Of a stretch of DNA of 64,000 nt, positions 1 to 64,000 are shown one piece after another (position 1 is the first letter of the stretch; the number at the start of each line of letters is the position of its first letter). The translations under genes and the position numbers were made by a program. The stretch lies in the NCBI GenBank assembly GCA_050633305.1, contig JBOEGF010000018.1:864001-928000 (forward strand). The letters are read 5' to 3'. The DNA is from Nannocystales bacterium (GTDB lineage Bacteria > Myxococcota_A > Polyangia > Nannocystales > Nannocystaceae). The notes beneath the pieces were generated by a model. It was not told where the DNA came from. It saw only the letters and a program-made list of their open reading frames with translations, and searched no databases.

Positions 1-1613
1 TCGACCGCCATTACGTTGCGGGCTTCTGCGATGAAGGAGAGTGTGGCTCCGCTGAAGGAGATTTCAGTTCCGGTCGGGTCCATCAGGGCCACGTATGCGG
101 CGGCAATCTGGGCACCGCTGACCTCTTCGTCCCCCGGGACAGCTGACATCGCGAAGAAGGTTGCCATCGCGGCGTCGTAGGAGAGCGCCGCGCTGGTGAG
201 CGCATCCTCGTCGTTGAAGCGAATCCGGTATCGAATATTGAACGCACTGAAGTTGACCGGGTCGAAGATGATGGGCGAGTAGCCCTCGATGTTGTCGCTA
301 ATGACCTGCTTGATCGGGACGAGGCCTTCCGTCCCGGGCGTGGGCCCGATCTCGTTGATCATCCGCTCGAGCTCCGGGACCGAGCCGTGGCTGAAGTGGA
401 AACGCGGCATTGGGGGCTGGCTGAGTGCCCAGGCACTGAAGTAGCCGTACAGTAGCGCTTGGGTCTCGGACGTGCCCAGGAAGAGAATGTCCGTGTAGTG
501 GTCGTCTCGGTTTTCGTAGACGGCAGGAAGGACACCGATCGCCCCGGCGATCGTTGCTCCGTAGGATGCAAGCAGCTCGTCCTGCGTCGCGAAACTCGCT
601 GGGTTCTCGTACGTCGAGACGAAGATCTCCATTCCCGGAAGCAACGCCTCGAGCTCGGTCTGTACACCTGCGAGCAGGCCGGTGCCGTACGCATCGTCCT
701 TGGCCAGGATCAGCAGACGTTCCATCCGGGTCTCGACGGGCTCGGCCCGCCGCTCGGTCATACGGTCGATGATGCCGTTGGATTGGTACGTGTCCGGAGC
801 GATCGTTCTCCAGACGAGGTCGTTGTCGTTGAGCTCGGTGATCGAGGTCGCGGTTGCGGTGGGCGTGACGATGAAGACGCCGCGATCGACCGTGACATTG
901 GTGGCAACGGCGAGGACCGACTCACTGAATGCCGGCCCGACGATCGCGGGCACACCGACGTTGTCCGCAAGGTGGGTCGCAGCGTCGACGGCTGCATCGA
1001 CCCCAGCGGTGGAGTCGCAGGACACCCACGCAATCTGGCGGTCGCCCTGCAAGGTTGTGTTGTCGTTGAAGTCCTCGACGGCGAGTTGCACGGCGTTGAC
1101 CAGCGGCTGAACGAGGTCCTCAAAGGCGCCCCCACTAGGGAAGATCGAGCCGATGTAGACGACGTTGTCCCGGTCGAAGTCGTCGTCGTCGGGATACTGG
1201 ACGCTCTGGCACTCGGCGGACAGAAGGGCGAGACACGTGTTGTCGGGGCCGCAGCGTTCGTCGGTGGAGCAGTCCGTGTTCACCGTACACATCACCGCGT
1301 CGGTGTCGGTATCGGTCGTAGGGTCGGTGTCGGACGGATCGGTGGTCTCGGTCGTGTCGGTGCTCGGACCCATGGTCGTGGGTCCGGTGGTCGTGGACGG
1401 TTGCGTGGTGTCAGTGGTCACTCCACCGCTCGACGTGCCAGCCGTCGAAGAGCCGCCGGGCGGGACGCAGAAGTTGTCTTCGCACGTCCCCGCACCGTTG
1501 GAGTACGCGCAGTCGTCATCGCTCGAGCAAGGCTGTTGCTCGTCGAGGCCCAACGTCAAGCTGCAGCCACCAAGGGCCAGGACGGACAATGCAAACCAGA
1601 CTTCGCGTTTCAT
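1..1613 (-). CDS. Lipoprotein with Cys-rich modules, Thr/Asp-rich stalk and LivJ-like (type I periplasmic binding) domain; 3' end runs off the window
   Basis: Not in the ORF track; translated by hand from ATG at 1613: MKREVWFALSVLALGGC (lipobox), CSSDDDC..C..C, TTDTTQPSTTTGPTT stalk, then VVYIGSIFPSGG..NAVQLAVEDFN..VPAIVGPAFS..LVWRTIAPDTYQ..SYDAA; the stretches I translated at both ends are in the same frame and stop-free. Confidence 0.8.
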   Translation of the reverse strand, partial: MKREVWFALSVLALGGCSLTLGLDEQQPCSSDDDCAYSNGAGTCEDNFCVPPGGSSTAGTSSGGVTTDTTQPSTTTGPTTMGPSTDTTETTDPSDTDPTTDTDTDAVMCTVNTDCSTDERCGPDNTCLALLSAECQSVQYPDDDDFDRDNVVYIGSIFPSGGAFEDLVQPLVNAVQLAVEDFNDNTTLQGDRQIAWVSCDSTAGVDAAVDAATHLADNVGVPAIVGPAFSESVLAVATNVTVDRGVFIVTPTATATSITELNDNDLVWRTIAPDTYQSNGIIDRMTERRAEPVETRMERLLILAKDDAYGTGLLAGVQTELEALLPGMEIFVSTYENPASFATQDELLASYGATIAGAIGVLPAVYENRDDHYTDILFLGTSETQALLYGYFSAWALSQPPMPRFHFSHGSVPELERMINEIGPTPGTEGLVPIKQVISDNIEGYSPIIFDPVNFSAFNIRYRIRFNDEDALTSAALSYDAAMATFFAMSAVPGDEEVSGAQIAAAYVALMDPTGTEISFSGATLSFIAEARNVMAV

Positions 1614-1678
1614 TCAAGCTCTCCCTCGACTCCGGTTGGGGCCCGAACCACCCATTCGCCCGAGAATTCAGTTGGCCG

Positions 1679-2605
1679 CTAGAACCGGCCGTGCACGGCA
1701 GCGCCCGCCGAGCGTGGCGAGGCGGCCGGGGCGATGACCCAGCGCCGAGGAGGAACGCCTGCCGTCGAGGCGGGCTTGCCTTTTCCGAGGGTGGTGAGCA
1801 CCAGGACGAGGCCGGCCGCAGCAAGGACACCACCGGTGATGAACATCGCATCGGCGGCTCGTGCCTGCCGTCGCGCGTCATCTCGCATTCGGAGCGCATC
1901 GTCGACAAACTCGGCGGCATCCGCATCGTCGGCGTTGGACTGGGCAAGGCCGCCGAGCACGCCGCCCACGATGAGGCCGGCACCGCCGACGCCCAGGAGG
2001 GTGTAGCCGGCGATTCGCTGGCCGCGTTTCTTTTCCGTGGGCCCACGGTCATCCTCTGAGTCCGAGTTCTCCCCCGCGGCTTCGAGGGATGTCTCCTCGG
2101 GCGGCGGTGTGTCGTCGCCTTCGTCGTTCTGGCCCTCGTCCTGGCCTTCGTTCTCCTCCTCGAGCTGTTGCAGGGCGCCGCGCAGCACTTTGAGCCGCTC
2201 GGTCGCCGCCTCGCGGGACTGGAGGTCGACGCCTGGTTGGGAGACGAACTTCTGATAGTGGGCGACCGCTTGCTCGAGATCGCCCTTCTCTTCGTACACA
2301 CGCCCGATGTTGAAGAGGTAGTTGGGGTTGGCGTTGAGCCCGTATGCCTGTTCGAACAGGCCGATGCTCTCGTCGTAGCGCTTGGCGGAGAACGCCTCGA
2401 CAGCCTTCTCGCTGAGAGCCTCGGCGTCTGCGTTGGTGCTTGCGCTGTCCGCAGGTGCGGCGTTGACCCTGGCGAGGGCGAGGCAGGGCGTGCTCGCGAG
2501 TACCAACGCACACAGGGTCCCGACCATGCCACTCATGCTGCTCATGCTGCGCCCGTGCGTACTGCGGGCAGGGGGGGAGCTGGGGGTGTTGAGCGTGCGT
2601 GGCAT
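1679..2605 (-). CDS. Exported TPR protein with acidic linker, C-terminal hydrophobic segments and terminal GxF strand
   Basis: Signal-like N-terminus (true start may be the downstream MSSMSG), TPR-like helices (YDESIGLFEQAY..YLFNIGRVYEEKGDLEQAVAHYQKF), two Gly/Ala-rich hydrophobic stretches, ends VHGRF. Confidence 0.75.
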   Translation of the reverse strand: MPRTLNTPSSPPARSTHGRSMSSMSGMVGTLCALVLASTPCLALARVNAAPADSASTNADAEALSEKAVEAFSAKRYDESIGLFEQAYGLNANPNYLFNIGRVYEEKGDLEQAVAHYQKFVSQPGVDLQSREAATERLKVLRGALQQLEEENEGQDEGQNDEGDDTPPPEETSLEAAGENSDSEDDRGPTEKKRGQRIAGYTLLGVGGAGLIVGGVLGGLAQSNADDADAAEFVDDALRMRDDARRQARAADAMFITGGVLAAAGLVLVLTTLGKGKPASTAGVPPRRWVIAPAASPRSAGAAVHGRF

Positions 2606-2614
2606 GGGGGAGGA

Positions 2615-4729
2615 TCAGTCCTTGGTGGGAAGGAAGACGCCTCCGCCACCCTCTTGTGAGTCTTTCGTGGGGAGAAAGACGGAACTCGGCTTTTTTGCCT
2701 TGGGTGTGGGCTTGGGTGCGGGCTCAGGGGCTGCCGCGGGCTTGGCCGATGGGGTGGCCTCCTTGGGGTCGGCCGAGGACACGGGTGGCTGGCTATCGGA
2801 TGCGCCGCGTTTGCGGCCCTTGCCGACGAGCCGGGCCCGGAGGTTTTCGGTCCCGGTCTCGAGCACGTTGAGCTCCTCTTGCCACGGAAGGTAGCCTCGG
2901 GCGGTCATGCGGACCGTGTGCGTCCCGACCGAGAGCGACCCCTTGAATGGGGTCGTGCCCTGAGGTTCGCCGTCGATGAAAAGGTTGGCCAACGGGCGGG
3001 AGCTGATATTGACGGGGCCGTAGACGGCGTCGGGGTCGATGGTGGCCGGTTGCGGAGCGGCTGAGGCCGGCTCGTCTGGCGCGAGGCTCTTCAGCTTTGC
3101 CGCGGCGCCGACATGGGTCGCGTCGGCCTTGAGGACATCCCGATACGCCTGCACTGCAGAGGCGGTCTCCCCGTCGGCCTCGAAGGCCTCGCCGGCCGCC
3201 ATCAACTTGGCGATGGCCAGCTGGGAATCGAGCTTTTTGACTCGCTGCGCCAGGGCGGGGGCGGTGCGGGCGGGGGCCCGCACCGAGTCGAGCATGTCGC
3301 TGGCGCGCACGAGTTCGCCGTCGTCGATCAACGTGCGGGCCTGCGACAACGTCTCATCGTGGCTGAGGGCGGCTGCGCCCGCGGATGCGACTGAAGCCTC
3401 TCGAGGACCCTCGCTGTCCGAGCCGGACTCACCGCTGTTGCTCTGCAGCGCGAAGTAGACCAAGCCCCCGGCGAGCACAACAACCGCAGCCGCGAGTCCG
3501 AGCACGGTGCCGCGGTTTTGGGGCGCTTGGACTTCGACCGGCCCTGTGTACTGCGGATCTTGAGAGGGTTGGCTGAGCGTGACCGGCTCAGGCGTGGGGC
3601 TGTTGTCCGGGCTGAGGATCGGCGTCGGAATCCCGTCGGACGCGTCTGGATCGTCCATGGAGGGGCTGGCGGGGAGCGTCGAGGCCGAGTCGGCAGCCAC
3701 GGTTGGGTGGCGTCCGCTGATCGCCTGGGATCCGACGAGTTGAACCAGTCCCGTGTTGCCATAGCCGGGGCGGGGGACCTCTCCTGTGGGGTGCCGAGGC
3801 CCGACGTTGGGGGGGGCTTCGCGTCGCTCGACCTTGGGCAGTCGAAACAGAGACGCTGGGACCACGTCGATCAGCTGCTCGACGATCGCGTTGGCATCGT
3901 CAGGCCGGGAGGTGGGTGCCTTGACCAAGCACTGGTGGACCAGCTTGATCAGGCCCTCGGGCACCGAGTGGTCCGTGGGCAGGACGTCGTGCAGGGGGAC
4001 AGGGTCGTTGTGGATCGTCTTGTAGAAGACGGTCGCGCTCTCATCCCCTTCGAACGGCAGGCGTCCGGAGAGCATGAAGTAGAAGAGGGCTCCCAACGAA
4101 AACACGTCGACTCGAACGTCGAGTTCTTCATTGCCCTCGATGACTTCGGGTGCCAGGTAGCCGGCGGTGCCCAGGACGTGTTCCTCGGTGACCGGTTGCT
4201 CATCGCGCGTCAGCTTGGCGAGCCCGAAGTCGAGAATCTTGACGAAGTTCGCCCGGCCCTTGCGCTCACACAACATGATGTTGGCGGGCTTGATGTCGCG
4301 GAGCATGACCCCGCGACTGTGGGCGTGGCCGACCCCCTTGAGAACTTGGGCGGCGATCGGGACGAACGTGTGGAGATCGAGACTGCGCCGCTCTGCGATG
4401 AAGTCGCTGAGAACCTCGCCCTCCAGGTACTCCATCACCAGGTAGGCTCGGCCGGAGTCCTGGCCCGAATCGAGGAGCCGGACGATGTTGGGGTGGCGGA
4501 CGCCGCCGAGGCGTTCGGACTCTCGCTTGAATCGTCGGACGGCCTCGGGTTTCCGGGACCAGTCGGGAGAGAGAATCTTGAGGACGACGTCCTCACCGGT
4601 CTCGGTGTTTTCGGCCAGGTACACCAGGCCGACGCCGCCACGCCCAATGAGGGTGCGCACCGAATACCTGCCCCCGAAAACCTGACCGATCAGCGGGTCT
4701 TGCACCGCCGTTTGTTTCTCGTCTCCCAT
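2615..4729 (-). CDS. Membrane Ser/Thr protein kinase with extracytoplasmic TPR-like and PEGA domains
   Basis: GRGGVG, VLK, LRDIKPAN, DFG, GTAGYLAPE, DVFSLG; one TM (VLGLAAAVVVLAGGLVYFAL); PEGA pattern ISSRPLANLFIDGEPQGTTP..GTHTVRMTARGY; start set at MGDEKQ. Confidence 0.9.
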   Translation of the reverse strand: MGDEKQTAVQDPLIGQVFGGRYSVRTLIGRGGVGLVYLAENTETGEDVVLKILSPDWSRKPEAVRRFKRESERLGGVRHPNIVRLLDSGQDSGRAYLVMEYLEGEVLSDFIAERRSLDLHTFVPIAAQVLKGVGHAHSRGVMLRDIKPANIMLCERKGRANFVKILDFGLAKLTRDEQPVTEEHVLGTAGYLAPEVIEGNEELDVRVDVFSLGALFYFMLSGRLPFEGDESATVFYKTIHNDPVPLHDVLPTDHSVPEGLIKLVHQCLVKAPTSRPDDANAIVEQLIDVVPASLFRLPKVERREAPPNVGPRHPTGEVPRPGYGNTGLVQLVGSQAISGRHPTVAADSASTLPASPSMDDPDASDGIPTPILSPDNSPTPEPVTLSQPSQDPQYTGPVEVQAPQNRGTVLGLAAAVVVLAGGLVYFALQSNSGESGSDSEGPREASVASAGAAALSHDETLSQARTLIDDGELVRASDMLDSVRAPARTAPALAQRVKKLDSQLAIAKLMAAGEAFEADGETASAVQAYRDVLKADATHVGAAAKLKSLAPDEPASAAPQPATIDPDAVYGPVNISSRPLANLFIDGEPQGTTPFKGSLSVGTHTVRMTARGYLPWQEELNVLETGTENLRARLVGKGRKRGASDSQPPVSSADPKEATPSAKPAAAPEPAPKPTPKAKKPSSVFLPTKDSQEGGGGVFLPTKD

Positions 4730-4970
4730 CGTCCGCCTGCTCCCGATCGCTCGCTTGCGTTTGGGTTCCCCGCAGAACCTTTCCGCAAAGGCCATCACAC
4801 TCAATGTGCGACGGCGCCTTCAGAAGGTACGCTGAAAGCGTGCTCTGAGCCACAACACGTTGCTCTCAGGTCCGTACCGAGCGGGGGGCGGCCCTGAAGC
4901 CGGAATTGGCGTGGCACGCAGTGCATGGCGCGATGTCGTCATCGGGCCGGTGTCGTACGTCCGCCGCGAC

Positions 4971-5402
4971 TCACTCATCCGAGGTCGGCTTCGCGCGTGG
5001 TCCGGCCTTCTCGTATCGGTGCCCCTCGGGGGCATGTTCGCCGATGAAAACAGCGTTCGGTCCTTCGATGTCCTCACCGCCCACAAACGCATCGAGCGAA
5101 CCGAACGCCACGGACCAGAACCCGCGCTGGCTTCGAACCAACGGGGTGCGACCCGAGTGCTGACAAATTGCGCACCATGAGAACGCGCCGGGTCGGTCTT
5201 CGGGTCCCTCGGTCACGAAACCACGGGCTTTGCAGGCCACGCAGTCGACTTCGCCGATCTCCTCTCGGGAAGTGCGATCGGCTTCGACGGCTTCACGCTC
5301 GCGCCGCGCTTCCCACTCGGCGGCGACAGGAAATCCGCACTGCGGGCATGCCGCGGCGCGGTCGGAGACACGGTGCGCACACTCGGGACACTCAACGAGC
5401 AC
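4971..5402 (-). CDS. Small protein with zinc ribbon and a second CxxC pair
   Basis: CPEC..CPQCG and CVACKARG..CAICQHSG. Confidence 0.7.
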   Translation of the reverse strand: MLVECPECAHRVSDRAAACPQCGFPVAAEWEARREREAVEADRTSREEIGEVDCVACKARGFVTEGPEDRPGAFSWCAICQHSGRTPLVRSQRGFWSVAFGSLDAFVGGEDIEGPNAVFIGEHAPEGHRYEKAGPRAKPTSDE

Positions 5403-5452
5403 GGCGAATCGTAGCTCGTTGAGTGGCGCCAGGAAATGTCGCGGTGATGGCG

Positions 5453-8323
5453 TCAGTCCGCTTTTGGATCGACGACTTCGACCTCGGCGATCTGCGAAAG
5501 CGCTGGCTTGAGCTTGTCGGCAGGACCGACGACGACGATGACGAGGTTGTCGGGGTCGACGAGGTCCTTCGCGGCGGTCACCGCTGCATCCGGAGACACG
5601 TCGCGAATCGCTGACAGGTAGTCACCGTAATAGGTGTCCGGCAGGTCGTTGAGGTCGAGGCGCCACAGCTCGCGGATCAGCGCCTGAGGGGTCTCGCGCC
5701 CTGCTGCGAAGCTCCCGACAATGTAGCTGACCGAGTCATCGCGCTCAGACTTGGAGGGCGCTTCGCTCTGAAGTCGGTCGACCTCTTCGAGGATCGTCGC
5801 GACCGTCTGAGCGACCGTCGCGGTTTTGCTGAACGTCGAGACGGTGAACTGACCGACGAACCGCCCGGTGCGGAAGCCACCGCCCGCACCGTAGGTGAGG
5901 CCTTTCTTCACCCGAATCGTGTCGTTCAGCCTCGAGTTGAAGCCGCCTCCGAAGTACTCGGTGACCACGCGCGCGGTGGTGTACCGGGGATCGGTCCGGG
6001 TGATGGAGGCCTGGCCGACGCGAATCTGCGACTGGTTCGACTTGCGAACAACGAGGTAGATCTTGGTCTTCGCGGCCTTGGGAACAGCCGGAAGTACAAC
6101 CTCGGGTTTTTCACCTTGCGCGGTCCAGGCCGTCATGTGTGTGCGTGCAAGCTCAAACGCGGCTTCGGGCTCGATAGCACCTGCGACGTACAGCGTTGCT
6201 GCGTCGGGGCGGGCGTAGGTCTTCCACCATGCCTCGAGGTCGTCGCGCTTGAGCTTGCGAAGGCCTGCTGCCGTGCCCTCGGGTAGCCGGGCCGCGGGGT
6301 GCTCGCCAAACAGGCGGCGGCGAAGCTCTCGGTTGGCGACATAGTCTGGCGAGCGCTCGGTGACCATCAGCCCGGTGGTGGTCTGTCCGACGTACTCCTC
6401 GAGCTCATCGGCGGGGAAGGTCGGCTCCCGAATGACCTCTGAAAGCAGACGCATCGCACGGTCGGCCTCGCCGTTGAGCGCTCCGACGTAGACGCTTGCC
6501 GAGTCGAGACCGGCCGAACCCGACAGCGAGATGGCGTGGCGGTCGAGCTCGTCGGTGAGCGCCTCGTAGTCGTGGGTCTTGGTGCCGCGTCCGAGCATCG
6601 GCAGGGTGAGGTACGCGGTCCCTTGCTTCTCGTCCGCGTCGGCAAATGAGCCGTACTCCAAGCCCATCCACATGGTGACGTAGGGGACTTCGTCGCTGGG
6701 CAAAACGACCACGTTGAGTCCGTTGTCGAGCGTCGTCTCGAACTTCTTCACGCTGAGGTCGGTGTCCAGGGGCGGCGCGATGGTGGGCGCCTTGGCCAGG
6801 GTCGCGGGGCGTTCGAGGCCCGGCTTTCCAGCGCCCTCTCCACGAATGCTCTCTTCACCGCCTTCGTCGTCGGTGGCGGGCTTGTCGTCGCCGCCGCGGA
6901 TCTGGTCGACGAGGAAGCCGAGCATGTTGGGCTCGATCCGGATCTCCATCTCGTGTTGGGTCACCAGGTAGGTGTTGGCGACCCGCTTGATGTCCTCGGT
7001 CGTAATCTCGGTGATCTCCTTGAAGTCCGAGTTCACGCTCGCAAGGTCCTTGCGAATGACCGCCGCTTCCCCCAGGCGTTGGGCCTTGCTCTGGACGGTT
7101 GTCAGGGACTGCACCTCGGAGGCGAGCATGCCGTTGCGGGCCTTCTCGAGTTCCTCTTCGGTGACGCCGTCCTGCTTGAGTTTCTCGATCTCTGCTCGCA
7201 ACGCAGCCAGAGCCTTGCCCGTGCTGCTTCCGAACGGGCTGAGGACTGCTCCGGCAGCGAAGAGGCCGTCGTGCTCGAGGGTGAAGCCACCGGCGAGCGC
7301 AAACATGGCGACATCCTGCTCGCGGACGAGCGAACGCCACAGCCGGGAACTCTCGCCTCCGCCCAGAATGGTCCCGAGCATCTCGAGCGCCATCTCGTCT
7401 TTGTGGCCCAGGGGCACGGTCCGGTATCCGAGCGCTGCGATCGGGACCGGTCCGTTGCGTTCTTTGATCTTGATCTGCTTGGGTTCGGTCTGCTCGGGCT
7501 CGCGGACCTCGACCCGCGGCGGCTCGTCGTACTTGGGGATCCAGCCGAATGCGGCCTTGGCCGATGCGACAACCTCTTCGTGCTTGACGTCGCCGACCAC
7601 CACCAGCGCGGCGTTGTTCGGGACGTAGTAGGTGTTCCAGAACTCCTGGAGCTCCTTTGCGTCGGCCTCGCCCAGCTCGTTCATGTCCCCGATCGGGCTC
7701 CAGCGGTACGGGTGCTTTTCGTACACGCCCGCGAGGACCTTCTCCAGTGCGGCGCCGTAGGGTTGCTCCTGGCCCCGGCGATATTCCTCTGCGACGACCT
7801 TGCGCTCGATGTCGAAGTAGTCGTCGTTGATCTTGAGGAACGCCATGCGCTCCGCCTCGAGCCACAGGACCATGTCGACCTGATTGCTCGGCACGACCTG
7901 GATGTACGTCGTGTTGTCGAAGCTGGTGTACGCGTTTGCGTTGCCCCCGACGCGGCGGATGTACTCGAAGTGGGCCTTGGGCCCGATGTTCTGGGTGCCG
8001 CGGAACATCATGTGCTCGAACATGTGCGCGAAGCCGCGGCGGTTGGGTTTCTCGTCCTTCGACCCGACGTGGTACCAGACCTGCACGGCCGCAACCGGAG
8101 TGCTGGTGTCCTCGAGGGTGATGACCTGCATCCCGTTGTCGAGGGTGGAGGTCTTGTAGTCGAACGGACGCTCGGGGAGAATGACCGGCGGTCCGTCGGT
8201 CTGCGCCTGCGCCGTCGCCGTTCCGTCTTCGGGGGGAGCCGTCTCCTTGCCACGGCAAGCGGGTACGAGCAGCGACAGCGCCATCATCCAAGGGGCGACC
8301 GAAGAGATGCGGGGGCGTGACAT
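5453..8323 (-). CDS. M16 (insulinase/pitrilysin) family zinc peptidase, probable lipoprotein
   Basis: HMFEH motif, NAYTSFD, YYVPNNA; second M16 half lacks HxxEH; N-terminal LVPAC. Confidence 0.93.
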   Translation of the reverse strand: MSRPRISSVAPWMMALSLLVPACRGKETAPPEDGTATAQAQTDGPPVILPERPFDYKTSTLDNGMQVITLEDTSTPVAAVQVWYHVGSKDEKPNRRGFAHMFEHMMFRGTQNIGPKAHFEYIRRVGGNANAYTSFDNTTYIQVVPSNQVDMVLWLEAERMAFLKINDDYFDIERKVVAEEYRRGQEQPYGAALEKVLAGVYEKHPYRWSPIGDMNELGEADAKELQEFWNTYYVPNNAALVVVGDVKHEEVVASAKAAFGWIPKYDEPPRVEVREPEQTEPKQIKIKERNGPVPIAALGYRTVPLGHKDEMALEMLGTILGGGESSRLWRSLVREQDVAMFALAGGFTLEHDGLFAAGAVLSPFGSSTGKALAALRAEIEKLKQDGVTEEELEKARNGMLASEVQSLTTVQSKAQRLGEAAVIRKDLASVNSDFKEITEITTEDIKRVANTYLVTQHEMEIRIEPNMLGFLVDQIRGGDDKPATDDEGGEESIRGEGAGKPGLERPATLAKAPTIAPPLDTDLSVKKFETTLDNGLNVVVLPSDEVPYVTMWMGLEYGSFADADEKQGTAYLTLPMLGRGTKTHDYEALTDELDRHAISLSGSAGLDSASVYVGALNGEADRAMRLLSEVIREPTFPADELEEYVGQTTTGLMVTERSPDYVANRELRRRLFGEHPAARLPEGTAAGLRKLKRDDLEAWWKTYARPDAATLYVAGAIEPEAAFELARTHMTAWTAQGEKPEVVLPAVPKAAKTKIYLVVRKSNQSQIRVGQASITRTDPRYTTARVVTEYFGGGFNSRLNDTIRVKKGLTYGAGGGFRTGRFVGQFTVSTFSKTATVAQTVATILEEVDRLQSEAPSKSERDDSVSYIVGSFAAGRETPQALIRELWRLDLNDLPDTYYGDYLSAIRDVSPDAAVTAAKDLVDPDNLVIVVVGPADKLKPALSQIAEVEVVDPKAD

Positions 8324-8375
8324 CGCCCGGAGGGTAACGAAAAAGGGGGCGAGGGTGGGGGTATGCTACCGCCGG

Positions 8376-9776
8376 ATGGCGGAGCAGGAGTCGAGGCCCA
8401 AAAGACGTTGGGGCCGCCGGATCGGAGCAGCGGCGGCGGTTCTTCTCGGGGGGGCGGGCGTGTTGGCGACGATCTACGTCCTTCCAACCGCCACTGGGTA
8501 TGTGGCCAAGCTGGGGTGCTCGGGCGTGTTTGTGGCCGGCCAGTCTGCCGAGCGCCTGATGGACGAAGAGTTGAGCCGGATGGGGTACGTGTCGCTGTCG
8601 GTCGACACAGATTCGCAGCGTGCCCGCGCAACCGTGTTTGGGTTGGCCGCTCGGGAGGCGGTCTATCGAGAGGGGATCGGCTGCGCGTTGGTGGTCGACG
8701 CCGATCCCGATGAGGTGCAAGGCGCGGGTCTGGAGGTCCCGCGTGCGCCGGTGTCGAGGGCACCATGGCCCGAGGGCAGCGGTGAGGACACGCGGCCCGA
8801 TCCTCCCGGTCTCGACCGAGCCGCGCTGGAGCTGGCGATCGACCACGTGTTTGAGGAGCCGGACCCGGAGTCGATGCGATGGACACGCGCGGTCGTCGTG
8901 ATCTGGGACGGACGCTTGGTCGCCGAACGCTACGCACCGTGGACGTCGGCCGACGCGCCGCACCTGGGCTGGTCGATGACCAAGAGCGTGACCAACGCGA
9001 TGGTGGGGGCGCTGGTCCTTCGTGGAGATCTCGACCGAGACGGTCTCGCACCGATTCCGCAGTGGTCCGGTGACGACCGAGCGGGGATCTCCTTGGACGC
9101 CCTGATGCGGATGAGCAGTGGTCTGGAGTTTGAGGAGCGCTACGGGCCGCTGGCCGACGCCACGCACATGCTGTTCGAGGTCGACGATGCGGCTGCGGTT
9201 GCACGCGTCAAACCGCTGGCGGTCTCGACCGACACCGAGTTCTCCTACTCGAGCGGGACGACGAATCTACTCGCGTGGATCGTCCGGCTGCAGTTCGACT
9301 CCGACGACGCGTACCACCGGTTCCCGCATGAGGCTTTGTTTGCGCCGCTGGGGATGCGCAGCGCCGTGTTCGAGACCGATGCCTCGGGCACGTTTGTGGG
9401 CTCCTCCTTCTTGTATGCCTCGGGCCGGGATTGGGCGCGGTTCGGCCAACTCTACCTCCAAGACGGCATCTGGAGGGGGGAGCGGGTGCTTCCGGCGGGG
9501 TGGGCGGAGTACAGCGGCACGGCCAGCACCACCGCGAAGAACGGGGAGTATGGAGCCCAGTTTTGGACCAACGCCGGTCCCCCCGACGACCCCAGCGCCC
9601 GGCCGGATCCCGATGTTCCCGCGGGTGCGTTCAAGGCGTCGGGCTACCAAGGGCAGCTTGTGTACGTGGTCCCCTCGCGCAAGGCGGTGGTCGTACGCCT
9701 GGGGATGACGCACGACCGAGCCTCGTGGGATGCCAATGGCTTCACCGCAGAGGTCCTGGCGGCTCTCCCGGACTAA
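8376..9776 (+). CDS. Beta-lactamase-family serine hydrolase with N-terminal anchor
   Basis: WSMTKS (SxxK), FSYSSG, GYQGQ; hydrophobic N-terminal segment; start set at MAEQES. Confidence 0.88.
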   Translation: MAEQESRPKRRWGRRIGAAAAVLLGGAGVLATIYVLPTATGYVAKLGCSGVFVAGQSAERLMDEELSRMGYVSLSVDTDSQRARATVFGLAAREAVYREGIGCALVVDADPDEVQGAGLEVPRAPVSRAPWPEGSGEDTRPDPPGLDRAALELAIDHVFEEPDPESMRWTRAVVVIWDGRLVAERYAPWTSADAPHLGWSMTKSVTNAMVGALVLRGDLDRDGLAPIPQWSGDDRAGISLDALMRMSSGLEFEERYGPLADATHMLFEVDDAAAVARVKPLAVSTDTEFSYSSGTTNLLAWIVRLQFDSDDAYHRFPHEALFAPLGMRSAVFETDASGTFVGSSFLYASGRDWARFGQLYLQDGIWRGERVLPAGWAEYSGTASTTAKNGEYGAQFWTNAGPPDDPSARPDPDVPAGAFKASGYQGQLVYVVPSRKAVVVRLGMTHDRASWDANGFTAEVLAALPD

Positions 9777-9872
9777 AGGACTCTACGGGGCGGCCCCGTG
9801 GTGTTGCACACGTGCGGACGCCGCAGCCGAAGCTGCTTGTTGCGCCGAAAGCGTCCGCGCTACACTCCGGTG

Positions 9873-11144
9873 ATGTCGTTCGGCGGGGTCGATGCCTGGC
9901 ACCAGCCAGGAGCGCAGGTCGGGCGATACCGCCTGATCGACCGCTTGGCGGTCGGCGGCATGGCCGAACTCTTCTTGGGGTTCACCGCGGCGATGCACGG
10001 CTTCGAGAAGCTGGTCGTCCTCAAGCGGATTCTCCCGCAGTTCGCCGAGAACCCGGACTTCGTTCGGATGTTCCTGGACGAGGCCCGCCTCGCGGCCACG
10101 CTCGACCATCCGAACATCGCCCACGTCACCGACATCGGTGAGCATGACGGCTCGTACTTCTTCTCGATGGAGTACGTGCATGGACAGAGCTTGCTCCGAG
10201 TCATGCGGGCGGTGACCAAGGCGCGTCGGCCTCTGCCGCTCGAGCATTCGCTCAACGTCATCATCGGCACCTGCGCCGGCCTCCACTACGCCCACGAAAA
10301 GGTCGGACTCGATGGCACGCCGTTGGGCATCGTGCACCGCGACGTTTCGCCGCCCAACCTCATCCTCACCTACGACGGCACGGTCAAAGTCGTGGACTTT
10401 GGAATCGCGAAGGCGGCCACCGCCAAGAGCAACACGGCGGTCGGTACCCTCAAGGGCAAGATCCCGTACATGGCACCGGAGCAGTGCCGAAGCGAGCCGC
10501 TCGATCGACGCAGCGACATCTTCTCGATCGGGATCATCCTCTACGAGCTGACCGTCGGTCGTCGCCTATTTCAGGCCGAGACCGAGATCGCGATCATTCA
10601 GAAGATCACGTCCGGCGGGTTTCCGCCGCCCACCTCTGTGCACCCGAGCTACCCTGGCGAGCTCGAGGCAATCGTCATGCGGGCGCTGCAGCTCAATCCG
10701 GATGCTCGGTACTCCACCGCGCGCGACCTGCAGATCGATCTGGAGGAGTTCGCCCGGGAGTACAAACTCGCGATCTCCTCGGCACGCTTGGGTTCGTTCA
10801 TGGAGGAGTTGTTCGACGAGGAACAGCGACGCATGCCGGTCTCGACGAACCTGCCTCCTCCCGAGCCGGTCCCGCAGCCCGCTGCTCCACCTCCACCCCC
10901 GGCCGCGTCGCCGTCCCCTGCGGCGCCGACTCCAGCCCCGCCCCCGACTCCGGCTCCGGCCGCTCGTCAGAGCAGCCCGGACTTCGAAGCGTTCGCGAGT
11001 GCGCTGTCCAAGGTTCTCGATGACGGCGGCACCGACCCGTTGACCGAGGAGATCGGGAATCCCGCCGAGCCGCCCAAGGTTCACGGGATCGATCTGGACA
11101 ACCTCCAGCTCGAAGAGCTCGATCCCTCCAAGTACGACAAGTAG
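9873..11144 (+). CDS. Cytoplasmic Ser/Thr protein kinase with Pro-rich tail
   Basis: GGMAE, VLK, HRDVSPPN, DFG, GKIPYMAPE, DIFSIG; no TM segment. Confidence 0.92.
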   Translation: MSFGGVDAWHQPGAQVGRYRLIDRLAVGGMAELFLGFTAAMHGFEKLVVLKRILPQFAENPDFVRMFLDEARLAATLDHPNIAHVTDIGEHDGSYFFSMEYVHGQSLLRVMRAVTKARRPLPLEHSLNVIIGTCAGLHYAHEKVGLDGTPLGIVHRDVSPPNLILTYDGTVKVVDFGIAKAATAKSNTAVGTLKGKIPYMAPEQCRSEPLDRRSDIFSIGIILYELTVGRRLFQAETEIAIIQKITSGGFPPPTSVHPSYPGELEAIVMRALQLNPDARYSTARDLQIDLEEFAREYKLAISSARLGSFMEELFDEEQRRMPVSTNLPPPEPVPQPAAPPPPPAASPSPAAPTPAPPPTPAPAARQSSPDFEAFASALSKVLDDGGTDPLTEEIGNPAEPPKVHGIDLDNLQLEELDPSKYDK

Positions 11145-11149
11145 CGCGC

Positions 11150-11722
11150 TCAGCGGAGTCGTTCAGCGAGTTCTCGCCATCGCTGTGGAGAGACGTCGCG
11201 CTCAACGATCTCGCAGTTCGCCGGGCGCCACTGGCCGATGGTGTCGATGGGTCGGTCGTCGACGGACCCGAGGACCGCTCGCATCAGGGCGCCGTGAGAC
11301 ACGACGAGCGTGGACTCGCGAGGAGGAAGCTCGGCGAACAGCGAGCAGACGCGAAACGCGACTTGCTGCAGGCTTTCTCCGGCACCCGGTCGGCTGGTCC
11401 AGCCTGCGAACTGCGGCATGACTCCCTCCGCCTCCAGGTCGGCGATGGGCCTGCCTTCCCAGCTTCCGCAACTTCGCTCCCGAAGCGTTGGCGTGACCTG
11501 AAGTGGGACGTTCCGCCCCACCAAGACCCGCAGTGCGGTGTCATGAGCCCGCGACAGGTCCGAACACAGGGCACGGTCGAACGCCACGTCTGCGAGCTGC
11601 ATTGCGGCCAACTCCGCCTGTTGTTGCCCTACAGCGGTCAACGGGGCGTCGCGTTGCCCCGCGAACCAACCTTCTGCGTTTGCGAGACTCTGACCATGTC
11701 GGATGAATGTCCACGCCGGCAT
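11150..11722 (-). CDS. Histidine phosphatase (phosphoglycerate mutase family)
   Basis: RHGQS, SDLSRA, LRE, GES, VSHG. Confidence 0.9.
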   Translation of the reverse strand: MPAWTFIRHGQSLANAEGWFAGQRDAPLTAVGQQQAELAAMQLADVAFDRALCSDLSRAHDTALRVLVGRNVPLQVTPTLRERSCGSWEGRPIADLEAEGVMPQFAGWTSRPGAGESLQQVAFRVCSLFAELPPRESTLVVSHGALMRAVLGSVDDRPIDTIGQWRPANCEIVERDVSPQRWRELAERLR

Positions 11723-11804
11723 CGCTGGACGTTCGCCCGGACGAGCCGAGGCGCGCAAGGGACCGCGGCTTGAAAAAAACGTCGTGACACGAGATCAAGG
11801 TTGG

Positions 11805-12782
11805 GTGAGCGATCCGCAGGACCCAAAGCCTGGTGACACGATCCCCGCAGCCGAGTCGGCTGCCGACGGCCGTTTTAAGACGCTGAAGCTCCTGCGTGCA
11901 GCCGCGTCGACGCCGATGCGATCGCTTGCGGATGCGGCCGCAATTCACAACAACCCTGCCGTCATCGCAGCGGTTGCGGGCAAGACCCACAAGGGCCAAG
12001 TCCGAGCGGACAACCAAGACCATTTCTTGGTGGCCTCGCTGGAGCGGGCGTTGCTCGTCGAAGACTCCTCCCTACCTGCTGAGGCGGGGACACGGCTCAC
12101 CGACACCCCGCAAGGCCGTCTGTTCATCGTGGCCGATGGAATCGGCGGTCACGGAGGCGGCGAGGTGGCGAGTGCGGTCGCCGTGGACGCGATGGCTCAC
12201 TACGCGTTCGAGACCATGCCGTGGGTGCTGGGCCGAAACGACTGCAGCATGGACGAGCTGGAGACCGGCTTGCGTGACGCCATGGGGAAGGCCCAGGACC
12301 GCATCCGCCGCGTGGCGCGTCGCAAGAACCTCAACTCCGACCTCGGCACCACCCTCACGATGGGCTACCTTGCCTGGCCCGAGCTGTTCTTGGTGCACGT
12401 CGGGGACTCGCGGGCCTATCTGTATCGCGACGAGAAGCTTCACCGGCTGACCCGTGACCACACGCTCGCGCAGCAGCTCGTCGACGGCAACGCGATGAGC
12501 GAGGAAGAAGCCAAGTCGTCCCGCTTGGCCCACGTGCTCGTGAACGCCATGGGAGGCACTTCGGACGACCTCACCGTCGAGCTGCACCGTATGGAACTCC
12601 AGCTCGACGACCAGCTGCTGTTCTGCAGCGACGGTCTGTACGACATGATCGGCGACGCCGCGATCGAGGCACATCTCGCCGAACACGAGCGACCGGTTGG
12701 CGACGTGGTTGAGCTCCTCGTGGGCGCTGCGAATGCGGCCGGAGGGCGCGACAACGTGACCGTGGTCCTCGCCCGATTCTGA
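11805..12782 (+). CDS. PP2C-family Ser/Thr protein phosphatase
   Basis: RADNQD, VADGIGG, GTT, HVGDSRAY, LTRDH, CSDGL, GRDNVT; start uncertain (GTG 11805 chosen). Confidence 0.92.
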   Translation: MSDPQDPKPGDTIPAAESAADGRFKTLKLLRAAASTPMRSLADAAAIHNNPAVIAAVAGKTHKGQVRADNQDHFLVASLERALLVEDSSLPAEAGTRLTDTPQGRLFIVADGIGGHGGGEVASAVAVDAMAHYAFETMPWVLGRNDCSMDELETGLRDAMGKAQDRIRRVARRKNLNSDLGTTLTMGYLAWPELFLVHVGDSRAYLYRDEKLHRLTRDHTLAQQLVDGNAMSEEEAKSSRLAHVLVNAMGGTSDDLTVELHRMELQLDDQLLFCSDGLYDMIGDAAIEAHLAEHERPVGDVVELLVGAANAAGGRDNVTVVLARF

Positions 12783-12805
12783 CGGCGAGTGCCGCGACCT
12801 CGGCG

Positions 12806-14416
12806 CTAGCGGGATTCGCCGACCAGCAACTCTGCTTCGGAGGTTCGATAGGCGAGGTGGGCTGGTGGCAGGTCCATGGTCCACTGAACCATGGGGCTGG
12901 CCACGGGGTCGAGTTCCCGCAGTCGGGGGCGAAACCCTTCCTTGGTGAGGACGGTGGAGTCCAACACCACGTAGTGACCCGACTCGGGGAGTAGGTTCGA
13001 GTCTCCGGCAAACGGAGAAGAGACGTCTTGCTGGTCGAGCTCCCAAACCTGACTGATCGTGAAGGCGTCGAGGTCGAGTTCGTACCGGACCGCTCGAGCG
13101 AGAGCATCGGTGGTCACGCCAGAGGGCGCTTGCACAGCGTTGTCATACAGCAGCAATGAGCCATCTGGCTGCCACTGGGGGGAGTGTTGGTGTGCGAACC
13201 AGGTGCCCTCCGTGAGGGAGAAGTCCCCGCCGGGTCCCAGGATCCAGTCGACGTCGCTCGAGGCTCGGTCGATGGCGACCAGCCAGTCCTGATGACGCAG
13301 GCTGAGCATGAACTGGTCGGTGTCTTCTTGGTAAATGACGCCGTTCCCGTGGGTCCAGTCGTACGCGAGTTCTTCCGTCTGGGGATGTGTGATCGTCCAG
13401 CCGTCGATCGGCTCGAGGACGCGCTGGGGATCGAGATGGTCGAACGTGTCCCACGTCCAGACGACGTCGCCGTCGGGGGTGAATTCGACGATGACGTCAC
13501 CCGCGACGAGCGTGTTCGGAGCTCCGGGATAGTCGACCTCTTGGAACGAGTAGGCGAGGACGACGATGTTCCCTGAGGGGAGGACCAGAGCCTCATGGTG
13601 CATCCCGAGGACTCCGAGTTCGTCGTCGGAGACCTCGGTGACGACAGCCCCGAGTTCGTCGATTTCGACGAACCGGTTTTGCATCGCGAAGTGGACGGTT
13701 CCGGCGGGGGACGCTGTGACCGCGTCGATCCTGCCCGGGAACGGGTCTTTCGCTTCGTAGCCGAAGTGCCACCGAGTCGTGCCGGATGGGTCCACCACAA
13801 ACACACTGCTTGTTGAGGACGCTGGGAACGGGCTGAGGTCGAACATCCGGTAGGGACGTTCCCCCACGCTCTCTCCGGTGACTTCGAAGCTCTGGATGAA
13901 GCCGGGGAGGGGGGCCTCGGTTGTAAACGAGACGGGGACGGACAGGGCGCCGGTCGCGGCGGTGAGTTCGTGCTGGGTGAGGGGGGAAAGCCCGCGCGCT
14001 CGGTAGGTCCGGGTCTGGCCGTCGGGGTTCTCGAGCACGGCGATGCGCACGCCATCGTCCGTATCGTGGGTGAGCTCGAGGTCGTCGGGAAGGGTTGCGT
14101 CGCCGACGAGCGTGATGTCGACGACCATCGGTTGCTCGGGATAGAGGGCGACCTCCACGTCGAGGGTCGAGAGTTCACCACCCGAACTCGAGGTGTCGGC
14201 CTCTGTGGTGGTGCTCTCGCTGGCCTCGCCGCCCGAGGACGAGGACGAGGATGAGGATGACGTCGAGGACGCGGCGTCTGACGCTGTCGCGGCGTCCACG
14301 CCTGTGCTGGGGGTCTGCGTGGACGATGAGCCGCTGTCCGTTTCTCCGACGGACACATCGTCACCGCATCCGGCACTCAAGAACACTAAGGCCGCCACCA
14401 ACCACCGAAGTCGCAT
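12806..14416 (-). CDS. Aryl-sulfate sulfotransferase (ASST family) lipoprotein
   Basis: Lipobox LSAGC, Ser/Thr-rich linker, ASST motifs HHEALVLPSGN, DWTHGNG, SLRHQD, HQHSP, LYDN. Confidence 0.85.
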   Translation of the reverse strand: MRLRWLVAALVFLSAGCGDDVSVGETDSGSSSTQTPSTGVDAATASDAASSTSSSSSSSSSGGEASESTTTEADTSSSGGELSTLDVEVALYPEQPMVVDITLVGDATLPDDLELTHDTDDGVRIAVLENPDGQTRTYRARGLSPLTQHELTAATGALSVPVSFTTEAPLPGFIQSFEVTGESVGERPYRMFDLSPFPASSTSSVFVVDPSGTTRWHFGYEAKDPFPGRIDAVTASPAGTVHFAMQNRFVEIDELGAVVTEVSDDELGVLGMHHEALVLPSGNIVVLAYSFQEVDYPGAPNTLVAGDVIVEFTPDGDVVWTWDTFDHLDPQRVLEPIDGWTITHPQTEELAYDWTHGNGVIYQEDTDQFMLSLRHQDWLVAIDRASSDVDWILGPGGDFSLTEGTWFAHQHSPQWQPDGSLLLYDNAVQAPSGVTTDALARAVRYELDLDAFTISQVWELDQQDVSSPFAGDSNLLPESGHYVVLDSTVLTKEGFRPRLRELDPVASPMVQWTMDLPPAHLAYRTSEAELLVGESR

Positions 14417-14578
14417 CGCCGGAGCATGCCCGTGCCGAGACAGGGCGGCAACCGGGTCCCGGGCGACATGGTTCCGGGGGGAGACGCAGGGCGGCGGTGA
14501 GTCCCTCGGCGAGTGGGCTGAGGACGAAGGCGAGCGAGACGCAGCGCGCGTCCTTTCGCCCCTGCTAAAGTCAGCACG

Positions 14579-15235
14579 ATGCTCTTTTCGCGCAAGCAGC
14601 CAGCCCTCGTTTCGGCCCAGGACGCCCTGCCTGGTCGTGCCGAGGGCATGCCGGGTGTCCCGGAAGTTCACTTCATCAATGGCCACCGGATCCGCGCACC
14701 CTTCCCGGAGGGGGTCGTCACGCTGGTCGTCGGAATGGGGTGCTTCTGGGGTGCGGAGCGGAAGTTCTGGCAGACCGGCGGCGTGTATTCGACCGCGGTT
14801 GGGTACGCGGGCGGCTTCACTCCCAACCCGACGTACCGGGAAGTCTGCTCAGGGAGAACCGGACACACGGAGGTCGTACTGGTCGCGTTCCGTCCCTCGG
14901 AGGTGTCGCTCGAGAACCTGCTGCGGGTGTTCTGGGAGGGCCACGACCCCACGCAGGGAATGCAGCAGGGCAACGACGTCGGGACGCAGTACCGCTCGGC
15001 GATCTTCACAGAAGGGGACGAGCAAGCCACAGTCGTCGCCCAATCCAAAGCCGTCTACCAGGCGGAACTCGACCGTGCCGGGCACCGTGCGATCACGACT
15101 GAGGTCGCTCCCGCGGGGCCGTTTTTCTACGCCGAGCCCGACCACCAGCAGTACCTGGGCAAGAACCCCAACGGTTACTGCGGTCTTGGGGGAACGGGGG
15201 TCGCGTGCCCCGTCGGGCTCAAACCGGGAGGGTGA
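14579..15235 (+). CDS. msrA: Peptide methionine sulfoxide reductase A
   Basis: [47 protein letters not shown]. Confidence 0.97.
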
Positions 15236-16665
15236 GCAGGGCGGACGATCTCGAGCCGGACCGACTTCGGCGAGCGTGCAGAGACGACGGGAGGCGGTCG
15301 CTCGCCATGTACGATCGACGCGAGTGTGTCCTGGACGTCTTCGTCCAGCCGGGACGCCCGAATCGGTTTGCGTGTGCCTTCGCCCATCCACGGGCTCCAG
15401 AACTCCCACACGATTTGATCGTCCTTGGCGACTTCCAGGGCGCGGCCCTCGTTCGAAACAACGACCATCACGTTGCCGTTGGGTAGGGCTTGCGCGAGCC
15501 CTCGACCGGAGGAGAAGAACCGCAGAGGGCCTTGGTTCCCCGGTCCCCCGATGGTGCGGACGATCGTGCTGGATATGGGGTCGACGATCACCGCGCGCGA
15601 GTTGTCCGCCTCGTTTCGGTTGTCGAACAGCACCACATGGCCCTCGGGCGTGAGGGTCGAATCGTGCTGCCGGAGCAGCTCGGACTGACCCCAGACCCAG
15701 CCTGGAGTTTGGGTGTCTCGGTCGAACGACGCGACGGTGTTCATGTTGCGCAGCGAGATCAACAGGTCGCCTGCGTTTCCGAGGCCCGGCACCTCGCGCG
15801 GCAACATGAGGATCGAGTTGGCGTGGAAGACATCGAGCGGGCGGTGGCGTCGCCCTGCCACTCGTGCTGCTCCTCGTGCTTCTCCTGCGTCTTCGTCCTC
15901 GATAACCGCCGCGTTTCCCGTCGCCCGCAAGCCGCGGCGGAGCGTCCTGTGGAACGCCGGCGTGTTGGACATGACGTCGTACATCCACACTTGTCCGGTC
16001 GGGTTTCCGGCCGGGTCGATGAACGCCACGCCGTGGTCGAGGATCTGCGCGCGGCTCCGACCGTGGGGAGAGGCCCCTGGTGGCAGCTCGATGACGCGCT
16101 TGCGCCCGATCAGCGCCGCGATGGTGCCGTCTTGGGCGATCGTGAAGTCGTGGTGGAAATGCCCCTGTACGACCCACACGACGTTGGAGTTCCAGTCGAG
16201 CTTGACGAGGGCCGTGCTGTTGACGATGACGTAGAGGTAGCCGTCTCGGTCGAGTCGCGCGATGGCCCAGGCTTGTTTCTCCGAGGGGCTATCCGAACTC
16301 CAACTGTGGAGCTGCTTGCCTTGCGCATCCCAGAGCGTGGCTTCTCGAATCGACTTGCCGCGTCGGCGGCCGCCACCAACCGGGTTCGCGAGGACGTACC
16401 GATCCGACGCTTCAGCCTCGTGTCGCTGGACGCCGGACTTCTTCCGCGTCTCGTCCGTCAAGGGAATCTCCCCCAGGTAGGCGAGGGACCGGAGGTTGTC
16501 GCCCTTGTTTCGTCCTCGGCGACGTCCCCCCTCCTGTTGTTCTTCGGCGGTGGGGGCGGTCTCCGACTCCGGTGAGCCGAGTCTGACGACGCCGGTCGCG
16601 AACAGACCGCCGGTGATCCCGAGCGCCGCCAGGGCGCCCAGGAGGCCGTTTCGAACGCTGCTCAT
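15175..16665 (-). CDS. Arylsulfotransferase-family protein with N-terminal membrane anchor
   Basis: [37 protein letters not shown]. Confidence 0.8.
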
Positions 16666-18197
16666 GGACGCCTGTCTTGGCGCAGCTGCCAGAACTGCAC
16701 CCGGTTGAGGCGGACCTTTCGGTCGCGTCGATAGTAGGAGCGAAGAAAACCGCGAAGCTCAGCGAACTCCCGAACCGGGACGGCTGAGCCCAGGACGACG
16801 ACGTCAGGTGGGGACGCGTAGAGCTCGTCGATCAAGGCTCTCGCGGCAAGGTCATCCCGGAAGTGAAGCGGGCTGCGGGGATGCCTCCAGGTGGAGTCGT
16901 TGGCCGACGTGGTCAGCTCCATCGTCTTGTAGAAGCGTGTCGACGAGAGGTGGCCTGTGAACGCGTAGACGTCCCACAGGTGCCAGCCCCACACCCATAT
17001 CGTGTCGCCGGGCTGTGTCATCTCCGTGACTCGCTTCGCGATGGCGCGACCACCCAGGTCGTGCGCGTGCATTCTGTTGGTCCGCTCTGCGTCGATGAGC
17101 ATCCCTTGGCGCCCGAGCAGGAGCACAGCGGGCAGCAGCGCGACCACCCGGGTCGACCATCGCCGCAGCCCTCGCTGGCCGAGCAAGCCCGCGCTGGATG
17201 CCGCAAGGATGCTCAGAGGAGCCGCTGCGGCCAAGTGGTAGCCCTTGTAGAAACGAAACCCGAGCGCAGCCGAGCCGAGGGCGAGCGCCGACCACAACAG
17301 CAACAGGGCGACCAACGAACGGTCCCGCCGGTCGATCAGGCCGCCCAGCGAGAACGCTGACAGTGCCAGGGGCAGGGCGAGAAAGTTGGCGGACGCGAAG
17401 ATGGCCTCGCCTGGCGCCTGACCGAGTCCGATCGCCGAGCCCTGGGCGACGTATCGCCACCCCCATTCGTTGAGCACGAACCCTCGCCACAGCGCGTCAA
17501 ACTGTCCGGCAAGCAGGTAGTGACCGCCGATGGGTGCGGCTGCCAGAGCTGCGCCAGCGAGCACCGCTCCGAGCTGCTTCACTGCGAGCCTGCTGCGCTG
17601 TCCCGGCTCCTTGCGCATCGCCGACAACAGCGCGACCGTGACCACAACGAGCAGGGCGATTCCGGCGGGACGCTTACAGAGCGTCGCAGCAGACGCCAGG
17701 GCTCCCGCGACCGCGAGCAGCCACAAAGGCGGACGCTCGCGGCGAAACGCGATGAGCGCGACGACAACCGACGCGATCGACGGCAGTTGGGCCCACGTCA
17801 CATAGTTTGCGTCCATCGTGTCCAGCACCAGATCGTGGGCGCCGTAGATCACCCCTGCGACGATGCCCTGGACCGGCCCCCACAGCACCCTGGACCCGAA
17901 CATGACCACCCCAAGCCCGCTGAGTGCCGCAACGTTCGCCCAAACCTGAAACGCCGCGATGTCCCGCCCCCCGTCAGCCAACAACCACGCCAGATAGAAC
18001 GTGCCCGGCGCCTTGAACTCCACACTGTCGACGTAGGGCAGCTTGCCGGCCGCCAGCAGCATCCCGTTATAGAGGATGCCGCCGACGTCATGGTTGGCGA
18101 ACCCGCCCTGGACGAACCCGGGCTTGCGAAGCCAGGCGCTCAGGGCAAGGACGACGAAGAACGACAGCCAGAACGCGAGTTTACGACGAGGGGGCAC
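16662..18197 (-). CDS. GT-C-like polytopic glycosyltransferase (ArnT/PMT-like)
   Basis: First loop NHD..Y..G.LPYVD..EFKAPG, many TM helices, soluble C-terminal domain; ATGA overlap with the downstream ASST gene. Confidence 0.7.
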   Translation of the reverse strand: MPPRRKLAFWLSFFVVLALSAWLRKPGFVQGGFANHDVGGILYNGMLLAAGKLPYVDSVEFKAPGTFYLAWLLADGGRDIAAFQVWANVAALSGLGVVMFGSRVLWGPVQGIVAGVIYGAHDLVLDTMDANYVTWAQLPSIASVVVALIAFRRERPPLWLLAVAGALASAATLCKRPAGIALLVVVTVALLSAMRKEPGQRSRLAVKQLGAVLAGAALAAAPIGGHYLLAGQFDALWRGFVLNEWGWRYVAQGSAIGLGQAPGEAIFASANFLALPLALSAFSLGGLIDRRDRSLVALLLLWSALALGSAALGFRFYKGYHLAAAAPLSILAASSAGLLGQRGLRRWSTRVVALLPAVLLLGRQGMLIDAERTNRMHAHDLGGRAIAKRVTEMTQPGDTIWVWGWHLWDVYAFTGHLSSTRFYKTMELTTSANDSTWRHPRSPLHFRDDLAARALIDELYASPPDVVVLGSAVPVREFAELRGFLRSYYRRDRKVRLNRVQFWQLRQDRRP

Positions 18198-18677
18198 GTG
18201 TTCTGGAGTTTCAGGGAATGGTGGCTGGATCAGGTGCCCGGCTCTGCCGCACCGTCTTGGCCGGCGTCGTGGGACAGATTCTTCCGGCTCTTTGCTTCGG
18301 CCGTCAACTCAACGGGCAGGTGGTGTCCGGCCCACACTCCATACCCCGGGTCTGAGCGGCAGAACATCTCCGTTCGTTCCGTCTAGGTGTTCGGGACGAT
18401 GCGGCGAGACTCCGTTCGCTCTGGAAGCTGAAGACGACGCCTTTGACCACCCTTGAAACGGGGTCGCCGGGAGGAATCGTCTCGTTGTTCGATGCGCCGC
18501 GCCTACGTGCCGTTCGTGGGGTCCGACCTGAATTCGGCTTCGGACCTGACTCGATGAGGCCAGCTGGATCGCGTCGCCGGGCGCCCTCGCATCTCCCATC
18601 GCGCCCCGTTTGGGCGGCGGTACGCCGTAACCCCACGGGGCTGTATTTCAGTCGGACACTGTGGGAAACTCCGCGCG

Positions 18678-20408
18678 GTGTGGTCTCGGGACCGGATTCT
18701 CGTACTCGCCACCGTCGGGTTTCTCGTTGTCCCCGTCCTCGCGGACCTCGCGCTGGGGGGCCAGAAGCGCGTGTTCGGGTATCTGGCGATCGACTTTTTC
18801 TACTACGAGACGATCGCGCGGAACTACCTTGAGCTCGGCTTCCCGACGTTCGATCAAGAGTTCCCGACCAACGGGTTTCACCCGGTATGGCAGTACACGC
18901 TGATCGCCTTCGCCTGGTTCTGCACGGCGGTAGGGGCCTCTAAACTCTCTTTCTTCTCCGGCGCCCTTCTTCTGAGCATGGGGCTGGTTGCCGGTGCTCT
19001 CATCTTGTTCGCGCAGACGTTCAAGGCAGCTGAAGGGAGGGTCCCACTGTTTTTGCCCTGGGCGGTCCCTGGGGTCTTCGCGCTGCTGACTAGCCCGATT
19101 TACCAGCCGTCCCACGACTTCGGCCGTCTGCGCGTAGCAGGCGGGGAGAGAGCCGTCGTTGGGACGTTGTGGCGCTACGTGAACGGGATGGAGACCGGGC
19201 TTGTGCTCCTGGCGTTCTTCGCTTCCACGCTTCTCATGGTCCGGCTGCTGAAGGGCGAGACCAGTCGCAACCGAATCCTCGGGTGTGGGGCGATGCTGGG
19301 CCTTCTTGCGCTTTCACGCCTTGACCATGCGGTCTTCTCCCTAAGTCTGCCGCTCGCCCTCGTACTGGGGCGCCTTCGCGACAGAAGAGCTTGGCTGACG
19401 GTCGTCCAGCTGTGGGGCGTGGTGTTCGCGTTCCTAGCGGCGTACGTCGTGTTCAACCTCGTCAATCACGGTGCCGCGGTCCCAGTCAGTGGGTCGGTGA
19501 AGAGCACGTTTCCCCACTTCACAGCGGACAACTGGCGGGATCTCAGCCGTCTCTTGGCTGGCAAACAATCGATCTGGGTGCACGACGCCTGGCGACTCTC
19601 TCAGGAGATCTTGCCGGTCCTCGTCGTCGTTGCATACATCTCTTGCACCGTGACGCTTCGGCCCAAACTCCGACTACGCGATGGGGCGAACGCGCTCGAC
19701 AAGGTTTTGCTCGCTGCCGTGCCAGGAGTGCTGGCAATTGCGGTCTACAACTTTGGATTCGTTCGCTCGGACTTCCAGGGGCACTGGTACTTCCCTGTAT
19801 CGGTGGTCTTGTGCTCGGCGTTTGCGCTACGAGTGGCAGGCCGGCTTGGCGTTGAGGAGCGCTTCACGTCGACACGTCGGCGCGCAATGGTGTTTGTTGT
19901 CTCTACTGTGGCCGTGCTCGGCTTCTTTGCGTGGGGCCACTACCGTCCGAACTTCAACGACGACGTTGTAGAGTTCTACGTCGGTGAAGGTCCGAAGATC
20001 CGGGCGTTCTACGACGAGCCACCCAAGGTCCTAGAATTCTACGACGCTGTGTTTGCCTCGGCGACCGAGTTCCCCACCATGAATGGCTATGGGCTGGTCG
20101 TCGACCCGGAGGCCGCGCAAGCGCGAAAACAGAGCCTGGATGCCGTCTTCGAACTCGCTGTCTCTCGCGGCTTCGATCGTATCGTATCGTTCAACCTCAA
20201 CGGCGTGCGGCTGAGCGAAAAGCCCAAGCGCAGAGAGCTGCTTGGGGTCCTCAAACGCTACGTTAGCGAGGAGGCGCTCGCACCGTACCGAATCGTCCTC
20301 GAGTACCGGTCCGAGACCGGCCGCCATCTCGTGTTCCGCGTAGTCGAGAGGGGGCGACGTCGGAAGAACGGGCGGAGGCGCGGTCATGGGAGAAAGTCGA
20401 AGACCTGA
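18678..20408 (+). CDS. Polytopic membrane protein, probable GT-C fold
   Basis: DFFYY..IARN, TNGFHP, NGMET, RLD, PVSG.VK; many TM segments; basic C-terminus. Confidence 0.65.
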   Translation: MWSRDRILVLATVGFLVVPVLADLALGGQKRVFGYLAIDFFYYETIARNYLELGFPTFDQEFPTNGFHPVWQYTLIAFAWFCTAVGASKLSFFSGALLLSMGLVAGALILFAQTFKAAEGRVPLFLPWAVPGVFALLTSPIYQPSHDFGRLRVAGGERAVVGTLWRYVNGMETGLVLLAFFASTLLMVRLLKGETSRNRILGCGAMLGLLALSRLDHAVFSLSLPLALVLGRLRDRRAWLTVVQLWGVVFAFLAAYVVFNLVNHGAAVPVSGSVKSTFPHFTADNWRDLSRLLAGKQSIWVHDAWRLSQEILPVLVVVAYISCTVTLRPKLRLRDGANALDKVLLAAVPGVLAIAVYNFGFVRSDFQGHWYFPVSVVLCSAFALRVAGRLGVEERFTSTRRRAMVFVVSTVAVLGFFAWGHYRPNFNDDVVEFYVGEGPKIRAFYDEPPKVLEFYDAVFASATEFPTMNGYGLVVDPEAAQARKQSLDAVFELAVSRGFDRIVSFNLNGVRLSEKPKRRELLGVLKRYVSEEALAPYRIVLEYRSETGRHLVFRVVERGRRRKNGRRRGHGRKSKT

Positions 20409-20411
20409 TGC

Positions 20412-22331
20412 CTACGGAATGAAGATTGTCTCCGCTTTCAGACCGCCCGGGTAGGCATAGGTGGTGTTGCAGTTGATCATGTTGGGCGACGCGCACGTCG
20501 AGTCGAGTGGCTCGCCGTTGTCGTCGAGGGGCGCGGAACGGGCCGAGCCAAGTTGGATGGTGCCGAACGGAGTGTCGCTGGACGCGGTGTACGTGCCCTC
20601 GTCCAGCGGGACGAGCGCGAGCTCATAGTCTGACCCGACCGGCGAGAACGAAAAATCGCAGTCAGCATCGTTGCAGACCCTGATGATGTTCCCAGCGTCC
20701 GACGTGATTCGCACCTCTCCACCGGTCACGGGTCGCATGAGTTCAACGCTGTTGTAGTAGAAGTCGACTCCCGTCGAGAAGACGTACCGAGCGAGAAACT
20801 GTTCCGTGGGAACGAGCTGCACCATCGCGGAATCGCCGTAGCCGGTCTGCGGCGGCCCCTCGATCCCGTTCGGGGAGACCGGGTTCTTCGAACGTATGTA
20901 TTGCACCGGGAGGAACGGCCGGTCCGCGTCGACGACGACACTTACACCCGACTCGGTCTCGACTTCGACGAAGTCGCCGACGTTCTGCAGCGTCACGGGG
21001 AAGTTGGAGGTCGGAGGGTCGGAGGTGATGGTGACGTCCGACGCCCCTGCGTAGAGACGGTAGTAGCTCGCCTCCTCGAAGTCTTGCCATTCCGGGAGCG
21101 GTGCTTCGAACTCATACGGACGGATCGGGGCGGCCGGCATCACGTAGGTCCGGCCCCAGTGTTGCAGAGGGAAGACAACCTCGATCAGGGGATCCGCGGA
21201 CCCGCCCTGGCCCGGGTCATCGATAGGGACCCGCGAGGCCCTATTTCCGCCGCTCACCCACACCGGGTTGTCTGTGTGAATCACGGTTCCTGAGATATCG
21301 AGGGGCTCAAACGCCTCGACGAAGCCTTCTTCTCCCTGTTCTACCGGAAGGCCGAGGACCGACGGCACAACCCGAAGCGTCTCGTAGCGGTTGAGCACCA
21401 AAGAGCCCGTTTCTCCAGCTTCGACGGGGTCCACGGGGAGGCCATTCCCGGCGGTTGTAACGCGCGGGGTCCACTCCACTCGCGTATCGTCCTCAAGCGC
21501 GACGAGTTCGAAGTAGCTCACCCCGGTCACGGTGCTCGTGGAGGCGCTTGTGTAGGAGGGAACGACGTAGTCGTTGCCGAGGACTCGGTCAGGCAACAAC
21601 AGGGCAGATTCGTTGCCGTTGTTGGCCCGAAGCGGGGCGTGTTGGTAGCCGACGATCGGGACATCGCTGTAGACTCGGAAGATCCCACCTGTGCGTAGGT
21701 TGGTGCTGTTTCCGGGGACGAAGTCCGTCACAAGCTCGATCGTTCGGCTCTCGCCCGGGGCCAAGTTGAACTGTTCGAAAAGCGTTTCGTCGAGCACGCC
21801 CTCCGGAACTTCGAACAGCTGCACCGCGGCCTCCAGCTCCTCGTTCGGGTTCGTCAGGACCAGGCCGTCGGCGTATTCCTGATACGGATGCAGCGACCGG
21901 TTCACGACGAAGGCACATCCTGCCGAGGACGGGTCGTTCTCGGTCAGCTGGCACGGGCCGATGCAGGTCGGGACGGTGCACTTCTCGTCGTTCTCGTCGC
22001 AGGGCTCGCATACGGAGTTGCTTCCGCAGGCGAGGTCGACGACCCACTCGAGCCCGGTCGCGGCGCAGATCTCGACGCCGCTGTCGTCGTCGGCGCAGCG
22101 TAGCTCGCCGGGCTGACACAGGGGGACGAAGCCGGAGCTGGACTCGTCCTCAGAGGTTGGGTCTGTGCTGGTGCTGGCAGTGACGCCGCTGGTGGCGGAG
22201 CCTGTGCTGGCGCCTCCGTCGTCGTCGACGAGCTCGGGCGCACCGTCGTCGCCACCGCAGGCTGCTAGGAGAAGGATGCCTGCCGCGAACGGCGCAAGGC
22301 GGAGTGTCGAATCCCGTGAGATCAAGGTCAT
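20412..22331 (-). CDS. Lipoprotein with Cys-rich region and IgGFc-binding-protein-like domain
   Basis: LAAC lipobox, S/T linker, Cys-rich module, SALLLP..LGNDY, DISGTVI, VQY, GDSAMVQLVPTEQF, YAYPGG. Confidence 0.8.
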   Translation of the reverse strand: MTLISRDSTLRLAPFAAGILLLAACGGDDGAPELVDDDGGASTGSATSGVTASTSTDPTSEDESSSGFVPLCQPGELRCADDDSGVEICAATGLEWVVDLACGSNSVCEPCDENDEKCTVPTCIGPCQLTENDPSSAGCAFVVNRSLHPYQEYADGLVLTNPNEELEAAVQLFEVPEGVLDETLFEQFNLAPGESRTIELVTDFVPGNSTNLRTGGIFRVYSDVPIVGYQHAPLRANNGNESALLLPDRVLGNDYVVPSYTSASTSTVTGVSYFELVALEDDTRVEWTPRVTTAGNGLPVDPVEAGETGSLVLNRYETLRVVPSVLGLPVEQGEEGFVEAFEPLDISGTVIHTDNPVWVSGGNRASRVPIDDPGQGGSADPLIEVVFPLQHWGRTYVMPAAPIRPYEFEAPLPEWQDFEEASYYRLYAGASDVTITSDPPTSNFPVTLQNVGDFVEVETESGVSVVVDADRPFLPVQYIRSKNPVSPNGIEGPPQTGYGDSAMVQLVPTEQFLARYVFSTGVDFYYNSVELMRPVTGGEVRITSDAGNIIRVCNDADCDFSFSPVGSDYELALVPLDEGTYTASSDTPFGTIQLGSARSAPLDDNGEPLDSTCASPNMINCNTTYAYPGGLKAETIFIP

Positions 22332-22476
22332 GTGGTCGTGCTCCAGGACAAGTGAGGAGCCCCCGAAAAGGCTCTCGGCGTAACCGTACCCCGATCATGG
22401 TGGCAGGGGTAGCGCGGCTCGGGATCGGGGGCGTGCCCGCGTTGTCACCGCCACGGGAATCGGCTAGCTTCCGCCG

Positions 22477-24348
22477 ATGGCTTCGCGCGGCACCGCCCGG
22501 TCCGTCTCACAGATCGTGCTTGGCGCGGCGGTCGTCAGTTTTGTCGTCTACACCGCGCGTGCGGAAGGAGACGACCATGTTGGAGAGGTTGTCCACCAGC
22601 CTGAACCGGCGTTCTCCGATGAGATGCCGGACAAGCCGGACATCATTCTGATCACGATTGACACCGTGCGCGCAGATCGGATCGGCGTGTACGGCTACGC
22701 ATCGGCGCGGACCCCAAACATGGACGCGCTGGGAGATGCTGGGGTCATCTTTGCGAACGCGACGGTCCCGCTGCCGCGGACGACTCCGGGGCTCGCGTCG
22801 CTGCTCACGGGATTGTCTCCAGAGGGGCATGGTTCACGAGAGGTCTGGCAGCGGCTGGACGTGGGCAAGGGAAGCCGGCTCGCCGAAGTGCTGTCCAACG
22901 AGGGCTACGTGACCTTGGGCCTGAGCGCGAACTCGGCGGCCGGATCCAAGCAAGGGCTCGCGGTCGGGTTCGACACGTTCCTCGACTACAAGGTCATCAA
23001 GAAGAAACGCAAGCGCGACGACGCCGACGTGATGACCGACGAAGCGCTGGCGATGGTGGAGAAGGTCGACCCAGAGGCTCCGCTGTTCTTGTGGGTCCAC
23101 TACGTCGACCCGCACTGGCGCTACAACCCCTCCAAGAAGCGCTACCCGGACCAGCCCGCGGGTGTCCGGTGCCGAGCGATGCAAAAGAGGATCAAGGCCC
23201 ACGAGCTTTCGCTGGGCAACTTGATCAGCAACGCCAACGGGATCGCGGCGGACATCTTGGACGAGTGCTCCGCGCTGTATGACGCGGAACTGGGCTTCGT
23301 CGACCAGGAGGTGGGGCGTCTGATGGACGGCCTACAAGAACTCGAGCGGTGGGACGACTCCTTGGTCGTGCTCACGGCGGACCACGGAGAAAACATGGGT
23401 GAGGACGGGATGTACTTCGCGCACGGTCCGAGCCTGGCGGACGGGTCTCTGCGGGTCCCGCTCATCATCGCCGGTCCCACGATCCCCAGCGGGCGGTACG
23501 ATGGCGGCGTCGCGATCATCGAGGACGTCATGCCGACGCTTCTGGAGCTTGTGGGCATTGCCCCGGAGAACCTGCCCAAGAACATGGAGGGGCAGTCGCT
23601 GCAGTGGCGATGGAACCCCGAGCTCGACTACCCCGAGCAGGTTCGCTCCGCCGCGCTCTCTGAGGCTGGAGGTGCGCTCAATGCGGACAACGTCAACTTC
23701 CTCGTCTCGGGTCGAGACCGCTCTCGGTACTGCTACAACGGCCCGCGGTACTCGATGTGCTTCGAGCCGGACAAGAAGAAACGGACTCGGGGTGCCCGGG
23801 TCCGCCCGCCTATCCGCATTCCCGGTGAGGATGGAGGGGCTGAGCCCGACGCGGAAGACGCGGAACACGGCGCTCCCTCGCCTGAGGTGCCGGCGGTGAA
23901 GCAGCCTGGACCGGTCGGGACGACGCAGTCGGCCGCTGCGGTCAAGCCCGGCGAGACGGAGGCTTCGGGGCCTGAGGTCTTGTTCTTCGATCGAGACAAG
24001 GATCCGAAGCTCATTCAGCCGCTCACCACGATCCCCGACGAGGCACGTGAAGAATTGTTGGCGGCCCGGGAACGGTGGTCCCCGGAGTCGACGCGCGCTC
24101 GAGCCGTGCGGACCGCCGAGTACAAGCTCGTCGCGTACCCAGAGATCGCAGGCGACTACCGCTATGCGTTGTACGATCTGAAGGCCGACCCCATGGAGGC
24201 GAACGACGTCTCGGCGCTGCGTCCGAAGGACTTCAAGCGCATGAAGAAGATGTTCGACGAGTACGAGAGCACGATGACCTCGTTCGTCGCTCGAGAGCGC
24301 TCGGCGACCGAGATTGAGGCGATGCAAGGCCTCGGCTACACGCAGTAG
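22477..24348 (+). CDS. Exported sulfatase-fold (alkaline phosphatase superfamily) enzyme with Thr at the nucleophile position
   Basis: IILITIDTVRAD, TPNMD, PRTTPGLASLLTG, HYVDPH, TADHGE, RVPLII, LYDL..DP.E, C-terminal MQGLGY. Confidence 0.85.
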   Translation: MASRGTARSVSQIVLGAAVVSFVVYTARAEGDDHVGEVVHQPEPAFSDEMPDKPDIILITIDTVRADRIGVYGYASARTPNMDALGDAGVIFANATVPLPRTTPGLASLLTGLSPEGHGSREVWQRLDVGKGSRLAEVLSNEGYVTLGLSANSAAGSKQGLAVGFDTFLDYKVIKKKRKRDDADVMTDEALAMVEKVDPEAPLFLWVHYVDPHWRYNPSKKRYPDQPAGVRCRAMQKRIKAHELSLGNLISNANGIAADILDECSALYDAELGFVDQEVGRLMDGLQELERWDDSLVVLTADHGENMGEDGMYFAHGPSLADGSLRVPLIIAGPTIPSGRYDGGVAIIEDVMPTLLELVGIAPENLPKNMEGQSLQWRWNPELDYPEQVRSAALSEAGGALNADNVNFLVSGRDRSRYCYNGPRYSMCFEPDKKKRTRGARVRPPIRIPGEDGGAEPDAEDAEHGAPSPEVPAVKQPGPVGTTQSAAAVKPGETEASGPEVLFFDRDKDPKLIQPLTTIPDEAREELLAARERWSPESTRARAVRTAEYKLVAYPEIAGDYRYALYDLKADPMEANDVSALRPKDFKRMKKMFDEYESTMTSFVARERSATEIEAMQGLGYTQ

Positions 24349-24468
24349 CGAAGCCGCTCGCCAGGAACGCTGCTAAGCGCAGGCCGGTCCACGGCGGCGT
24401 TTCACGAGCAGAGTCGGAGCTCTGCTGGCGCCGCGAGTTCGCGACGCCGCAGGCCGGGGCAAGGGTCT

Positions 24469-26628
24469 CTACTCCTCTTCTTCTTCCTCGCGCTCGCGCG
24501 CATCGATCTCTTCGGGCGAGAGGTGGTGCGGGTTCTCGGCCTCTTCCTCGCCAGTGTCCCCGCCTTCGCGCTCCTCGTCCTCGGGCGGCTCGGAACCATC
24601 GTCCTTCGTCTTTCCGCGTCTGCGGGGATCCTTGTCCTCCGCCCGTGGCTTCTTACCGGCCGCGCCTGGCTTGCCCTTGGTCGGACGGCGGGCCCCAATG
24701 TCCGGGTTGCGCTCGTACAGGCCGATCTTGTGCCCTTCTTCGATCAGCGTGAGGCGCCCTTGGCGGAGCTGACGCTTGAGCCGGTTCTTGTCCTTCTTCT
24801 TGAAGTTCCCGGTCATGAGGAGCGCGTAGGTGGACTCCTTGCACGCCGGCCACTTGCGGCTGGTGTCGCGGGCCGAGACATGGGGTCCCAGGCTCGAGGT
24901 CGCGCACACGACAGCGTCGTCGGGGATCTGCGCCACGAGCTCTTGGAGGTACTCGTATCGTTCGGTGTCGAGCTTTCGAGACAGGCGGTTCCAGCCGGCT
25001 CGGAAGTGGTCGTTGGGGACCATCGCGCCGTACTTCACGCTGACCAACGCGGTCGAGATGAGGACCGCGGTCATCAGGACATGCGGGACCCGTCTTCGGT
25101 CGAGCCCGATCAGCCGCGGCAGTCCGCTCTTGGCCACAGCGATTGCACCCGCGGGCGTCGAGGCCAAGAGGATGGGGAACATCACCGATGAGTACTGGAA
25201 GTGCAGGTTGTAGACGTAGCGGCGGGTCGCCAACCCGAGGAACAAGAACCCGTAGATCATCATGAACCGCTTTTTCCCCGCCAGCAGTGGCAGGAACAGA
25301 AGCGGTTGGAACAGCAGCAGCAAGAAGAAGACGCGGTCCTCGTGCGTGACGACCTGCATCGCGTACGTCGGGTTGGTCGTGAGCGAGACGACGAAGCCCG
25401 CGACCCCCTCGTCCTGGTGCGGGATCATCTCCTTGAAGAAGTACGCGTAGCCGTACGTGTCCTTCTCGGACATCAACAGGCCCGGGTCCGGCATGATCAT
25501 CAGCTTGACGAACGCCAGGTACGACATCGACACCAGCACCATCGCGACGCCGGTGACGTATCGACGCCGCAAGACCGCGTAGGCGCCCAGGAAGCACGCC
25601 AGCAACGACATGTCCTCACGGGTGGCCAGCAGCAGCCCCAGCATGAGCCAAAGGCGGACCTTTGACTTGCTGTCGATGAAGTAGATGACCCACACGACGG
25701 TGGGCACCGCCATCGTCAGCGAGTGGAAGTCGAACATGTTGACGCCGTGGAGCGCCGGGTAGAAGGTGACCGCCCAGGTCATGAGCGCCGCAAGGCGGGG
25801 CTGTTTGAGGGTGCGTTGGGCGATGAGGAAGACGGGGAAAACGGTCGTTGCAAGCCAGATGGACTGGATGAACAGCAGCGTTTCCGCCTGCGGGCGAAGC
25901 CGATAGACCCACGAGAAGATCCAGATGATCGGATCAAAGTGGGCGCTGACGTGCTTCTCCATCTTGCAGTAGGAGCACCCCAGGAAGTCGTCGAACGCGG
26001 TGTTCCAGAAGATGTTGTCGTAGATGCCGAGGTCGAAGATGTGCGTGCCGATGTTGCGGTGATCGAGCACCGCCAGGTACGACATCATCCCCGCGTAGAA
26101 TGCGAACGCGCCGACGACGGAGACCCAGTGGACCAGTTTGGGCTCGCCGTTCTCCAGCGCGGGCTTGTGCGCCCGCAGCCGGTGAAGGAATAGCGTGATG
26201 AGCACGGTCGCACCCATCAGCAGCGTCAGGGTGAACAGCGGGTGCGAGTTCTCGATGCCGCGGCTCATGGCGGCGGTGAGGAGCGGGACCGCCAGCAGCA
26301 CGAACGTGTACCGGTTGAGCCCGCGGAACACCTCTTCGAGCGTGGCTTGGATGCCGGTCCGCTTGAGGTAGAGGTAGACCCCACCGTACGCGAGCAGGCC
26401 GACGAGCGCCGAGAGGCCCATCGCCTCGACCACGTCGAAGCGAAGATCCGCGTCGAGCTGGTTGGTGTTCACGTAGCCGATTTCGTGAACGTTGGAGACT
26501 TGCCAGTACGTCAGTCCGGGCACGACCACGATCGCAACCGTGAGCGCGAACCACGACATCGCGTTGGTGACCAGTCGATCCAGCCAGGAAATGGGCTCTG
26601 CACCCTCGGAGACCGCCTTATTTGCCAT
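24469..26628 (-). CDS. DUF2079-like membrane protein (predicted GT-C glycosyltransferase)
   Basis: DLGIYDN, HFDPI, FDFH, TRED, FQYS; many TM helices; basic-then-acidic tail. Confidence 0.8.
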   Translation of the reverse strand: MANKAVSEGAEPISWLDRLVTNAMSWFALTVAIVVVPGLTYWQVSNVHEIGYVNTNQLDADLRFDVVEAMGLSALVGLLAYGGVYLYLKRTGIQATLEEVFRGLNRYTFVLLAVPLLTAAMSRGIENSHPLFTLTLLMGATVLITLFLHRLRAHKPALENGEPKLVHWVSVVGAFAFYAGMMSYLAVLDHRNIGTHIFDLGIYDNIFWNTAFDDFLGCSYCKMEKHVSAHFDPIIWIFSWVYRLRPQAETLLFIQSIWLATTVFPVFLIAQRTLKQPRLAALMTWAVTFYPALHGVNMFDFHSLTMAVPTVVWVIYFIDSKSKVRLWLMLGLLLATREDMSLLACFLGAYAVLRRRYVTGVAMVLVSMSYLAFVKLMIMPDPGLLMSEKDTYGYAYFFKEMIPHQDEGVAGFVVSLTTNPTYAMQVVTHEDRVFFLLLLFQPLLFLPLLAGKKRFMMIYGFLFLGLATRRYVYNLHFQYSSVMFPILLASTPAGAIAVAKSGLPRLIGLDRRRVPHVLMTAVLISTALVSVKYGAMVPNDHFRAGWNRLSRKLDTERYEYLQELVAQIPDDAVVCATSSLGPHVSARDTSRKWPACKESTYALLMTGNFKKKDKNRLKRQLRQGRLTLIEEGHKIGLYERNPDIGARRPTKGKPGAAGKKPRAEDKDPRRRGKTKDDGSEPPEDEEREGGDTGEEEAENPHHLSPEEIDAREREEEEEE

Positions 26629-26719
26629 CTGGAAACTCGGGCGCGGACTATACTACCGGCCTCCCGCTTCGGCTATCCTTCGCCGCCTACGCCCCTGGGA
26701 CCCCAGGGCTAACGTCACC

Positions 26720-27313
26720 ATGTCGAATTACGGCAACAAGCAGAAGCACGAATCCAAGAACCCGGCGCAACGTGCGCTGTTGAACCGCTTCAAGCAGGCC
26801 GCGGTTCAGCTCGTCGATCAGGTCGCGCCCAAGACCGTGTTGGAGGTCGGGTGTGGAGAGGGCTACATGCTTGAGGTTCTGGCCGAGGCTCGGCCGTCGC
26901 TGGAGCTCACGGGCATCGACATCTCCAAGGACGCGGTCGCGGACGCGTCGGCGCGCCTGGGCGATCGCGCGACCGTCAAGGTCGAAGACGCCCGAGACCT
27001 CAGCGCTTCCGGCGAGTCTTACGATCTCGTCGTGATGCTGGAGGTTCTCGAGCACATCCCGAATCCGGCGCAGATGCTTCCGGTTCTCGAAGGCCTCACA
27101 AAGGGGCCTCTGCTGCTTTCGGTGCCGTGGGAGCCGTTCTTCCGGGGGCTCAACTTCATGCGAGGCAAGCACCTCACGGCTTGGGGCAACGACCCCGAGC
27201 ACGTCAACCATTGGGGCCGGCGAAGCTTTCTCGAATTCGTCGGGTCGCGCTTTGAGGTCCTCGAAACGCCGGTCGTGTTTCCATGGACGATGGTGCTCGC
27301 GAAGCTCCGGTAG
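26720..27313 (+). CDS. Class I SAM-dependent methyltransferase
   Basis: VLEVGCGEG, GIDIS, YDLVVMLEVLEH, LSVP. Confidence 0.88.
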   Translation: MSNYGNKQKHESKNPAQRALLNRFKQAAVQLVDQVAPKTVLEVGCGEGYMLEVLAEARPSLELTGIDISKDAVADASARLGDRATVKVEDARDLSASGESYDLVVMLEVLEHIPNPAQMLPVLEGLTKGPLLLSVPWEPFFRGLNFMRGKHLTAWGNDPEHVNHWGRRSFLEFVGSRFEVLETPVVFPWTMVLAKLR

Positions 27314-27339
27314 CCACTGAGCGACCGGCGTCGCGCCGG

Positions 27340-28269
27340 ATGCTGGTGGCGTTGAGCCGCCTCGCGCTTGGGGCTGTGTTGCTCGCCACGCTGCTGTATT
27401 TCCTCGGACCCGATTGGGGAGCAGTTCGCGATCAATTCAAGTTCCACGTGGGCTACTTCGGCCTCGGTTTCCTTGGGACCGCGCTTGCGACCGCGTTCAC
27501 GGCGGCGCGGTGGCGCTTGCTCAACGAGCGGATGACCGAGACGAGGCTTCCCTACGGTTCGTACTTCCACTACGTCGCCGTCACGCGGTTCATCGGGCAG
27601 TTCGCCCCGATGCTGCTGATGGAGTTCGTGGGCCGTGGGATGGGGCTGAGGGCGGCGGGCAGCAAGCAGGGGCTTGGTCGGCTCGTGACCCCGGTGTTGC
27701 TCGAGCGAGTCCTCGATGCGGCCCTTCCGTGCACGACGCTCGCTTGGCTGTTCTTGGTGCTCGAAGGTCCGCCCGTCTTCTCTGAGTATCGTTGGTTCTG
27801 GCTCGTCGGGATCACCGTGGGCTTTGCCGTTGCCGCGATCCCCTTCATCGGCCCGACTGCGAACGTGTTGTTGAAGGCATACGCATGGGTGAAGAAGTTT
27901 CGCGGCGCCGTACTGGTCATCGAGCCGGTTGACGTCTCGGCGCGGACTTCGGCTTGGGTCGCCCTGTACTCGGTGGGGCGATACGCCACGGTTTTGCTGC
28001 AGTTCATCGGGATGGGTGCGGCTGCCGGGGCGGTCCTGTCGACGTTCTCCGTCGTGGGTTCGTTCTCGGTCGCGCAGCTGTCGGCCTTGTTGGCCATAAC
28101 CCCCGGCGGTCTGGGAATTCAGGACGTTGGATGGGCAGGAGCGCTGAAATGGCTCGGAGCCGAGAAGGTCACGATCACCTTGTTCGTGTTCGGGTTCCGG
28201 GCTTCTATGATCTCCAACTTCGGCCTGGTTTCCTTGCTGTCGCTCCCTCTGCGGAAGTCCAAGACGTAG
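27340..28269 (+). CDS. Lysylphosphatidylglycerol-synthase TM domain (flippase-like, UPF0104-type) protein
   Basis: RWRLL, ERVLD, ITPGGLGIQD; wholly hydrophobic. Confidence 0.8.
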   Translation: MLVALSRLALGAVLLATLLYFLGPDWGAVRDQFKFHVGYFGLGFLGTALATAFTAARWRLLNERMTETRLPYGSYFHYVAVTRFIGQFAPMLLMEFVGRGMGLRAAGSKQGLGRLVTPVLLERVLDAALPCTTLAWLFLVLEGPPVFSEYRWFWLVGITVGFAVAAIPFIGPTANVLLKAYAWVKKFRGAVLVIEPVDVSARTSAWVALYSVGRYATVLLQFIGMGAAAGAVLSTFSVVGSFSVAQLSALLAITPGGLGIQDVGWAGALKWLGAEKVTITLFVFGFRASMISNFGLVSLLSLPLRKSKT

Positions 28270-28374
28270 CGCGTGCTGCGCTACGGATGTCACGAGCAGG
28301 ACCAGAATCGGGACGCGGTGTGGGTCACTCCGCCTCGCGACTGGGGCCGAGCACCGGGCTATACTCCCGAGTCT

Positions 28375-30840
28375 ATGCTTCGGTCTCGTTTAGGTTTTTC
28401 CATTCCGCTGATGTCCATTGCTGCTGTCCTGGCTGGGTGTTCGGACGAACCGCGGGCCGAGGCCGACGACACGACGGCGACCTCTGGCCCGGTCACGACG
28501 GCGACCAACCCGACGGGCAATGACACGTCCTCGACGTCGGGGGACGAGACCAGCACTGGCCCTGCGGCAGACGCGTCGTCGACCACCGGCGGTCCGCCGA
28601 TCGACACGTGCGAGACCATCGACTGCGACGGCGTCTGCTGTGACGCCGCCGAGGAGTGTGTCCTCCAAGCATGTGTGCCCGCTTGTGACAGTGGCGTCCG
28701 CTGCGGCGATGACCTCACGGTCTGCTGCCCCGGCGGCGATGTTTGCCTGGGCAACGAGTGCCTCACCCCGGGTGCGGACTGCCTGGACTCCTACGACTGC
28801 CCCGAAGGCGAGTTCTGCGAGCTCACACTCAACCCCGACGAGCCCGAGGGACAGTGCTTGTCGCAGCCCGAGGAACTCACCTGCGAGATTCTCCCGGACT
28901 TCCAGGACATCGAACTCACGTTGGAGTTCTCCTGGGAGGAACAGCCGATCATCAGCAACCCCGTCGTGGCTGACATCGACGGCGACGACCTGCCCGAGAT
29001 CATCGTCAACACGACCTTCTACGACGAGAACGGGGACGGCAACGGCAACACGGGGAGTTCCGAGGGACACCGCACCGGCATCATCGTCGTCTTCGACGGC
29101 ACCACGGGTGCCGAGCAGTTCCGGGTCCTCAACGATCCTCAAAACTGCCAAGCTTCCGAGGCCTGCAACATCTATGGGTCCTACGGACGAGCGACGATCG
29201 GTGTCGCGGACGTCGACGGCAACGACCTCCCGGACATCATCTACGCAGGGCGTCCGCTGCCCAGCCCCACGCTCAACCAGAGCTACGTGCACGCGTTCAA
29301 CGGGGTGGGGCAGCCGCTTTGGCGTTCGTCCGAACCAATCTACATCCGCCACGGCGCGCCCACGTTCGCCAACTTCGATGACGATCCGGAGTCGGAGATC
29401 ATCTACGGCGCCGCGCTCATCGACAACGACGGCACCGTCGTCTGGAACGAGGATGGCGACGGTGGATTGTTCGGTAGCCCCGCGAACTACCGCGGGCCCA
29501 TCTCTGTCGCTGCGGATGTGACTGGCGACGGATATCCCGAGATCGTCTCGGGCCGGCATGCGTGGACGGTCGACTGGGTTTCAGGCGGCGGACCGCCCAC
29601 GGTGACGCTCACCGAACTCTGGGATGCAGGGGGCGCCGATGGCTTCCCGGCCGTCGCTGACTTCGACCAGAACGGGACGCCCGAGGTTGTGTTGGTCGCC
29701 GGCGGCGAGGTCCGAGTTCTCGACGGAGCGACCGGAGCGCTGTGGTGCGGAGTTGATCCCGACGGCAGCGATTGCGATGGCAACGACGCGGCTCGGACTC
29801 AGCCGCTGCCGTTCCCCGAGATCATCGTGGACGTCGACGAAGACCGAGGCGGTCCTCCCACCGTCGCAGACTTCGACGGCGACGGACGCCCCGAGTTTGC
29901 GGCCGCAGGCGCGGGCGGCTACGTCGTCTTCGACCTCAACCGAGCCGGCGAAGAGGTCTCGCAGCCCGATGGCGCGCTACCTCCGGGACCCGGCGATCTT
30001 TACGTTCGGTGGTCGGCCGCGACCCAAGACCAAACCTCGCGTTCCACTGGTTCGTCGGTGTTCGACTTCCAGGGCGACGGCGTTGCCGAGGTCCTGTACG
30101 CCGACGAGTGCTTCATGCGGGTGTTCAACGGGGAGACTGGCGAGGTCATCGCGGAGGAGATGAACTCCAGCGCTACGATTCACGAGTACCCGATCGTTGT
30201 CGACGCCGATGGGGATGGGAACTCGGAGATCCTCGTGGTGGCGAACGACAACAACGCTGCCGATCGCTGCTCGGACTTCGAGGACTACGAGCCGCGACGC
30301 GGCATCTTCATGTACGGCGACCCCAACGACTCCTGGGTCCGTACGCGCAAGGTCTGGAACTCGCACACCTATCACGTGACCAACTCCGACGCGCGCGGGC
30401 TGACCCCTGCCGCGGAGGACGACAACTGGACCGTTCCCGGGCTGAACAACTACCGACAGAACTTCCAGGGCGCTGGGGTGTTCAACGCGGCTGACCTCGC
30501 CGTCGATCTGCAGGTCGACTTCGAAAACTGCCTGGACGAAGCGTTCGAGATTCAGGCGATCGTTCGCAACGAGGGCGCGCTGGGAGTCTCCGACGGCATC
30601 GACGTCACCCTCTACGCCGGGACCGACAACAGCGCCCCGGTTGTCAGCACCAAGCAGACCGAGGTTGGGCTGCTCCCCGGTGCGTTCACGATCGTCAGCT
30701 GGCTTGTCGACGCGCCCGGCGGTGACCCGCTCGAGTTCTTCGTCGAAATCGACTCCGACGACGAAAGTCCGGTTCTCGAGTGTGACGAGCGGGACAACAC
30801 CGCCGCGACCGCGACGGTGAGCTGTCCGCCCGCCGGCTGA
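28375..30840 (+). CDS. Lipoprotein with Cys-rich region, FG-GAP/VCBS-like repeats and C-terminal CARDB-like domain
   Basis: LAGC lipobox, S/T linker, Cys-rich block, repeated DxDGDxxPEI loops, VRNEG..VLECDERDN. Confidence 0.85.
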   Translation: MLRSRLGFSIPLMSIAAVLAGCSDEPRAEADDTTATSGPVTTATNPTGNDTSSTSGDETSTGPAADASSTTGGPPIDTCETIDCDGVCCDAAEECVLQACVPACDSGVRCGDDLTVCCPGGDVCLGNECLTPGADCLDSYDCPEGEFCELTLNPDEPEGQCLSQPEELTCEILPDFQDIELTLEFSWEEQPIISNPVVADIDGDDLPEIIVNTTFYDENGDGNGNTGSSEGHRTGIIVVFDGTTGAEQFRVLNDPQNCQASEACNIYGSYGRATIGVADVDGNDLPDIIYAGRPLPSPTLNQSYVHAFNGVGQPLWRSSEPIYIRHGAPTFANFDDDPESEIIYGAALIDNDGTVVWNEDGDGGLFGSPANYRGPISVAADVTGDGYPEIVSGRHAWTVDWVSGGGPPTVTLTELWDAGGADGFPAVADFDQNGTPEVVLVAGGEVRVLDGATGALWCGVDPDGSDCDGNDAARTQPLPFPEIIVDVDEDRGGPPTVADFDGDGRPEFAAAGAGGYVVFDLNRAGEEVSQPDGALPPGPGDLYVRWSAATQDQTSRSTGSSVFDFQGDGVAEVLYADECFMRVFNGETGEVIAEEMNSSATIHEYPIVVDADGDGNSEILVVANDNNAADRCSDFEDYEPRRGIFMYGDPNDSWVRTRKVWNSHTYHVTNSDARGLTPAAEDDNWTVPGLNNYRQNFQGAGVFNAADLAVDLQVDFENCLDEAFEIQAIVRNEGALGVSDGIDVTLYAGTDNSAPVVSTKQTEVGLLPGAFTIVSWLVDAPGGDPLEFFVEIDSDDESPVLECDERDNTAATATVSCPPAG

Positions 30841-30984
30841 GTCCAGTTCTAGGGCCGCTTGAGACGCACACTTGCCCGCAGGCGAGTGTGCGTTTTTTCA
30901 TGCGTTCGACGTTCCGACGGTCACCCGCCCGGCTGTGGTTCGCCCGCCGGAACTAGCGTAGATTCTCCCGGACTTTGCTCGCCG

Positions 30985-32832
30985 ATGAGTGACAACCCCG
31001 CATCGGAGAACCCGGGAGCCTGGTTCGACCGCGCTCGTGTGGCGGTCGTCTGGCTCGTTGCCCTCGCCGTCGTACTGACCTTCCGTGACTACGGGGTCAC
31101 GTTGGACGAGGGGTTTCACCTCTCGTACGGTTTCCACATCATCCGCTTCTACGGGTCTGGTTTCTCGGACCTGACGGCGCTTACGTATCGGATCGACTAC
31201 CTCTACGGCGGTGGGTTCGACGCAACAGGGATGATCTTCCGAGCCTGGACGAGGGCTTTCCTGAACTCCTACGAGGCGATTCACCTCTACGGAGCCTTGA
31301 TCGGCGTCCTTGGGATCGCTGGGACAGGGCGCCTGGCTCGACTGATCGCAGGGCCCCGGGCGGGTTTTCTTGCCGTCTGCATGTTGGCGACAACGTCGGT
31401 CTACTACGGACACATGTTCAACAACCCCAAGGACCTACCGTTCGCGGTCGGCTACGTGTGGGGGTTGTACTTCCTGCTGCGCATCTACGATGCGTTCCCG
31501 AGGTTGCCTCGGGGCTTGGTCATCAAGGCCTCAATCGCGCTCGGGTTTGCGATGAGCGTCCGCATCGGCGGACTCCTGCTGTTGTGTTACCTCGGGCTTC
31601 TCGCGGTGGTCTTCGTGGCTCAGTACGCCTGGGTCAGTCGGAGCGTGAAGGGGACCTACAAGGTCGCGGAGCGGGTGCTTCTGCAGGTGTCGCTCGTCGG
31701 TGCAGGCGCGTGGGCCGTCATGCTCGTGTGGTGGCCGTGGGCGCTGTTTGACCCCATCCGGCGCCCGCTAGCGGCGTTAACTCGGATGTCGCAGTTCATC
31801 GACCACCGCCGCTACATGCCGTTCGCGGGCGAACAGGTCTACAACCTCGATCCGCCGTGGGACTACCTGCTCCACTACTTCGCCTTCAAGATGCCGGAGT
31901 ACGTGGTTGTGGTGTTCTGCGCAGCGGCCTTCGTTGCGCTTGGAGCCCTTGCAAGCGGAGCCGCGCGGTCTGTCGGCTTCCGCCAGGTGCTGCGGTTCTT
32001 CATGCTCGGACTGTCGATCGTCTTCCCGCCGATTTACGCGGTCTACAAGGGCTCGCCGCTCTACGATGGACTGAGACATTTCCTGTTCATCGTCCCGCCG
32101 ATCATCGTCGTCGTCGCTGTCGCTGCGGACTCGGTCCTCGACGCGTGCCGGCGTCGTTGGGGAGCCCATGGGACGATGGTCGGATTCGCGATCGTCGGCG
32201 GCCTCGTGGTGGAACAGGGAGCCACGGTCGCTCGCTATCACCCCCACCAGTACGTCTACTTCAACCGGTTTATCGGGGGTCTGCAGGGGGCGGTCGGCCA
32301 GTATTCGACCGACTACTACGCTGGAACGTACAAGGACGCCGCACAACAGCTCGCGGCCGAGCTTTGGAAGCGCGAGCCGGAGGTCTACCTGGACAGTGTC
32401 TACCGAGTGGGGGGCTGCATTGGGATGTTTCGCGCCATGCGGAATCTGCCGGGCAACTTCGTCTACAAGACCGAGGCCCACCCGGACTATGACTTCGACA
32501 TCAGCTACACCCGGGGAGACTGCCACCTCAAGATGTCCTCCCATCCCGAATACACGCGGGTGTCCCGTGACGGCGGGCTTCTCACCCTGACCCGGGACCT
32601 TCGACGACAGATTCTCGAGCCCGAGCGCCTTCGCGAGTTCCAAAAGCTCGAGCTTGCGGAGCGGCGGCGGGAGAAGGCCCGGAAGGGCAAGAAGGGCAAG
32701 AAGGGCAAGAAGGGCAAGGGCAAGGGGCGCGGAAAGAAGAAGAAACCGGGTGGGTCCGAGAAACCCTCGATCGACATCCCGGGGCGACCCAAGCCGAGGT
32801 CGGCGGAGCCAAGGAGTGAAACCGGTGAGTGA
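30985..32832 (+). CDS. GT-C glycosyltransferase (GT39/ArnT-like) with Lys/Gly-rich tail
   Basis: DYGVTLDE first-loop DE motif, YGGGF, NNPKD, LYDGLRHFLF, YVYFN, DYY. Confidence 0.78.
   Translation: MSDNPASENPGAWFDRARVAVVWLVALAVVLTFRDYGVTLDEGFHLSYGFHIIRFYGSGFSDLTALTYRIDYLYGGGFDATGMIFRAWTRAFLNSYEAIHLYGALIGVLGIAGTGRLARLIAGPRAGFLAVCMLATTSVYYGHMFNNPKDLPFAVGYVWGLYFLLRIYDAFPRLPRGLVIKASIALGFAMSVRIGGLLLLCYLGLLAVVFVAQYAWVSRSVKGTYKVAERVLLQVSLVGAGAWAVMLVWWPWALFDPIRRPLAALTRMSQFIDHRRYMPFAGEQVYNLDPPWDYLLHYFAFKMPEYVVVVFCAAAFVALGALASGAARSVGFRQVLRFFMLGLSIVFPPIYAVYKGSPLYDGLRHFLFIVPPIIVVVAVAADSVLDACRRRWGAHGTMVGFAIVGGLVVEQGATVARYHPHQYVYFNRFIGGLQGAVGQYSTDYYAGTYKDAAQQLAAELWKREPEVYLDSVYRVGGCIGMFRAMRNLPGNFVYKTEAHPDYDFDISYTRGDCHLKMSSHPEYTRVSRDGGLLTLTRDLRRQILEPERLREFQKLELAERRREKARKGKKGKKGKKGKGKGRGKKKKPGGSEKPSIDIPGRPKPRSAEPRSETGE
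32683..32718 (+). repeat. 9-bp tandem repeat (AAGGGCAAG)x4 encoding KGK repeats
   Basis: Four perfect copies read directly from the sequence. Confidence 0.9.
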
Positions 32833-33775
32833 CCAACCCGAACCCGCGGATGCCGATCGTGCTCTAGATGCGCGTCGAGAGGGCCTCGCTGCTCTCGCAA
32901 TCGTGTCTGACCCCAACTGCTTGCCTCGTCAGGCGGCCGCTCACATCGCGCAGGGCTGGGCTCTGTTCCGTGGAGACTCGGACGACGGGCTGCTCTCTGC
33001 CTGGCTGCGCGACCGCTTCGCGGGTTCTCCCAAGCCGAAGAAGGCTCGGGACCTCGAGGCGCGCACCCGGTCGGTCGAGTTTGTCGAAGCGTGGGAGGCC
33101 GGCCGTATCCCCGCGGACTTGGGCGAAGATGCTGCGCGCGCGCTGATCAAGGTGCTGCTCGATGCTGCCCCTGAAAGCAGCGTTGGCGCTGCCCCGACGA
33201 AGACGCGCTTCGGCCCCCTGAGTCGCCGGGCGGTCCTGACGCTGGGTGGCGTCGTCGCCCTCGGGCTGATCGCGTTACGTCCGTGGACCTACGAAGGTGT
33301 GGGGCAGTGGCATGGCGCGTACTTCCCAGGGAAGGACTTCCGCGGCGAACCAGATACGCGCCGGGAAGCGGACGTCGACTTTGCGTGGGGGATTCTCCCT
33401 CCGACCGACTCGATTCCCGCGGATCGGTTCGCGGCGCGCTGGACCACGTGCCTCAACATCGAGGAGGACGTGGACGCTTCGTTCATGCTGATCGCTGACG
33501 ACGGTGCAAGGCTGCTGGTCGACAGAGGGGAGCCCGTCATCGATCTTTGGGAACCTCCCGAGGACGTCGAGATGCCCTTCTCGCACGGCCGCGAATACTC
33601 TCTGGACGCGGGTGTGCACCTCATCGAGGTCGAGTATCGCGAAGAGGGGGACGAAGCAGAGGTCCACCTTCTCGCAACGTTCGACCAAGACATCCCCCCC
33701 GGCCCGTTGCCCTCGAGCATGCTCGACTTTCCGGGGGAAGACTTTGACGAAGACAACCCCTGTGGAAACCTCTGA
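32825..33775 (+). CDS. Membrane-anchored PA14-domain protein
   Basis: Single TM then VDFAWG..P..IPADRFAARW, ADDGARLLVD, GVHLIEVEYRE; GTG start overlaps the upstream stop. Confidence 0.8.
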   Translation: MSDQPEPADADRALDARREGLAALAIVSDPNCLPRQAAAHIAQGWALFRGDSDDGLLSAWLRDRFAGSPKPKKARDLEARTRSVEFVEAWEAGRIPADLGEDAARALIKVLLDAAPESSVGAAPTKTRFGPLSRRAVLTLGGVVALGLIALRPWTYEGVGQWHGAYFPGKDFRGEPDTRREADVDFAWGILPPTDSIPADRFAARWTTCLNIEEDVDASFMLIADDGARLLVDRGEPVIDLWEPPEDVEMPFSHGREYSLDAGVHLIEVEYREEGDEAEVHLLATFDQDIPPGPLPSSMLDFPGEDFDEDNPCGNL

Positions 33776-33793
33776 GGCGCTCGGAGTCCTGTC

Positions 33794-34660
33794 ATGACGC
33801 GCAAGCCTGACTTCATGATTATCGGCGCGATGAAGTGCGCCACGTCCTCACTGCATGACCAGCTCGCCGCCCAGGCCGGGATGGTGATGTCGATGCCGAA
33901 GGAGCCGAACTTCTTCAGCGATGAGGAGAACTGGGGCCGAGGACTCGGCTGGTACTGGTCGCTGTTCGCTCGCGCGCAGGAGGGAGATCTGTGCGGGGAG
34001 TCGAGTACGCACTACACGAAGCTTCCGCGACACCCGAAGGTGGTCGAGCGCCTGGCCGAGCATGTGCCCGACGCGAAGTTCGTCTACGTCATGCGGAATC
34101 CGCTGGACCGGTTGGTCTCGCACTACATGCACGAGTGGACACAGCGGGTCCTGCGGATGCCGCTGGGGAAGTCGCTGGACGAACACCCCGCGCTGATCCA
34201 GTTCGGCCAGTACGCGATGCAGCTCGAGCCGTACTTCGAAGCCTTCGGCAAGGACCGGGTGCTTCCCGTGTTTTTCGATCGCCTGCGGACGCACCCGCAA
34301 GAGGAGTTCGAGCGGGTCTGCTCGTTCATCGGGTACGAAGGCGAACCTCGCTGGAAAGACGACATGGGCGCGAAGAACGTCTCGGGCGACAGGATGCGGA
34401 AGAGCAAGCTCCGGGACCTGTTGGTCTATGCGCCGGGGCTCTCTCAGCTTCGCCAGCGTCTGCCGCAGGGCGTTCGGGACCGTGTGAAGAAGCTTTGGAC
34501 GATGAACAAGCGACCGGAGCTCACACAGGGCCAGCAACGTCGGCTGGAGGCGGTTTTCAATCCGGACCTCGCGAAGCTGGGCGCGTGGCTGGGGATTCCC
34601 GAACTCACGTGCGCGAACTTCAAAGACGTCACGCGAGACCGGGCCCTCGACTGGGTGTGA
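33794..34660 (+). CDS. PAPS-dependent sulfotransferase
   Basis: 5'-PSB loop IIGAMKCATSSL, KEPNFF, GESSTHY, 3'-PB motif RNPLDRLVSHY; no signal peptide. Confidence 0.9.
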   Translation: MTRKPDFMIIGAMKCATSSLHDQLAAQAGMVMSMPKEPNFFSDEENWGRGLGWYWSLFARAQEGDLCGESSTHYTKLPRHPKVVERLAEHVPDAKFVYVMRNPLDRLVSHYMHEWTQRVLRMPLGKSLDEHPALIQFGQYAMQLEPYFEAFGKDRVLPVFFDRLRTHPQEEFERVCSFIGYEGEPRWKDDMGAKNVSGDRMRKSKLRDLLVYAPGLSQLRQRLPQGVRDRVKKLWTMNKRPELTQGQQRRLEAVFNPDLAKLGAWLGIPELTCANFKDVTRDRALDWV

Positions 34661-34700
34661 GCCGTTGCGCTCGGCGGCGGCCGGGTCGTACCCTGCGACG

Positions 34701-35312
34701 GTGACGGACCAGGAAAATCCGCCCCTGTGGGAACGCGGCATGCTCAGCGTGGCGCAACGCGAACAGGTCACGGGTCACCGGGGCATGGTTGTGTGGTTCA
34801 CGGGGCTCAGCGGCTCGGGGAAGACAACAGTCGCTCGGGCGCTCGACCACCTTCTTCACAGCCACGGGAAGCGCAGCTTCTTGATGGACGGCGACGTGTT
34901 GCGTGAGGGCATCACCTCTGACCTCGGCTTCTCTCCGGAGGACCGCACGGAGAACCTGCGGCGCTTCACGGAGGTGGCCCGACTGTTTGCGAACGCGGGC
35001 ACGATCACCCTGGTCTCCGCGATCTCTCCGTACGAGGAGAGCCGCCAGAAGGCGAAGGAGCGCATCGGCTCGGAGCGCTTCCTCATGGTCCACGTCGCGA
35101 CCCCGCTTGCGGTCTGCGAGGCTCGAGACGTGAAGGGCCTGTACGCCAAGGCACGGGCCGGGGAACTCAAGCAGTTCACGGGCATTGATGCGCCCTATGA
35201 GGAGCCGGTCGAGCCCGATCTCAAGCTGGTCCCCGAGGATGGGGATCCGGGCGTCATGGCACACGCGGTCTATGACGCGTTGGTGTCCGGCGGCTTCCTG
35301 GGAGGTGAGTGA
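34701..35312 (+). CDS. cysC: Adenylyl-sulfate (APS) kinase
   Basis: WFTGLSGSGKTT, DGD, DLGFS..DR.EN, ISPY, RDVKGLY.KARAGE..FTGIDAPYE. Confidence 0.95.
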   Translation: MTDQENPPLWERGMLSVAQREQVTGHRGMVVWFTGLSGSGKTTVARALDHLLHSHGKRSFLMDGDVLREGITSDLGFSPEDRTENLRRFTEVARLFANAGTITLVSAISPYEESRQKAKERIGSERFLMVHVATPLAVCEARDVKGLYAKARAGELKQFTGIDAPYEEPVEPDLKLVPEDGDPGVMAHAVYDALVSGGFLGGE

Positions 35313-36280
35313 TGGGGAACTACGACCAAGAACTAGCGGTTGCGATCGCAGCGGTTCGCGAAGCATCGAAGGTGTGTCGCTCGGTTCAGGCCACCATCGC
35401 TCCGGATGCGCTCGAGAAAAAGGACAAGAGCCCGGTGACGGTCGCAGATTTCGCGTCTCAGGCGCTGGTCTGCCGGGCTCTGCAGGGCGCGTTCCCCGAT
35501 GACCCGGTCATCGGTGAGGAAGACGCGGCGGCACTCCGAGGAGACGACGGGGCGGACTTCCGCGGACGCGTCTTCTCCGAGCTCAAGCCCTTCGGTGTAG
35601 AGAGCGAAGACGCCGCACTTGGGTTCATCGACCGCGGAGGCGCGCAGGACTACTCGTCTCGCTTTTGGACGTTGGACCCGATCGACGGGACCAAGGGCTT
35701 CCTGCGCGGGGACCAGTACGCGGTGGCGCTGGCGCTCGTCGTCAACGGCGTTCTCACTGTCGCCGCGATGGCGTGTCCCAACCTGGACAGCGGCGGCCAG
35801 CCCGGGACCGTGTTCTGGGCGGTGCGTGGCGAGGGAGCCTTCCACGGTGCGCTCGATGGGGACGGATCCGACGTCGCGCGCGTGAGTGCGGAGTCCACGA
35901 TCGCGCAGACCCGTCTTTGCGAGTCGTTTGAGTCGGGGCATAGCTCCCACGACCACTCCGCGCAGCTCATGGCCAAGCTCGGGATCTCGGCGGACCCGGT
36001 CCGCCTCGACAGCCAAGCGAAATACGGGGTGGTCGCCCGGGGCGAGGCGGAGGCGTACCTTCGGCTTCCGACCCGGCCCGGCTACCGAGAGAAGATCTGG
36101 GACCACGGAGCGGGCTGCCTCATCGTTCAAGAGGCGGGCGGCACGGTGACCGACGTGACGGGAAAGCCGCTGGACTTCACCAAGGGGCGCGAGCTGACCG
36201 AGAACCGGGGAGTCATCGTCACGCACGGTCCCTTCCATGCCCAGATCCTCGAGACGCTGGCCGAACTCGGCGTGAAGTAG
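35312..36280 (+). CDS. 3'(2'),5'-bisphosphate nucleotidase, Hal2/Met22/SAL1-like
   Basis: KDKSPVTVADFASQA, GEED, WTLDPIDGTKGFLRGDQYAVALAL, RLDSQAKY, YLRLP..GYREKIWDH; TGATG coupling to cysC. Confidence 0.9.
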   Translation: MGNYDQELAVAIAAVREASKVCRSVQATIAPDALEKKDKSPVTVADFASQALVCRALQGAFPDDPVIGEEDAAALRGDDGADFRGRVFSELKPFGVESEDAALGFIDRGGAQDYSSRFWTLDPIDGTKGFLRGDQYAVALALVVNGVLTVAAMACPNLDSGGQPGTVFWAVRGEGAFHGALDGDGSDVARVSAESTIAQTRLCESFESGHSSHDHSAQLMAKLGISADPVRLDSQAKYGVVARGEAEAYLRLPTRPGYREKIWDHGAGCLIVQEAGGTVTDVTGKPLDFTKGRELTENRGVIVTHGPFHAQILETLAELGVK

Positions 36281-36302
36281 ACCTCGCTTCGGGAGACTCG
36301 CG

Positions 36303-38069
36303 ATGACCTTTGCCGTGGCAATCACGTTCGTGGTGCTGGCGGCGGTGATCGCCGGGCTCACGCTCACGCGTGTCTCCCCTGACATGGTGTTGCTCGGGGG
36401 ACTCGCGGCGCTGCTGGTCTCGGGCGTGCTCACACCCGCGGAGGCCTTCGGAGGATTCTCGAACGAGGGCCTCGCGACCATCGCCGCACTGTTCATCGTC
36501 GCCGAGGGGCTGAGGCGAACCGGCGGGGTCAACTTCGTGGGGTTGAAGCTGCTGGGACGTCCATCGTCGTTGACGGCGGCACAGCTGCGCCTGATGACCC
36601 CGGTCGCGGGCCTGAGCGCGTTCCTCAACAACACCCCAGTGGTCGCGATGATGATGCCGCTGGTCTCCGATTGGGCACGGCGGCAGAACCTCTCCGTCAG
36701 CAAGCTGCTGCTTCCGCTGTCCTACGCGTCGATTCTCGGTGGCCTGGTGACGCTGGTTGGCACCTCGACGACGCTGGTGGTCAACGGCCTGATGCTGGCA
36801 ACGCCGGGGCAGGATGGTTTCGGGATGTTCGACATCGCCTGGGTGGGCATCCCGGTCGCGATCGTTGGCTTGGTCTACGTGCCGATCGCCTCGAAGTGGT
36901 TGCTGCCGGATCGCCGGCCCGTGCACACCCAGCTCGCCGATCCACGCGAGTACGTGGTGGAGATGGTTGTTCAGGAATCCAGCCCGATCGTCGGCATGTC
37001 GATCGAGGATGCGGGTCTTCGCTCGTTGCCGGGGATGTACCTGATGGAGATTCAGCGGGACGAAGACGTCGTCGTTGCCGTCGAGCCCAGCACTCGGATG
37101 CAAGCCAACGATCGGCTGATGTTCGTTGGCATTGTGGAGTCGGTCGTCGATCTACAGAAGGTGCCCGGTCTCATGCCGGCGCCCGACCAGCTCTTCAAGG
37201 TCAACAACCCGCGTTCGCATCGGTGTCTGATCGAGGCCGTGGTCGGGCGAGGGCGACTGGCGGGGCTCACGGTCCGTGAGGCGAAGTTTCGGACCCACTA
37301 CAACGCCGTGATCATCGCCGTCTCCCGCGACGGTGAGCGCGTGAAGAAGAAGGTCGGAGACATCCGGTTGCAAAGCGGCGACATGCTCCTCATCGAGGGG
37401 CACACGTCCTTTGTCGACACGCAGCGCAACGCCCGGGAGTTTCTGCTCGTGTCTTCGGTCGAAGACTCCACCCCCGTGACGCATGAGCGTGCTTGGATCG
37501 CGCGGGCGCTGATGCTCCTGATGGTTGTGCTGGCGGCGACCGAGCTCACCAGTATGCTCAAGGCCGCCTGTATCGCGGGCGGAGGCATGGTCGCGTTTCG
37601 GTGTCTGCGGCCCTCTCACGCGAAGCGAGCGATCGACCTCAGTGTCCTGCTCGGCATCGGCGCCGGGCTCGGGATCGGGGTTGCGATGGACCGAAGTGGT
37701 GCGGCCGCGTTCGTCGCGACGGGTCTGGTCGAATCGGCGGGGACGAATCCCTACGTTGCGCTGGCAGCGATCTACGTGGTCACGACGATTCTTGCGAACC
37801 TGATCACGACGCAGGCCGCCGCGGTGCTGGTGTTCCCCGTTGCGCTCGCCACGGCGGAAGGCCTGGGCGTGAACTTCATGCCGTTCGCGTTGTCGCTGAC
37901 CGTCGCAGCGGCGGCCGCGTTCGCGACGCCGGTCGGCTACCAGACGAACTTGATGGTCTACGGACCTGGTGGGTACCGCAGCTCGGACTTCTTAAGGATC
38001 GGCGGCCCGCTGTCCGTACTGGTCTGGGTGACGACGGTACTCGTGGCGCCACTGGCGTTCCCGTTCTAG
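36303..38069 (+). CDS. SLC13-family permease with TrkA-C domains (probable sulfate transporter)
   Basis: SAFLNNTPVV, GGLVTLVGTSTTL, two central soluble repeats, ATPVGYQTNLMVYGPGGY. Confidence 0.88.
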   Translation: MTFAVAITFVVLAAVIAGLTLTRVSPDMVLLGGLAALLVSGVLTPAEAFGGFSNEGLATIAALFIVAEGLRRTGGVNFVGLKLLGRPSSLTAAQLRLMTPVAGLSAFLNNTPVVAMMMPLVSDWARRQNLSVSKLLLPLSYASILGGLVTLVGTSTTLVVNGLMLATPGQDGFGMFDIAWVGIPVAIVGLVYVPIASKWLLPDRRPVHTQLADPREYVVEMVVQESSPIVGMSIEDAGLRSLPGMYLMEIQRDEDVVVAVEPSTRMQANDRLMFVGIVESVVDLQKVPGLMPAPDQLFKVNNPRSHRCLIEAVVGRGRLAGLTVREAKFRTHYNAVIIAVSRDGERVKKKVGDIRLQSGDMLLIEGHTSFVDTQRNAREFLLVSSVEDSTPVTHERAWIARALMLLMVVLAATELTSMLKAACIAGGGMVAFRCLRPSHAKRAIDLSVLLGIGAGLGIGVAMDRSGAAAFVATGLVESAGTNPYVALAAIYVVTTILANLITTQAAAVLVFPVALATAEGLGVNFMPFALSLTVAAAAAFATPVGYQTNLMVYGPGGYRSSDFLRIGGPLSVLVWVTTVLVAPLAFPF

Positions 38070-38075
38070 CGATGG

Positions 38076-38957
38076 CTACGGCAGCTGTGCTTCGAGCCGC
38101 TGCTCGAACGCGACGCAGGCGGGTGTTCCGATGTCGATGAGGGCCTCCATCTCGTCTCGTTGGCTGCCGACCACGCTCTCGAAAACGTCGAGTGGCTGAG
38201 CCCCCACGAGGAGCTGGCCGTTGATGATGCTCGAGGGGGTTCCCGTGGCGCCGACCTCTGTGAAGAGGGCGCTGTCCTCGGCGAGACGCGCTGCAACTTC
38301 GGGGCTCCGCATCGCAGTGTGGAACGCGTCGAGGTCGAGGCCGACCCCGACAGCGATCGCGTCGACGGCCTCCGGGGTGAGGTCTTCGTCGGCGGCAAAC
38401 ATCGCGTCGTGGAAGGGCCAGTAGGAACCCAGCGTGTCAGCTGCCAGCCCCGCGCGAGCGAGCTGGCCCCGAGGATCCTGAAACGGAAGGGGCATCTGTT
38501 TGGAGACGATTCGGAGCTCGTCGCCCTGCGGTCCGTCGGCGAGTGCGGCCAAAGTCGACTGCACGGCCGCGGAGAAGGGGTCGGCGTAGCCGGTCCAGAT
38601 CACCAACGTCACCAGGGCGTCCGGGTTGCCGCGCATGGGCGACGCGGTGAGTTGGAGCCTGTCTTCGGCGTCAAGAAGCGGCGAGCCGCACTCCGCGAGG
38701 GATCCGGTACTCGAGGAGGCATGCGATGTGGTGTCCGCGCTCGTGGGCTCGGTCAAGCCGGACGATGACGACGTCGTGTCCGCGTTCGAGGTCGATGCAT
38801 CGCTCGACGCCCCGGGTGATGTCGTCGACCCATCGGCACCCGTGGTGCTCCCCGGCTCTGTGGTCGACGATGACATCTCAGCTGAATCGGCGACCGCCGC
38901 CTCGCAAGCGATGCCCACCAAGAACGAAGCCGTGAGTAAGAGATGTCGTGCCTTCAC
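38076..38957 (-). CDS. DsbA-like thioredoxin-fold lipoprotein lacking CxxC
   Basis: GNPDALVTLV..YADPFS, KQMPLPF, YWPFHDAMF, GTPSSIING, GAQP; GIAC lipobox-like and S/T linker. Confidence 0.75.
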   Translation of the reverse strand: MKARHLLLTASFLVGIACEAAVADSAEMSSSTTEPGSTTGADGSTTSPGASSDASTSNADTTSSSSGLTEPTSADTTSHASSSTGSLAECGSPLLDAEDRLQLTASPMRGNPDALVTLVIWTGYADPFSAAVQSTLAALADGPQGDELRIVSKQMPLPFQDPRGQLARAGLAADTLGSYWPFHDAMFAADEDLTPEAVDAIAVGVGLDLDAFHTAMRSPEVAARLAEDSALFTEVGATGTPSSIINGQLLVGAQPLDVFESVVGSQRDEMEALIDIGTPACVAFEQRLEAQLP

Positions 38958-39097
38958 ACGGGCTGCAACGGGCTCAGCCGACGTGGCATATCTTCGCGCG
39001 CCAGCAGGACACCCCGTGTGGAAACGGTTCGTGTCACCGCGCACAAAGGCGTGCGTGCGGCGATATGTTCCGAGCGTACCGAAGGCTTGCTTGCCGC

Positions 39098-39145
39098 AAA
39101 CAAAAACGCACGACTCGTGTCCCGTGCGAGGGGCGAGTCGTGCGT
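39098..39145 (-). terminator. Rho-independent terminator downstream of cysNC
   Basis: Perfect 12-bp inverted repeat ACGCACGACTCG (39106-39117) / CGAGTCGTGCGT (39134-39145), followed by a T-tract on the minus strand. Confidence 0.75.
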
Positions 39146-39198
39146 CCGTGGACCCGGTGGAGACTGAGACCTCCTCCGTTGTGGTCAGGTGGCCCGGG

Positions 39199-41130
39199 TC
39201 AGGAGGTGAAGCCGCGCTCTTCGAGCAGGGCGACGACCTTGTTCACGCACTCATCGACCGAGAGCTCTGTGGTGTCGAGCGTGAGGTCGGCGCTGGTGGG
39301 GGCTTCGTAGTCGAACGAGACGCCAGGGAAGTTGGCGATCTCGCCTTTGTCCGCAGCCTCGTACAAGCCGGCCTGATCTCGCTCCCGGCAAACGTCGATG
39401 GGGGCGTTGAGGTGGACGACCAGGAAGCGGTCGGCGCCGATCAGCGTCTTGGCTTTTTGACGGGTGTCGTCGGTGGGCGAGACCAGGGCACACAACGCGA
39501 TGAGGCCGTTGTCGTTGAGGGTCTTGGCCAGCTCGGAGCTGCGCCGCAGGTTCTCGGAGCGCTCGTCGGCCGAGAATCCCAAGTCCCGGCTGATGCCTTG
39601 ACGGAGGTTGGAGCCATCGAGCACGGCGACGGTGCGCCCGGCCTCGAAGAGCTTGCGCTCGACTCCATACGCGATCGTGGTCTTGCCGGCCCGTGTCAGT
39701 CCCGTGAGCAGAACGGTCACGGGCTTCTGGCCCAGGCGGGCGTGCCGCTCTTCGACGCTGACCCGGCTCTCGTGGGACGCGAGGTCGTACTCGGGCTCGG
39801 CGTCCCAAGCGTCGCCTGTGCCGCCCGACTGTTGGTCGAGGATCATCCCCGCGGCGACCGTGGCGTTGGTGACCCGGTCGATCATGACGAACGCGCCGGT
39901 ACCCTTGGTGCGCTTGTATCCGTCGAACGGGACCGAGGCCGAGAGTTTGACCTCGCAGCGACCGATCTCGTTGAGCGCGAGCGTCGGCGCATCCTTGCGG
40001 TGCAGCGTGTTGACGTCGATCTGGTGGCGCAAGGTGCTGACCTGACCGGCGACCGACTTCGGCCCGAGCTTGAACAGGTACTCCCGGCCGGGAACCATCG
40101 CTTCTTCGGCCATCCACACCAGGCTGGCGTCGAAGCGTGAGCCAATGCGCGGCACGTTGCCGGGCCGAACGATCATGTCGCCGCGGCTGCAGTCGATTTC
40201 ATCCTCGAGCGTGAGGGTGACGGACAGGGGCGGGAACGCCTCGGCGATGTCGCCGTCCATCGTGTGGATGGTCTTGACCCGAGAGGTCTTCTTGGACGGA
40301 AGCACCATGACTTCGTCGCCCTGGCGAACGACACCCGAGGCAACCGTTCCGGCGAAGCCGCGGTAGTCGAGGTTGGGCCGGATCACGTATTGGACCGGGA
40401 ACCGGAAGTCTTGCAGGTTTCGGTCTGCGCCGATGTAGACGTTCTCGAGGAACCCCATCAGCGTGTGCCCGTCGTACCAGGGCATCTTCTCCGACCGGTC
40501 GACGACGTTGTCGCCTTTGAGGGCCGACAGCGGGATGAAGTCCAGGTCGGGGACGTCGAGCTTGGTGGCGAACTCTTCGTACTCGCGGACGATCTCGTTG
40601 TAGCGCTCCTCGCTGAAGTCGACGAGGTCCATCTTGTTGATGGCGACGAGCACGTGCTTGATGCCCAGCAGCGACACGATGAAGCTGTGGCGCTTGGTCT
40701 GGGTCAGCACGCCGTGACGCGCGTCGACCAGGATGACCGCCAGGTCGCAGTTGGACGCGCCTGTCGCCATGTTGCGCGTGTACTGCTCATGACCGGGGGT
40801 GTCGGCGATGATGAACTTGCGCTTGGCGGTCGAGAAGTAGCGGTAGGCGACGTCGATCGTGATGCCTTGCTCCCGTTCGGCCTTGAGGCCGTCGGTGAGA
40901 AGCGCTGGATCGAAGTCTCCATCGACGTTGCCGACGGTGGCCGAGTCGCGACGAATCGCCGCGAGCTGGTCCTCGTAGATCATCTTGCTGTCGTACAGAA
41001 GACGGCCGATGAGGGTGCTCTTGCCATCGTCCACCGAGCCGCACGTCAAGAAGCGGAGGAGCTCCTTGTTTTCGTGTTGCTGGAGGTAGGCGTTGATGTC
41101 TTTTTCGATGAGGTCCGACTTGTGGGACAT
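39199..41130 (-). CDS. cysNC: Sulfate adenylyltransferase large subunit fused to an APS kinase domain
   Basis: [37 protein letters not shown]-terminal APS-kinase-like domain. Confidence 0.96.
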
Positions 41131-41189
41131 GATCTGCTCGCGGAGTCAGGGGTCGAGGTGCACAGCTGTGAGAACAGCGAGCGAAGCGG

Positions 41190-42101
41190 CTAGAAGTAGC
41201 CTTCCTTCTTCTTCTCTTCCATCGAGCCGGAGGAGTCGTAGTCGATGACGCGGCCCTGTCGCTCGGACTGGGTGGTCAACAGCATCTCTTGGATGATCTC
41301 CGGGAGGGTTGTCGCCTCGGACTCGACAGCACCGGTCAGCGGGTAGCAGCCCAGGGTCCGGAAGCGGATCATCTTCTGCATGGGCACCTCGCCCTCTTTG
41401 AGCGGCAGTCGGTCGTCGTCGACCATGATCAGCACGCCGTCGCGCTCCACCACCGGACGCATCGCGGAGTAGTACAGCGGAACGATTGGGATCTTCTCAA
41501 GGTGGATGTACTGCCAGACGTCCAGCTCGGTCCAGTTGGAGATCGGGAACACGCGGATGCTCTCGTCCTTTTTGACGCGCGCGTTGTAGATGTTCCAAAG
41601 CTCCGGTCGCTGGTTCTTGGGATCCCAGCGGTGGTTTTCGTCGCGGAAGGAGAAGACGCGCTCCTTGGCACGGGACTTCTCCTCGTCTCGACGGGCGCCC
41701 CCGAAGGCAGCGTCGAACCGGTACTTGTTCAGCGCCTGACGCAGGCCCTGGGTCTTCATGACGTCGGTGTGCACCGCGGACCCGTGGTCGAACGGGTTGA
41801 TGCCCTGCTTCACACCGTCTTCGTTGGTGTGCACGATGAGGTCGAGGCCCAGCTCCTTGGCCGCGTACTCGTCGCGGAACTTGGTCATCGCCTTGAACTT
41901 GAACGTCGTGTCGACGTGCATCAGCGGGAAGGGCGGCTTGGCCGGGTGGAAGGCCTTCAGCGCCAAGTGCAACATGCACGCAGAGTCTTTGCCGATGGAG
42001 TAGAGCATCACCGGCTTGTCGAACTCTGCGGCGACCTCGCGGATGATGTGAATGCTCTCGGCTTCGAGCTGCTTGAGGTGGGTGAGGTTGTACTCCGTCA
42101 T
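41190..42101 (-). CDS. cysD: Sulfate adenylyltransferase small subunit
   Basis: [56 protein letters not shown]. Confidence 0.97.
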
Positions 42102-42237
42102 TCTCGGTCCCAGGCGCGGGGATGGTATCAGCGATGGCTCCGGGCCGCCCGTGTGTCGTCGGCCCGGTCTTGGGAATTTCCACACGGTGTGGGGGTGAAC
42201 CGCAAAGTGGGATGCGATACACCCTTGAGAGTCCGCG

Positions 42238-43179
42238 ATGAAGGTCGTTTCCGTTACCGTCAATTACAAGACCGCCGACCTCACGCTGCGGGCCGTGGAG
42301 GCCGTCCTCGGCGACCTCGAGCCGCTCGGGGGGCGTGCCCTGGTCGTCGACAACCACTCCCAAGACGGCAGCTACGAAAAACTGTGCGCTGAGGTCGAAA
42401 AACGCGGCTGGACCGACCGTGTGGAGGTCTTCGCCTCGGGCCGGAACGCGGGGTTCGGCGCCGGCAACAACATCGCGTTTCGTCACGCCATGAGCTGGGA
42501 GGATCCGCCGGACTTCTTCTACCTGCTCAACCCCGATGCCCTCCCCGATCCGGGGGGCATGAAGGCGCTCCTCGATTTCATGGAGCGCACGCCCGACTCC
42601 GGCCTGGCGGGCAGCCGAGTCCGCCATCCGGGCGGGGACTTGAGACTGTCCGCGTTCCGCTTTCCCTCGGTCTTCTCCGAACTGGAGTCAGGGCTCAGGC
42701 TCGGGCTGGCCAGTCGGCTCTTGGACCGCTGGAAGGTCTCGATGCCCGCACCCTCCCAGACCTGCGCTGTCGACTGGGTCTCCGGAGCCAGCGTCATGCT
42801 GCGCGGAGCCATGCTCGACGAGATCGGGATGTTCGACGAGAACTTCTTCCTCTACTTCGAGGAGACCGACCTCTCGCTTCGCGCCTCGCGGGCGGGCTGG
42901 AAAACCCACTACGTCATGGAGAGCGGCGCCGAGCACATCGGCCAAGTCTCCACCGGGATGAAGGACAAGCTCAAGCGCCGGCCGAAGTTCTGGTTCGAAT
43001 CGCGGGCGTACTACCTCGAGAAGAACTACGGCGTTGCGCTGCGCAAGGCGGCGGACGTGGCGTGGGCCGGGGGCGCACTGTTGCCGGCGGTCCGCAAGAA
43101 GCTGGGCCGCCCCGACACCGATCCGCCGCGTCTGTATCGAGACTTCCTCGCGTTCAACTTCGGCCGCGGGCTGGACTGA
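42238..43179 (+). CDS. Family 2 glycosyltransferase
   Basis: [44 protein letters not shown]. Confidence 0.92.
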
Positions 43180-43199
43180 GCCTTCTCAGGGCCCCGCAG

Positions 43200-44288
43200 T
43201 CAGGCGGCGTCGCCGACGGCCGACGCCGCGACTGCTGAGGTCGCATCGTTGGCGACCCGTTGGGTCCACGCTTCGACACGGGGGTGCATGATCGAGCGCC
43301 ACAATGGCGGGACGAGTGAAGCGAGGATCATGGTCGCGTAGCCCGCGGGCAGCTGCGGCACATCTTCGTAGTGCCGCAGCATGTGGTAGGGGCGGCTGGC
43401 CAGGTAGTGGTGGTCGCTGTGACGCTGGAGGTTGAACAGCAACCAGTTCGTCAGGCGGTGGCTGGCATTCCAGGAGTGTTGGGGAGCCGTCCGCTCGTAA
43501 CGTCCCGGTGAAATCTCTCGGCGCGACAGGCCGTAGTGCTCGACGTAGTTGATGACCTCGAGCAGGACGATCGCGGCGAGGCTTTGCCCAGCCCAGTACG
43601 CCACGGCGACGGGTCCAAGCGCGAACCCAAGCGCGGCGTAGACGACGATCTGGGTGAGGGCATATCGCGTCATGCGATGTCGGAGGCTCCACTTTGAGAT
43701 CCCTTGCTTGCGGGCCCGTCCGTTTTCGATGGCGATGGCGCTGCGGAGACCGCCGATGATCGTGCGAGGCAGGAAGGCGTAGACCGACTCTCCGAACCGA
43801 GAACTCGCGGCGTCGAGGGGCGTCGCGACGTGGCGGTGGTGCCCGTAGACGTGCTCGACGCAGAAGTGGGAGTAGGTGACTGAGCCCATGAGGAGCTCCG
43901 CTACAGCTCGCTCTCTCGGGTCTTTGCGGTGCATCAGCTCGTGTGCGATGTTGATGCCTCCGGCAGATGCCATGACCCCGATGGACAGGGTCGCCACCAC
44001 GGTCTCCCAGCCCACGAGATGTCCGCCGAGGATGAGGTACAGCGCGTACGCCTGCAGTCCGAGCTGGACCGGGACCCAAGCATACAGCGGCAGGTCGTAG
44101 GTCCAGCGTCGGGTCGGGCCCTCGGTGTCGTTGTTGTCCGTTCGCACGCCGAGGAGCGCCTCGACCACCGGGATGACCCCGAACACGAACGCGAGGGTTG
44201 CCAGCGTGGCGAGGCCCCCGGCTCGTAGGCCCGTCAGCGCGACAAGCGGCACGACAAACACAACCCAATATGGAAGCGAGCGGACCAT
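43200..44288 (-). CDS. alkB: Alkane 1-monooxygenase-like membrane diiron enzyme
   Basis: His boxes HELMH, EHVYGHH, NYVEHYG, LQRHSDHH; PQLPAGY. Confidence 0.88.
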   Translation of the reverse strand: MVRSLPYWVVFVVPLVALTGLRAGGLATLATLAFVFGVIPVVEALLGVRTDNNDTEGPTRRWTYDLPLYAWVPVQLGLQAYALYLILGGHLVGWETVVATLSIGVMASAGGINIAHELMHRKDPRERAVAELLMGSVTYSHFCVEHVYGHHRHVATPLDAASSRFGESVYAFLPRTIIGGLRSAIAIENGRARKQGISKWSLRHRMTRYALTQIVVYAALGFALGPVAVAYWAGQSLAAIVLLEVINYVEHYGLSRREISPGRYERTAPQHSWNASHRLTNWLLFNLQRHSDHHYLASRPYHMLRHYEDVPQLPAGYATMILASLVPPLWRSIMHPRVEAWTQRVANDATSAVAASAVGDAA

Positions 44289-44362
44289 GCGGACAATCTA
44301 CTCGCGGGTAGATTGTCCGTCAAGGATCAATCGTGCCCGGTCCGCCACCGGAGGTCATCGCG

Positions 44363-45586
44363 CTACAGGTCGCGCCGAGGGGGCAGGATGCTTCCGGCCA
44401 CCAGGAGTCCGGCCACGATCGAGCTCGCGATGATCAGCATCTCGACCCCGGTCTCAACCCCGGCCAAGACGTCGTGGGCCATGAACAGGTCGAGTGAGCG
44501 ATAGCCGACCGAGCCGGGGACCAGCAGCAGGATGCCGGGCGTCAGCAAGACGAGCGCCGGGCGCCGGCCCCCCGAGGCGTACGCATTGCTGAGGAGTCCG
44601 AGCACCATCGCCCCGCCGAAGGCGCCGAGCCGTGGCCCGAGCGCGACGACGCCGAGCGTGTGTCCCAGGCTGGTGAACATGCAGGCCAGGACGATCCACG
44701 GCCAGTCCTTGGGGCGTGCCTGAAAGAGCACCGCGAATGCTAGCGCCGCCACGCCGGTTGCGACGACGGCACCCATCGGCGCGAGCGGGTCGACCTCGGC
44801 CAGGGGCTGGGGGACGAGGGGCACGCAAGAGCCCGCGAGCGTGCGCCCCAACGCGACGCCCACCGCGATCTGCAAGAACATGCCGAGCGCACCCGCGACG
44901 CGAGCGGTGCCCGCCGCCCAATGTCCGGTCGCGAGTTCGACCAACGCGGTGGTGAACGTCAATCCGGGCACGATGACGATCAGCGTCGCGAGGGCGACGA
45001 CGCCGTCGGCATGGGGAAACCAGGACCGGGCGAGGGCGTGTGAGGCGAAGCCCACGAACAGCGCGCAGCTCGGCTCGGCCAGCAACGCCGTCCGCGGGCT
45101 GGAGCGCAAGACGTACTCGAGCACCGCAACCAAACCTCCTAGGAGTCCTGCGACCGCGATCTCACGGGGGCCACCGCCCAGCAGAGGGGCAGCGCTGGCG
45201 GCCGTGAGTGCGACCGCGAACATGACCATGCCCGGTCCGAACGCGGGTCGACCCCGAGCGATGCGTTCCAATCGCCGGCGAGCGCGGTTGAGGCCGAGTC
45301 GGCCCGCGAAGACGTCGTCGAGGACTTCGGTGGTGGTCGCCAGGCGGCCGAGTTGGGCGGCGCCTGGAAGAACCCGGCGAACGACGGTTCGCACATGCGG
45401 TTCCTCGCCGAACGAGAGCAGCAAGTCGGTAGGGGAAAACGAGACTTGTAGGGGAACCTGCAACGTCTCGCCGAGCCGGACCACGAGCGCTTCACCCCGA
45501 TGGGTGGGGGTCCCGTGAGCGTGCAGGAGTTCCGCAACACGCAGAATGAATCGCTCGCGCGTGATGCGCCGGCGCGCGAATTCCAT
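44363..45586 (-). CDS. Threonine/serine exporter (ThrE family)
   Basis: GTPTHRGE, IVPGLTFTTALVELA, LLVPGSVG; about 10 TM segments. Confidence 0.85.
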   Translation of the reverse strand: MEFARRRITRERFILRVAELLHAHGTPTHRGEALVVRLGETLQVPLQVSFSPTDLLLSFGEEPHVRTVVRRVLPGAAQLGRLATTTEVLDDVFAGRLGLNRARRRLERIARGRPAFGPGMVMFAVALTAASAAPLLGGGPREIAVAGLLGGLVAVLEYVLRSSPRTALLAEPSCALFVGFASHALARSWFPHADGVVALATLIVIVPGLTFTTALVELATGHWAAGTARVAGALGMFLQIAVGVALGRTLAGSCVPLVPQPLAEVDPLAPMGAVVATGVAALAFAVLFQARPKDWPWIVLACMFTSLGHTLGVVALGPRLGAFGGAMVLGLLSNAYASGGRRPALVLLTPGILLLVPGSVGYRSLDLFMAHDVLAGVETGVEMLIIASSIVAGLLVAGSILPPRRDL

Positions 45587-45639
45587 TGTGTAGAAATGTG
45601 AAAGACGCCCCGATAAGTTCACGTGAAATCGTGCGTTGC

Positions 45640-45652
45640 CGAATATAATTCG
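45640..45652. promoter_or_regulatory. Putative Lrp/AsnC operator
   Basis: AT-centred palindrome CGAAT-ATA-ATTCG between the divergent exporter and Lrp genes. Confidence 0.4.
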
Positions 45653-45799
45653 TTTCTCGCCCCATATCCGGTGTACATCTCGAACGCCGCGACCAGGTTT
45701 TCGGCTCCCTGACCGGCGTTGGTTCGAGGCGGGTTCCAGCTGCGTGCTGGCCGCGCCCGGCCGTGACCTCTGAGCCCCCCGCACGACCCTCAACCCGCG

Positions 45800-46264
45800 A
45801 TGGCTCTCGACCCGATCGATCACAAGATCATCGACCTGCTTCAGGACGACGCTCGGCTGACGAACCGAGAGTTGGCGGAGCGCGTCGGTCTTGCCCCATC
45901 GACGACGCTCGCGCGCGTTCAGCGTCTCAACGAGTCCGGCGTACTGACTGGATTCAGCGCGCGCGTGAATCCCGAGGCCCTCGGTTTGGCGCTTCAGGTC
46001 GTGGTGTTCGTCCAGTTGGAGTCCCACGGCCGCGACCGCAGTCGGGCGTTCATCGAGGAGATCCTCGAGCGGCCGGAGGTTGTCCAGGTGTTTTACGTGG
46101 GGGGCGCGCAGGACCTCGTGGTCCACGTGATGGCTCGGGACACGGACGATCTACGGCGCGTGGTGTTGGAAGGCATCGCCTCGCACAGCTTGGTGCGCCA
46201 CCTCGAGACCAACATCGTGTTCGAACACCGACGACAGCCCGTGCGGGTCCCAAACCCACAGTAG
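45800..46264 (+). CDS. Lrp/AsnC family transcriptional regulator
   Basis: LDPIDHKII..LQDDAR..ELAERVGL..RVQRL HTH and C-terminal RAM-like domain. Confidence 0.93.
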   Translation: MALDPIDHKIIDLLQDDARLTNRELAERVGLAPSTTLARVQRLNESGVLTGFSARVNPEALGLALQVVVFVQLESHGRDRSRAFIEEILERPEVVQVFYVGGAQDLVVHVMARDTDDLRRVVLEGIASHSLVRHLETNIVFEHRRQPVRVPNPQ

Positions 46265-46352
46265 GCGGGGCGCCGGCTTGGGGCGCACAAGCGCAGGTTG
46301 GGCCGGCGCGGGAAGGAGGCTGATGGGGCGGGTCTGGTAAGATTTCACCGCT

Positions 46353-48527
46353 GTGGCCGTCCTCGATCCAGGTTCGCTGTTCGCGGATCGCTATCGGGTG
46401 ATCCGCCGGGTTGGATCCGGGGGCATGGGGGCGGTGTACGAGGCTGAGCAGCTCTCGACCCGCAAACATCGGGCGCTCAAGGTTCTGACCAACCGATTCG
46501 GGAGCGACGACAAAGCGCAGGCCCGTTTCGTTCGGGAGGCGACGGTTGGCGCCGAGATTCACAGCGACCACGTCGTCGATGTCATCGGCGCGGGAATCGA
46601 TGACGTGACGGGATTGCCATGGTTGGCGATGGAGTTGCTCGAGGGGATGGACCTCAAGCGGCTGACCGATGCTCGGGGGTCGATGGAGCCCGCCCATGTC
46701 CAGGCCGTGTTTTCCCAGCTGGGGCACGGACTCGCCGCGGCCCATGCCGCCGGCGTCGTGCATCGCGACCTCAAGCCCGAGAACGTCTTCGTCTCGCGAA
46801 GCCGACGGGCCGACGCCCCGTACTTGGTCAAGATCCTCGACTTCGGCATCTCGAAGATCACGCACGAGGCGGTCGTCAGTACCGACACCGCGACCATCGG
46901 CTCGCCCATGTGGATGGCTCCCGAGCAGATCAACGCCGAGCCTGTCTCCGGGCGAACGGATGTGTGGGCACTGGGGCTGCTCGCGTTCTGGGCGGTGAGC
47001 GGTCGGGTGTACTGGAAGGCGGCCTATGGGCAGCGCGTGACCGTACAGGCGTTGTTCGCCGAGCAGCTGTTCGCAGACTTGGTCGCGCCCAGCGTTCGCG
47101 CCGAAGCCTACGGGGTCGCCGAGCGCATCCCCGCGGGCTTCGATGATTGGTTCGGGCAGTGCGTGGCTCGGGACCCCAGCGAGCGGTTCACCGATGCGGG
47201 AGCGGCCATGGTCGCGCTCAACGCCGTGCTCGAGCCGTGGGCGAGCGCCGCCGGACCCTCCAAGCGAGCGCTCTTGCCTGAACCGGGGGCGCCCGCGGAG
47301 GCCTCGGTTGCCCGCTCCGAGCCCGTGCTGAGCCCGGTGGGTGCGGGTGCCGTGTCCGATTTGGCGCACATGGCCGGGACGACGGCGGACATGATGTCCA
47401 TCCAGAGCAGCCAGGCGACGGTGGAGGGGACCTCGAACTTCAGCATTCCGCCCGGCGTCACGGGCATGCAACGGCCGCCGGTCCCGGTGTCGGAGAAAAC
47501 GCCGGAGCTCGTCATCCCGGACCCTCCTCGGCGCTCGAACGCTCCTGCCGTCGGTAGGATCGTCGCTGCCGCTGCGATTCCTGCCGCGTTGGCAGGTGCG
47601 ATCGTCGCAGGCGTGGCGTTGTGGGACCCGGACTCGGATCCCGAGCCGAAGTCGCTGGTGGCCGAAGTCCGCGATTCTGACCCCGACCCCGTTCTCGCGC
47701 CCGACGTGGGCACCGCGGCGGCCGAGGTCGAGCATGACCCGGGCTGGACGGGCCTGCCGACGCCGCCGAAACCCTTGCCCAAGAAGCGCGCCGACCTCTC
47801 GTCGTTGCCGGCGCCGAGTGAGGTCGAGTTTCTGGGGTGGACGCCCGACGGCTCCGTGGCGGCGCTGCGAGTATCGTACGGCTCGAAGGTGGCGGCTCGC
47901 GGCTTCGCCAACTACCTGCAACTGGTGGTCGAGCTCGACGGGGCCAGTGGCTCGGTCGTCCGAACGTACGCGGTCGACCGCACCGCCAACGCTTCGCTGA
48001 GCAAGGATGACCCCCTCGCGCGCGCGGCCAAGGCCTCCATCGGCGGCAAGCGTTGGGTGGAGCGGCGCACCGAGCTGTTGCTCCGTACGCCCGAGGCTCG
48101 GCGTGCTCCGGCGCGGCGCGACGGTGCGCTGACGCTGTCCTTCGAGAACGTACCGAGCGGAACCAAGGTTCGCGTGCAGGCGAAACGCTCCGGTTTCGAT
48201 CTGGGATGGTGGGGCTTCGACGAGCTGCTCGAAGGTGACTCTGTACCGCTGCTGCACGTGACCTGGGTCGAGGGCGGAAGCCAGACCACGCTGGTTCGGA
48301 CACCGGTCGAGGTCGAGGTCGAGGTGTTGCGCAAGCTCGCCGCCCGGCCTGGTTCGGACGTCACGCTCGAGGGTCCGGTGCGCGTGTACTGGACCAGCGA
48401 CGCCAAGCGGGCGCTGGTCACCGTGTCGTTTCAGACCAAGGAGGCCGATGTCGTCGACCGACGCTGGTTCGTGGTCGAGCCGGCCGCGTCGGAGGGGGCC
48501 ATTCACCGCCCCCGAATCCGGGGCTAA
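46353..48527 (+). CDS. Membrane Ser/Thr protein kinase with unrecognised beta-rich C-terminal domain
   Basis: GSGGMG, ALK, HRDLKPEN, DFG, WMAPE, DVWALG; one TM. Confidence 0.9.
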   Translation: MAVLDPGSLFADRYRVIRRVGSGGMGAVYEAEQLSTRKHRALKVLTNRFGSDDKAQARFVREATVGAEIHSDHVVDVIGAGIDDVTGLPWLAMELLEGMDLKRLTDARGSMEPAHVQAVFSQLGHGLAAAHAAGVVHRDLKPENVFVSRSRRADAPYLVKILDFGISKITHEAVVSTDTATIGSPMWMAPEQINAEPVSGRTDVWALGLLAFWAVSGRVYWKAAYGQRVTVQALFAEQLFADLVAPSVRAEAYGVAERIPAGFDDWFGQCVARDPSERFTDAGAAMVALNAVLEPWASAAGPSKRALLPEPGAPAEASVARSEPVLSPVGAGAVSDLAHMAGTTADMMSIQSSQATVEGTSNFSIPPGVTGMQRPPVPVSEKTPELVIPDPPRRSNAPAVGRIVAAAAIPAALAGAIVAGVALWDPDSDPEPKSLVAEVRDSDPDPVLAPDVGTAAAEVEHDPGWTGLPTPPKPLPKKRADLSSLPAPSEVEFLGWTPDGSVAALRVSYGSKVAARGFANYLQLVVELDGASGSVVRTYAVDRTANASLSKDDPLARAAKASIGGKRWVERRTELLLRTPEARRAPARRDGALTLSFENVPSGTKVRVQAKRSGFDLGWWGFDELLEGDSVPLLHVTWVEGGSQTTLVRTPVEVEVEVLRKLAARPGSDVTLEGPVRVYWTSDAKRALVTVSFQTKEADVVDRRWFVVEPAASEGAIHRPRIRG

Positions 48528-49912
48528 TCGCCCTCTACGCTGTCCACGACTTCCCCGGCCCACGTGGGGAGCAGGCCGAGGTCTGCGATGAGGTCGAGCG
48601 CGACGTAGCGGCTGCGAATCTCGCGGCACACGGTGAGGGTGCGGACGGCATGCTCACGCGTGACCTCGAGGGCACTGGGTTTGGCCGGCGCGCCCGTGGC
48701 GGCCAGGGCGACCCGCATGCGTTCGGCGGGCATCAAGATCTCGCGGAGCGTGGCCTGAATCTCGGGCCAGTCCTTCTTCACGGCTTCGAGCTCGCCCTGG
48801 AGCTCCGTCCCGGTTTTCTGCTTCGCTTCGATCTGCGCCCGCACCTCCTCGATGACCGCGGGTGTGAGCCCATGATGGCGTTCGTCGAGTCCCTCCAGGT
48901 AGGAGGCGTCTGGGACCCGGGCGGCGGCGGCCTGGGGGTTGATGTCGTCTTGCTCGAGGGAGACGAGGCGCTCGAACAGCATGGCTGACATGAGCGTCGC
49001 AACGCCGACCTGGGTGCCGTGGAGGCCCCGCAGCGGGAGGTCGTGGCAGTGCTGCTCCATGTCCCAGTAGTGGCTGACGAGGTGCTCTCCGCCCGAGGCC
49101 GGTGCGGATGTGCCTGCGATCGCCATCGTGAAGCCGGAGAGGATGATCGTCGCCGCGAGAAGCTCGATGCCATCGGCTTCGCTCTTGCCCACCGCGTCAG
49201 CCGAATCGAGCAGGGCATCGAAGGCCGAGTCGAGGAGTTTGGCCGGTCGCTCCTCGTAGGGAACGCCGCGGATGAATGCGCTCAGTCGCCAGTCGGCATT
49301 GCTGTAGGGTTTGGAGAGCAGGTCCCCAAACCCTGCCAGGTTGAGGTAGGCCGGCGCTTTTTGCAGGACGTCGACGTCCGCGAACACGGCCTGAGCTTGT
49401 TGGGCCGGGAGTGTCCGCTTGACTCCCCGTGAGAGCACCGCGGCGATCGCCGACGTGTACCCGTTCATGCTCGCGGCCGTTGCGACGCACTGGTAGGGGC
49501 GGTCCAACTTCGCGGTCGCCATCTTGACGATGTCGTTGATCGACCCCGCTCCGACGGCGATGGCGTTCACGCTCCGGGTTGGGGCGAGGTGCTCCTGCAG
49601 CGCAGCGATCTCCTCGTCAGCACACATCACGTGGTCCTCGCCGGGGCGGGGTTCGAGAACGTGAAGCGCCGCGGTGTGTCCGGCGGTCTGCAGCTGTTCG
49701 AGCAGAGCGTCGGCCGCCGCGAGCTTGGTGTGGGCGTCGCAAACCACGAGATGGGTGAGGTCTGGCCGGGCTTCGGACAGCCACGGTCCGACCTGAGCGA
49801 GCTGATCCCGGCCCACGCCAATGTGCTGGGTCTTCTTGGCTTGGCCCCGCCCTTCCGCGGTCAGGGCATTGAGGTCCTCGAGAATCGACGAGAGCGCCAC
49901 GGGGGGGAGCAT
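48524..49912 (-). CDS. sn-glycerol-1-phosphate dehydrogenase (EgsA/AraM family)
   Basis: GAGSINDIVK, TAASMNGYTS, GFGD, PASGGEHLVSHYWD, LHGTQVG. Confidence 0.8.
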   Translation of the reverse strand: MLPPVALSSILEDLNALTAEGRGQAKKTQHIGVGRDQLAQVGPWLSEARPDLTHLVVCDAHTKLAAADALLEQLQTAGHTAALHVLEPRPGEDHVMCADEEIAALQEHLAPTRSVNAIAVGAGSINDIVKMATAKLDRPYQCVATAASMNGYTSAIAAVLSRGVKRTLPAQQAQAVFADVDVLQKAPAYLNLAGFGDLLSKPYSNADWRLSAFIRGVPYEERPAKLLDSAFDALLDSADAVGKSEADGIELLAATIILSGFTMAIAGTSAPASGGEHLVSHYWDMEQHCHDLPLRGLHGTQVGVATLMSAMLFERLVSLEQDDINPQAAAARVPDASYLEGLDERHHGLTPAVIEEVRAQIEAKQKTGTELQGELEAVKKDWPEIQATLREILMPAERMRVALAATGAPAKPSALEVTREHAVRTLTVCREIRSRYVALDLIADLGLLPTWAGEVVDSVEGD

Positions 49913-49953
49913 GGACGCTCGGAGCCGCCTTGAATAGGGGGTACGCTCCGGGC

Positions 49954-50664
49954 GTGCGTCGCGTGTCTTGTTTGGTGGTGTGTCTCGCGGGCTGCGCGTC
50001 CTCGCCCGTGCCGGCCCCGTCGACGCCCGAGCCGAGCTCTGAGGCGGTGACGCCCGGTCCGGAGGCTCGTTCTGCGGACCCGACCGAGCGCCTCCTGAAG
50101 ACAGAGGAGGCCTTGGGCGAGCGCGACATCCGGGTCCGCATGACAGTGCATTCGGACGGCGCCGTAGACTCGACGTTCGTCGGCGCGTTGGTGATGCAAG
50201 GCGACCGCGTGGCACTGACCGCCTCCGGCAGCTTTGCGGGCACACCCGTGGAGCTGTCGTTCGAGGCCGACGGAGAACGCATGCGGGGGAAGGGCGGGGC
50301 TCGGGAGTTCGACCTGCCCCAGCCGCCTGGACTCCGAGACGTGTTGGCCGTGAGTCTCGTCCGCATGGGTATCTTGCACACACTCGCGATGCTTTCGGCA
50401 GGGCAGCCTCCCGACGTCCCCGAGGGCGATGTGCGGGACTGGTTGGTCGTCACCCCACAGCCGGGCGCGCCGACCGTCGCGGTGATGGAGCCGTTCCATC
50501 CGGATCTTCCGACCGACCCGGTGACGTTTCGGACGGCCGTCGCGGGAGAGGAATCGGTGACCGCCACCGTCTGGATCGAGGACAGCATCTTGGTCGAGCG
50601 CCAGCAAGAGACGCGGTTTGGCGAGGAGACGATGCGTGTGCTCGAGGCGTTCGAGCCGATGTAG
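49954..50664 (+). CDS. Hypothetical lipoprotein
   Basis: LAGC lipobox, Pro-rich linker, beta-rich remainder; fills the gap between recognised genes. Confidence 0.6.
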   Translation: MRRVSCLVVCLAGCASSPVPAPSTPEPSSEAVTPGPEARSADPTERLLKTEEALGERDIRVRMTVHSDGAVDSTFVGALVMQGDRVALTASGSFAGTPVELSFEADGERMRGKGGAREFDLPQPPGLRDVLAVSLVRMGILHTLAMLSAGQPPDVPEGDVRDWLVVTPQPGAPTVAVMEPFHPDLPTDPVTFRTAVAGEESVTATVWIEDSILVERQQETRFGEETMRVLEAFEPM

Positions 50665-50716
50665 TGCGCCCAACACGCCCCTCGAAGACACGTGAACATT
50701 GTGTCAGTGTGCCGCC

Positions 50717-51763
50717 ATGGCAGGGCCCAGTGTGCTGCGACAGCTCAGCAACCCCGACAACCGCTTTCACCGAAGTGCGGTGGAGTGGGACATCGAGCCG
50801 CCGCCGAAGGTGAAACTGTCTCTGTACGAGGACCAGTCGAAGAGCATCCTGTCGCGAAACGACAGCCCCGATCTGGGCTTTGACTGGTCGGTGAACCCCT
50901 ACCGAGGGTGCTTTCACGGCTGCGCGTACTGCTACGCCCGCCCGTCCCACGAGTACCTCGACTTCGGGGCAGGGACGGACTTTGAGCGTAAGCTGGTGCT
51001 CAAGCGGAACGCCGCGCAGTTGCTGAGGCAGCGGTTCATGAAGCCTTCGTGGAGGGGCGAGCTGGTCTTGTTCTCGGGCAACACCGACTGCTACCAGCCG
51101 CTCGAGGCCGTGCAGGGACTGACGCGGGCGTGTCTCGAGGTCTGCCTCGAGTTCCGCAATCCCGCATCGATCATCACCAAGGGCGCGGTGATCGAGCGGG
51201 ACGCGGAACTCATCGCGGAGCTTCATCGGCAGAGCCACGCGTCGGTGATCGTCAGTTTGCCCTTCATCTCCGCGGAACATGCCCGGGCGATCGAGCCCTA
51301 CGTTCCGTCTCCGGCGCGCCGTCTGCAGGTGATCGAGCGGCTGTCCTCGCTGGGCATCCCTGTCGGGGTCAACATTGCCCCGATCATCCCCGGACTCAAC
51401 GACGCGGAGGGCCCGGCGATCTTGAAGGCGGCGCGGGAGGCTGGTGCGACGTTCTTTGGGTTGACGATGGTTCGGCTTCCCTCGCCGGTCGACAAGGTGT
51501 TCGAAGCCCGCATCCGCGAGACGCTCCCTCTTCGCGCGGATCGAATCCTCAGCCAGATCGAAGCCTGTCGGGGGGGCGCCCGCAACGATTCGCGGTTCGG
51601 CGCCCGAATGCGCGGCCAGGGTGCGCGCTGGGAGGTCATCGAAACGATGATCCGCGCGGCGGGGAGACGACATGGCATGGGCGCTGCGCCTCCTGTCCCC
51701 GAGCCCTCTGCGTTCCGACGCCCCGACCGCTCAGGACAGATGGGGTTGTTTGGCTCTGGCTGA
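50717..51763 (+). CDS. Radical SAM protein, PA0069/Rv2578c-like
   Basis: NPYRGCFHGCAYCYAR, TDCYQP, IITK, APIIPGLND. Confidence 0.9.
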   Translation: MAGPSVLRQLSNPDNRFHRSAVEWDIEPPPKVKLSLYEDQSKSILSRNDSPDLGFDWSVNPYRGCFHGCAYCYARPSHEYLDFGAGTDFERKLVLKRNAAQLLRQRFMKPSWRGELVLFSGNTDCYQPLEAVQGLTRACLEVCLEFRNPASIITKGAVIERDAELIAELHRQSHASVIVSLPFISAEHARAIEPYVPSPARRLQVIERLSSLGIPVGVNIAPIIPGLNDAEGPAILKAAREAGATFFGLTMVRLPSPVDKVFEARIRETLPLRADRILSQIEACRGGARNDSRFGARMRGQGARWEVIETMIRAAGRRHGMGAAPPVPEPSAFRRPDRSGQMGLFGSG

Positions 51764-51798
51764 GGGCGGGTGCGGAGATGAAACCGTCCGGGCCGAGC

Positions 51799-52581
51799 TC
51801 AGAGCCTTCCGATCCGAGTCTCGATGACCCAGTCCTCCAGCGCCGAACTCACCTCCAGCGACGGGTGCTCGGGCAGCTCGCTGGATGTGTTCGCGTCTTT
51901 CAAGAGGTCCAACACACGGTCCATCACCGCGACCGAAGCCTCCGGGTTGGGCAGCGGCTGTTTCTCCGCCTGTCGCTTGTGGACGACCAGCGCGTCGACC
52001 TCCGGGACATCGTAGGTGTCATACAGCCGGGTGAGATCCGGCTCGCAGATGCCGGTCTGAAGCAGGTGAACGCCGGTGAGTGCGGTCCGCAGGACGTAGA
52101 GCACTCGCTTGGCGGTCGGTGCATCGCCCTCGACGACATGTTTGTACTGGCTTCGGGCGAACCCGAGGTAGTGGCGATACACGCGGCGGCTGAGGCAAGC
52201 CCTGGCGTGCGTGCCAAGCGTGTCGCACAGCGGGTCGCGCTGCGTGACCCAGGCGTTGCTGAGGACGCGCTCGAGCATGTTGCCGTCCCCTTTGAGCAAC
52301 CCGCGTGCGCACTGGCTCAGCTCGTTGGAGGTGTAGTCGATCTCGATGCCGTCGATGAATTCGAGCCGGTTGGCAGCGACCGGTGGGGCCTCGAATCCGA
52401 GCAAGGCCCGGGTGTCCGCGATGTGGATGGCCTTGAGGTCCAGGTCGCTGTCGGGGCTGGGAAACCCGTACGCGTGGGCGCCCGAGAGGTGGACGATCAC
52501 GTGGTGCCGCTTGGTGGATTCTTCGGCGAGAGCGGCGTGCGCGACGCGGCGCTGTTCATCTCGGAGTCGGTCGTCCCGCAT
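51799..52581 (-). CDS. Pol-beta superfamily nucleotidyltransferase (RlaP/YcgL-like)
   Basis: SGAHAYGFPSPDSDLDLK, LLKGDGNMLE, HYLGFA, K..LYVLR..LTG.HL. Confidence 0.82.
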   Translation of the reverse strand: MRDDRLRDEQRRVAHAALAEESTKRHHVIVHLSGAHAYGFPSPDSDLDLKAIHIADTRALLGFEAPPVAANRLEFIDGIEIDYTSNELSQCARGLLKGDGNMLERVLSNAWVTQRDPLCDTLGTHARACLSRRVYRHYLGFARSQYKHVVEGDAPTAKRVLYVLRTALTGVHLLQTGICEPDLTRLYDTYDVPEVDALVVHKRQAEKQPLPNPEASVAVMDRVLDLLKDANTSSELPEHPSLEVSSALEDWVIETRIGRL

Positions 52582-52586
52582 GTGGC

Positions 52587-53852
52587 TCAGTCTACGCCGG
52601 ACCCACGCAGCACTGCAGCGGCATCCACACCCCAGGGTCCGGGGACCTGCTCGAGCCAGCGCCGGGCGGATTCCTCGCGGAGCCGCAACAGCACGGAATC
52701 GGCCCGGGCAAAGTCGGGATGTTCGGGCAGCACGCTGTGCTCGCGGGCTTCGTCGAGCTCCTGCGCCACGTTGTCCGTCCATTGCAACGCGGTCTCGAGG
52801 GCGACGTCGCCGCGCTTGATCGCCAGGAGGCGGTCGCGGAGCTCCCCCTCGGCTGCGATGAGGGGCACTCCGGTGCGGAGCCACTGCACCGCGCACGAGA
52901 CGATCCGCAGCAGGTTGTACGCGTTCTTGGGCCGGAGCTCCCGGGGGAGGTCGAGACCAGCCGCGTCGGCTCGGGCGAAGTCGGCGAGCGCCTCGAAGCT
53001 GCACGCGGACAGGAGGCCCTGGTCGAACATCGAGCGGTACAGCTGCTTGAGGTACTGCTTGGCGCGCAGGACCTCGTCCTTCGTAGAGACCCCCGCAGCG
53101 CTCACAGCCTCGTCCGCGAGCCGACCCGCTACGTGGTCGAGGGAGGCGTCCGGATCGTGTCGCAGCCATGCGAGGACGTCACTGCGATGCCGGGCGAGGC
53201 GCAACGACTGTCGGAGCTTCTTCGACTGTGCGACCGCGTAGCGGCCGAATGAGCCGTAGATCCGAGTGGAAACGAAGGCGTCGCGAGCTTCGAAGAGGGC
53301 GTCCGCCAGCGGGTCCATCGTGTCTCGCTGGGGGACGAACAGCATCTCGAGCGTGTTGGGGTCCGCGCGGAGGGCCTGCTCGATCGTGCGGCCGACCTCC
53401 CACAGGGTGTGGCTGCCATCGGCGCTGACGACCACGTCGGGCACGCGTCCCCGGGCGCAGGCCCAAGGGAAGGGCCACAGCAAGACGCCGCGGGTGTCGT
53501 GGTCACTCTTCGAGTCCGAGAGTCCCCACGCCCGGGAGCCGACGGTCGCTCGGGAGAGGACGCATGGGCCCAGCGCGGCTTCGGCGTGGGCTCGATCCAC
53601 GGCATGCCGCAGCTGGCCCTCCGTCCTGGGGACGATGTCCTCTCGAGGGACGATGAGCGGGGGCCGACCGACGACCGTGATCTGAATGCCGCCCGCCTGC
53701 GGGTGCCCGGTGACGCGTCCGAGCGTCCCCATCGGGAGCCGTACGTCTTCGAAGGCGACGCTCCGGCGCAGCGTAACCTCGCAGCCATGCGGAAGCGCGA
53801 CCCGCTGAGGGTCCACCGCCGCAAGCCCCTTCGGGATGCGTGCGCCTGACAT
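52587..53852 (-). CDS. Pol-beta superfamily nucleotidyltransferase (RlaP-like) with N-terminal beta domain
   Basis: VGSRAWGL...SDHDTRG, ADPNTLEML, SFGRYA..Q, KNAYNLLR, LLAIKRG, LPEHPD. Confidence 0.8.
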   Translation of the reverse strand: MSGARIPKGLAAVDPQRVALPHGCEVTLRRSVAFEDVRLPMGTLGRVTGHPQAGGIQITVVGRPPLIVPREDIVPRTEGQLRHAVDRAHAEAALGPCVLSRATVGSRAWGLSDSKSDHDTRGVLLWPFPWACARGRVPDVVVSADGSHTLWEVGRTIEQALRADPNTLEMLFVPQRDTMDPLADALFEARDAFVSTRIYGSFGRYAVAQSKKLRQSLRLARHRSDVLAWLRHDPDASLDHVAGRLADEAVSAAGVSTKDEVLRAKQYLKQLYRSMFDQGLLSACSFEALADFARADAAGLDLPRELRPKNAYNLLRIVSCAVQWLRTGVPLIAAEGELRDRLLAIKRGDVALETALQWTDNVAQELDEAREHSVLPEHPDFARADSVLLRLREESARRWLEQVPGPWGVDAAAVLRGSGVD

Positions 53853-53856
53853 GGCC

Positions 53857-55185
53857 TCAGTCCCGACTGAACGGCGATGCGGCGACCCACTTGTCCCGCT
53901 GGAACCACAACTCGACGACTTCCTTGCGTGGTTCGGGACGGACGCTGAAGCGAATCATCGAGGGGATGTACTCATAGCCGCAGGCCTCCGAATGCTCTTT
54001 GCAGGTCAGCTTGCCGGCCGTGGGCGCCATGAGAGAGCGGCCCCGGAGGCTACCGTCGAGGCTGACGAGTCCTTCGAACCAGACGGAGCTGGCTTCGCCA
54101 AGCCGGTAGGTTCCGGTGACGGTACGCCCGTCGAATGCGACATCGAGCGTGGGCGTGGCGGCCGGGTTTGCGCCCTCTTGCGCATAGACGCCCGCATGCG
54201 ACTTCGCGACCGCGACCGCGACTTGCTTGCCCAGAGCGGCCAGGCCCTTGTCCAGGGCCGCGCCGCGAACTTTCATGGCCTTGACGACCTTGTCGACCTT
54301 GGCCGTGGAGCGGAGCATCTGCGCCTGGTGGAGCTGGGTTTGCCAGGCGACGAGGTCGGTCGATGCCAGCTCGAGTTGTTTGGCGTAGCGCTTGGCGTTG
54401 CTCGCTGTCTTGCGCTCCGAGGCGAGCCGAGCGACTTCGGTGACGGCGGGAGCGTGGGTCTCGTAGAAGAGCTGCTCGAACTCGGCCAGGCGCTTGCGGG
54501 CTTCGTCGAGGGCTCGGGCGGACTCCAAGCCGGAGAAGGTCTGCCCCTCGCCCCAGCGCCCTTGCGCGACCGAGGGGTCGCATTGGTCGCAGATCATCGG
54601 GCTGGCGTCCTCGTAACGAGGGTCCTCCGACTTGTCGAAAGCCCGCGCGTACTGTCTTGCAAAGGCGACGTGCCGCGCCTTCTTCCGCTGGAGTTCGGCG
54701 AGACTGTCCGCTTCGATCGCACCCCAGACCTTGCCCTTGTGGGACCACTCCACTCGCCAGCGGTTGCATGTGATCGCCCTGGCTGGATCCGAGACCGGGG
54801 TTCGGACCGCGTCGCAGGACTCGCGGACGATACGGCCGGCGTTGGGCAAGACCAACGCGTCGAACGGGCGCATCAGCGGTCGCTTCGTGGCGTCCGAATC
54901 CGTGGCAGGGGCTCCAGTCTCGGACTTCGGCTTCGAGTCCGACTCTGGCGTCGAGTCCGACGTTGGCTTCGAGTCCGGCTTCGAATCCGACTTCGACGTT
55001 GGCTTCGACGTTGGCTTCGACGTTGGCTTCGACGTTGGCTTCGACGTTGGCTTCGACGTTGGCTTCGACGTTGGCTTCGAGTCCGGCTTGGCGCTGGGTT
55101 TCGCCTCCGGCTTCGCCCCGGTCCCGGTTGACCCCGCGGGGGCAAGGGCGAGAGCACTGGTCAGCAGCAACGCGGACAGAAACAT
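53857..55185 (-). CDS. Secreted hypothetical protein with (KPTS)n stalk, coiled coil and C-terminal beta domain
   Basis: Signal peptide MFLSALLLTSALALA, low-complexity stalk, six Cys, heptad-rich middle. Confidence 0.7.
   Translation of the reverse strand: MFLSALLLTSALALAPAGSTGTGAKPEAKPSAKPDSKPTSKPTSKPTSKPTSKPTSKPTSKPTSKSDSKPDSKPTSDSTPESDSKPKSETGAPATDSDATKRPLMRPFDALVLPNAGRIVRESCDAVRTPVSDPARAITCNRWRVEWSHKGKVWGAIEADSLAELQRKKARHVAFARQYARAFDKSEDPRYEDASPMICDQCDPSVAQGRWGEGQTFSGLESARALDEARKRLAEFEQLFYETHAPAVTEVARLASERKTASNAKRYAKQLELASTDLVAWQTQLHQAQMLRSTAKVDKVVKAMKVRGAALDKGLAALGKQVAVAVAKSHAGVYAQEGANPAATPTLDVAFDGRTVTGTYRLGEASSVWFEGLVSLDGSLRGRSLMAPTAGKLTCKEHSEACGYEYIPSMIRFSVRPEPRKEVVELWFQRDKWVAASPFSRD
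54991..55074. repeat. 12-bp tandem repeat (CTTCGACGTTGG)x7 with degenerate flanking copies
   Basis: Seven perfect units read directly; encodes PTSK repeats on the minus strand. Confidence 0.95.
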
Positions 55186-55240
55186 CGGTGGTGGAAGTCT
55201 ACACCGCCTCGGTGAGCACGCCCGTGCTTGGGACCGATGC

Positions 55241-55933
55241 TCAGGGGCGACAAAGGGCCGAATCGATGCCCAGGGTTTCGAAACGGGGCTCGAAGTCCCG
55301 GCGGACGCACCGCTCCAAGATCTCTGCGTATCGCGCGATCGGAAGCAAACCCCATCGCGCATCGGCCTGAGCGGTTCTTGGGGAGGGGGAATGTGCGCCC
55401 TGGCCGTAGTTGTCTCGCAGTCGTTGCATCATGTCGGGGAGGGCGCGTTCGACCTGGAGCGTGGCCTCGTCGGGACGGGTCTGGGTGAGCCAGTCCAGGC
55501 AGGCCCACCCGAAATCGCGGTGGCGGACCTCATCGCGGACGATCCGGTCGAGGGCGGTGCGGGCCGATTCGACGGTGCACTCGGCCCGCATCGCGACAAA
55601 GAGAGGCACTGCGACCGTCTCGCCCAAACAGAAGGTCTCCACGGTGACCCACAGCACATCGAGCCACAGGGGGACGTCGTTGCGGGCCAGCCCGAGCGAC
55701 TCCTGGACGAGGTCTGGCCGGGCATCGCAGCCGGCATCGCGGGCGACGACATGGCTGAGCGTCGCGTGCTCGAGCTCGTCATCCACCACCCGGAGCCCGT
55801 CGCGGATCAACGCCGGGGGCGCAGCCACGCGAATCAGCCACTGCACGAAGGAGGCCGCGATCGCGCTGCTCGTGTACTCCGCTTCGACGCGCCGGATCCA
55901 CTCTTCGCCGACGTGCGCCCCGGGGATGTCCAT
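55241..55933 (-). CDS. Ferritin-like diiron-carboxylate protein
   Basis: Ligand pattern AEY..DELEH..GET..DEVRH (E, ExxH, E, ExxH). Confidence 0.8.
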   Translation of the reverse strand: MDIPGAHVGEEWIRRVEAEYTSSAIAASFVQWLIRVAAPPALIRDGLRVVDDELEHATLSHVVARDAGCDARPDLVQESLGLARNDVPLWLDVLWVTVETFCLGETVAVPLFVAMRAECTVESARTALDRIVRDEVRHRDFGWACLDWLTQTRPDEATLQVERALPDMMQRLRDNYGQGAHSPSPRTAQADARWGLLPIARYAEILERCVRRDFEPRFETLGIDSALCRP

Positions 55934-55934
55934 G

Positions 55935-56435
55935 TCAGACGCCTTCGGACCCCTCGCTGACACATTGCACACGACGCGGTGGGGGCGGGTTGCACAGCGC
56001 TCCCTTGGGGCACTTGAAGTTACCGCTCGTCTGTTCCCAACACGAACCGTCGGGCCGCTTCGAGACGTTTTTCTCGTCGGTGGGCTCGGGGTACACCGAC
56101 TCGGGGCAATCAACCTCGACTGGGGCCGGTGGATTGCAAGAGATGTTGGGGTCCTGGGGGCACTCCACGTGCGGGAACTCGAGGCATGAACCGTCCGGTT
56201 GCAGGTGCACCACTGCTTTCGGGCTGGGATCCGGCGCTGGGTCGGGGTCCGGTGCTGGGTTGGGGTCGGGTGTCGGTTCGGGGTCTGGTGTTGGGTCAGG
56301 GTCCGGCGGGGGCGGGTTACCCGGTGGTGTGAGCTCCGGAGAGCTGTCCGGCGGGGGGGACGTCGAGCCGTCGCAAGCTAGATCTGCGAGGGAGATGGTC
56401 ACCACCATCGAGGCCACGAACGTCCGTCGGCGCAT
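55935..56435 (-). CDS. Exported Pro/Asp-stalk protein with two 4-Cys repeats
   Basis: MRRRTF N-terminus and LAC, PDP-rich stalk, two copies of PDGSC..CP..CNPP.P..V.C. Confidence 0.75.
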   Translation of the reverse strand: MRRRTFVASMVVTISLADLACDGSTSPPPDSSPELTPPGNPPPPDPDPTPDPEPTPDPNPAPDPDPAPDPSPKAVVHLQPDGSCLEFPHVECPQDPNISCNPPAPVEVDCPESVYPEPTDEKNVSKRPDGSCWEQTSGNFKCPKGALCNPPPPRRVQCVSEGSEGV

Positions 56436-56476
56436 GACGCAACGATACCAAGGTCCTCCGCAGCAAACGCTGGAAC

Positions 56477-57898
56477 ATGGGCTACGGTATGACCGGCATG
56501 ACCTCGACGGTGTTTCGAACCCCCACGGCTTCGTACGTGGTCACGGAGACCCTGCGGGAGTCCGCGTCCGCATCGACCTACGCAGTTCAACGCGAATCCG
56601 ATGGAGCGGGGTTCGTGCTCAAGCGCTTGGCAATCGCGAACCTGCAGCACTGGAAGCAGTTCGACCTCTTCGAGCGCGAGGTTGCCGCCCTTCGGGCCAT
56701 CGAGCATCCGTTCGTCCCGCGGTGGGTCGACAGTCATCTCGATGAAGCGTCTGGGGTCTTCGTCTCGGTCCAGACCCGGGTGCATGGCACCACGCTTCGG
56801 GAGTTGCTGCGCACCCGTGGTGGTCTGACTGCGCAGGAGGTCGACAACTACCTGCGGCAGGCGCTGGGCATCCTCACCCACCTGCACGAACGTGCGCCGC
56901 AGATCATTCACCGCGACATCAACCCGTCCAACGTCATGATCGCGAATGGTCAGGTTTATCTGATCGACTTCGGTGCCGTGAAGGTTGGCGATGGCCAAAG
57001 CACCTCGATGACCACGGTCGGGACCTTTGGCTACATGGCACCCGAGCAGATCCTGGGTCGCTCCACGGTCCAGAGCGACCTGTTTGGCCTGGGGATGACG
57101 ATGGTCGCGATGGCGACTGGGATGGAGCCCGCCTCGATGCCACAGAACCCGACGACGGGCCAGGTCGATCCGTCACAGTCACTCCGGGCTCCGCCGCACC
57201 TGGTCCGGGCGTTGCTGGCGATGATTCGCCCTGGGGTCGGCGAGCGGCCTCCCACGGCTCGCGCCGCCCTTGCGCTTCTCGACCAGCCCCAAGCTCCGGC
57301 TCAGCCGCCCGTGATGCACCACCCGCCGGGTTCTCCGTACGCCCAGGCCGCGGTCGTTCCGTACTCGCCTCAGATGGCGCCCTACGTGCATCGCGAGACC
57401 TCGCCCTACAAGGCTCCCGAAGCGCTGACGCCAGAGGACAAAGCCTATCTCGGTCAACATCGGTTGGAGTCGTTCCCGGCTCCGCTCGCTGTGTTGTTCC
57501 ACCTGATTACCTTCGGCATCTTCTCGCTGATTCACTTCGGCCTGCAGCACGACAAGATGCCGCAAGCCAAGCAGGATGACCCAAGCTCCGCCAAGGCGAT
57601 CGGGTTCAACTTCATCCCGTACTTCAACCTGTACTGGTTCATCTTTCAGCCGATGCGGTTGACGGACCGGCTCAACTTGCAGGACCGGATCCGTGACCGA
57701 CCCGATGGAACCTCGCGCGGGCTCATGCTCACCCTGTCGATCCTCGGGATGATTCCGTACATCAACTTCTTGATCGGGATTCCCCTGTACTCGATCGGCG
57801 TCTACAAACTTCAGAAGCAGATCAACCGCCTCGCGGACGAGCGCAAGGCTCTTCCGCCGGCGCCGCTGGCTTTGCCGCCAAACACCCGCTTTCCGTAG
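56477..57898 (+). CDS. Ser/Thr kinase with C-terminal multi-TM domain
   Basis: VLK, FERE, HRDINPSN, DFG, GTFGYMAPE, DLFGLG; C-terminal LITFGIF..FIPYFNLYW..IPYIN. Confidence 0.85.
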   Translation: MGYGMTGMTSTVFRTPTASYVVTETLRESASASTYAVQRESDGAGFVLKRLAIANLQHWKQFDLFEREVAALRAIEHPFVPRWVDSHLDEASGVFVSVQTRVHGTTLRELLRTRGGLTAQEVDNYLRQALGILTHLHERAPQIIHRDINPSNVMIANGQVYLIDFGAVKVGDGQSTSMTTVGTFGYMAPEQILGRSTVQSDLFGLGMTMVAMATGMEPASMPQNPTTGQVDPSQSLRAPPHLVRALLAMIRPGVGERPPTARAALALLDQPQAPAQPPVMHHPPGSPYAQAAVVPYSPQMAPYVHRETSPYKAPEALTPEDKAYLGQHRLESFPAPLAVLFHLITFGIFSLIHFGLQHDKMPQAKQDDPSSAKAIGFNFIPYFNLYWFIFQPMRLTDRLNLQDRIRDRPDGTSRGLMLTLSILGMIPYINFLIGIPLYSIGVYKLQKQINRLADERKALPPAPLALPPNTRFP

Positions 57899-57949
57899 AC
57901 ACGTGGCCCTTGTGTCGGGCGCAGGGTTTGCCCATGCTGGGCCCCGGTC

Positions 57950-58687
57950 ATGAGCGAGATCATTTCTATCGACGTCGGGGGGCGTGCGTTCGACGCCGCG
58001 TTTGCGCGGCCGGAGGGCGAGGGGCCGTGGCCCGCCGTCGTGGTCATCCACGACCTCCCCGGGTTTCGGGAGGATACACATCGGCACTGTGATCGTTTCG
58101 CAGCCGCCGGCTACATCGCGATCGCGCCCGACCTGTTCCGGGGCGGAAACATCGCGTGCGTGGTGCAGACCCTCAAGTCCTTGGCGACGCAGAAGGGCCA
58201 CGCGTACAAGGTCATCGATGGGGCGCGAAAGGCTGTCATTGCGCGCGATGATGTCGACTCGGACCGCGTTGCCGTCTGCGGGTTCTGTATGGGTGGTGGG
58301 TTCGCGCTGATCGCAGCCGCCGACGAGGCGTATGCCGTCGCTGCACCGTTCTATGGCGCGGTTCCGCGTGCGGCGTCTCGGCTTCGCGGGATCTGTCCGA
58401 CGCTGGCGCAGTACGGAACCGAGGACATCATGTTCGTGCCGCACGGACAGCGCTTGTCCGAGCACCTGCGCGAGCTGGGGATCGAACACGAGGTCCTCTT
58501 CCACGAAGGGGCCGGCCACGCGTTCATGAACAAGCTCGACGGCTTTGCGGCGAAGGCTGGGCCCTACACGCCCATGCGGGCCGCGTACGACCCTGAAGTC
58601 GAGGCGGTCGCTTGGAAGAACGTGCTCGCGTTCTTTGCGGAGCATATGCCCGCAAAGAACGCGGAAGTCTCGTTGCCGCCGGGGTAG
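57950..58687 (+). CDS. Dienelactone hydrolase family protein
   Basis: VVIHD..G, APDLF, GFCMGG, PFYG, GAGHAF. Confidence 0.92.
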   Translation: MSEIISIDVGGRAFDAAFARPEGEGPWPAVVVIHDLPGFREDTHRHCDRFAAAGYIAIAPDLFRGGNIACVVQTLKSLATQKGHAYKVIDGARKAVIARDDVDSDRVAVCGFCMGGGFALIAAADEAYAVAAPFYGAVPRAASRLRGICPTLAQYGTEDIMFVPHGQRLSEHLRELGIEHEVLFHEGAGHAFMNKLDGFAAKAGPYTPMRAAYDPEVEAVAWKNVLAFFAEHMPAKNAEVSLPPG

Positions 58688-58717
58688 GGGGCAGGGATAG
58701 GGGCAGCGGGAGTTCGC

Positions 58718-59632
58718 TTAGCCGGGCTTTGCGGTTGGCCCCTCCTCCCGCAGGGGAGCGAGGCCTTCACGTAGGTGGTCGATCATCGCGCGGACCTGGA
58801 CCGGCAGATGGCGTCCCGGTGGGGTGAGGGCCGTGACCCGGGCCGGTGGTGCGACGTAGTCCTCGAGCAACGGGACCAAGCGGCCCGCACGGATGTCCGG
58901 GTCGACGAGCCAGGACGCGAGCAGGCAGATGCCCAACCCCCTCCGTGACAGCGCGAGCGTGGCTTCGGAGTTGTCCGCACGCAGCCGCCCACGGACGCGG
59001 GTTCGGTGTTGGCGGCCCGCATGAGAGAACGTCCACGTGCTTCCCAGGGCCCCGGAGTGAAGTAAGCACTCGTGCGCTCGAAGGTCCGCCGGGCTGCCGG
59101 GTACCCCGTGTTTGCGGATGTACCCTGGGGAGGCGACAAGACGGCGCGGGGTCTTGGCGAGCGTTTGGGCGCGCAAGGTGGAGTCGCTGGATGCCCCAAC
59201 CCGGAGCACGAGATCGAAGCCCTCCTCGACCAGACCCACGTAGCTATCGGAAAACACGAGCCCGAACTCCACGTGACGGTGGCGTTGGGCAAACTTGGCC
59301 ACCAAGGGGACGACGTGGAGGCGCCCGAAGACCTCAGGCACGTTCATGCGGATGCGACCGCGGAGCTCCGCATCGTCGAGTCGGACGCTGCGGATTGCCG
59401 CGTCATAGGCCTCCAGGGTCTGGAGCGCGTGCCCGTGGAGCCGGTGCCCCGCGTCCGTGATGCTGATCGCTCGAGTCGTTCGAGCGACGAGCTGTGCTCC
59501 GAGGTCCTCTTCGAGCGCGCGTAGCCATTTGCTCACCGTTGACTGCTTGACCTGCAGTTCCTCGGCGACCGCCGTGAAGCTTCCGCGCTCGACGAGGCGG
59601 GTGAAGGCACGTAGCGCCGTGATGCGATCCAT
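58718..59632 (-). CDS. LysR family transcriptional regulator
   Basis: GSFTAVA..QSTVSK..LEEDLG..RTTR HTH and substrate-binding domain. Confidence 0.95.
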   Translation of the reverse strand: MDRITALRAFTRLVERGSFTAVAEELQVKQSTVSKWLRALEEDLGAQLVARTTRAISITDAGHRLHGHALQTLEAYDAAIRSVRLDDAELRGRIRMNVPEVFGRLHVVPLVAKFAQRHRHVEFGLVFSDSYVGLVEEGFDLVLRVGASSDSTLRAQTLAKTPRRLVASPGYIRKHGVPGSPADLRAHECLLHSGALGSTWTFSHAGRQHRTRVRGRLRADNSEATLALSRRGLGICLLASWLVDPDIRAGRLVPLLEDYVAPPARVTALTPPGRHLPVQVRAMIDHLREGLAPLREEGPTAKPG

Positions 59633-59655
59633 TCGGGTAGTCTAGTCGATGACTA

Positions 59656-59674
59656 TCATTCCAATATGGAATGA
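59656..59674. promoter_or_regulatory. LysR recognition site
   Basis: Perfect inverted repeat TCATTCCA-ATA-TGGAATGA containing T-N11-A, between LysR and the divergent gene. Confidence 0.7.
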
Positions 59675-59732
59675 CTGAAAGGCAGCGTCGGCTGTTGTCC
59701 GCTCGTCGCTGAGGGGGCAGGCTGTGCTCACG

Positions 59733-60605
59733 ATGACGACGCAAACGATCGCAGTGTTGGGGCTCGGGGCGATGGGGGCACGGATGGCCGCGCGGCTGCT
59801 GGAGGCGGGCTTCGAGGTGCGGGCCTACAATCGGACGAAAACCCGTGGGGACGCCCTGCAGCAGCGCGGGGCGACGATCTGTGCCTCTGCGCGGGAGGCC
59901 GCCCGCGGGGCGGATGTTGTGCTGAGCATGGTGCGCGATGACCAGGCGAGTCGGAGCGTCTGGCTGGACCCCGAGCACGGAGCGCTGGCCGGAATGTCGG
60001 AGCGCGCGATCGGAATGGAGTCGAGCACCCTCAGCCCGCCGTGCATTCACGAACTCGCCGAAGCGTTTGCGGCGCGTCGGATGCGGTTGGTCGACGCGCC
60101 GGTCGTCGGGACCCGGCCCCAGGCCGACGCGGGCTCCCTGGTGTTCCTCGTCGGCGGCGAAGATGCCTCGGTTCAGGCACTGAAACCGGTGTTCGATGCC
60201 ACAGGGGGTGCCGTGCATCACCTCGGACCGCTTGGGAAGGGGAGCGCGATGAAGCTGGCGGTCAACGCTCTGTTCGCGATTCAGGTGGCCTCGCTCGGCG
60301 AGTTGCTGGGCAGTCTGGCCCGGGGCGGCATCGAGCCCGCGGCGGCGATGGAGGTCCTTGGGGGGCTGGCTGTGACGAGCCCGGCGGCGAAGGGCACCGG
60401 AGGGCTGATGGTCCGCGAGGAATACAGTCCGTTGTTTCCGGTCGAGCTGGTCGCGAAGGACCTCGGCTACGCCAGCGCCGAAGCGAGTCGGCTGGGCGGT
60501 TCCGCCCCGATCTCCAGCGCCGCCGCGGACGTCTTCGCAGCCGCGACGAAGCAGGGCTACGGGGCGGAGAACCTCGTGGCGGTGGCCAAGCTGTACCGCC
60601 CCTGA
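59733..60605 (+). CDS. NAD(P)-dependent oxidoreductase, 3-hydroxyisobutyrate dehydrogenase family
   Basis: GLGAMG, YNRT, DAPVVG, MKLAVN, KDL. Confidence 0.9.
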   Translation: MTTQTIAVLGLGAMGARMAARLLEAGFEVRAYNRTKTRGDALQQRGATICASAREAARGADVVLSMVRDDQASRSVWLDPEHGALAGMSERAIGMESSTLSPPCIHELAEAFAARRMRLVDAPVVGTRPQADAGSLVFLVGGEDASVQALKPVFDATGGAVHHLGPLGKGSAMKLAVNALFAIQVASLGELLGSLARGGIEPAAAMEVLGGLAVTSPAAKGTGGLMVREEYSPLFPVELVAKDLGYASAEASRLGGSAPISSAAADVFAAATKQGYGAENLVAVAKLYRP

Positions 60606-60622
60606 GCTTCAGGGCGGACGCC

Positions 60623-62374
60623 CTACTGGGGCAGGAGGCTGGACAGCGTTTGTCGGCTGCGGGCGACCTCCACCTCGACGTCGAGGTCTTCGAACCATCC
60701 GAAGAACTCTTCGAGCTGGTTCTTTTGCTCAGGGCTGAGGTAGTCGAAGTTGGTGCCGCGATCGTTGACTTCCCAGAACTCGCGGGTGTCGAGGCTACGT
60801 AGTTCCTGCCAGATGCTGTGCAGCCGCGCGGCGGGCTCGTCGTGCATGTCGAGCTGGATCTCGCGAGCGTACTCGGGCTCGCCGCGCATCAGGTAGGTTG
60901 TCGCGAGCTTGATCTGCGCCCGTCGGACTCCCCGCAAGGTCTTCTCTTGTTCCTTGGTCTCGGCATGCTCGTCGACCGCCAAGAAGACCTGGAGGAACTC
61001 GCGGTGCTCGCGGATGCCCTTGTCGAGGGCTTTCTCGCACAGCGTTCCGATGTCGTGGGCGATGACCTCAGAGACGAAGGGCATGCCGCGCGAGTAGCTG
61101 ACCGAGCTGTAGTAGCGCATGAACCGAGCGATCTGCAGCGCCCGGTGCTGGAGCTTCTGGGAGAGGTCCGGGCTGGCATCGGGCTCACCGGCGAGCACCG
61201 CCTCGGCCAGCTGTCGGTACTGATGCAGGATGTTGTACGCGGTCCGGATGTCCTTCGCGTTGACCGTGGCGCGTAGGTAGGTGTTGAAGAACTTGATCGC
61301 CAGGTCGAGCGCCCAGAGATCGCCGCGTCGTCCCGCGGCCTCGCCGAGGCGCCGAGTGTCGATGGCGATGAGGTAGCAGGTGTCCTTGATCTGGCCGAGG
61401 GACTCCGTGAACAACATCTGGTACTGCCGCAGCAGCTTCCACTCGACCCAGGTGCCGCGCTCCTCGAGGTCGCCGACGGCCTCCTCGCTGAGGCTGACGA
61501 AGTCGGGGCTTTGACGGTTCCATCCACGCACCTGCGACCATTCCTTGCGCATGGCGGCCTTGGACTCGCCGTAGCGGATGCCGAACTCGCACAGGGAGTC
61601 GATCGCTCCGGAGGTGATCCCTTTGTCCTTCTGCTGGAGCGCGTTGAGTCCGATGTTGGCGAGGTGTTCGATCGCCTCGATGGCCTGGGCCTGTCGGACG
61701 TCGGTGCGGCTGCTCCCGCCCTTGGTCGGGGTGGCTGCGGACAAGCCGTCCACCATGATCCGGCCGACGATTTTTTCGGGGTCCAGGAAGTCGAACACGT
61801 AGGCGAAGTACGGGAACAGCAGCAGTAGGCTGGCCGTCATCAAGAGCATCGAGACCAACACCCCGGATTGGGGGAGGTAGCTCTCGCCGACGGAGAAGTT
61901 GACCCACAGCACGTACACCGTCGAGGTGACGAAGAACGCCAGCACCAGGAGGTTGGTTCGTGCGCGGAAGAACAGAGACGTGATGTGGGGGGTGAAGCGG
62001 GTCGCCGCCAACTGCACGATGATCGAGGACACGGTCAGGGCGAGCCCCAACACGGCGGCCATGACCTCGCCCAAGCCGCCGAGCGTGTTTCGGGCTTGTT
62101 CGATGTCTTGGTCCGAGAGGGATCGCAGCAGGCCTGCGACGGTCACGCGCTCGCCCGGGACGCTTGCCGAGAGAAGTTGGTCGGTCCAGAAGGATGCGAG
62201 GAAGATCAGGGCCGCGACGCCGAAGATGCCCAAGAAGGGGACGGACCAGGTGCGCAGGGGCGCTGTGGCTCGGCTCACGCGACCGACTTGGCCGAGGAGA
62301 CTGACCAGACGGCTCCGGCTGCCGCCCTGGCCGAGGTCGTCGTCACCGGAGGGCGTGTGCGGGCCCGAGGACAC
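60623..62374 (-). CDS. DUF2254-like membrane protein with helical C-terminal domain
   Basis: Four N-terminal TM segments with IVQLAATRFTP; start uncertain. Confidence 0.7.
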   Translation of the reverse strand: MSSGPHTPSGDDDLGQGGSRSRLVSLLGQVGRVSRATAPLRTWSVPFLGIFGVAALIFLASFWTDQLLSASVPGERVTVAGLLRSLSDQDIEQARNTLGGLGEVMAAVLGLALTVSSIIVQLAATRFTPHITSLFFRARTNLLVLAFFVTSTVYVLWVNFSVGESYLPQSGVLVSMLLMTASLLLLFPYFAYVFDFLDPEKIVGRIMVDGLSAATPTKGGSSRTDVRQAQAIEAIEHLANIGLNALQQKDKGITSGAIDSLCEFGIRYGESKAAMRKEWSQVRGWNRQSPDFVSLSEEAVGDLEERGTWVEWKLLRQYQMLFTESLGQIKDTCYLIAIDTRRLGEAAGRRGDLWALDLAIKFFNTYLRATVNAKDIRTAYNILHQYRQLAEAVLAGEPDASPDLSQKLQHRALQIARFMRYYSSVSYSRGMPFVSEVIAHDIGTLCEKALDKGIREHREFLQVFLAVDEHAETKEQEKTLRGVRRAQIKLATTYLMRGEPEYAREIQLDMHDEPAARLHSIWQELRSLDTREFWEVNDRGTNFDYLSPEQKNQLEEFFGWFEDLDVEVEVARSRQTLSSLLPQ

Positions 62375-62457
62375 CGCTGAGACGGTAGCAGAACGCGTAG
62401 GCGGGCGGTACAGTCGTTGTATGCGGCAGTCTACACGAGACCGCCCTTGGAGCTCGA

Positions 62458-63261
62458 ATGCTGCTTTGCGTCGACGTCGGAAACTCTCACACGACGCTTG
62501 GGGTCTTTGAAGGTGCCGCGCTGCGCTGCGAGCTGCGCGTGAGCACGAGGCGCGGCTGGACCCGTGACGAGGTCGCTGCTGCGCTTGCCCAGGCACTCAA
62601 CCTCGCGGGGCTCGGCTTCGACGCCCTCACGGACGCCGTCGTGGCGTGTGTCGTCCCACCTGCGCTCGTGCCTTTGTGCGAAGCGCTGCGACAATACGCC
62701 CAGCTCGATCCCTTGGTGGTCGGCCCCGGCACCAAGACCGGGATGCCGATCCGCTACGACCCACCGCAGGACGTTGGAGCGGATCGCATCGTTACGGCGG
62801 TGGCGGCTCACGGGCGGTACGGCCGGGCCGAGGATGGGTCACCGCGTGGTGTGGTGGTCGTGGACTTCGGCACGGCGACCACCTTCGACGTGGTCTCCCC
62901 AACTCCGGAATACCTCGGGGGCGCGATCGCTCCGGGCATCGGAATCAGCGCCGACGCGTTGTTTGCGAGGGCGGCAAGGCTGCCACGGGTCGACGCCCAG
63001 CGCCCCGCATCCGTGGTCGGCCGGAACACAGTGGCCGCGATCCAATCGGGGCTGGTGCTGGGCTACGTCGGACTGGTCGAGGGCCTCATTGTTCGGATCA
63101 AGGCGGAGCTCACCTGGCCGGTGTGGGTCATCGCCACCGGGGGCTTTGCCCGAACGATCGCCGTCGAGTCGACCGTGATCGACGAGGTCGACGATGCACT
63201 GGTCCTCGAAGGCCTGCGAGACATCCACGGCCGCAACCGCAAACTCGAGAAGGACGACTGA
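62458..63261 (+). CDS. coaX: Type III pantothenate kinase
   Basis: VDVGNS, VGADR, VDFGTATT, GGAIAPG, ATGG, LVLEGL. Confidence 0.95.
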   Translation: MLLCVDVGNSHTTLGVFEGAALRCELRVSTRRGWTRDEVAAALAQALNLAGLGFDALTDAVVACVVPPALVPLCEALRQYAQLDPLVVGPGTKTGMPIRYDPPQDVGADRIVTAVAAHGRYGRAEDGSPRGVVVVDFGTATTFDVVSPTPEYLGGAIAPGIGISADALFARAARLPRVDAQRPASVVGRNTVAAIQSGLVLGYVGLVEGLIVRIKAELTWPVWVIATGGFARTIAVESTVIDEVDDALVLEGLRDIHGRNRKLEKDD

Positions 63262-63263
63262 TC

Positions 63264-64000
63264 ATGGCGTACGACCATCAACCGCTCACGCAGCAAGAGA
63301 TGGGTGCCGGCCCTTGGAAAATGGTCGGGCCCGATGCGCCCCCGCCAATGCGCCAGATGGTCGCCGGCGGCATGGCTCCGCTTCCCCCGCGCGAGCTGTT
63401 GATCGCGCTGTATCACCTCTGGCTCGACGATCCCGCCGGACTCGGTGAGCAGGCGGCGAAGACGTTGCTCGGCTTGCCGCCGGCGCTTCTCGACGGGGGG
63501 CTCAGTGAACCCGGATTGCCCGCGGGCGTGCTCGACTTCGTCGCACGTCGAATGGCGCGCAAGGAGGCCGTCCTCGAGAAGGTCGTTCGTCACCCGGTGG
63601 TCCACGACGAGACCTTGGCTGCGGTCGCGCGTGCGTGCCCTGAGGGCATCTGCGACATCCTGGCCGAGAACCAGCAGCGATGGTTGTCGTTCCCAACGAT
63701 CGTCGAGGCGCTTTACCAAAACCCCAACTGTCGGATGAGCGTGGCGCAGCGGATGCTCGAGCTTGCGGTGCGTCAGGGCGTGGACCTCAAGCTCCCCAAC
63801 ATCGAGGAGATCAAGGCCGCGCTCGGGGACGGTGCCGCGCCTGCTGCTTCGGGGACCGAAGACGACGCGTTCCGTTCGGCGATGGGAAGCGAAGTGCTGG
63901 CGCAGCACGACCGCTACGTCGACACGCTGGAGAACTCGGGGGTGGGGGAGGATGTTTCGCCCGAAGAGCTTCGCGAGGCGCCGTCGGCCTACGACGGGCT
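63264..64000 (+). CDS. Hypothetical all-helical protein, 3' end runs off the window
   Basis: Hand translation from ATG 63264: MAYDHQPL..GMAPLPPRELL..ILAENQQRWL..ALYQNPNCRMS..ELAVRQGV; open to the window end, 2 bp after the coaX stop. Confidence 0.7.
   Translation, partial: MAYDHQPLTQQEMGAGPWKMVGPDAPPPMRQMVAGGMAPLPPRELLIALYHLWLDDPAGLGEQAAKTLLGLPPALLDGGLSEPGLPAGVLDFVARRMARKEAVLEKVVRHPVVHDETLAAVARACPEGICDILAENQQRWLSFPTIVEALYQNPNCRMSVAQRMLELAVRQGVDLKLPNIEEIKAALGDGAAPAASGTEDDAFRSAMGSEVLAQHDRYVDTLENSGVGEDVSPEELREAPSAYDG

Follow-up and report, generated by a model that had tools for sequence, protein, structure and literature searches.

The window, which is the whole stretch of DNA analysed (64,000 nucleotides), contains an island in which a PAPS-type sulfotransferase and two arylsulfotransferase-family proteins (ASST1 and ASST2) are found together. 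The explanation that we favour, with a confidence that falls a little short of even, is that the cytoplasmic sulfotransferase acts directly on a lipid-linked sugar, and that the ASSTs act separately, outside the inner membrane. In the proposed pathway, (i) a GT2 glycosyltransferase would attach a sugar to a polyprenyl carrier or repeat unit, (ii) CysDN and CysC would make PAPS, from which the sulfotransferase would transfer sulfate to the sugar, (iii) CysQ would clear PAP and a permease would import sulfate, and (iv) the sulfated product would be flipped by a flippase-like protein, then transferred by GT-C enzymes to the envelope. Both Cpz4-like ASSTs would face the periplasm, where they are predicted to work separately. 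The first-pass annotation had proposed a relay, with a carrier sulfated in the cytoplasm and used by the ASSTs outside; of this, the membrane crossing of sulfate on a cytoplasmically charged carrier would survive in the form of a sulfated lipid-linked sugar.

The first line of evidence for direct sulfation is operon structure. The sulfotransferase (33794..34660, plus strand, 288 aa; PF00685, 63.8 bits; PF13469, 64.3 bits) carries its PAPS-binding loop at residues 9–19 and, as claimed in the first-pass annotation, lacks an export signal: a hydropathy scan gave no signal peptide, membrane or hydrophobic segment. It sits in one tight gene run with the APS kinase gene cysC (34665..35312, plus; PF01583, 209.7 bits), which begins four bases past it, a gene for a CysQ-like PAP phosphatase of the inositol monophosphatase family (35309..36280, plus; PF00459, 174 bits; 4-base overlap with cysC), whose CysQ role is suggested by context, and a DASS/SLC13-type permease with TrkA-C domains (36303..38069, plus; PF03600, 240 bits; PF02080; TIGR00785 match under its cut-off), likely a sulfate importer by its inferred substrate. 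A PA14-domain gene (32654..33775, plus; PF07691, 48.9 bits; one hydrophobic segment) opens the run; an overlap of its frame with the preceding gene leaves the start uncertain. Spacings from PA14 to DASS are 18, 4, -4 and 22 bases on a single strand. Upstream lie genes for a flippase-like membrane protein (LPG_synthase_TM; 27283..28269, plus; PF03706, 43.1 bits against a cut-off of 33.4; TIGR00374 flippase-like match under its cut-off), an FG-GAP repeat lipoprotein (28273..30840, plus; PF13517, PF01839; 28 Cys; VLAGC lipobox) and a second GT-C candidate, PMT_2 (30859..32832, plus; PF13231, 29 bits against 26.1; seven hydrophobic segments). The flippase-like gene is divergent from that of a DUF2079 multi-pass membrane protein (24469..26628, minus; PF09852, 165.7 bits; nine hydrophobic segments). 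Further along are a CysN-CysC fusion (sulfate adenylyltransferase large subunit plus APS kinase; 39199..41130, minus; PF00009, PF01583), CysD (41190..42263, minus; NF009214, 541.5 bits, above cut-off) and a soluble GT2 glycosyltransferase (42238..43179, plus; PF00535), in which the hydropathy scan found no membrane segment. The ASSTs, by contrast, lie 17 kb from the sulfotransferase on the opposite strand.

The second line of evidence comes from solved structures. The best PDB sequence match of the sulfotransferase is 3rnl, a bacterial sulfotransferase (E 3.6e-19), followed by heparan-sulfate 3-O-sulfotransferases (E 1.9e-11); phenol sulfotransferases reach only 1e-4 to 1e-5. By sequence, the enzyme thus resembles carbohydrate rather than phenol sulfotransferases.

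Thirdly, the sulfotransferase keeps its partners in relatives. The host of the island is a Nannocystaceae myxobacterium. DUF2079, the flippase-like protein, the sulfotransferase, CysC and CysQ occur together in three genomes of its genus (G006, G004, G002), and the same core is present in another genus (G012, 65% identity), where no ASST was found within the 12.6 kb of contig examined. The conserved partners of the sulfotransferase are the GT2, CysC, CysQ, the flippase-like protein and DUF2079, and not the ASSTs. The sulfotransferase module does not vary among members of the genus, whereas the ASST module consists of both genes, ASST2 only, or ASST1 only: no ASST1 was detected in G003, G004 or G005, and G002 lacks an ASST2 orthologue.

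Fourthly, the closest sulfotransferase homologues outside the family (48–54% identity; G227, G149, G102, G276) follow a GT2 gene. In all four loci, a homologue of the 42238–43179 GT2 (33–35% identical) lies 60–99 bp upstream, and no ASST-like gene was found on these contigs. The four loci are exopolysaccharide clusters that together include Wzx, a Bac_transf priming enzyme, exosortase, DUF3485 and several glycosyltransferases.

Published precedents also count in favour of this reading. In the low-salt N-glycan pathway of Haloferax volcanii, Agl7 is described as contributing to the sulfation of a dolichol-phosphate-bound hexose, proposed to occur before translocation (PMC3892788); this is the step that we infer here, although that system is archaeal N-glycosylation and no homology is claimed. 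In Synechocystis PCC 6803, PF00685/PF13469 sulfotransferases are reported among the surface-glycan glycosyltransferases of the Wzx/Wzy-type xss cluster for the sulfated polymer synechan (PMC8205485), a setting similar to the Wzx/exosortase clusters of the distant homologues above. The window differs from the synechan cluster in having GT-C candidates, DUF2079 and a flippase-like protein in place of Wzx/Wzy, as well as its own CysC, CysQ, permease and CysDN set, plus ASSTs.

Several observations count against direct sulfation. The GT2 is soluble, lies 7.6 kb from the sulfotransferase and has only a putative polyprenyl-phosphate role, and the island itself showed no Wzx, Wzy or priming transferase. 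In G006, G004 and G002 the island still includes the ASSTs. On contig C24 of the same genome, only ~8 kb separate a sulfotransferase paralogue from an ASST paralogue, with a similar arrangement in G006 and G002, and at a more distant locus of the phylum (G140:C35) two PAPS-type sulfotransferases are immediate neighbours of an exported, lipoprotein ASST-ASST fusion. Finally, the model gives the exported ASSTs no sulfate donor.

We next consider the ASSTs themselves, whose positions, like that of the sulfotransferase, had been correctly assigned at first pass and whose family identities are borne out by Pfam. ASST1 is a Cpz4/AssT-like lipoprotein (12806..14413, minus; PF05935, 180.5 bits). The longest frame (12806–14686) overshoots at its 14686 start; the Met at 14413 is the start kept in three of three orthologues. 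The revised start is followed by a lipobox (LSAGC / LGAGC), also kept in orthologues, and a Ser/Thr-rich linker; export as a lipoprotein is predicted. ASST2 (15175..16665, minus; PF14269, 66.7 bits against a cut-off of 27) is a propeller with a single N-terminal hydrophobic helix (residues 9–27), no cleavage motif, and a linker that is acidic, then polybasic. Flank charges predict an outward-facing propeller, weakly, because 8–17 Lys/Arg follow within 60 residues. The claim that both ASSTs are exported stands for ASST1, with its start revised, and for the membrane anchor of ASST2, with the orientation of the latter weakly predicted.

Both ASSTs keep the five tested active-site residues of E. 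coli AssT (H252, H356, N358, R374, H436). These align with H364, H446, N448, R464 and H501 of ASST1, and the corresponding H172, H281, N283, R306 and H334 of ASST2 are invariant in 10/10 and 14/14 aligned sequences. The best solved match is Cpz4 (PDB 9kf4) in each case, for ASST1 by sequence and for the ASST2 model by fold (E 2.3e-16). With the periplasmic AssT of E. coli CFT073, described alongside DsbL/DsbI (PDB 3elq; PMC13426309), the pair share PF05935/PF14269, the propeller fold and a predicted extracytoplasmic location. Unlike E. coli AssT, they are membrane-anchored (lipoprotein, signal anchor) rather than soluble, and since ASST2 has no Cys and ASST1 only that of the lipobox, there is no Dsb-dependent disulfide. 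A further difference is lifestyle: for a free-living organism such as this one, host phenolic sulfates are no obvious donor.

Adjoining ASST2 is a 511-aa GT-C glycosyltransferase gene (16662..18197, minus). A Pfam search of the protein itself gave no match, but among the matches listed some homologues carry PF13231 and some are named ArnT family or GT39 at source. As modelled (pLDDT 91.4), the protein has a GT-C fold; the best match is ArnT (5f15, E 2e-6, TM 0.58/0.56), followed by AglB, STT3 (OST), PglB and AftA. Its stop and the ASST2 start share an ATGA (minus strand ...CGT CCA TGA GCA...), the basis of the earlier claim of translational coupling. Both the overlap and the GT-C assignment hold here; the overlap is not kept in orthologues. 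Adjacency of the two genes is retained in G003, G004 and G005, with ~2.6 kb between them in G006. The GT-C orthologue is single-copy in 32/35 other genomes of the family and was seen adjoining an ASST only in the host's own genus, a further point for the favoured explanation. Three-component periplasmic glycosylation consists of a GT2, a flippase and a GT-C enzyme, and the island likewise contains a GT2, a flippase-like protein and GT-C candidates. It departs from the ArnT system in lacking ArnT-type donor pathway genes and in having a GT2 without a membrane segment, and it adds the sulfotransferase, PAPS supply and ASSTs.

An alternative, which we consider unlikely but well short of negligible, is that the ASSTs could be PAPS-independent periplasmic tailoring partners of GT-C enzymes, acting on the same envelope glycan with sulfate from environmental aryl sulfates or from acceptor-to-acceptor shuffling. 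ASST-like genes occur widely across the phylum (107/301 genomes), and a hydrophobic leader was seen in 11/11 N-termini inspected (ten plus the fusion), several with a lipobox-like Cys. In raw counts, 2/16 sampled loci string an ASST-like gene with a PMT_2 GT-C: G140:C17, with a 19-base gap, and G320:C3, in the order GT-C, UDP-galactopyranose mutase, GT2, ASST. By the same raw counts, PF00884 enzymes lie near the ASST in 4/16 loci and a formylglycine-generating enzyme in 1/16, and five further loci have as neighbour an unclassified protein of 478–589 aa with 6–11 hydrophobic segments. These five neighbours, however, are convergent rather than co-directional, and only two are clearly related to each other. 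There is also no known donor for a free-living myxobacterium.

Rather more doubtful is the possibility that the modules are neighbours by descent only, in which case the ASST/GT-C end would contribute to products unrelated to those of the sulfotransferase/PAPS end, and the shared island would reflect genus-level synteny. Consistent with this, ~46 kb separate ASST2 from the sulfotransferase in G004, ~20 kb of it unmatched by island proteins of the window; the ASST module has been gained or lost independently within the genus; and the paralogous C24 pair is split by an S41 peptidase, a sigma factor and a methylase. Against it, what separates the two ends consists almost entirely of envelope-glycan genes (GT-C candidates, flippase-like protein, lipoproteins), and G006 and G002 retain the gene order of the island.

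The relay itself would have the sulfotransferase charge a small or lipidic aryl carrier from PAPS, which is exported and from which ASST1 or ASST2 sulfates GT-C-made glycans outside the inner membrane. Its biochemical premises are borne out by the literature as described in PMC4257720 and PMC13426309: ASSTs use aryl-sulfate donors, and in caprazamycin biosynthesis (Streptomyces sp. MK730-62F2; Tang et al. 2013, cited in PMC4257720), alongside the type III PKS Cpz6, the PAPS-dependent Cpz8 makes a pyrone sulfate used by the ASST-type Cpz4, whose preference is for a sugar hydroxyl according to the review (PMC13426309). Since PAPS outside the membrane cannot be assumed, a biosynthetic ASST role needs an exported donor. 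The window matches this route in having a PAPS-type sulfotransferase and Cpz4-like ASSTs, catalytic residues intact, in one neighbourhood. The export signals, the ASST2/GT-C overlap, the synteny in G006, G004 and G002, and the G140:C35 fusion locus also fit, and 9 of 60 relatives have both families, against two with an ASST2-like gene only, one with the sulfotransferase only and 48 with neither; seven of the nine, though, belong to one genus. The differences from caprazamycin are that the enzymes lie far apart on opposite strands, the ASSTs are equipped with export signals and adjoin GT-C genes, relatives of the sulfotransferase are found alongside GT2 and exopolysaccharide genes rather than ASSTs, and the island holds no type III PKS or other carrier-making enzyme (the genome's only type III PKS match is on contig C7).

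The co-occurrence check proposed at first pass turned out negative. In a set of 300 further genomes of the phylum, an ASST-like gene is present in 8/21 with a sulfotransferase homologue and in 98/279 without, which is no enrichment, and no contig is shared among the matches listed in seven checkable genomes. With a more sensitive profile, three members of the host's family (G015, G021, G027) prove to have ASST-like genes while lacking a homologue of the window sulfotransferase; G102 and G276 have the sulfotransferase but no ASST-like gene at E<=1e-5; and a PAPS-type sulfotransferase occurs in the flanks examined of only 1/16 sampled ASST-like loci. Together with the carbohydrate-like character of the enzyme and the variable ASST content of the genus, comparison with relatives does not support a hand-off from this sulfotransferase to these ASSTs, and we regard the relay as improbable.

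The remaining island genes are a mixture of variable and conserved elements. The PMT_2 candidate was not found in the G002 locus, and neither was a DsbA-like thioredoxin-fold lipoprotein (38076..39044, minus; PF01323, 55 bits), which is found in G004. An unclassified protein with eight hydrophobic segments by hydropathy scan (18678..20408, plus; no Pfam or NCBIfam match) is a variable part of the island, present in G002 and not found in the G006 or G004 loci. Next to it is an IgGFc_binding-domain lipoprotein (20412..22331, minus; PF17517, 185 bits; 15 Cys; LLAAC lipobox). An exported alkaline-phosphatase-superfamily enzyme (22477..24348, plus) scores as 'Sulfatase' (PF00884, 148 bits) but has no C/S-x-P-x-R: Thr replaces the formylglycine Cys/Ser and the motif's Arg is missing, the site reading TTPGLASLLTG, likewise in the G006, G002, G004 and G012 orthologues. 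Beside the ASST module, a Ser/Thr protein kinase (9798..11144, plus; PF00069, 120 bits; 84% identical) and a PP2C-type phosphatase (11703..12782, plus; PF13672, 51 bits), both syntenic in G006, G004 and G002, form a conserved left border.

The island of envelope-sugar genes, carried in an 11-Mb genome of 65% GC, was mapped by scanning the window (contig C18, 864001-928000) with Pfam and NCBIfam profiles. Close homologues of the window's proteins are labeled Nannocystaceae / Myxococcota in the databases. It opens with a Ser/Thr kinase and PP2C phosphatase (9798-12782, plus strand), followed on the minus strand by (i) the arylsulfotransferase-family gene ASST1 (longest frame 12806-14686; PF05935), (ii) a second such gene, ASST2 (15175-16665; PF14269), and (iii) a 511-aa membrane protein that falls in no Pfam or NCBIfam class and is placed among the GT-C glycosyltransferases by its model (16662-18197). 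Beyond these lie an unclassified protein with eight hydrophobic segments (18678-20408, plus), an IgGFc_binding lipoprotein (20412-22331, minus), a PF00884 'sulfatase' (22477-24348, plus) and a minus-strand DUF2079 protein. A single plus-strand run then encodes a flippase-like LPG_synthase_TM protein, an FG-GAP lipoprotein (28273-30840), a PMT_2 protein and a PA14 protein, and continues on the same strand with the PAPS-type sulfotransferase (33794-34660; PF00685/PF13469), CysC, a CysQ-like protein and a DASS permease (ending at 38069). The island closes with a DsbA-like lipoprotein (38076-39044), CysNC and CysD on the minus strand, and a soluble GT2 (42238-43179, plus). NCBIfam profiles gave zero matches for the ASSTs, the GT-C candidates and the sulfotransferase. 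Four island lipoproteins carry a lipobox (ASST1, IgGFc_binding, FG-GAP and DsbA-like), and in at least ASST1, IgGFc_binding and DsbA-like a long Ser/Thr-rich linker follows it; these linkers could be acceptors for the adjoining PMT-like GT-C enzymes. Elsewhere in the window, two adjacent frames at 51799-53852 match RlaP (RNA repair pathway DNA polymerase beta family), and have no relation to the present finding.

The sulfotransferase scores above cut-off in both of its Pfam families (63.8 bits for PF00685, 64.3 bits for PF13469). Its stretches GAMKCATSS and RNPLDRLVSHY, which we take to be the PAPS-binding loop and the RNPxDR strand-loop, align with matching stretches of 3rnl. The protein lacks hydrophobic segments, and the nucleotide-binding loop sits at its extreme N-terminus, in line with the first-pass annotation, which had described it as lacking an export signal. 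The solved structures related to it are those of a bacterial enzyme and of heparan-sulfate 3-O-sulfotransferases, both ranking above the phenol sulfotransferases. Outside the family, its four nearest homologues (48-54% identity; genomes G227, G149, G102 and G276) all start 60-99 bases downstream of a GT2 that is homologous to the window GT2, and their loci together hold Wzx, a Bac_transf priming enzyme, exosortase, DUF3485 and several glycosyltransferases.

PAPS is not expected outside the cytoplasm, and the island bears on how bacteria sulfate molecules there. The most economical reading, which we favor tentatively, is that the island encodes a PAPS-fed carbohydrate sulfotransferase acting directly on a lipid-linked sugar, with the ASSTs standing apart. 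The sulfotransferase would sulfate the lipid-linked sugar, the product would be flipped and then transferred by a GT-C enzyme, and the Cpz4-like ASSTs would work independently of it in the periplasm. Precedents for this reading are the proposed sulfation of the DolP-hexose in Haloferax (PMC3892788) and synechan (PMC8205485). If true, direct sulfation would make the island a myxobacterial, GT-C-based variant of sulfated-glycan synthesis. The island offers a concrete, testable set: a PAPS-fed, carbohydrate-type sulfotransferase with a flippase-like protein and GT-C candidates. It also ties Cpz4-like, predicted exported ASSTs to an ArnT-like GT-C.

Both ASSTs retain the catalytic residues of their family, whose defining reaction draws sulfate from an aryl sulfate donor and not from PAPS. 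The PF05935 match of ASST1 scores 180.5 bits (curated Pfam cut-off 24.2) and the PF14269 match of ASST2 66.7 bits (cut-off 27). In Escherichia coli AssT, His436 forms the sulfohistidine, while His252, His356, Asn358 and Arg374 bind the sulfuryl group (PMC13426309). Residue-by-residue alignment with 3elq, over a span that excludes Thr501, places ASST1 residues H364, H446, N448, R464 and H501 at AssT His252, His356, Asn358, Arg374 and His436, respectively. The ASST2 residues H172, H281, N283, R306 and H334 occupy columns that do not vary among the 10 ASST-like proteins aligned, nor among 14 of 14 ASST2-type sequences. A word-based protein search for ASST2 returned only 20 relatives. Its sequence alone found only a spurious 20-bit match in the PDB, and profile alignment and a fold search were used instead. 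The ASST2 model (mean pLDDT 80, mostly >90 in the propeller part) has as its top PDB matches the Cpz4 entries 9kf4 and 9kf6 (E 2.3e-16 for 9kf4; TM 0.51-0.56; Cpz4 identity of 9kf4 from the entry title), ahead of entries for E. coli ASST (E 1e-10), and predicts a beta-propeller like those of solved ASSTs. The best PDB sequence match of ASST1 is likewise 9kf4.

The real start of ASST1 lies at 14413; the Met, the lipobox (LSAGC / LGAGC) and the Ser/Thr-rich linker are common to three orthologues. ASST2 and its relatives have a single N-terminal helix, beyond which an acidic stretch gives way to a strongly basic one, and the flank charges weakly favor a propeller that faces outward. The earlier description of both ASSTs as exported is borne out as a prediction. 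Most ASST2-type proteins carry an Arg/Lys-rich run after the acidic stretch, e.g., RRRGRKGRRGRK, and have few or no Cys (alignments A1 and A2); the basic run could bind anionic lipids or polymers. The DsbA-like gene was dismissed as a helper of the ASSTs comparable to DsbL/DsbI for E. coli AssT, because ASST2 has no Cys and ASST1, after revision of its start, only that of the lipobox. For most ASSTs, natural substrates and roles are unknown, according to PMC13426309, and our literature search found no publication on ASSTs in glycan sulfation.

The gene beside ASST2 encodes a GT-C enzyme, judged by its modeled fold. A PDB sequence search with its protein gave nothing useful, and a fold search was used instead: each of the 25 matches to the model (pLDDT 91.4, pTM 0.92) at E<=0.001 is a GT-C enzyme, and ArnT heads the list. 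Some of the listed homologues carry PF13231. With regard to the acidic catalytic residue that GT-C enzymes have in the first outward loop, H36-D37 and E60, placed by sequence alignment only, do not vary across 35 of 35 homologues. The previously reported overlap of the two genes stands: the stop of the GT-C gene and the ATG of ASST2 share the bases ATGA (operon structure at 15200-18200 was judged from gene spacing only). The GT-C gene is single-copy in 32 of the 35 other genomes of the family, while an ASST adjoining it is seen only in the window's own genus among the family genomes compared, so that the pairing in the window is a recent recruitment. In one congener (G006), ASST2 and the intact GT-C gene are separated by a 51-residue GT-C fragment with stops (contig C34, 194085-194237; 73% identity to residues 459-509), which suggests a rearrangement at this junction.

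Sixteen ASST-like loci sampled across the phylum provide a wider view. In two of them, a PMT_2 GT-C lies in the same gene string as the ASST (a raw count): at G140:C17 (L051; 6990-10088) the two are separated by a 19-base gap, and at G320:C3 (L055; 8507-13992) the string reads GT-C, UDP-galactopyranose mutase, GT2, ASST. The ASST is at the string end in both. At five further loci, again a raw count, the neighboring protein is unclassified, spans 478-589 aa and has 6-11 hydrophobic segments. In this phylum, ASST-like genes tend to neighbor membrane glycosyltransferases, and the recurrence of the ASST/GT-C pairing in three unrelated lineages (the window, G320:C3 and G140:C17) is the lead most worth following. 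It is very unlikely, in our estimate, that the membrane-anchored, Cpz4-like ASSTs paired with GT-C enzymes in Myxococcota sulfate envelope glycans outside the inner membrane independently of PAPS, fed by a sulfate carrier that is PAPS-charged in the cytoplasm and moved across by the island's flippase-like protein; if true, such a pair would constitute a bacterial route for extracytoplasmic sulfation.

Gene order within the genus bears on how the two ends of the island relate. G006 has ASST1, ASST2, GT-C and the sulfotransferase in window order; G004 has ASST2 and GT-C, no ASST1, and the sulfotransferase 46 kb off; G002 has GT-C and ASST1 and no ASST2 orthologue. In the own genus, the sulfotransferase module stays the same but the ASST content varies, and only within this genus do ASSTs and sulfotransferase share one island. 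In G012, of another genus, the FG-GAP, PF00884, flippase-like, DUF2079, sulfotransferase, CysC and CysQ genes are kept together, with no ASST on the 12.6 kb of contig fetched. Beside direct sulfation with separate ASSTs, it is conceivable, if rather doubtful, that the ASSTs work on the same glycan with outside sulfate donors. That the ASST end and the sulfotransferase end are unrelated neighbors we consider improbable.

A relay, in which the sulfotransferase charges a carrier that the ASSTs use outside the inner membrane, would be a new trans-membrane sulfation route; we consider it very unlikely. The caprazamycin precedent behind it, in which the PAPS enzyme Cpz8 makes a pyrone sulfate for Cpz4, was accurately cited (PMC4257720), and the analogy is apt at the enzyme level because the five active-site residues are kept and Cpz4 is the best match of ASST1 (by sequence) and of ASST2 (by model). 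Two loci favor a relay. Firstly, contig C24 of the window's genome carries a paralogous sulfotransferase (32% identity) and ASST (28%) ~8 kb apart (346981-361919; L022, L023), as do G006 and G002; a peptidase, a sigma factor and a methylase lie between them, and a trio of Wzx flippase, this sulfotransferase and a 2OG-Fe(II) oxygenase recurs in a distant exopolysaccharide cluster of G149 (L041). Secondly, G140:C35 (L062; 4965-12190) groups a GT2, two PAPS-type sulfotransferases, a lipoprotein ASST-ASST fusion (836 aa; two propellers, with His motifs in both halves) and a protein with 11 hydrophobic segments. The sulfotransferases directly adjoin the fusion, and this is the nearest layout to a caprazamycin-like pair among the 16 sampled loci; a panel of 13 sulfotransferases found no PAPS-type enzyme in the flanks of the other 15.

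Against a relay stands the distribution of the two families, whose expected co-occurrence did not hold. Of 60 relatives, 11 carry ASST2-like genes (E<=1e-10) and 10 carry homologues of the sulfotransferase (E<=1e-20), with both present in nine, seven of them from the own genus. A more sensitive family profile finds ASST-like genes in G015, G021 and G027, which have no sulfotransferase homologue. Across 301 genomes of the phylum, including our own, 107 have ASST-like genes and 22 sulfotransferase homologues. With our own genome left out, an ASST is present in 8 of 21 genomes with the sulfotransferase versus 98 of 279 without, i.e., there is no enrichment, and in none of the seven checkable genomes (of the eight with both; ASST places are listed for seven) do the two share a contig. 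Of the five genomes with the closest out-of-genus homologues examined, G020 has both families on different contigs, the ASST-like genes of G227 and G149 are all weak and lie on other contigs than the sulfotransferase, and the remaining two (G102 and G276) lack ASST-like genes at a threshold of E<=1e-5. Joint inheritance of PAPS enzyme and ASST, as a caprazamycin-type two-step (Cpz6/Cpz8/Cpz4) would entail, is not seen for the two families beyond the genus. The island also differs from the caprazamycin system in that no carrier-making type III PKS is encoded with its two sulfotransferase kinds: the genome's single PF02797 match is on contig C7, the ASSTs and sulfotransferases map to C18, C24 and C8, and the Pfam matches of the island include no other candidate carrier-making enzyme. 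The closeness of the sulfotransferase to heparan-sulfate rather than phenol enzymes also speaks against a relay.

The PF00884 gene (22477-24348) was considered as a marker of sulfate-ester hydrolysis and set aside, as its product lacks the C/S-x-P-x-R formylglycine motif. The aligned site reads TTPGLASLLTG, with Thr for Cys/Ser and Leu for Arg, which makes it a Thr-type member of the alkaline-phosphatase superfamily and not a formylglycine sulfatase; a PF00884 match alone is insufficient to call it a sulfatase. Among the four orthologues (L025, L028, L032, L036), the site is identical in G006, G002 and G004 and has one Leu-to-Met change in G012. Similar Thr-type relatives adjoin ASST-like genes at two of the comparison loci (L054 and L055), and also occur in an exopolysaccharide locus (L045).
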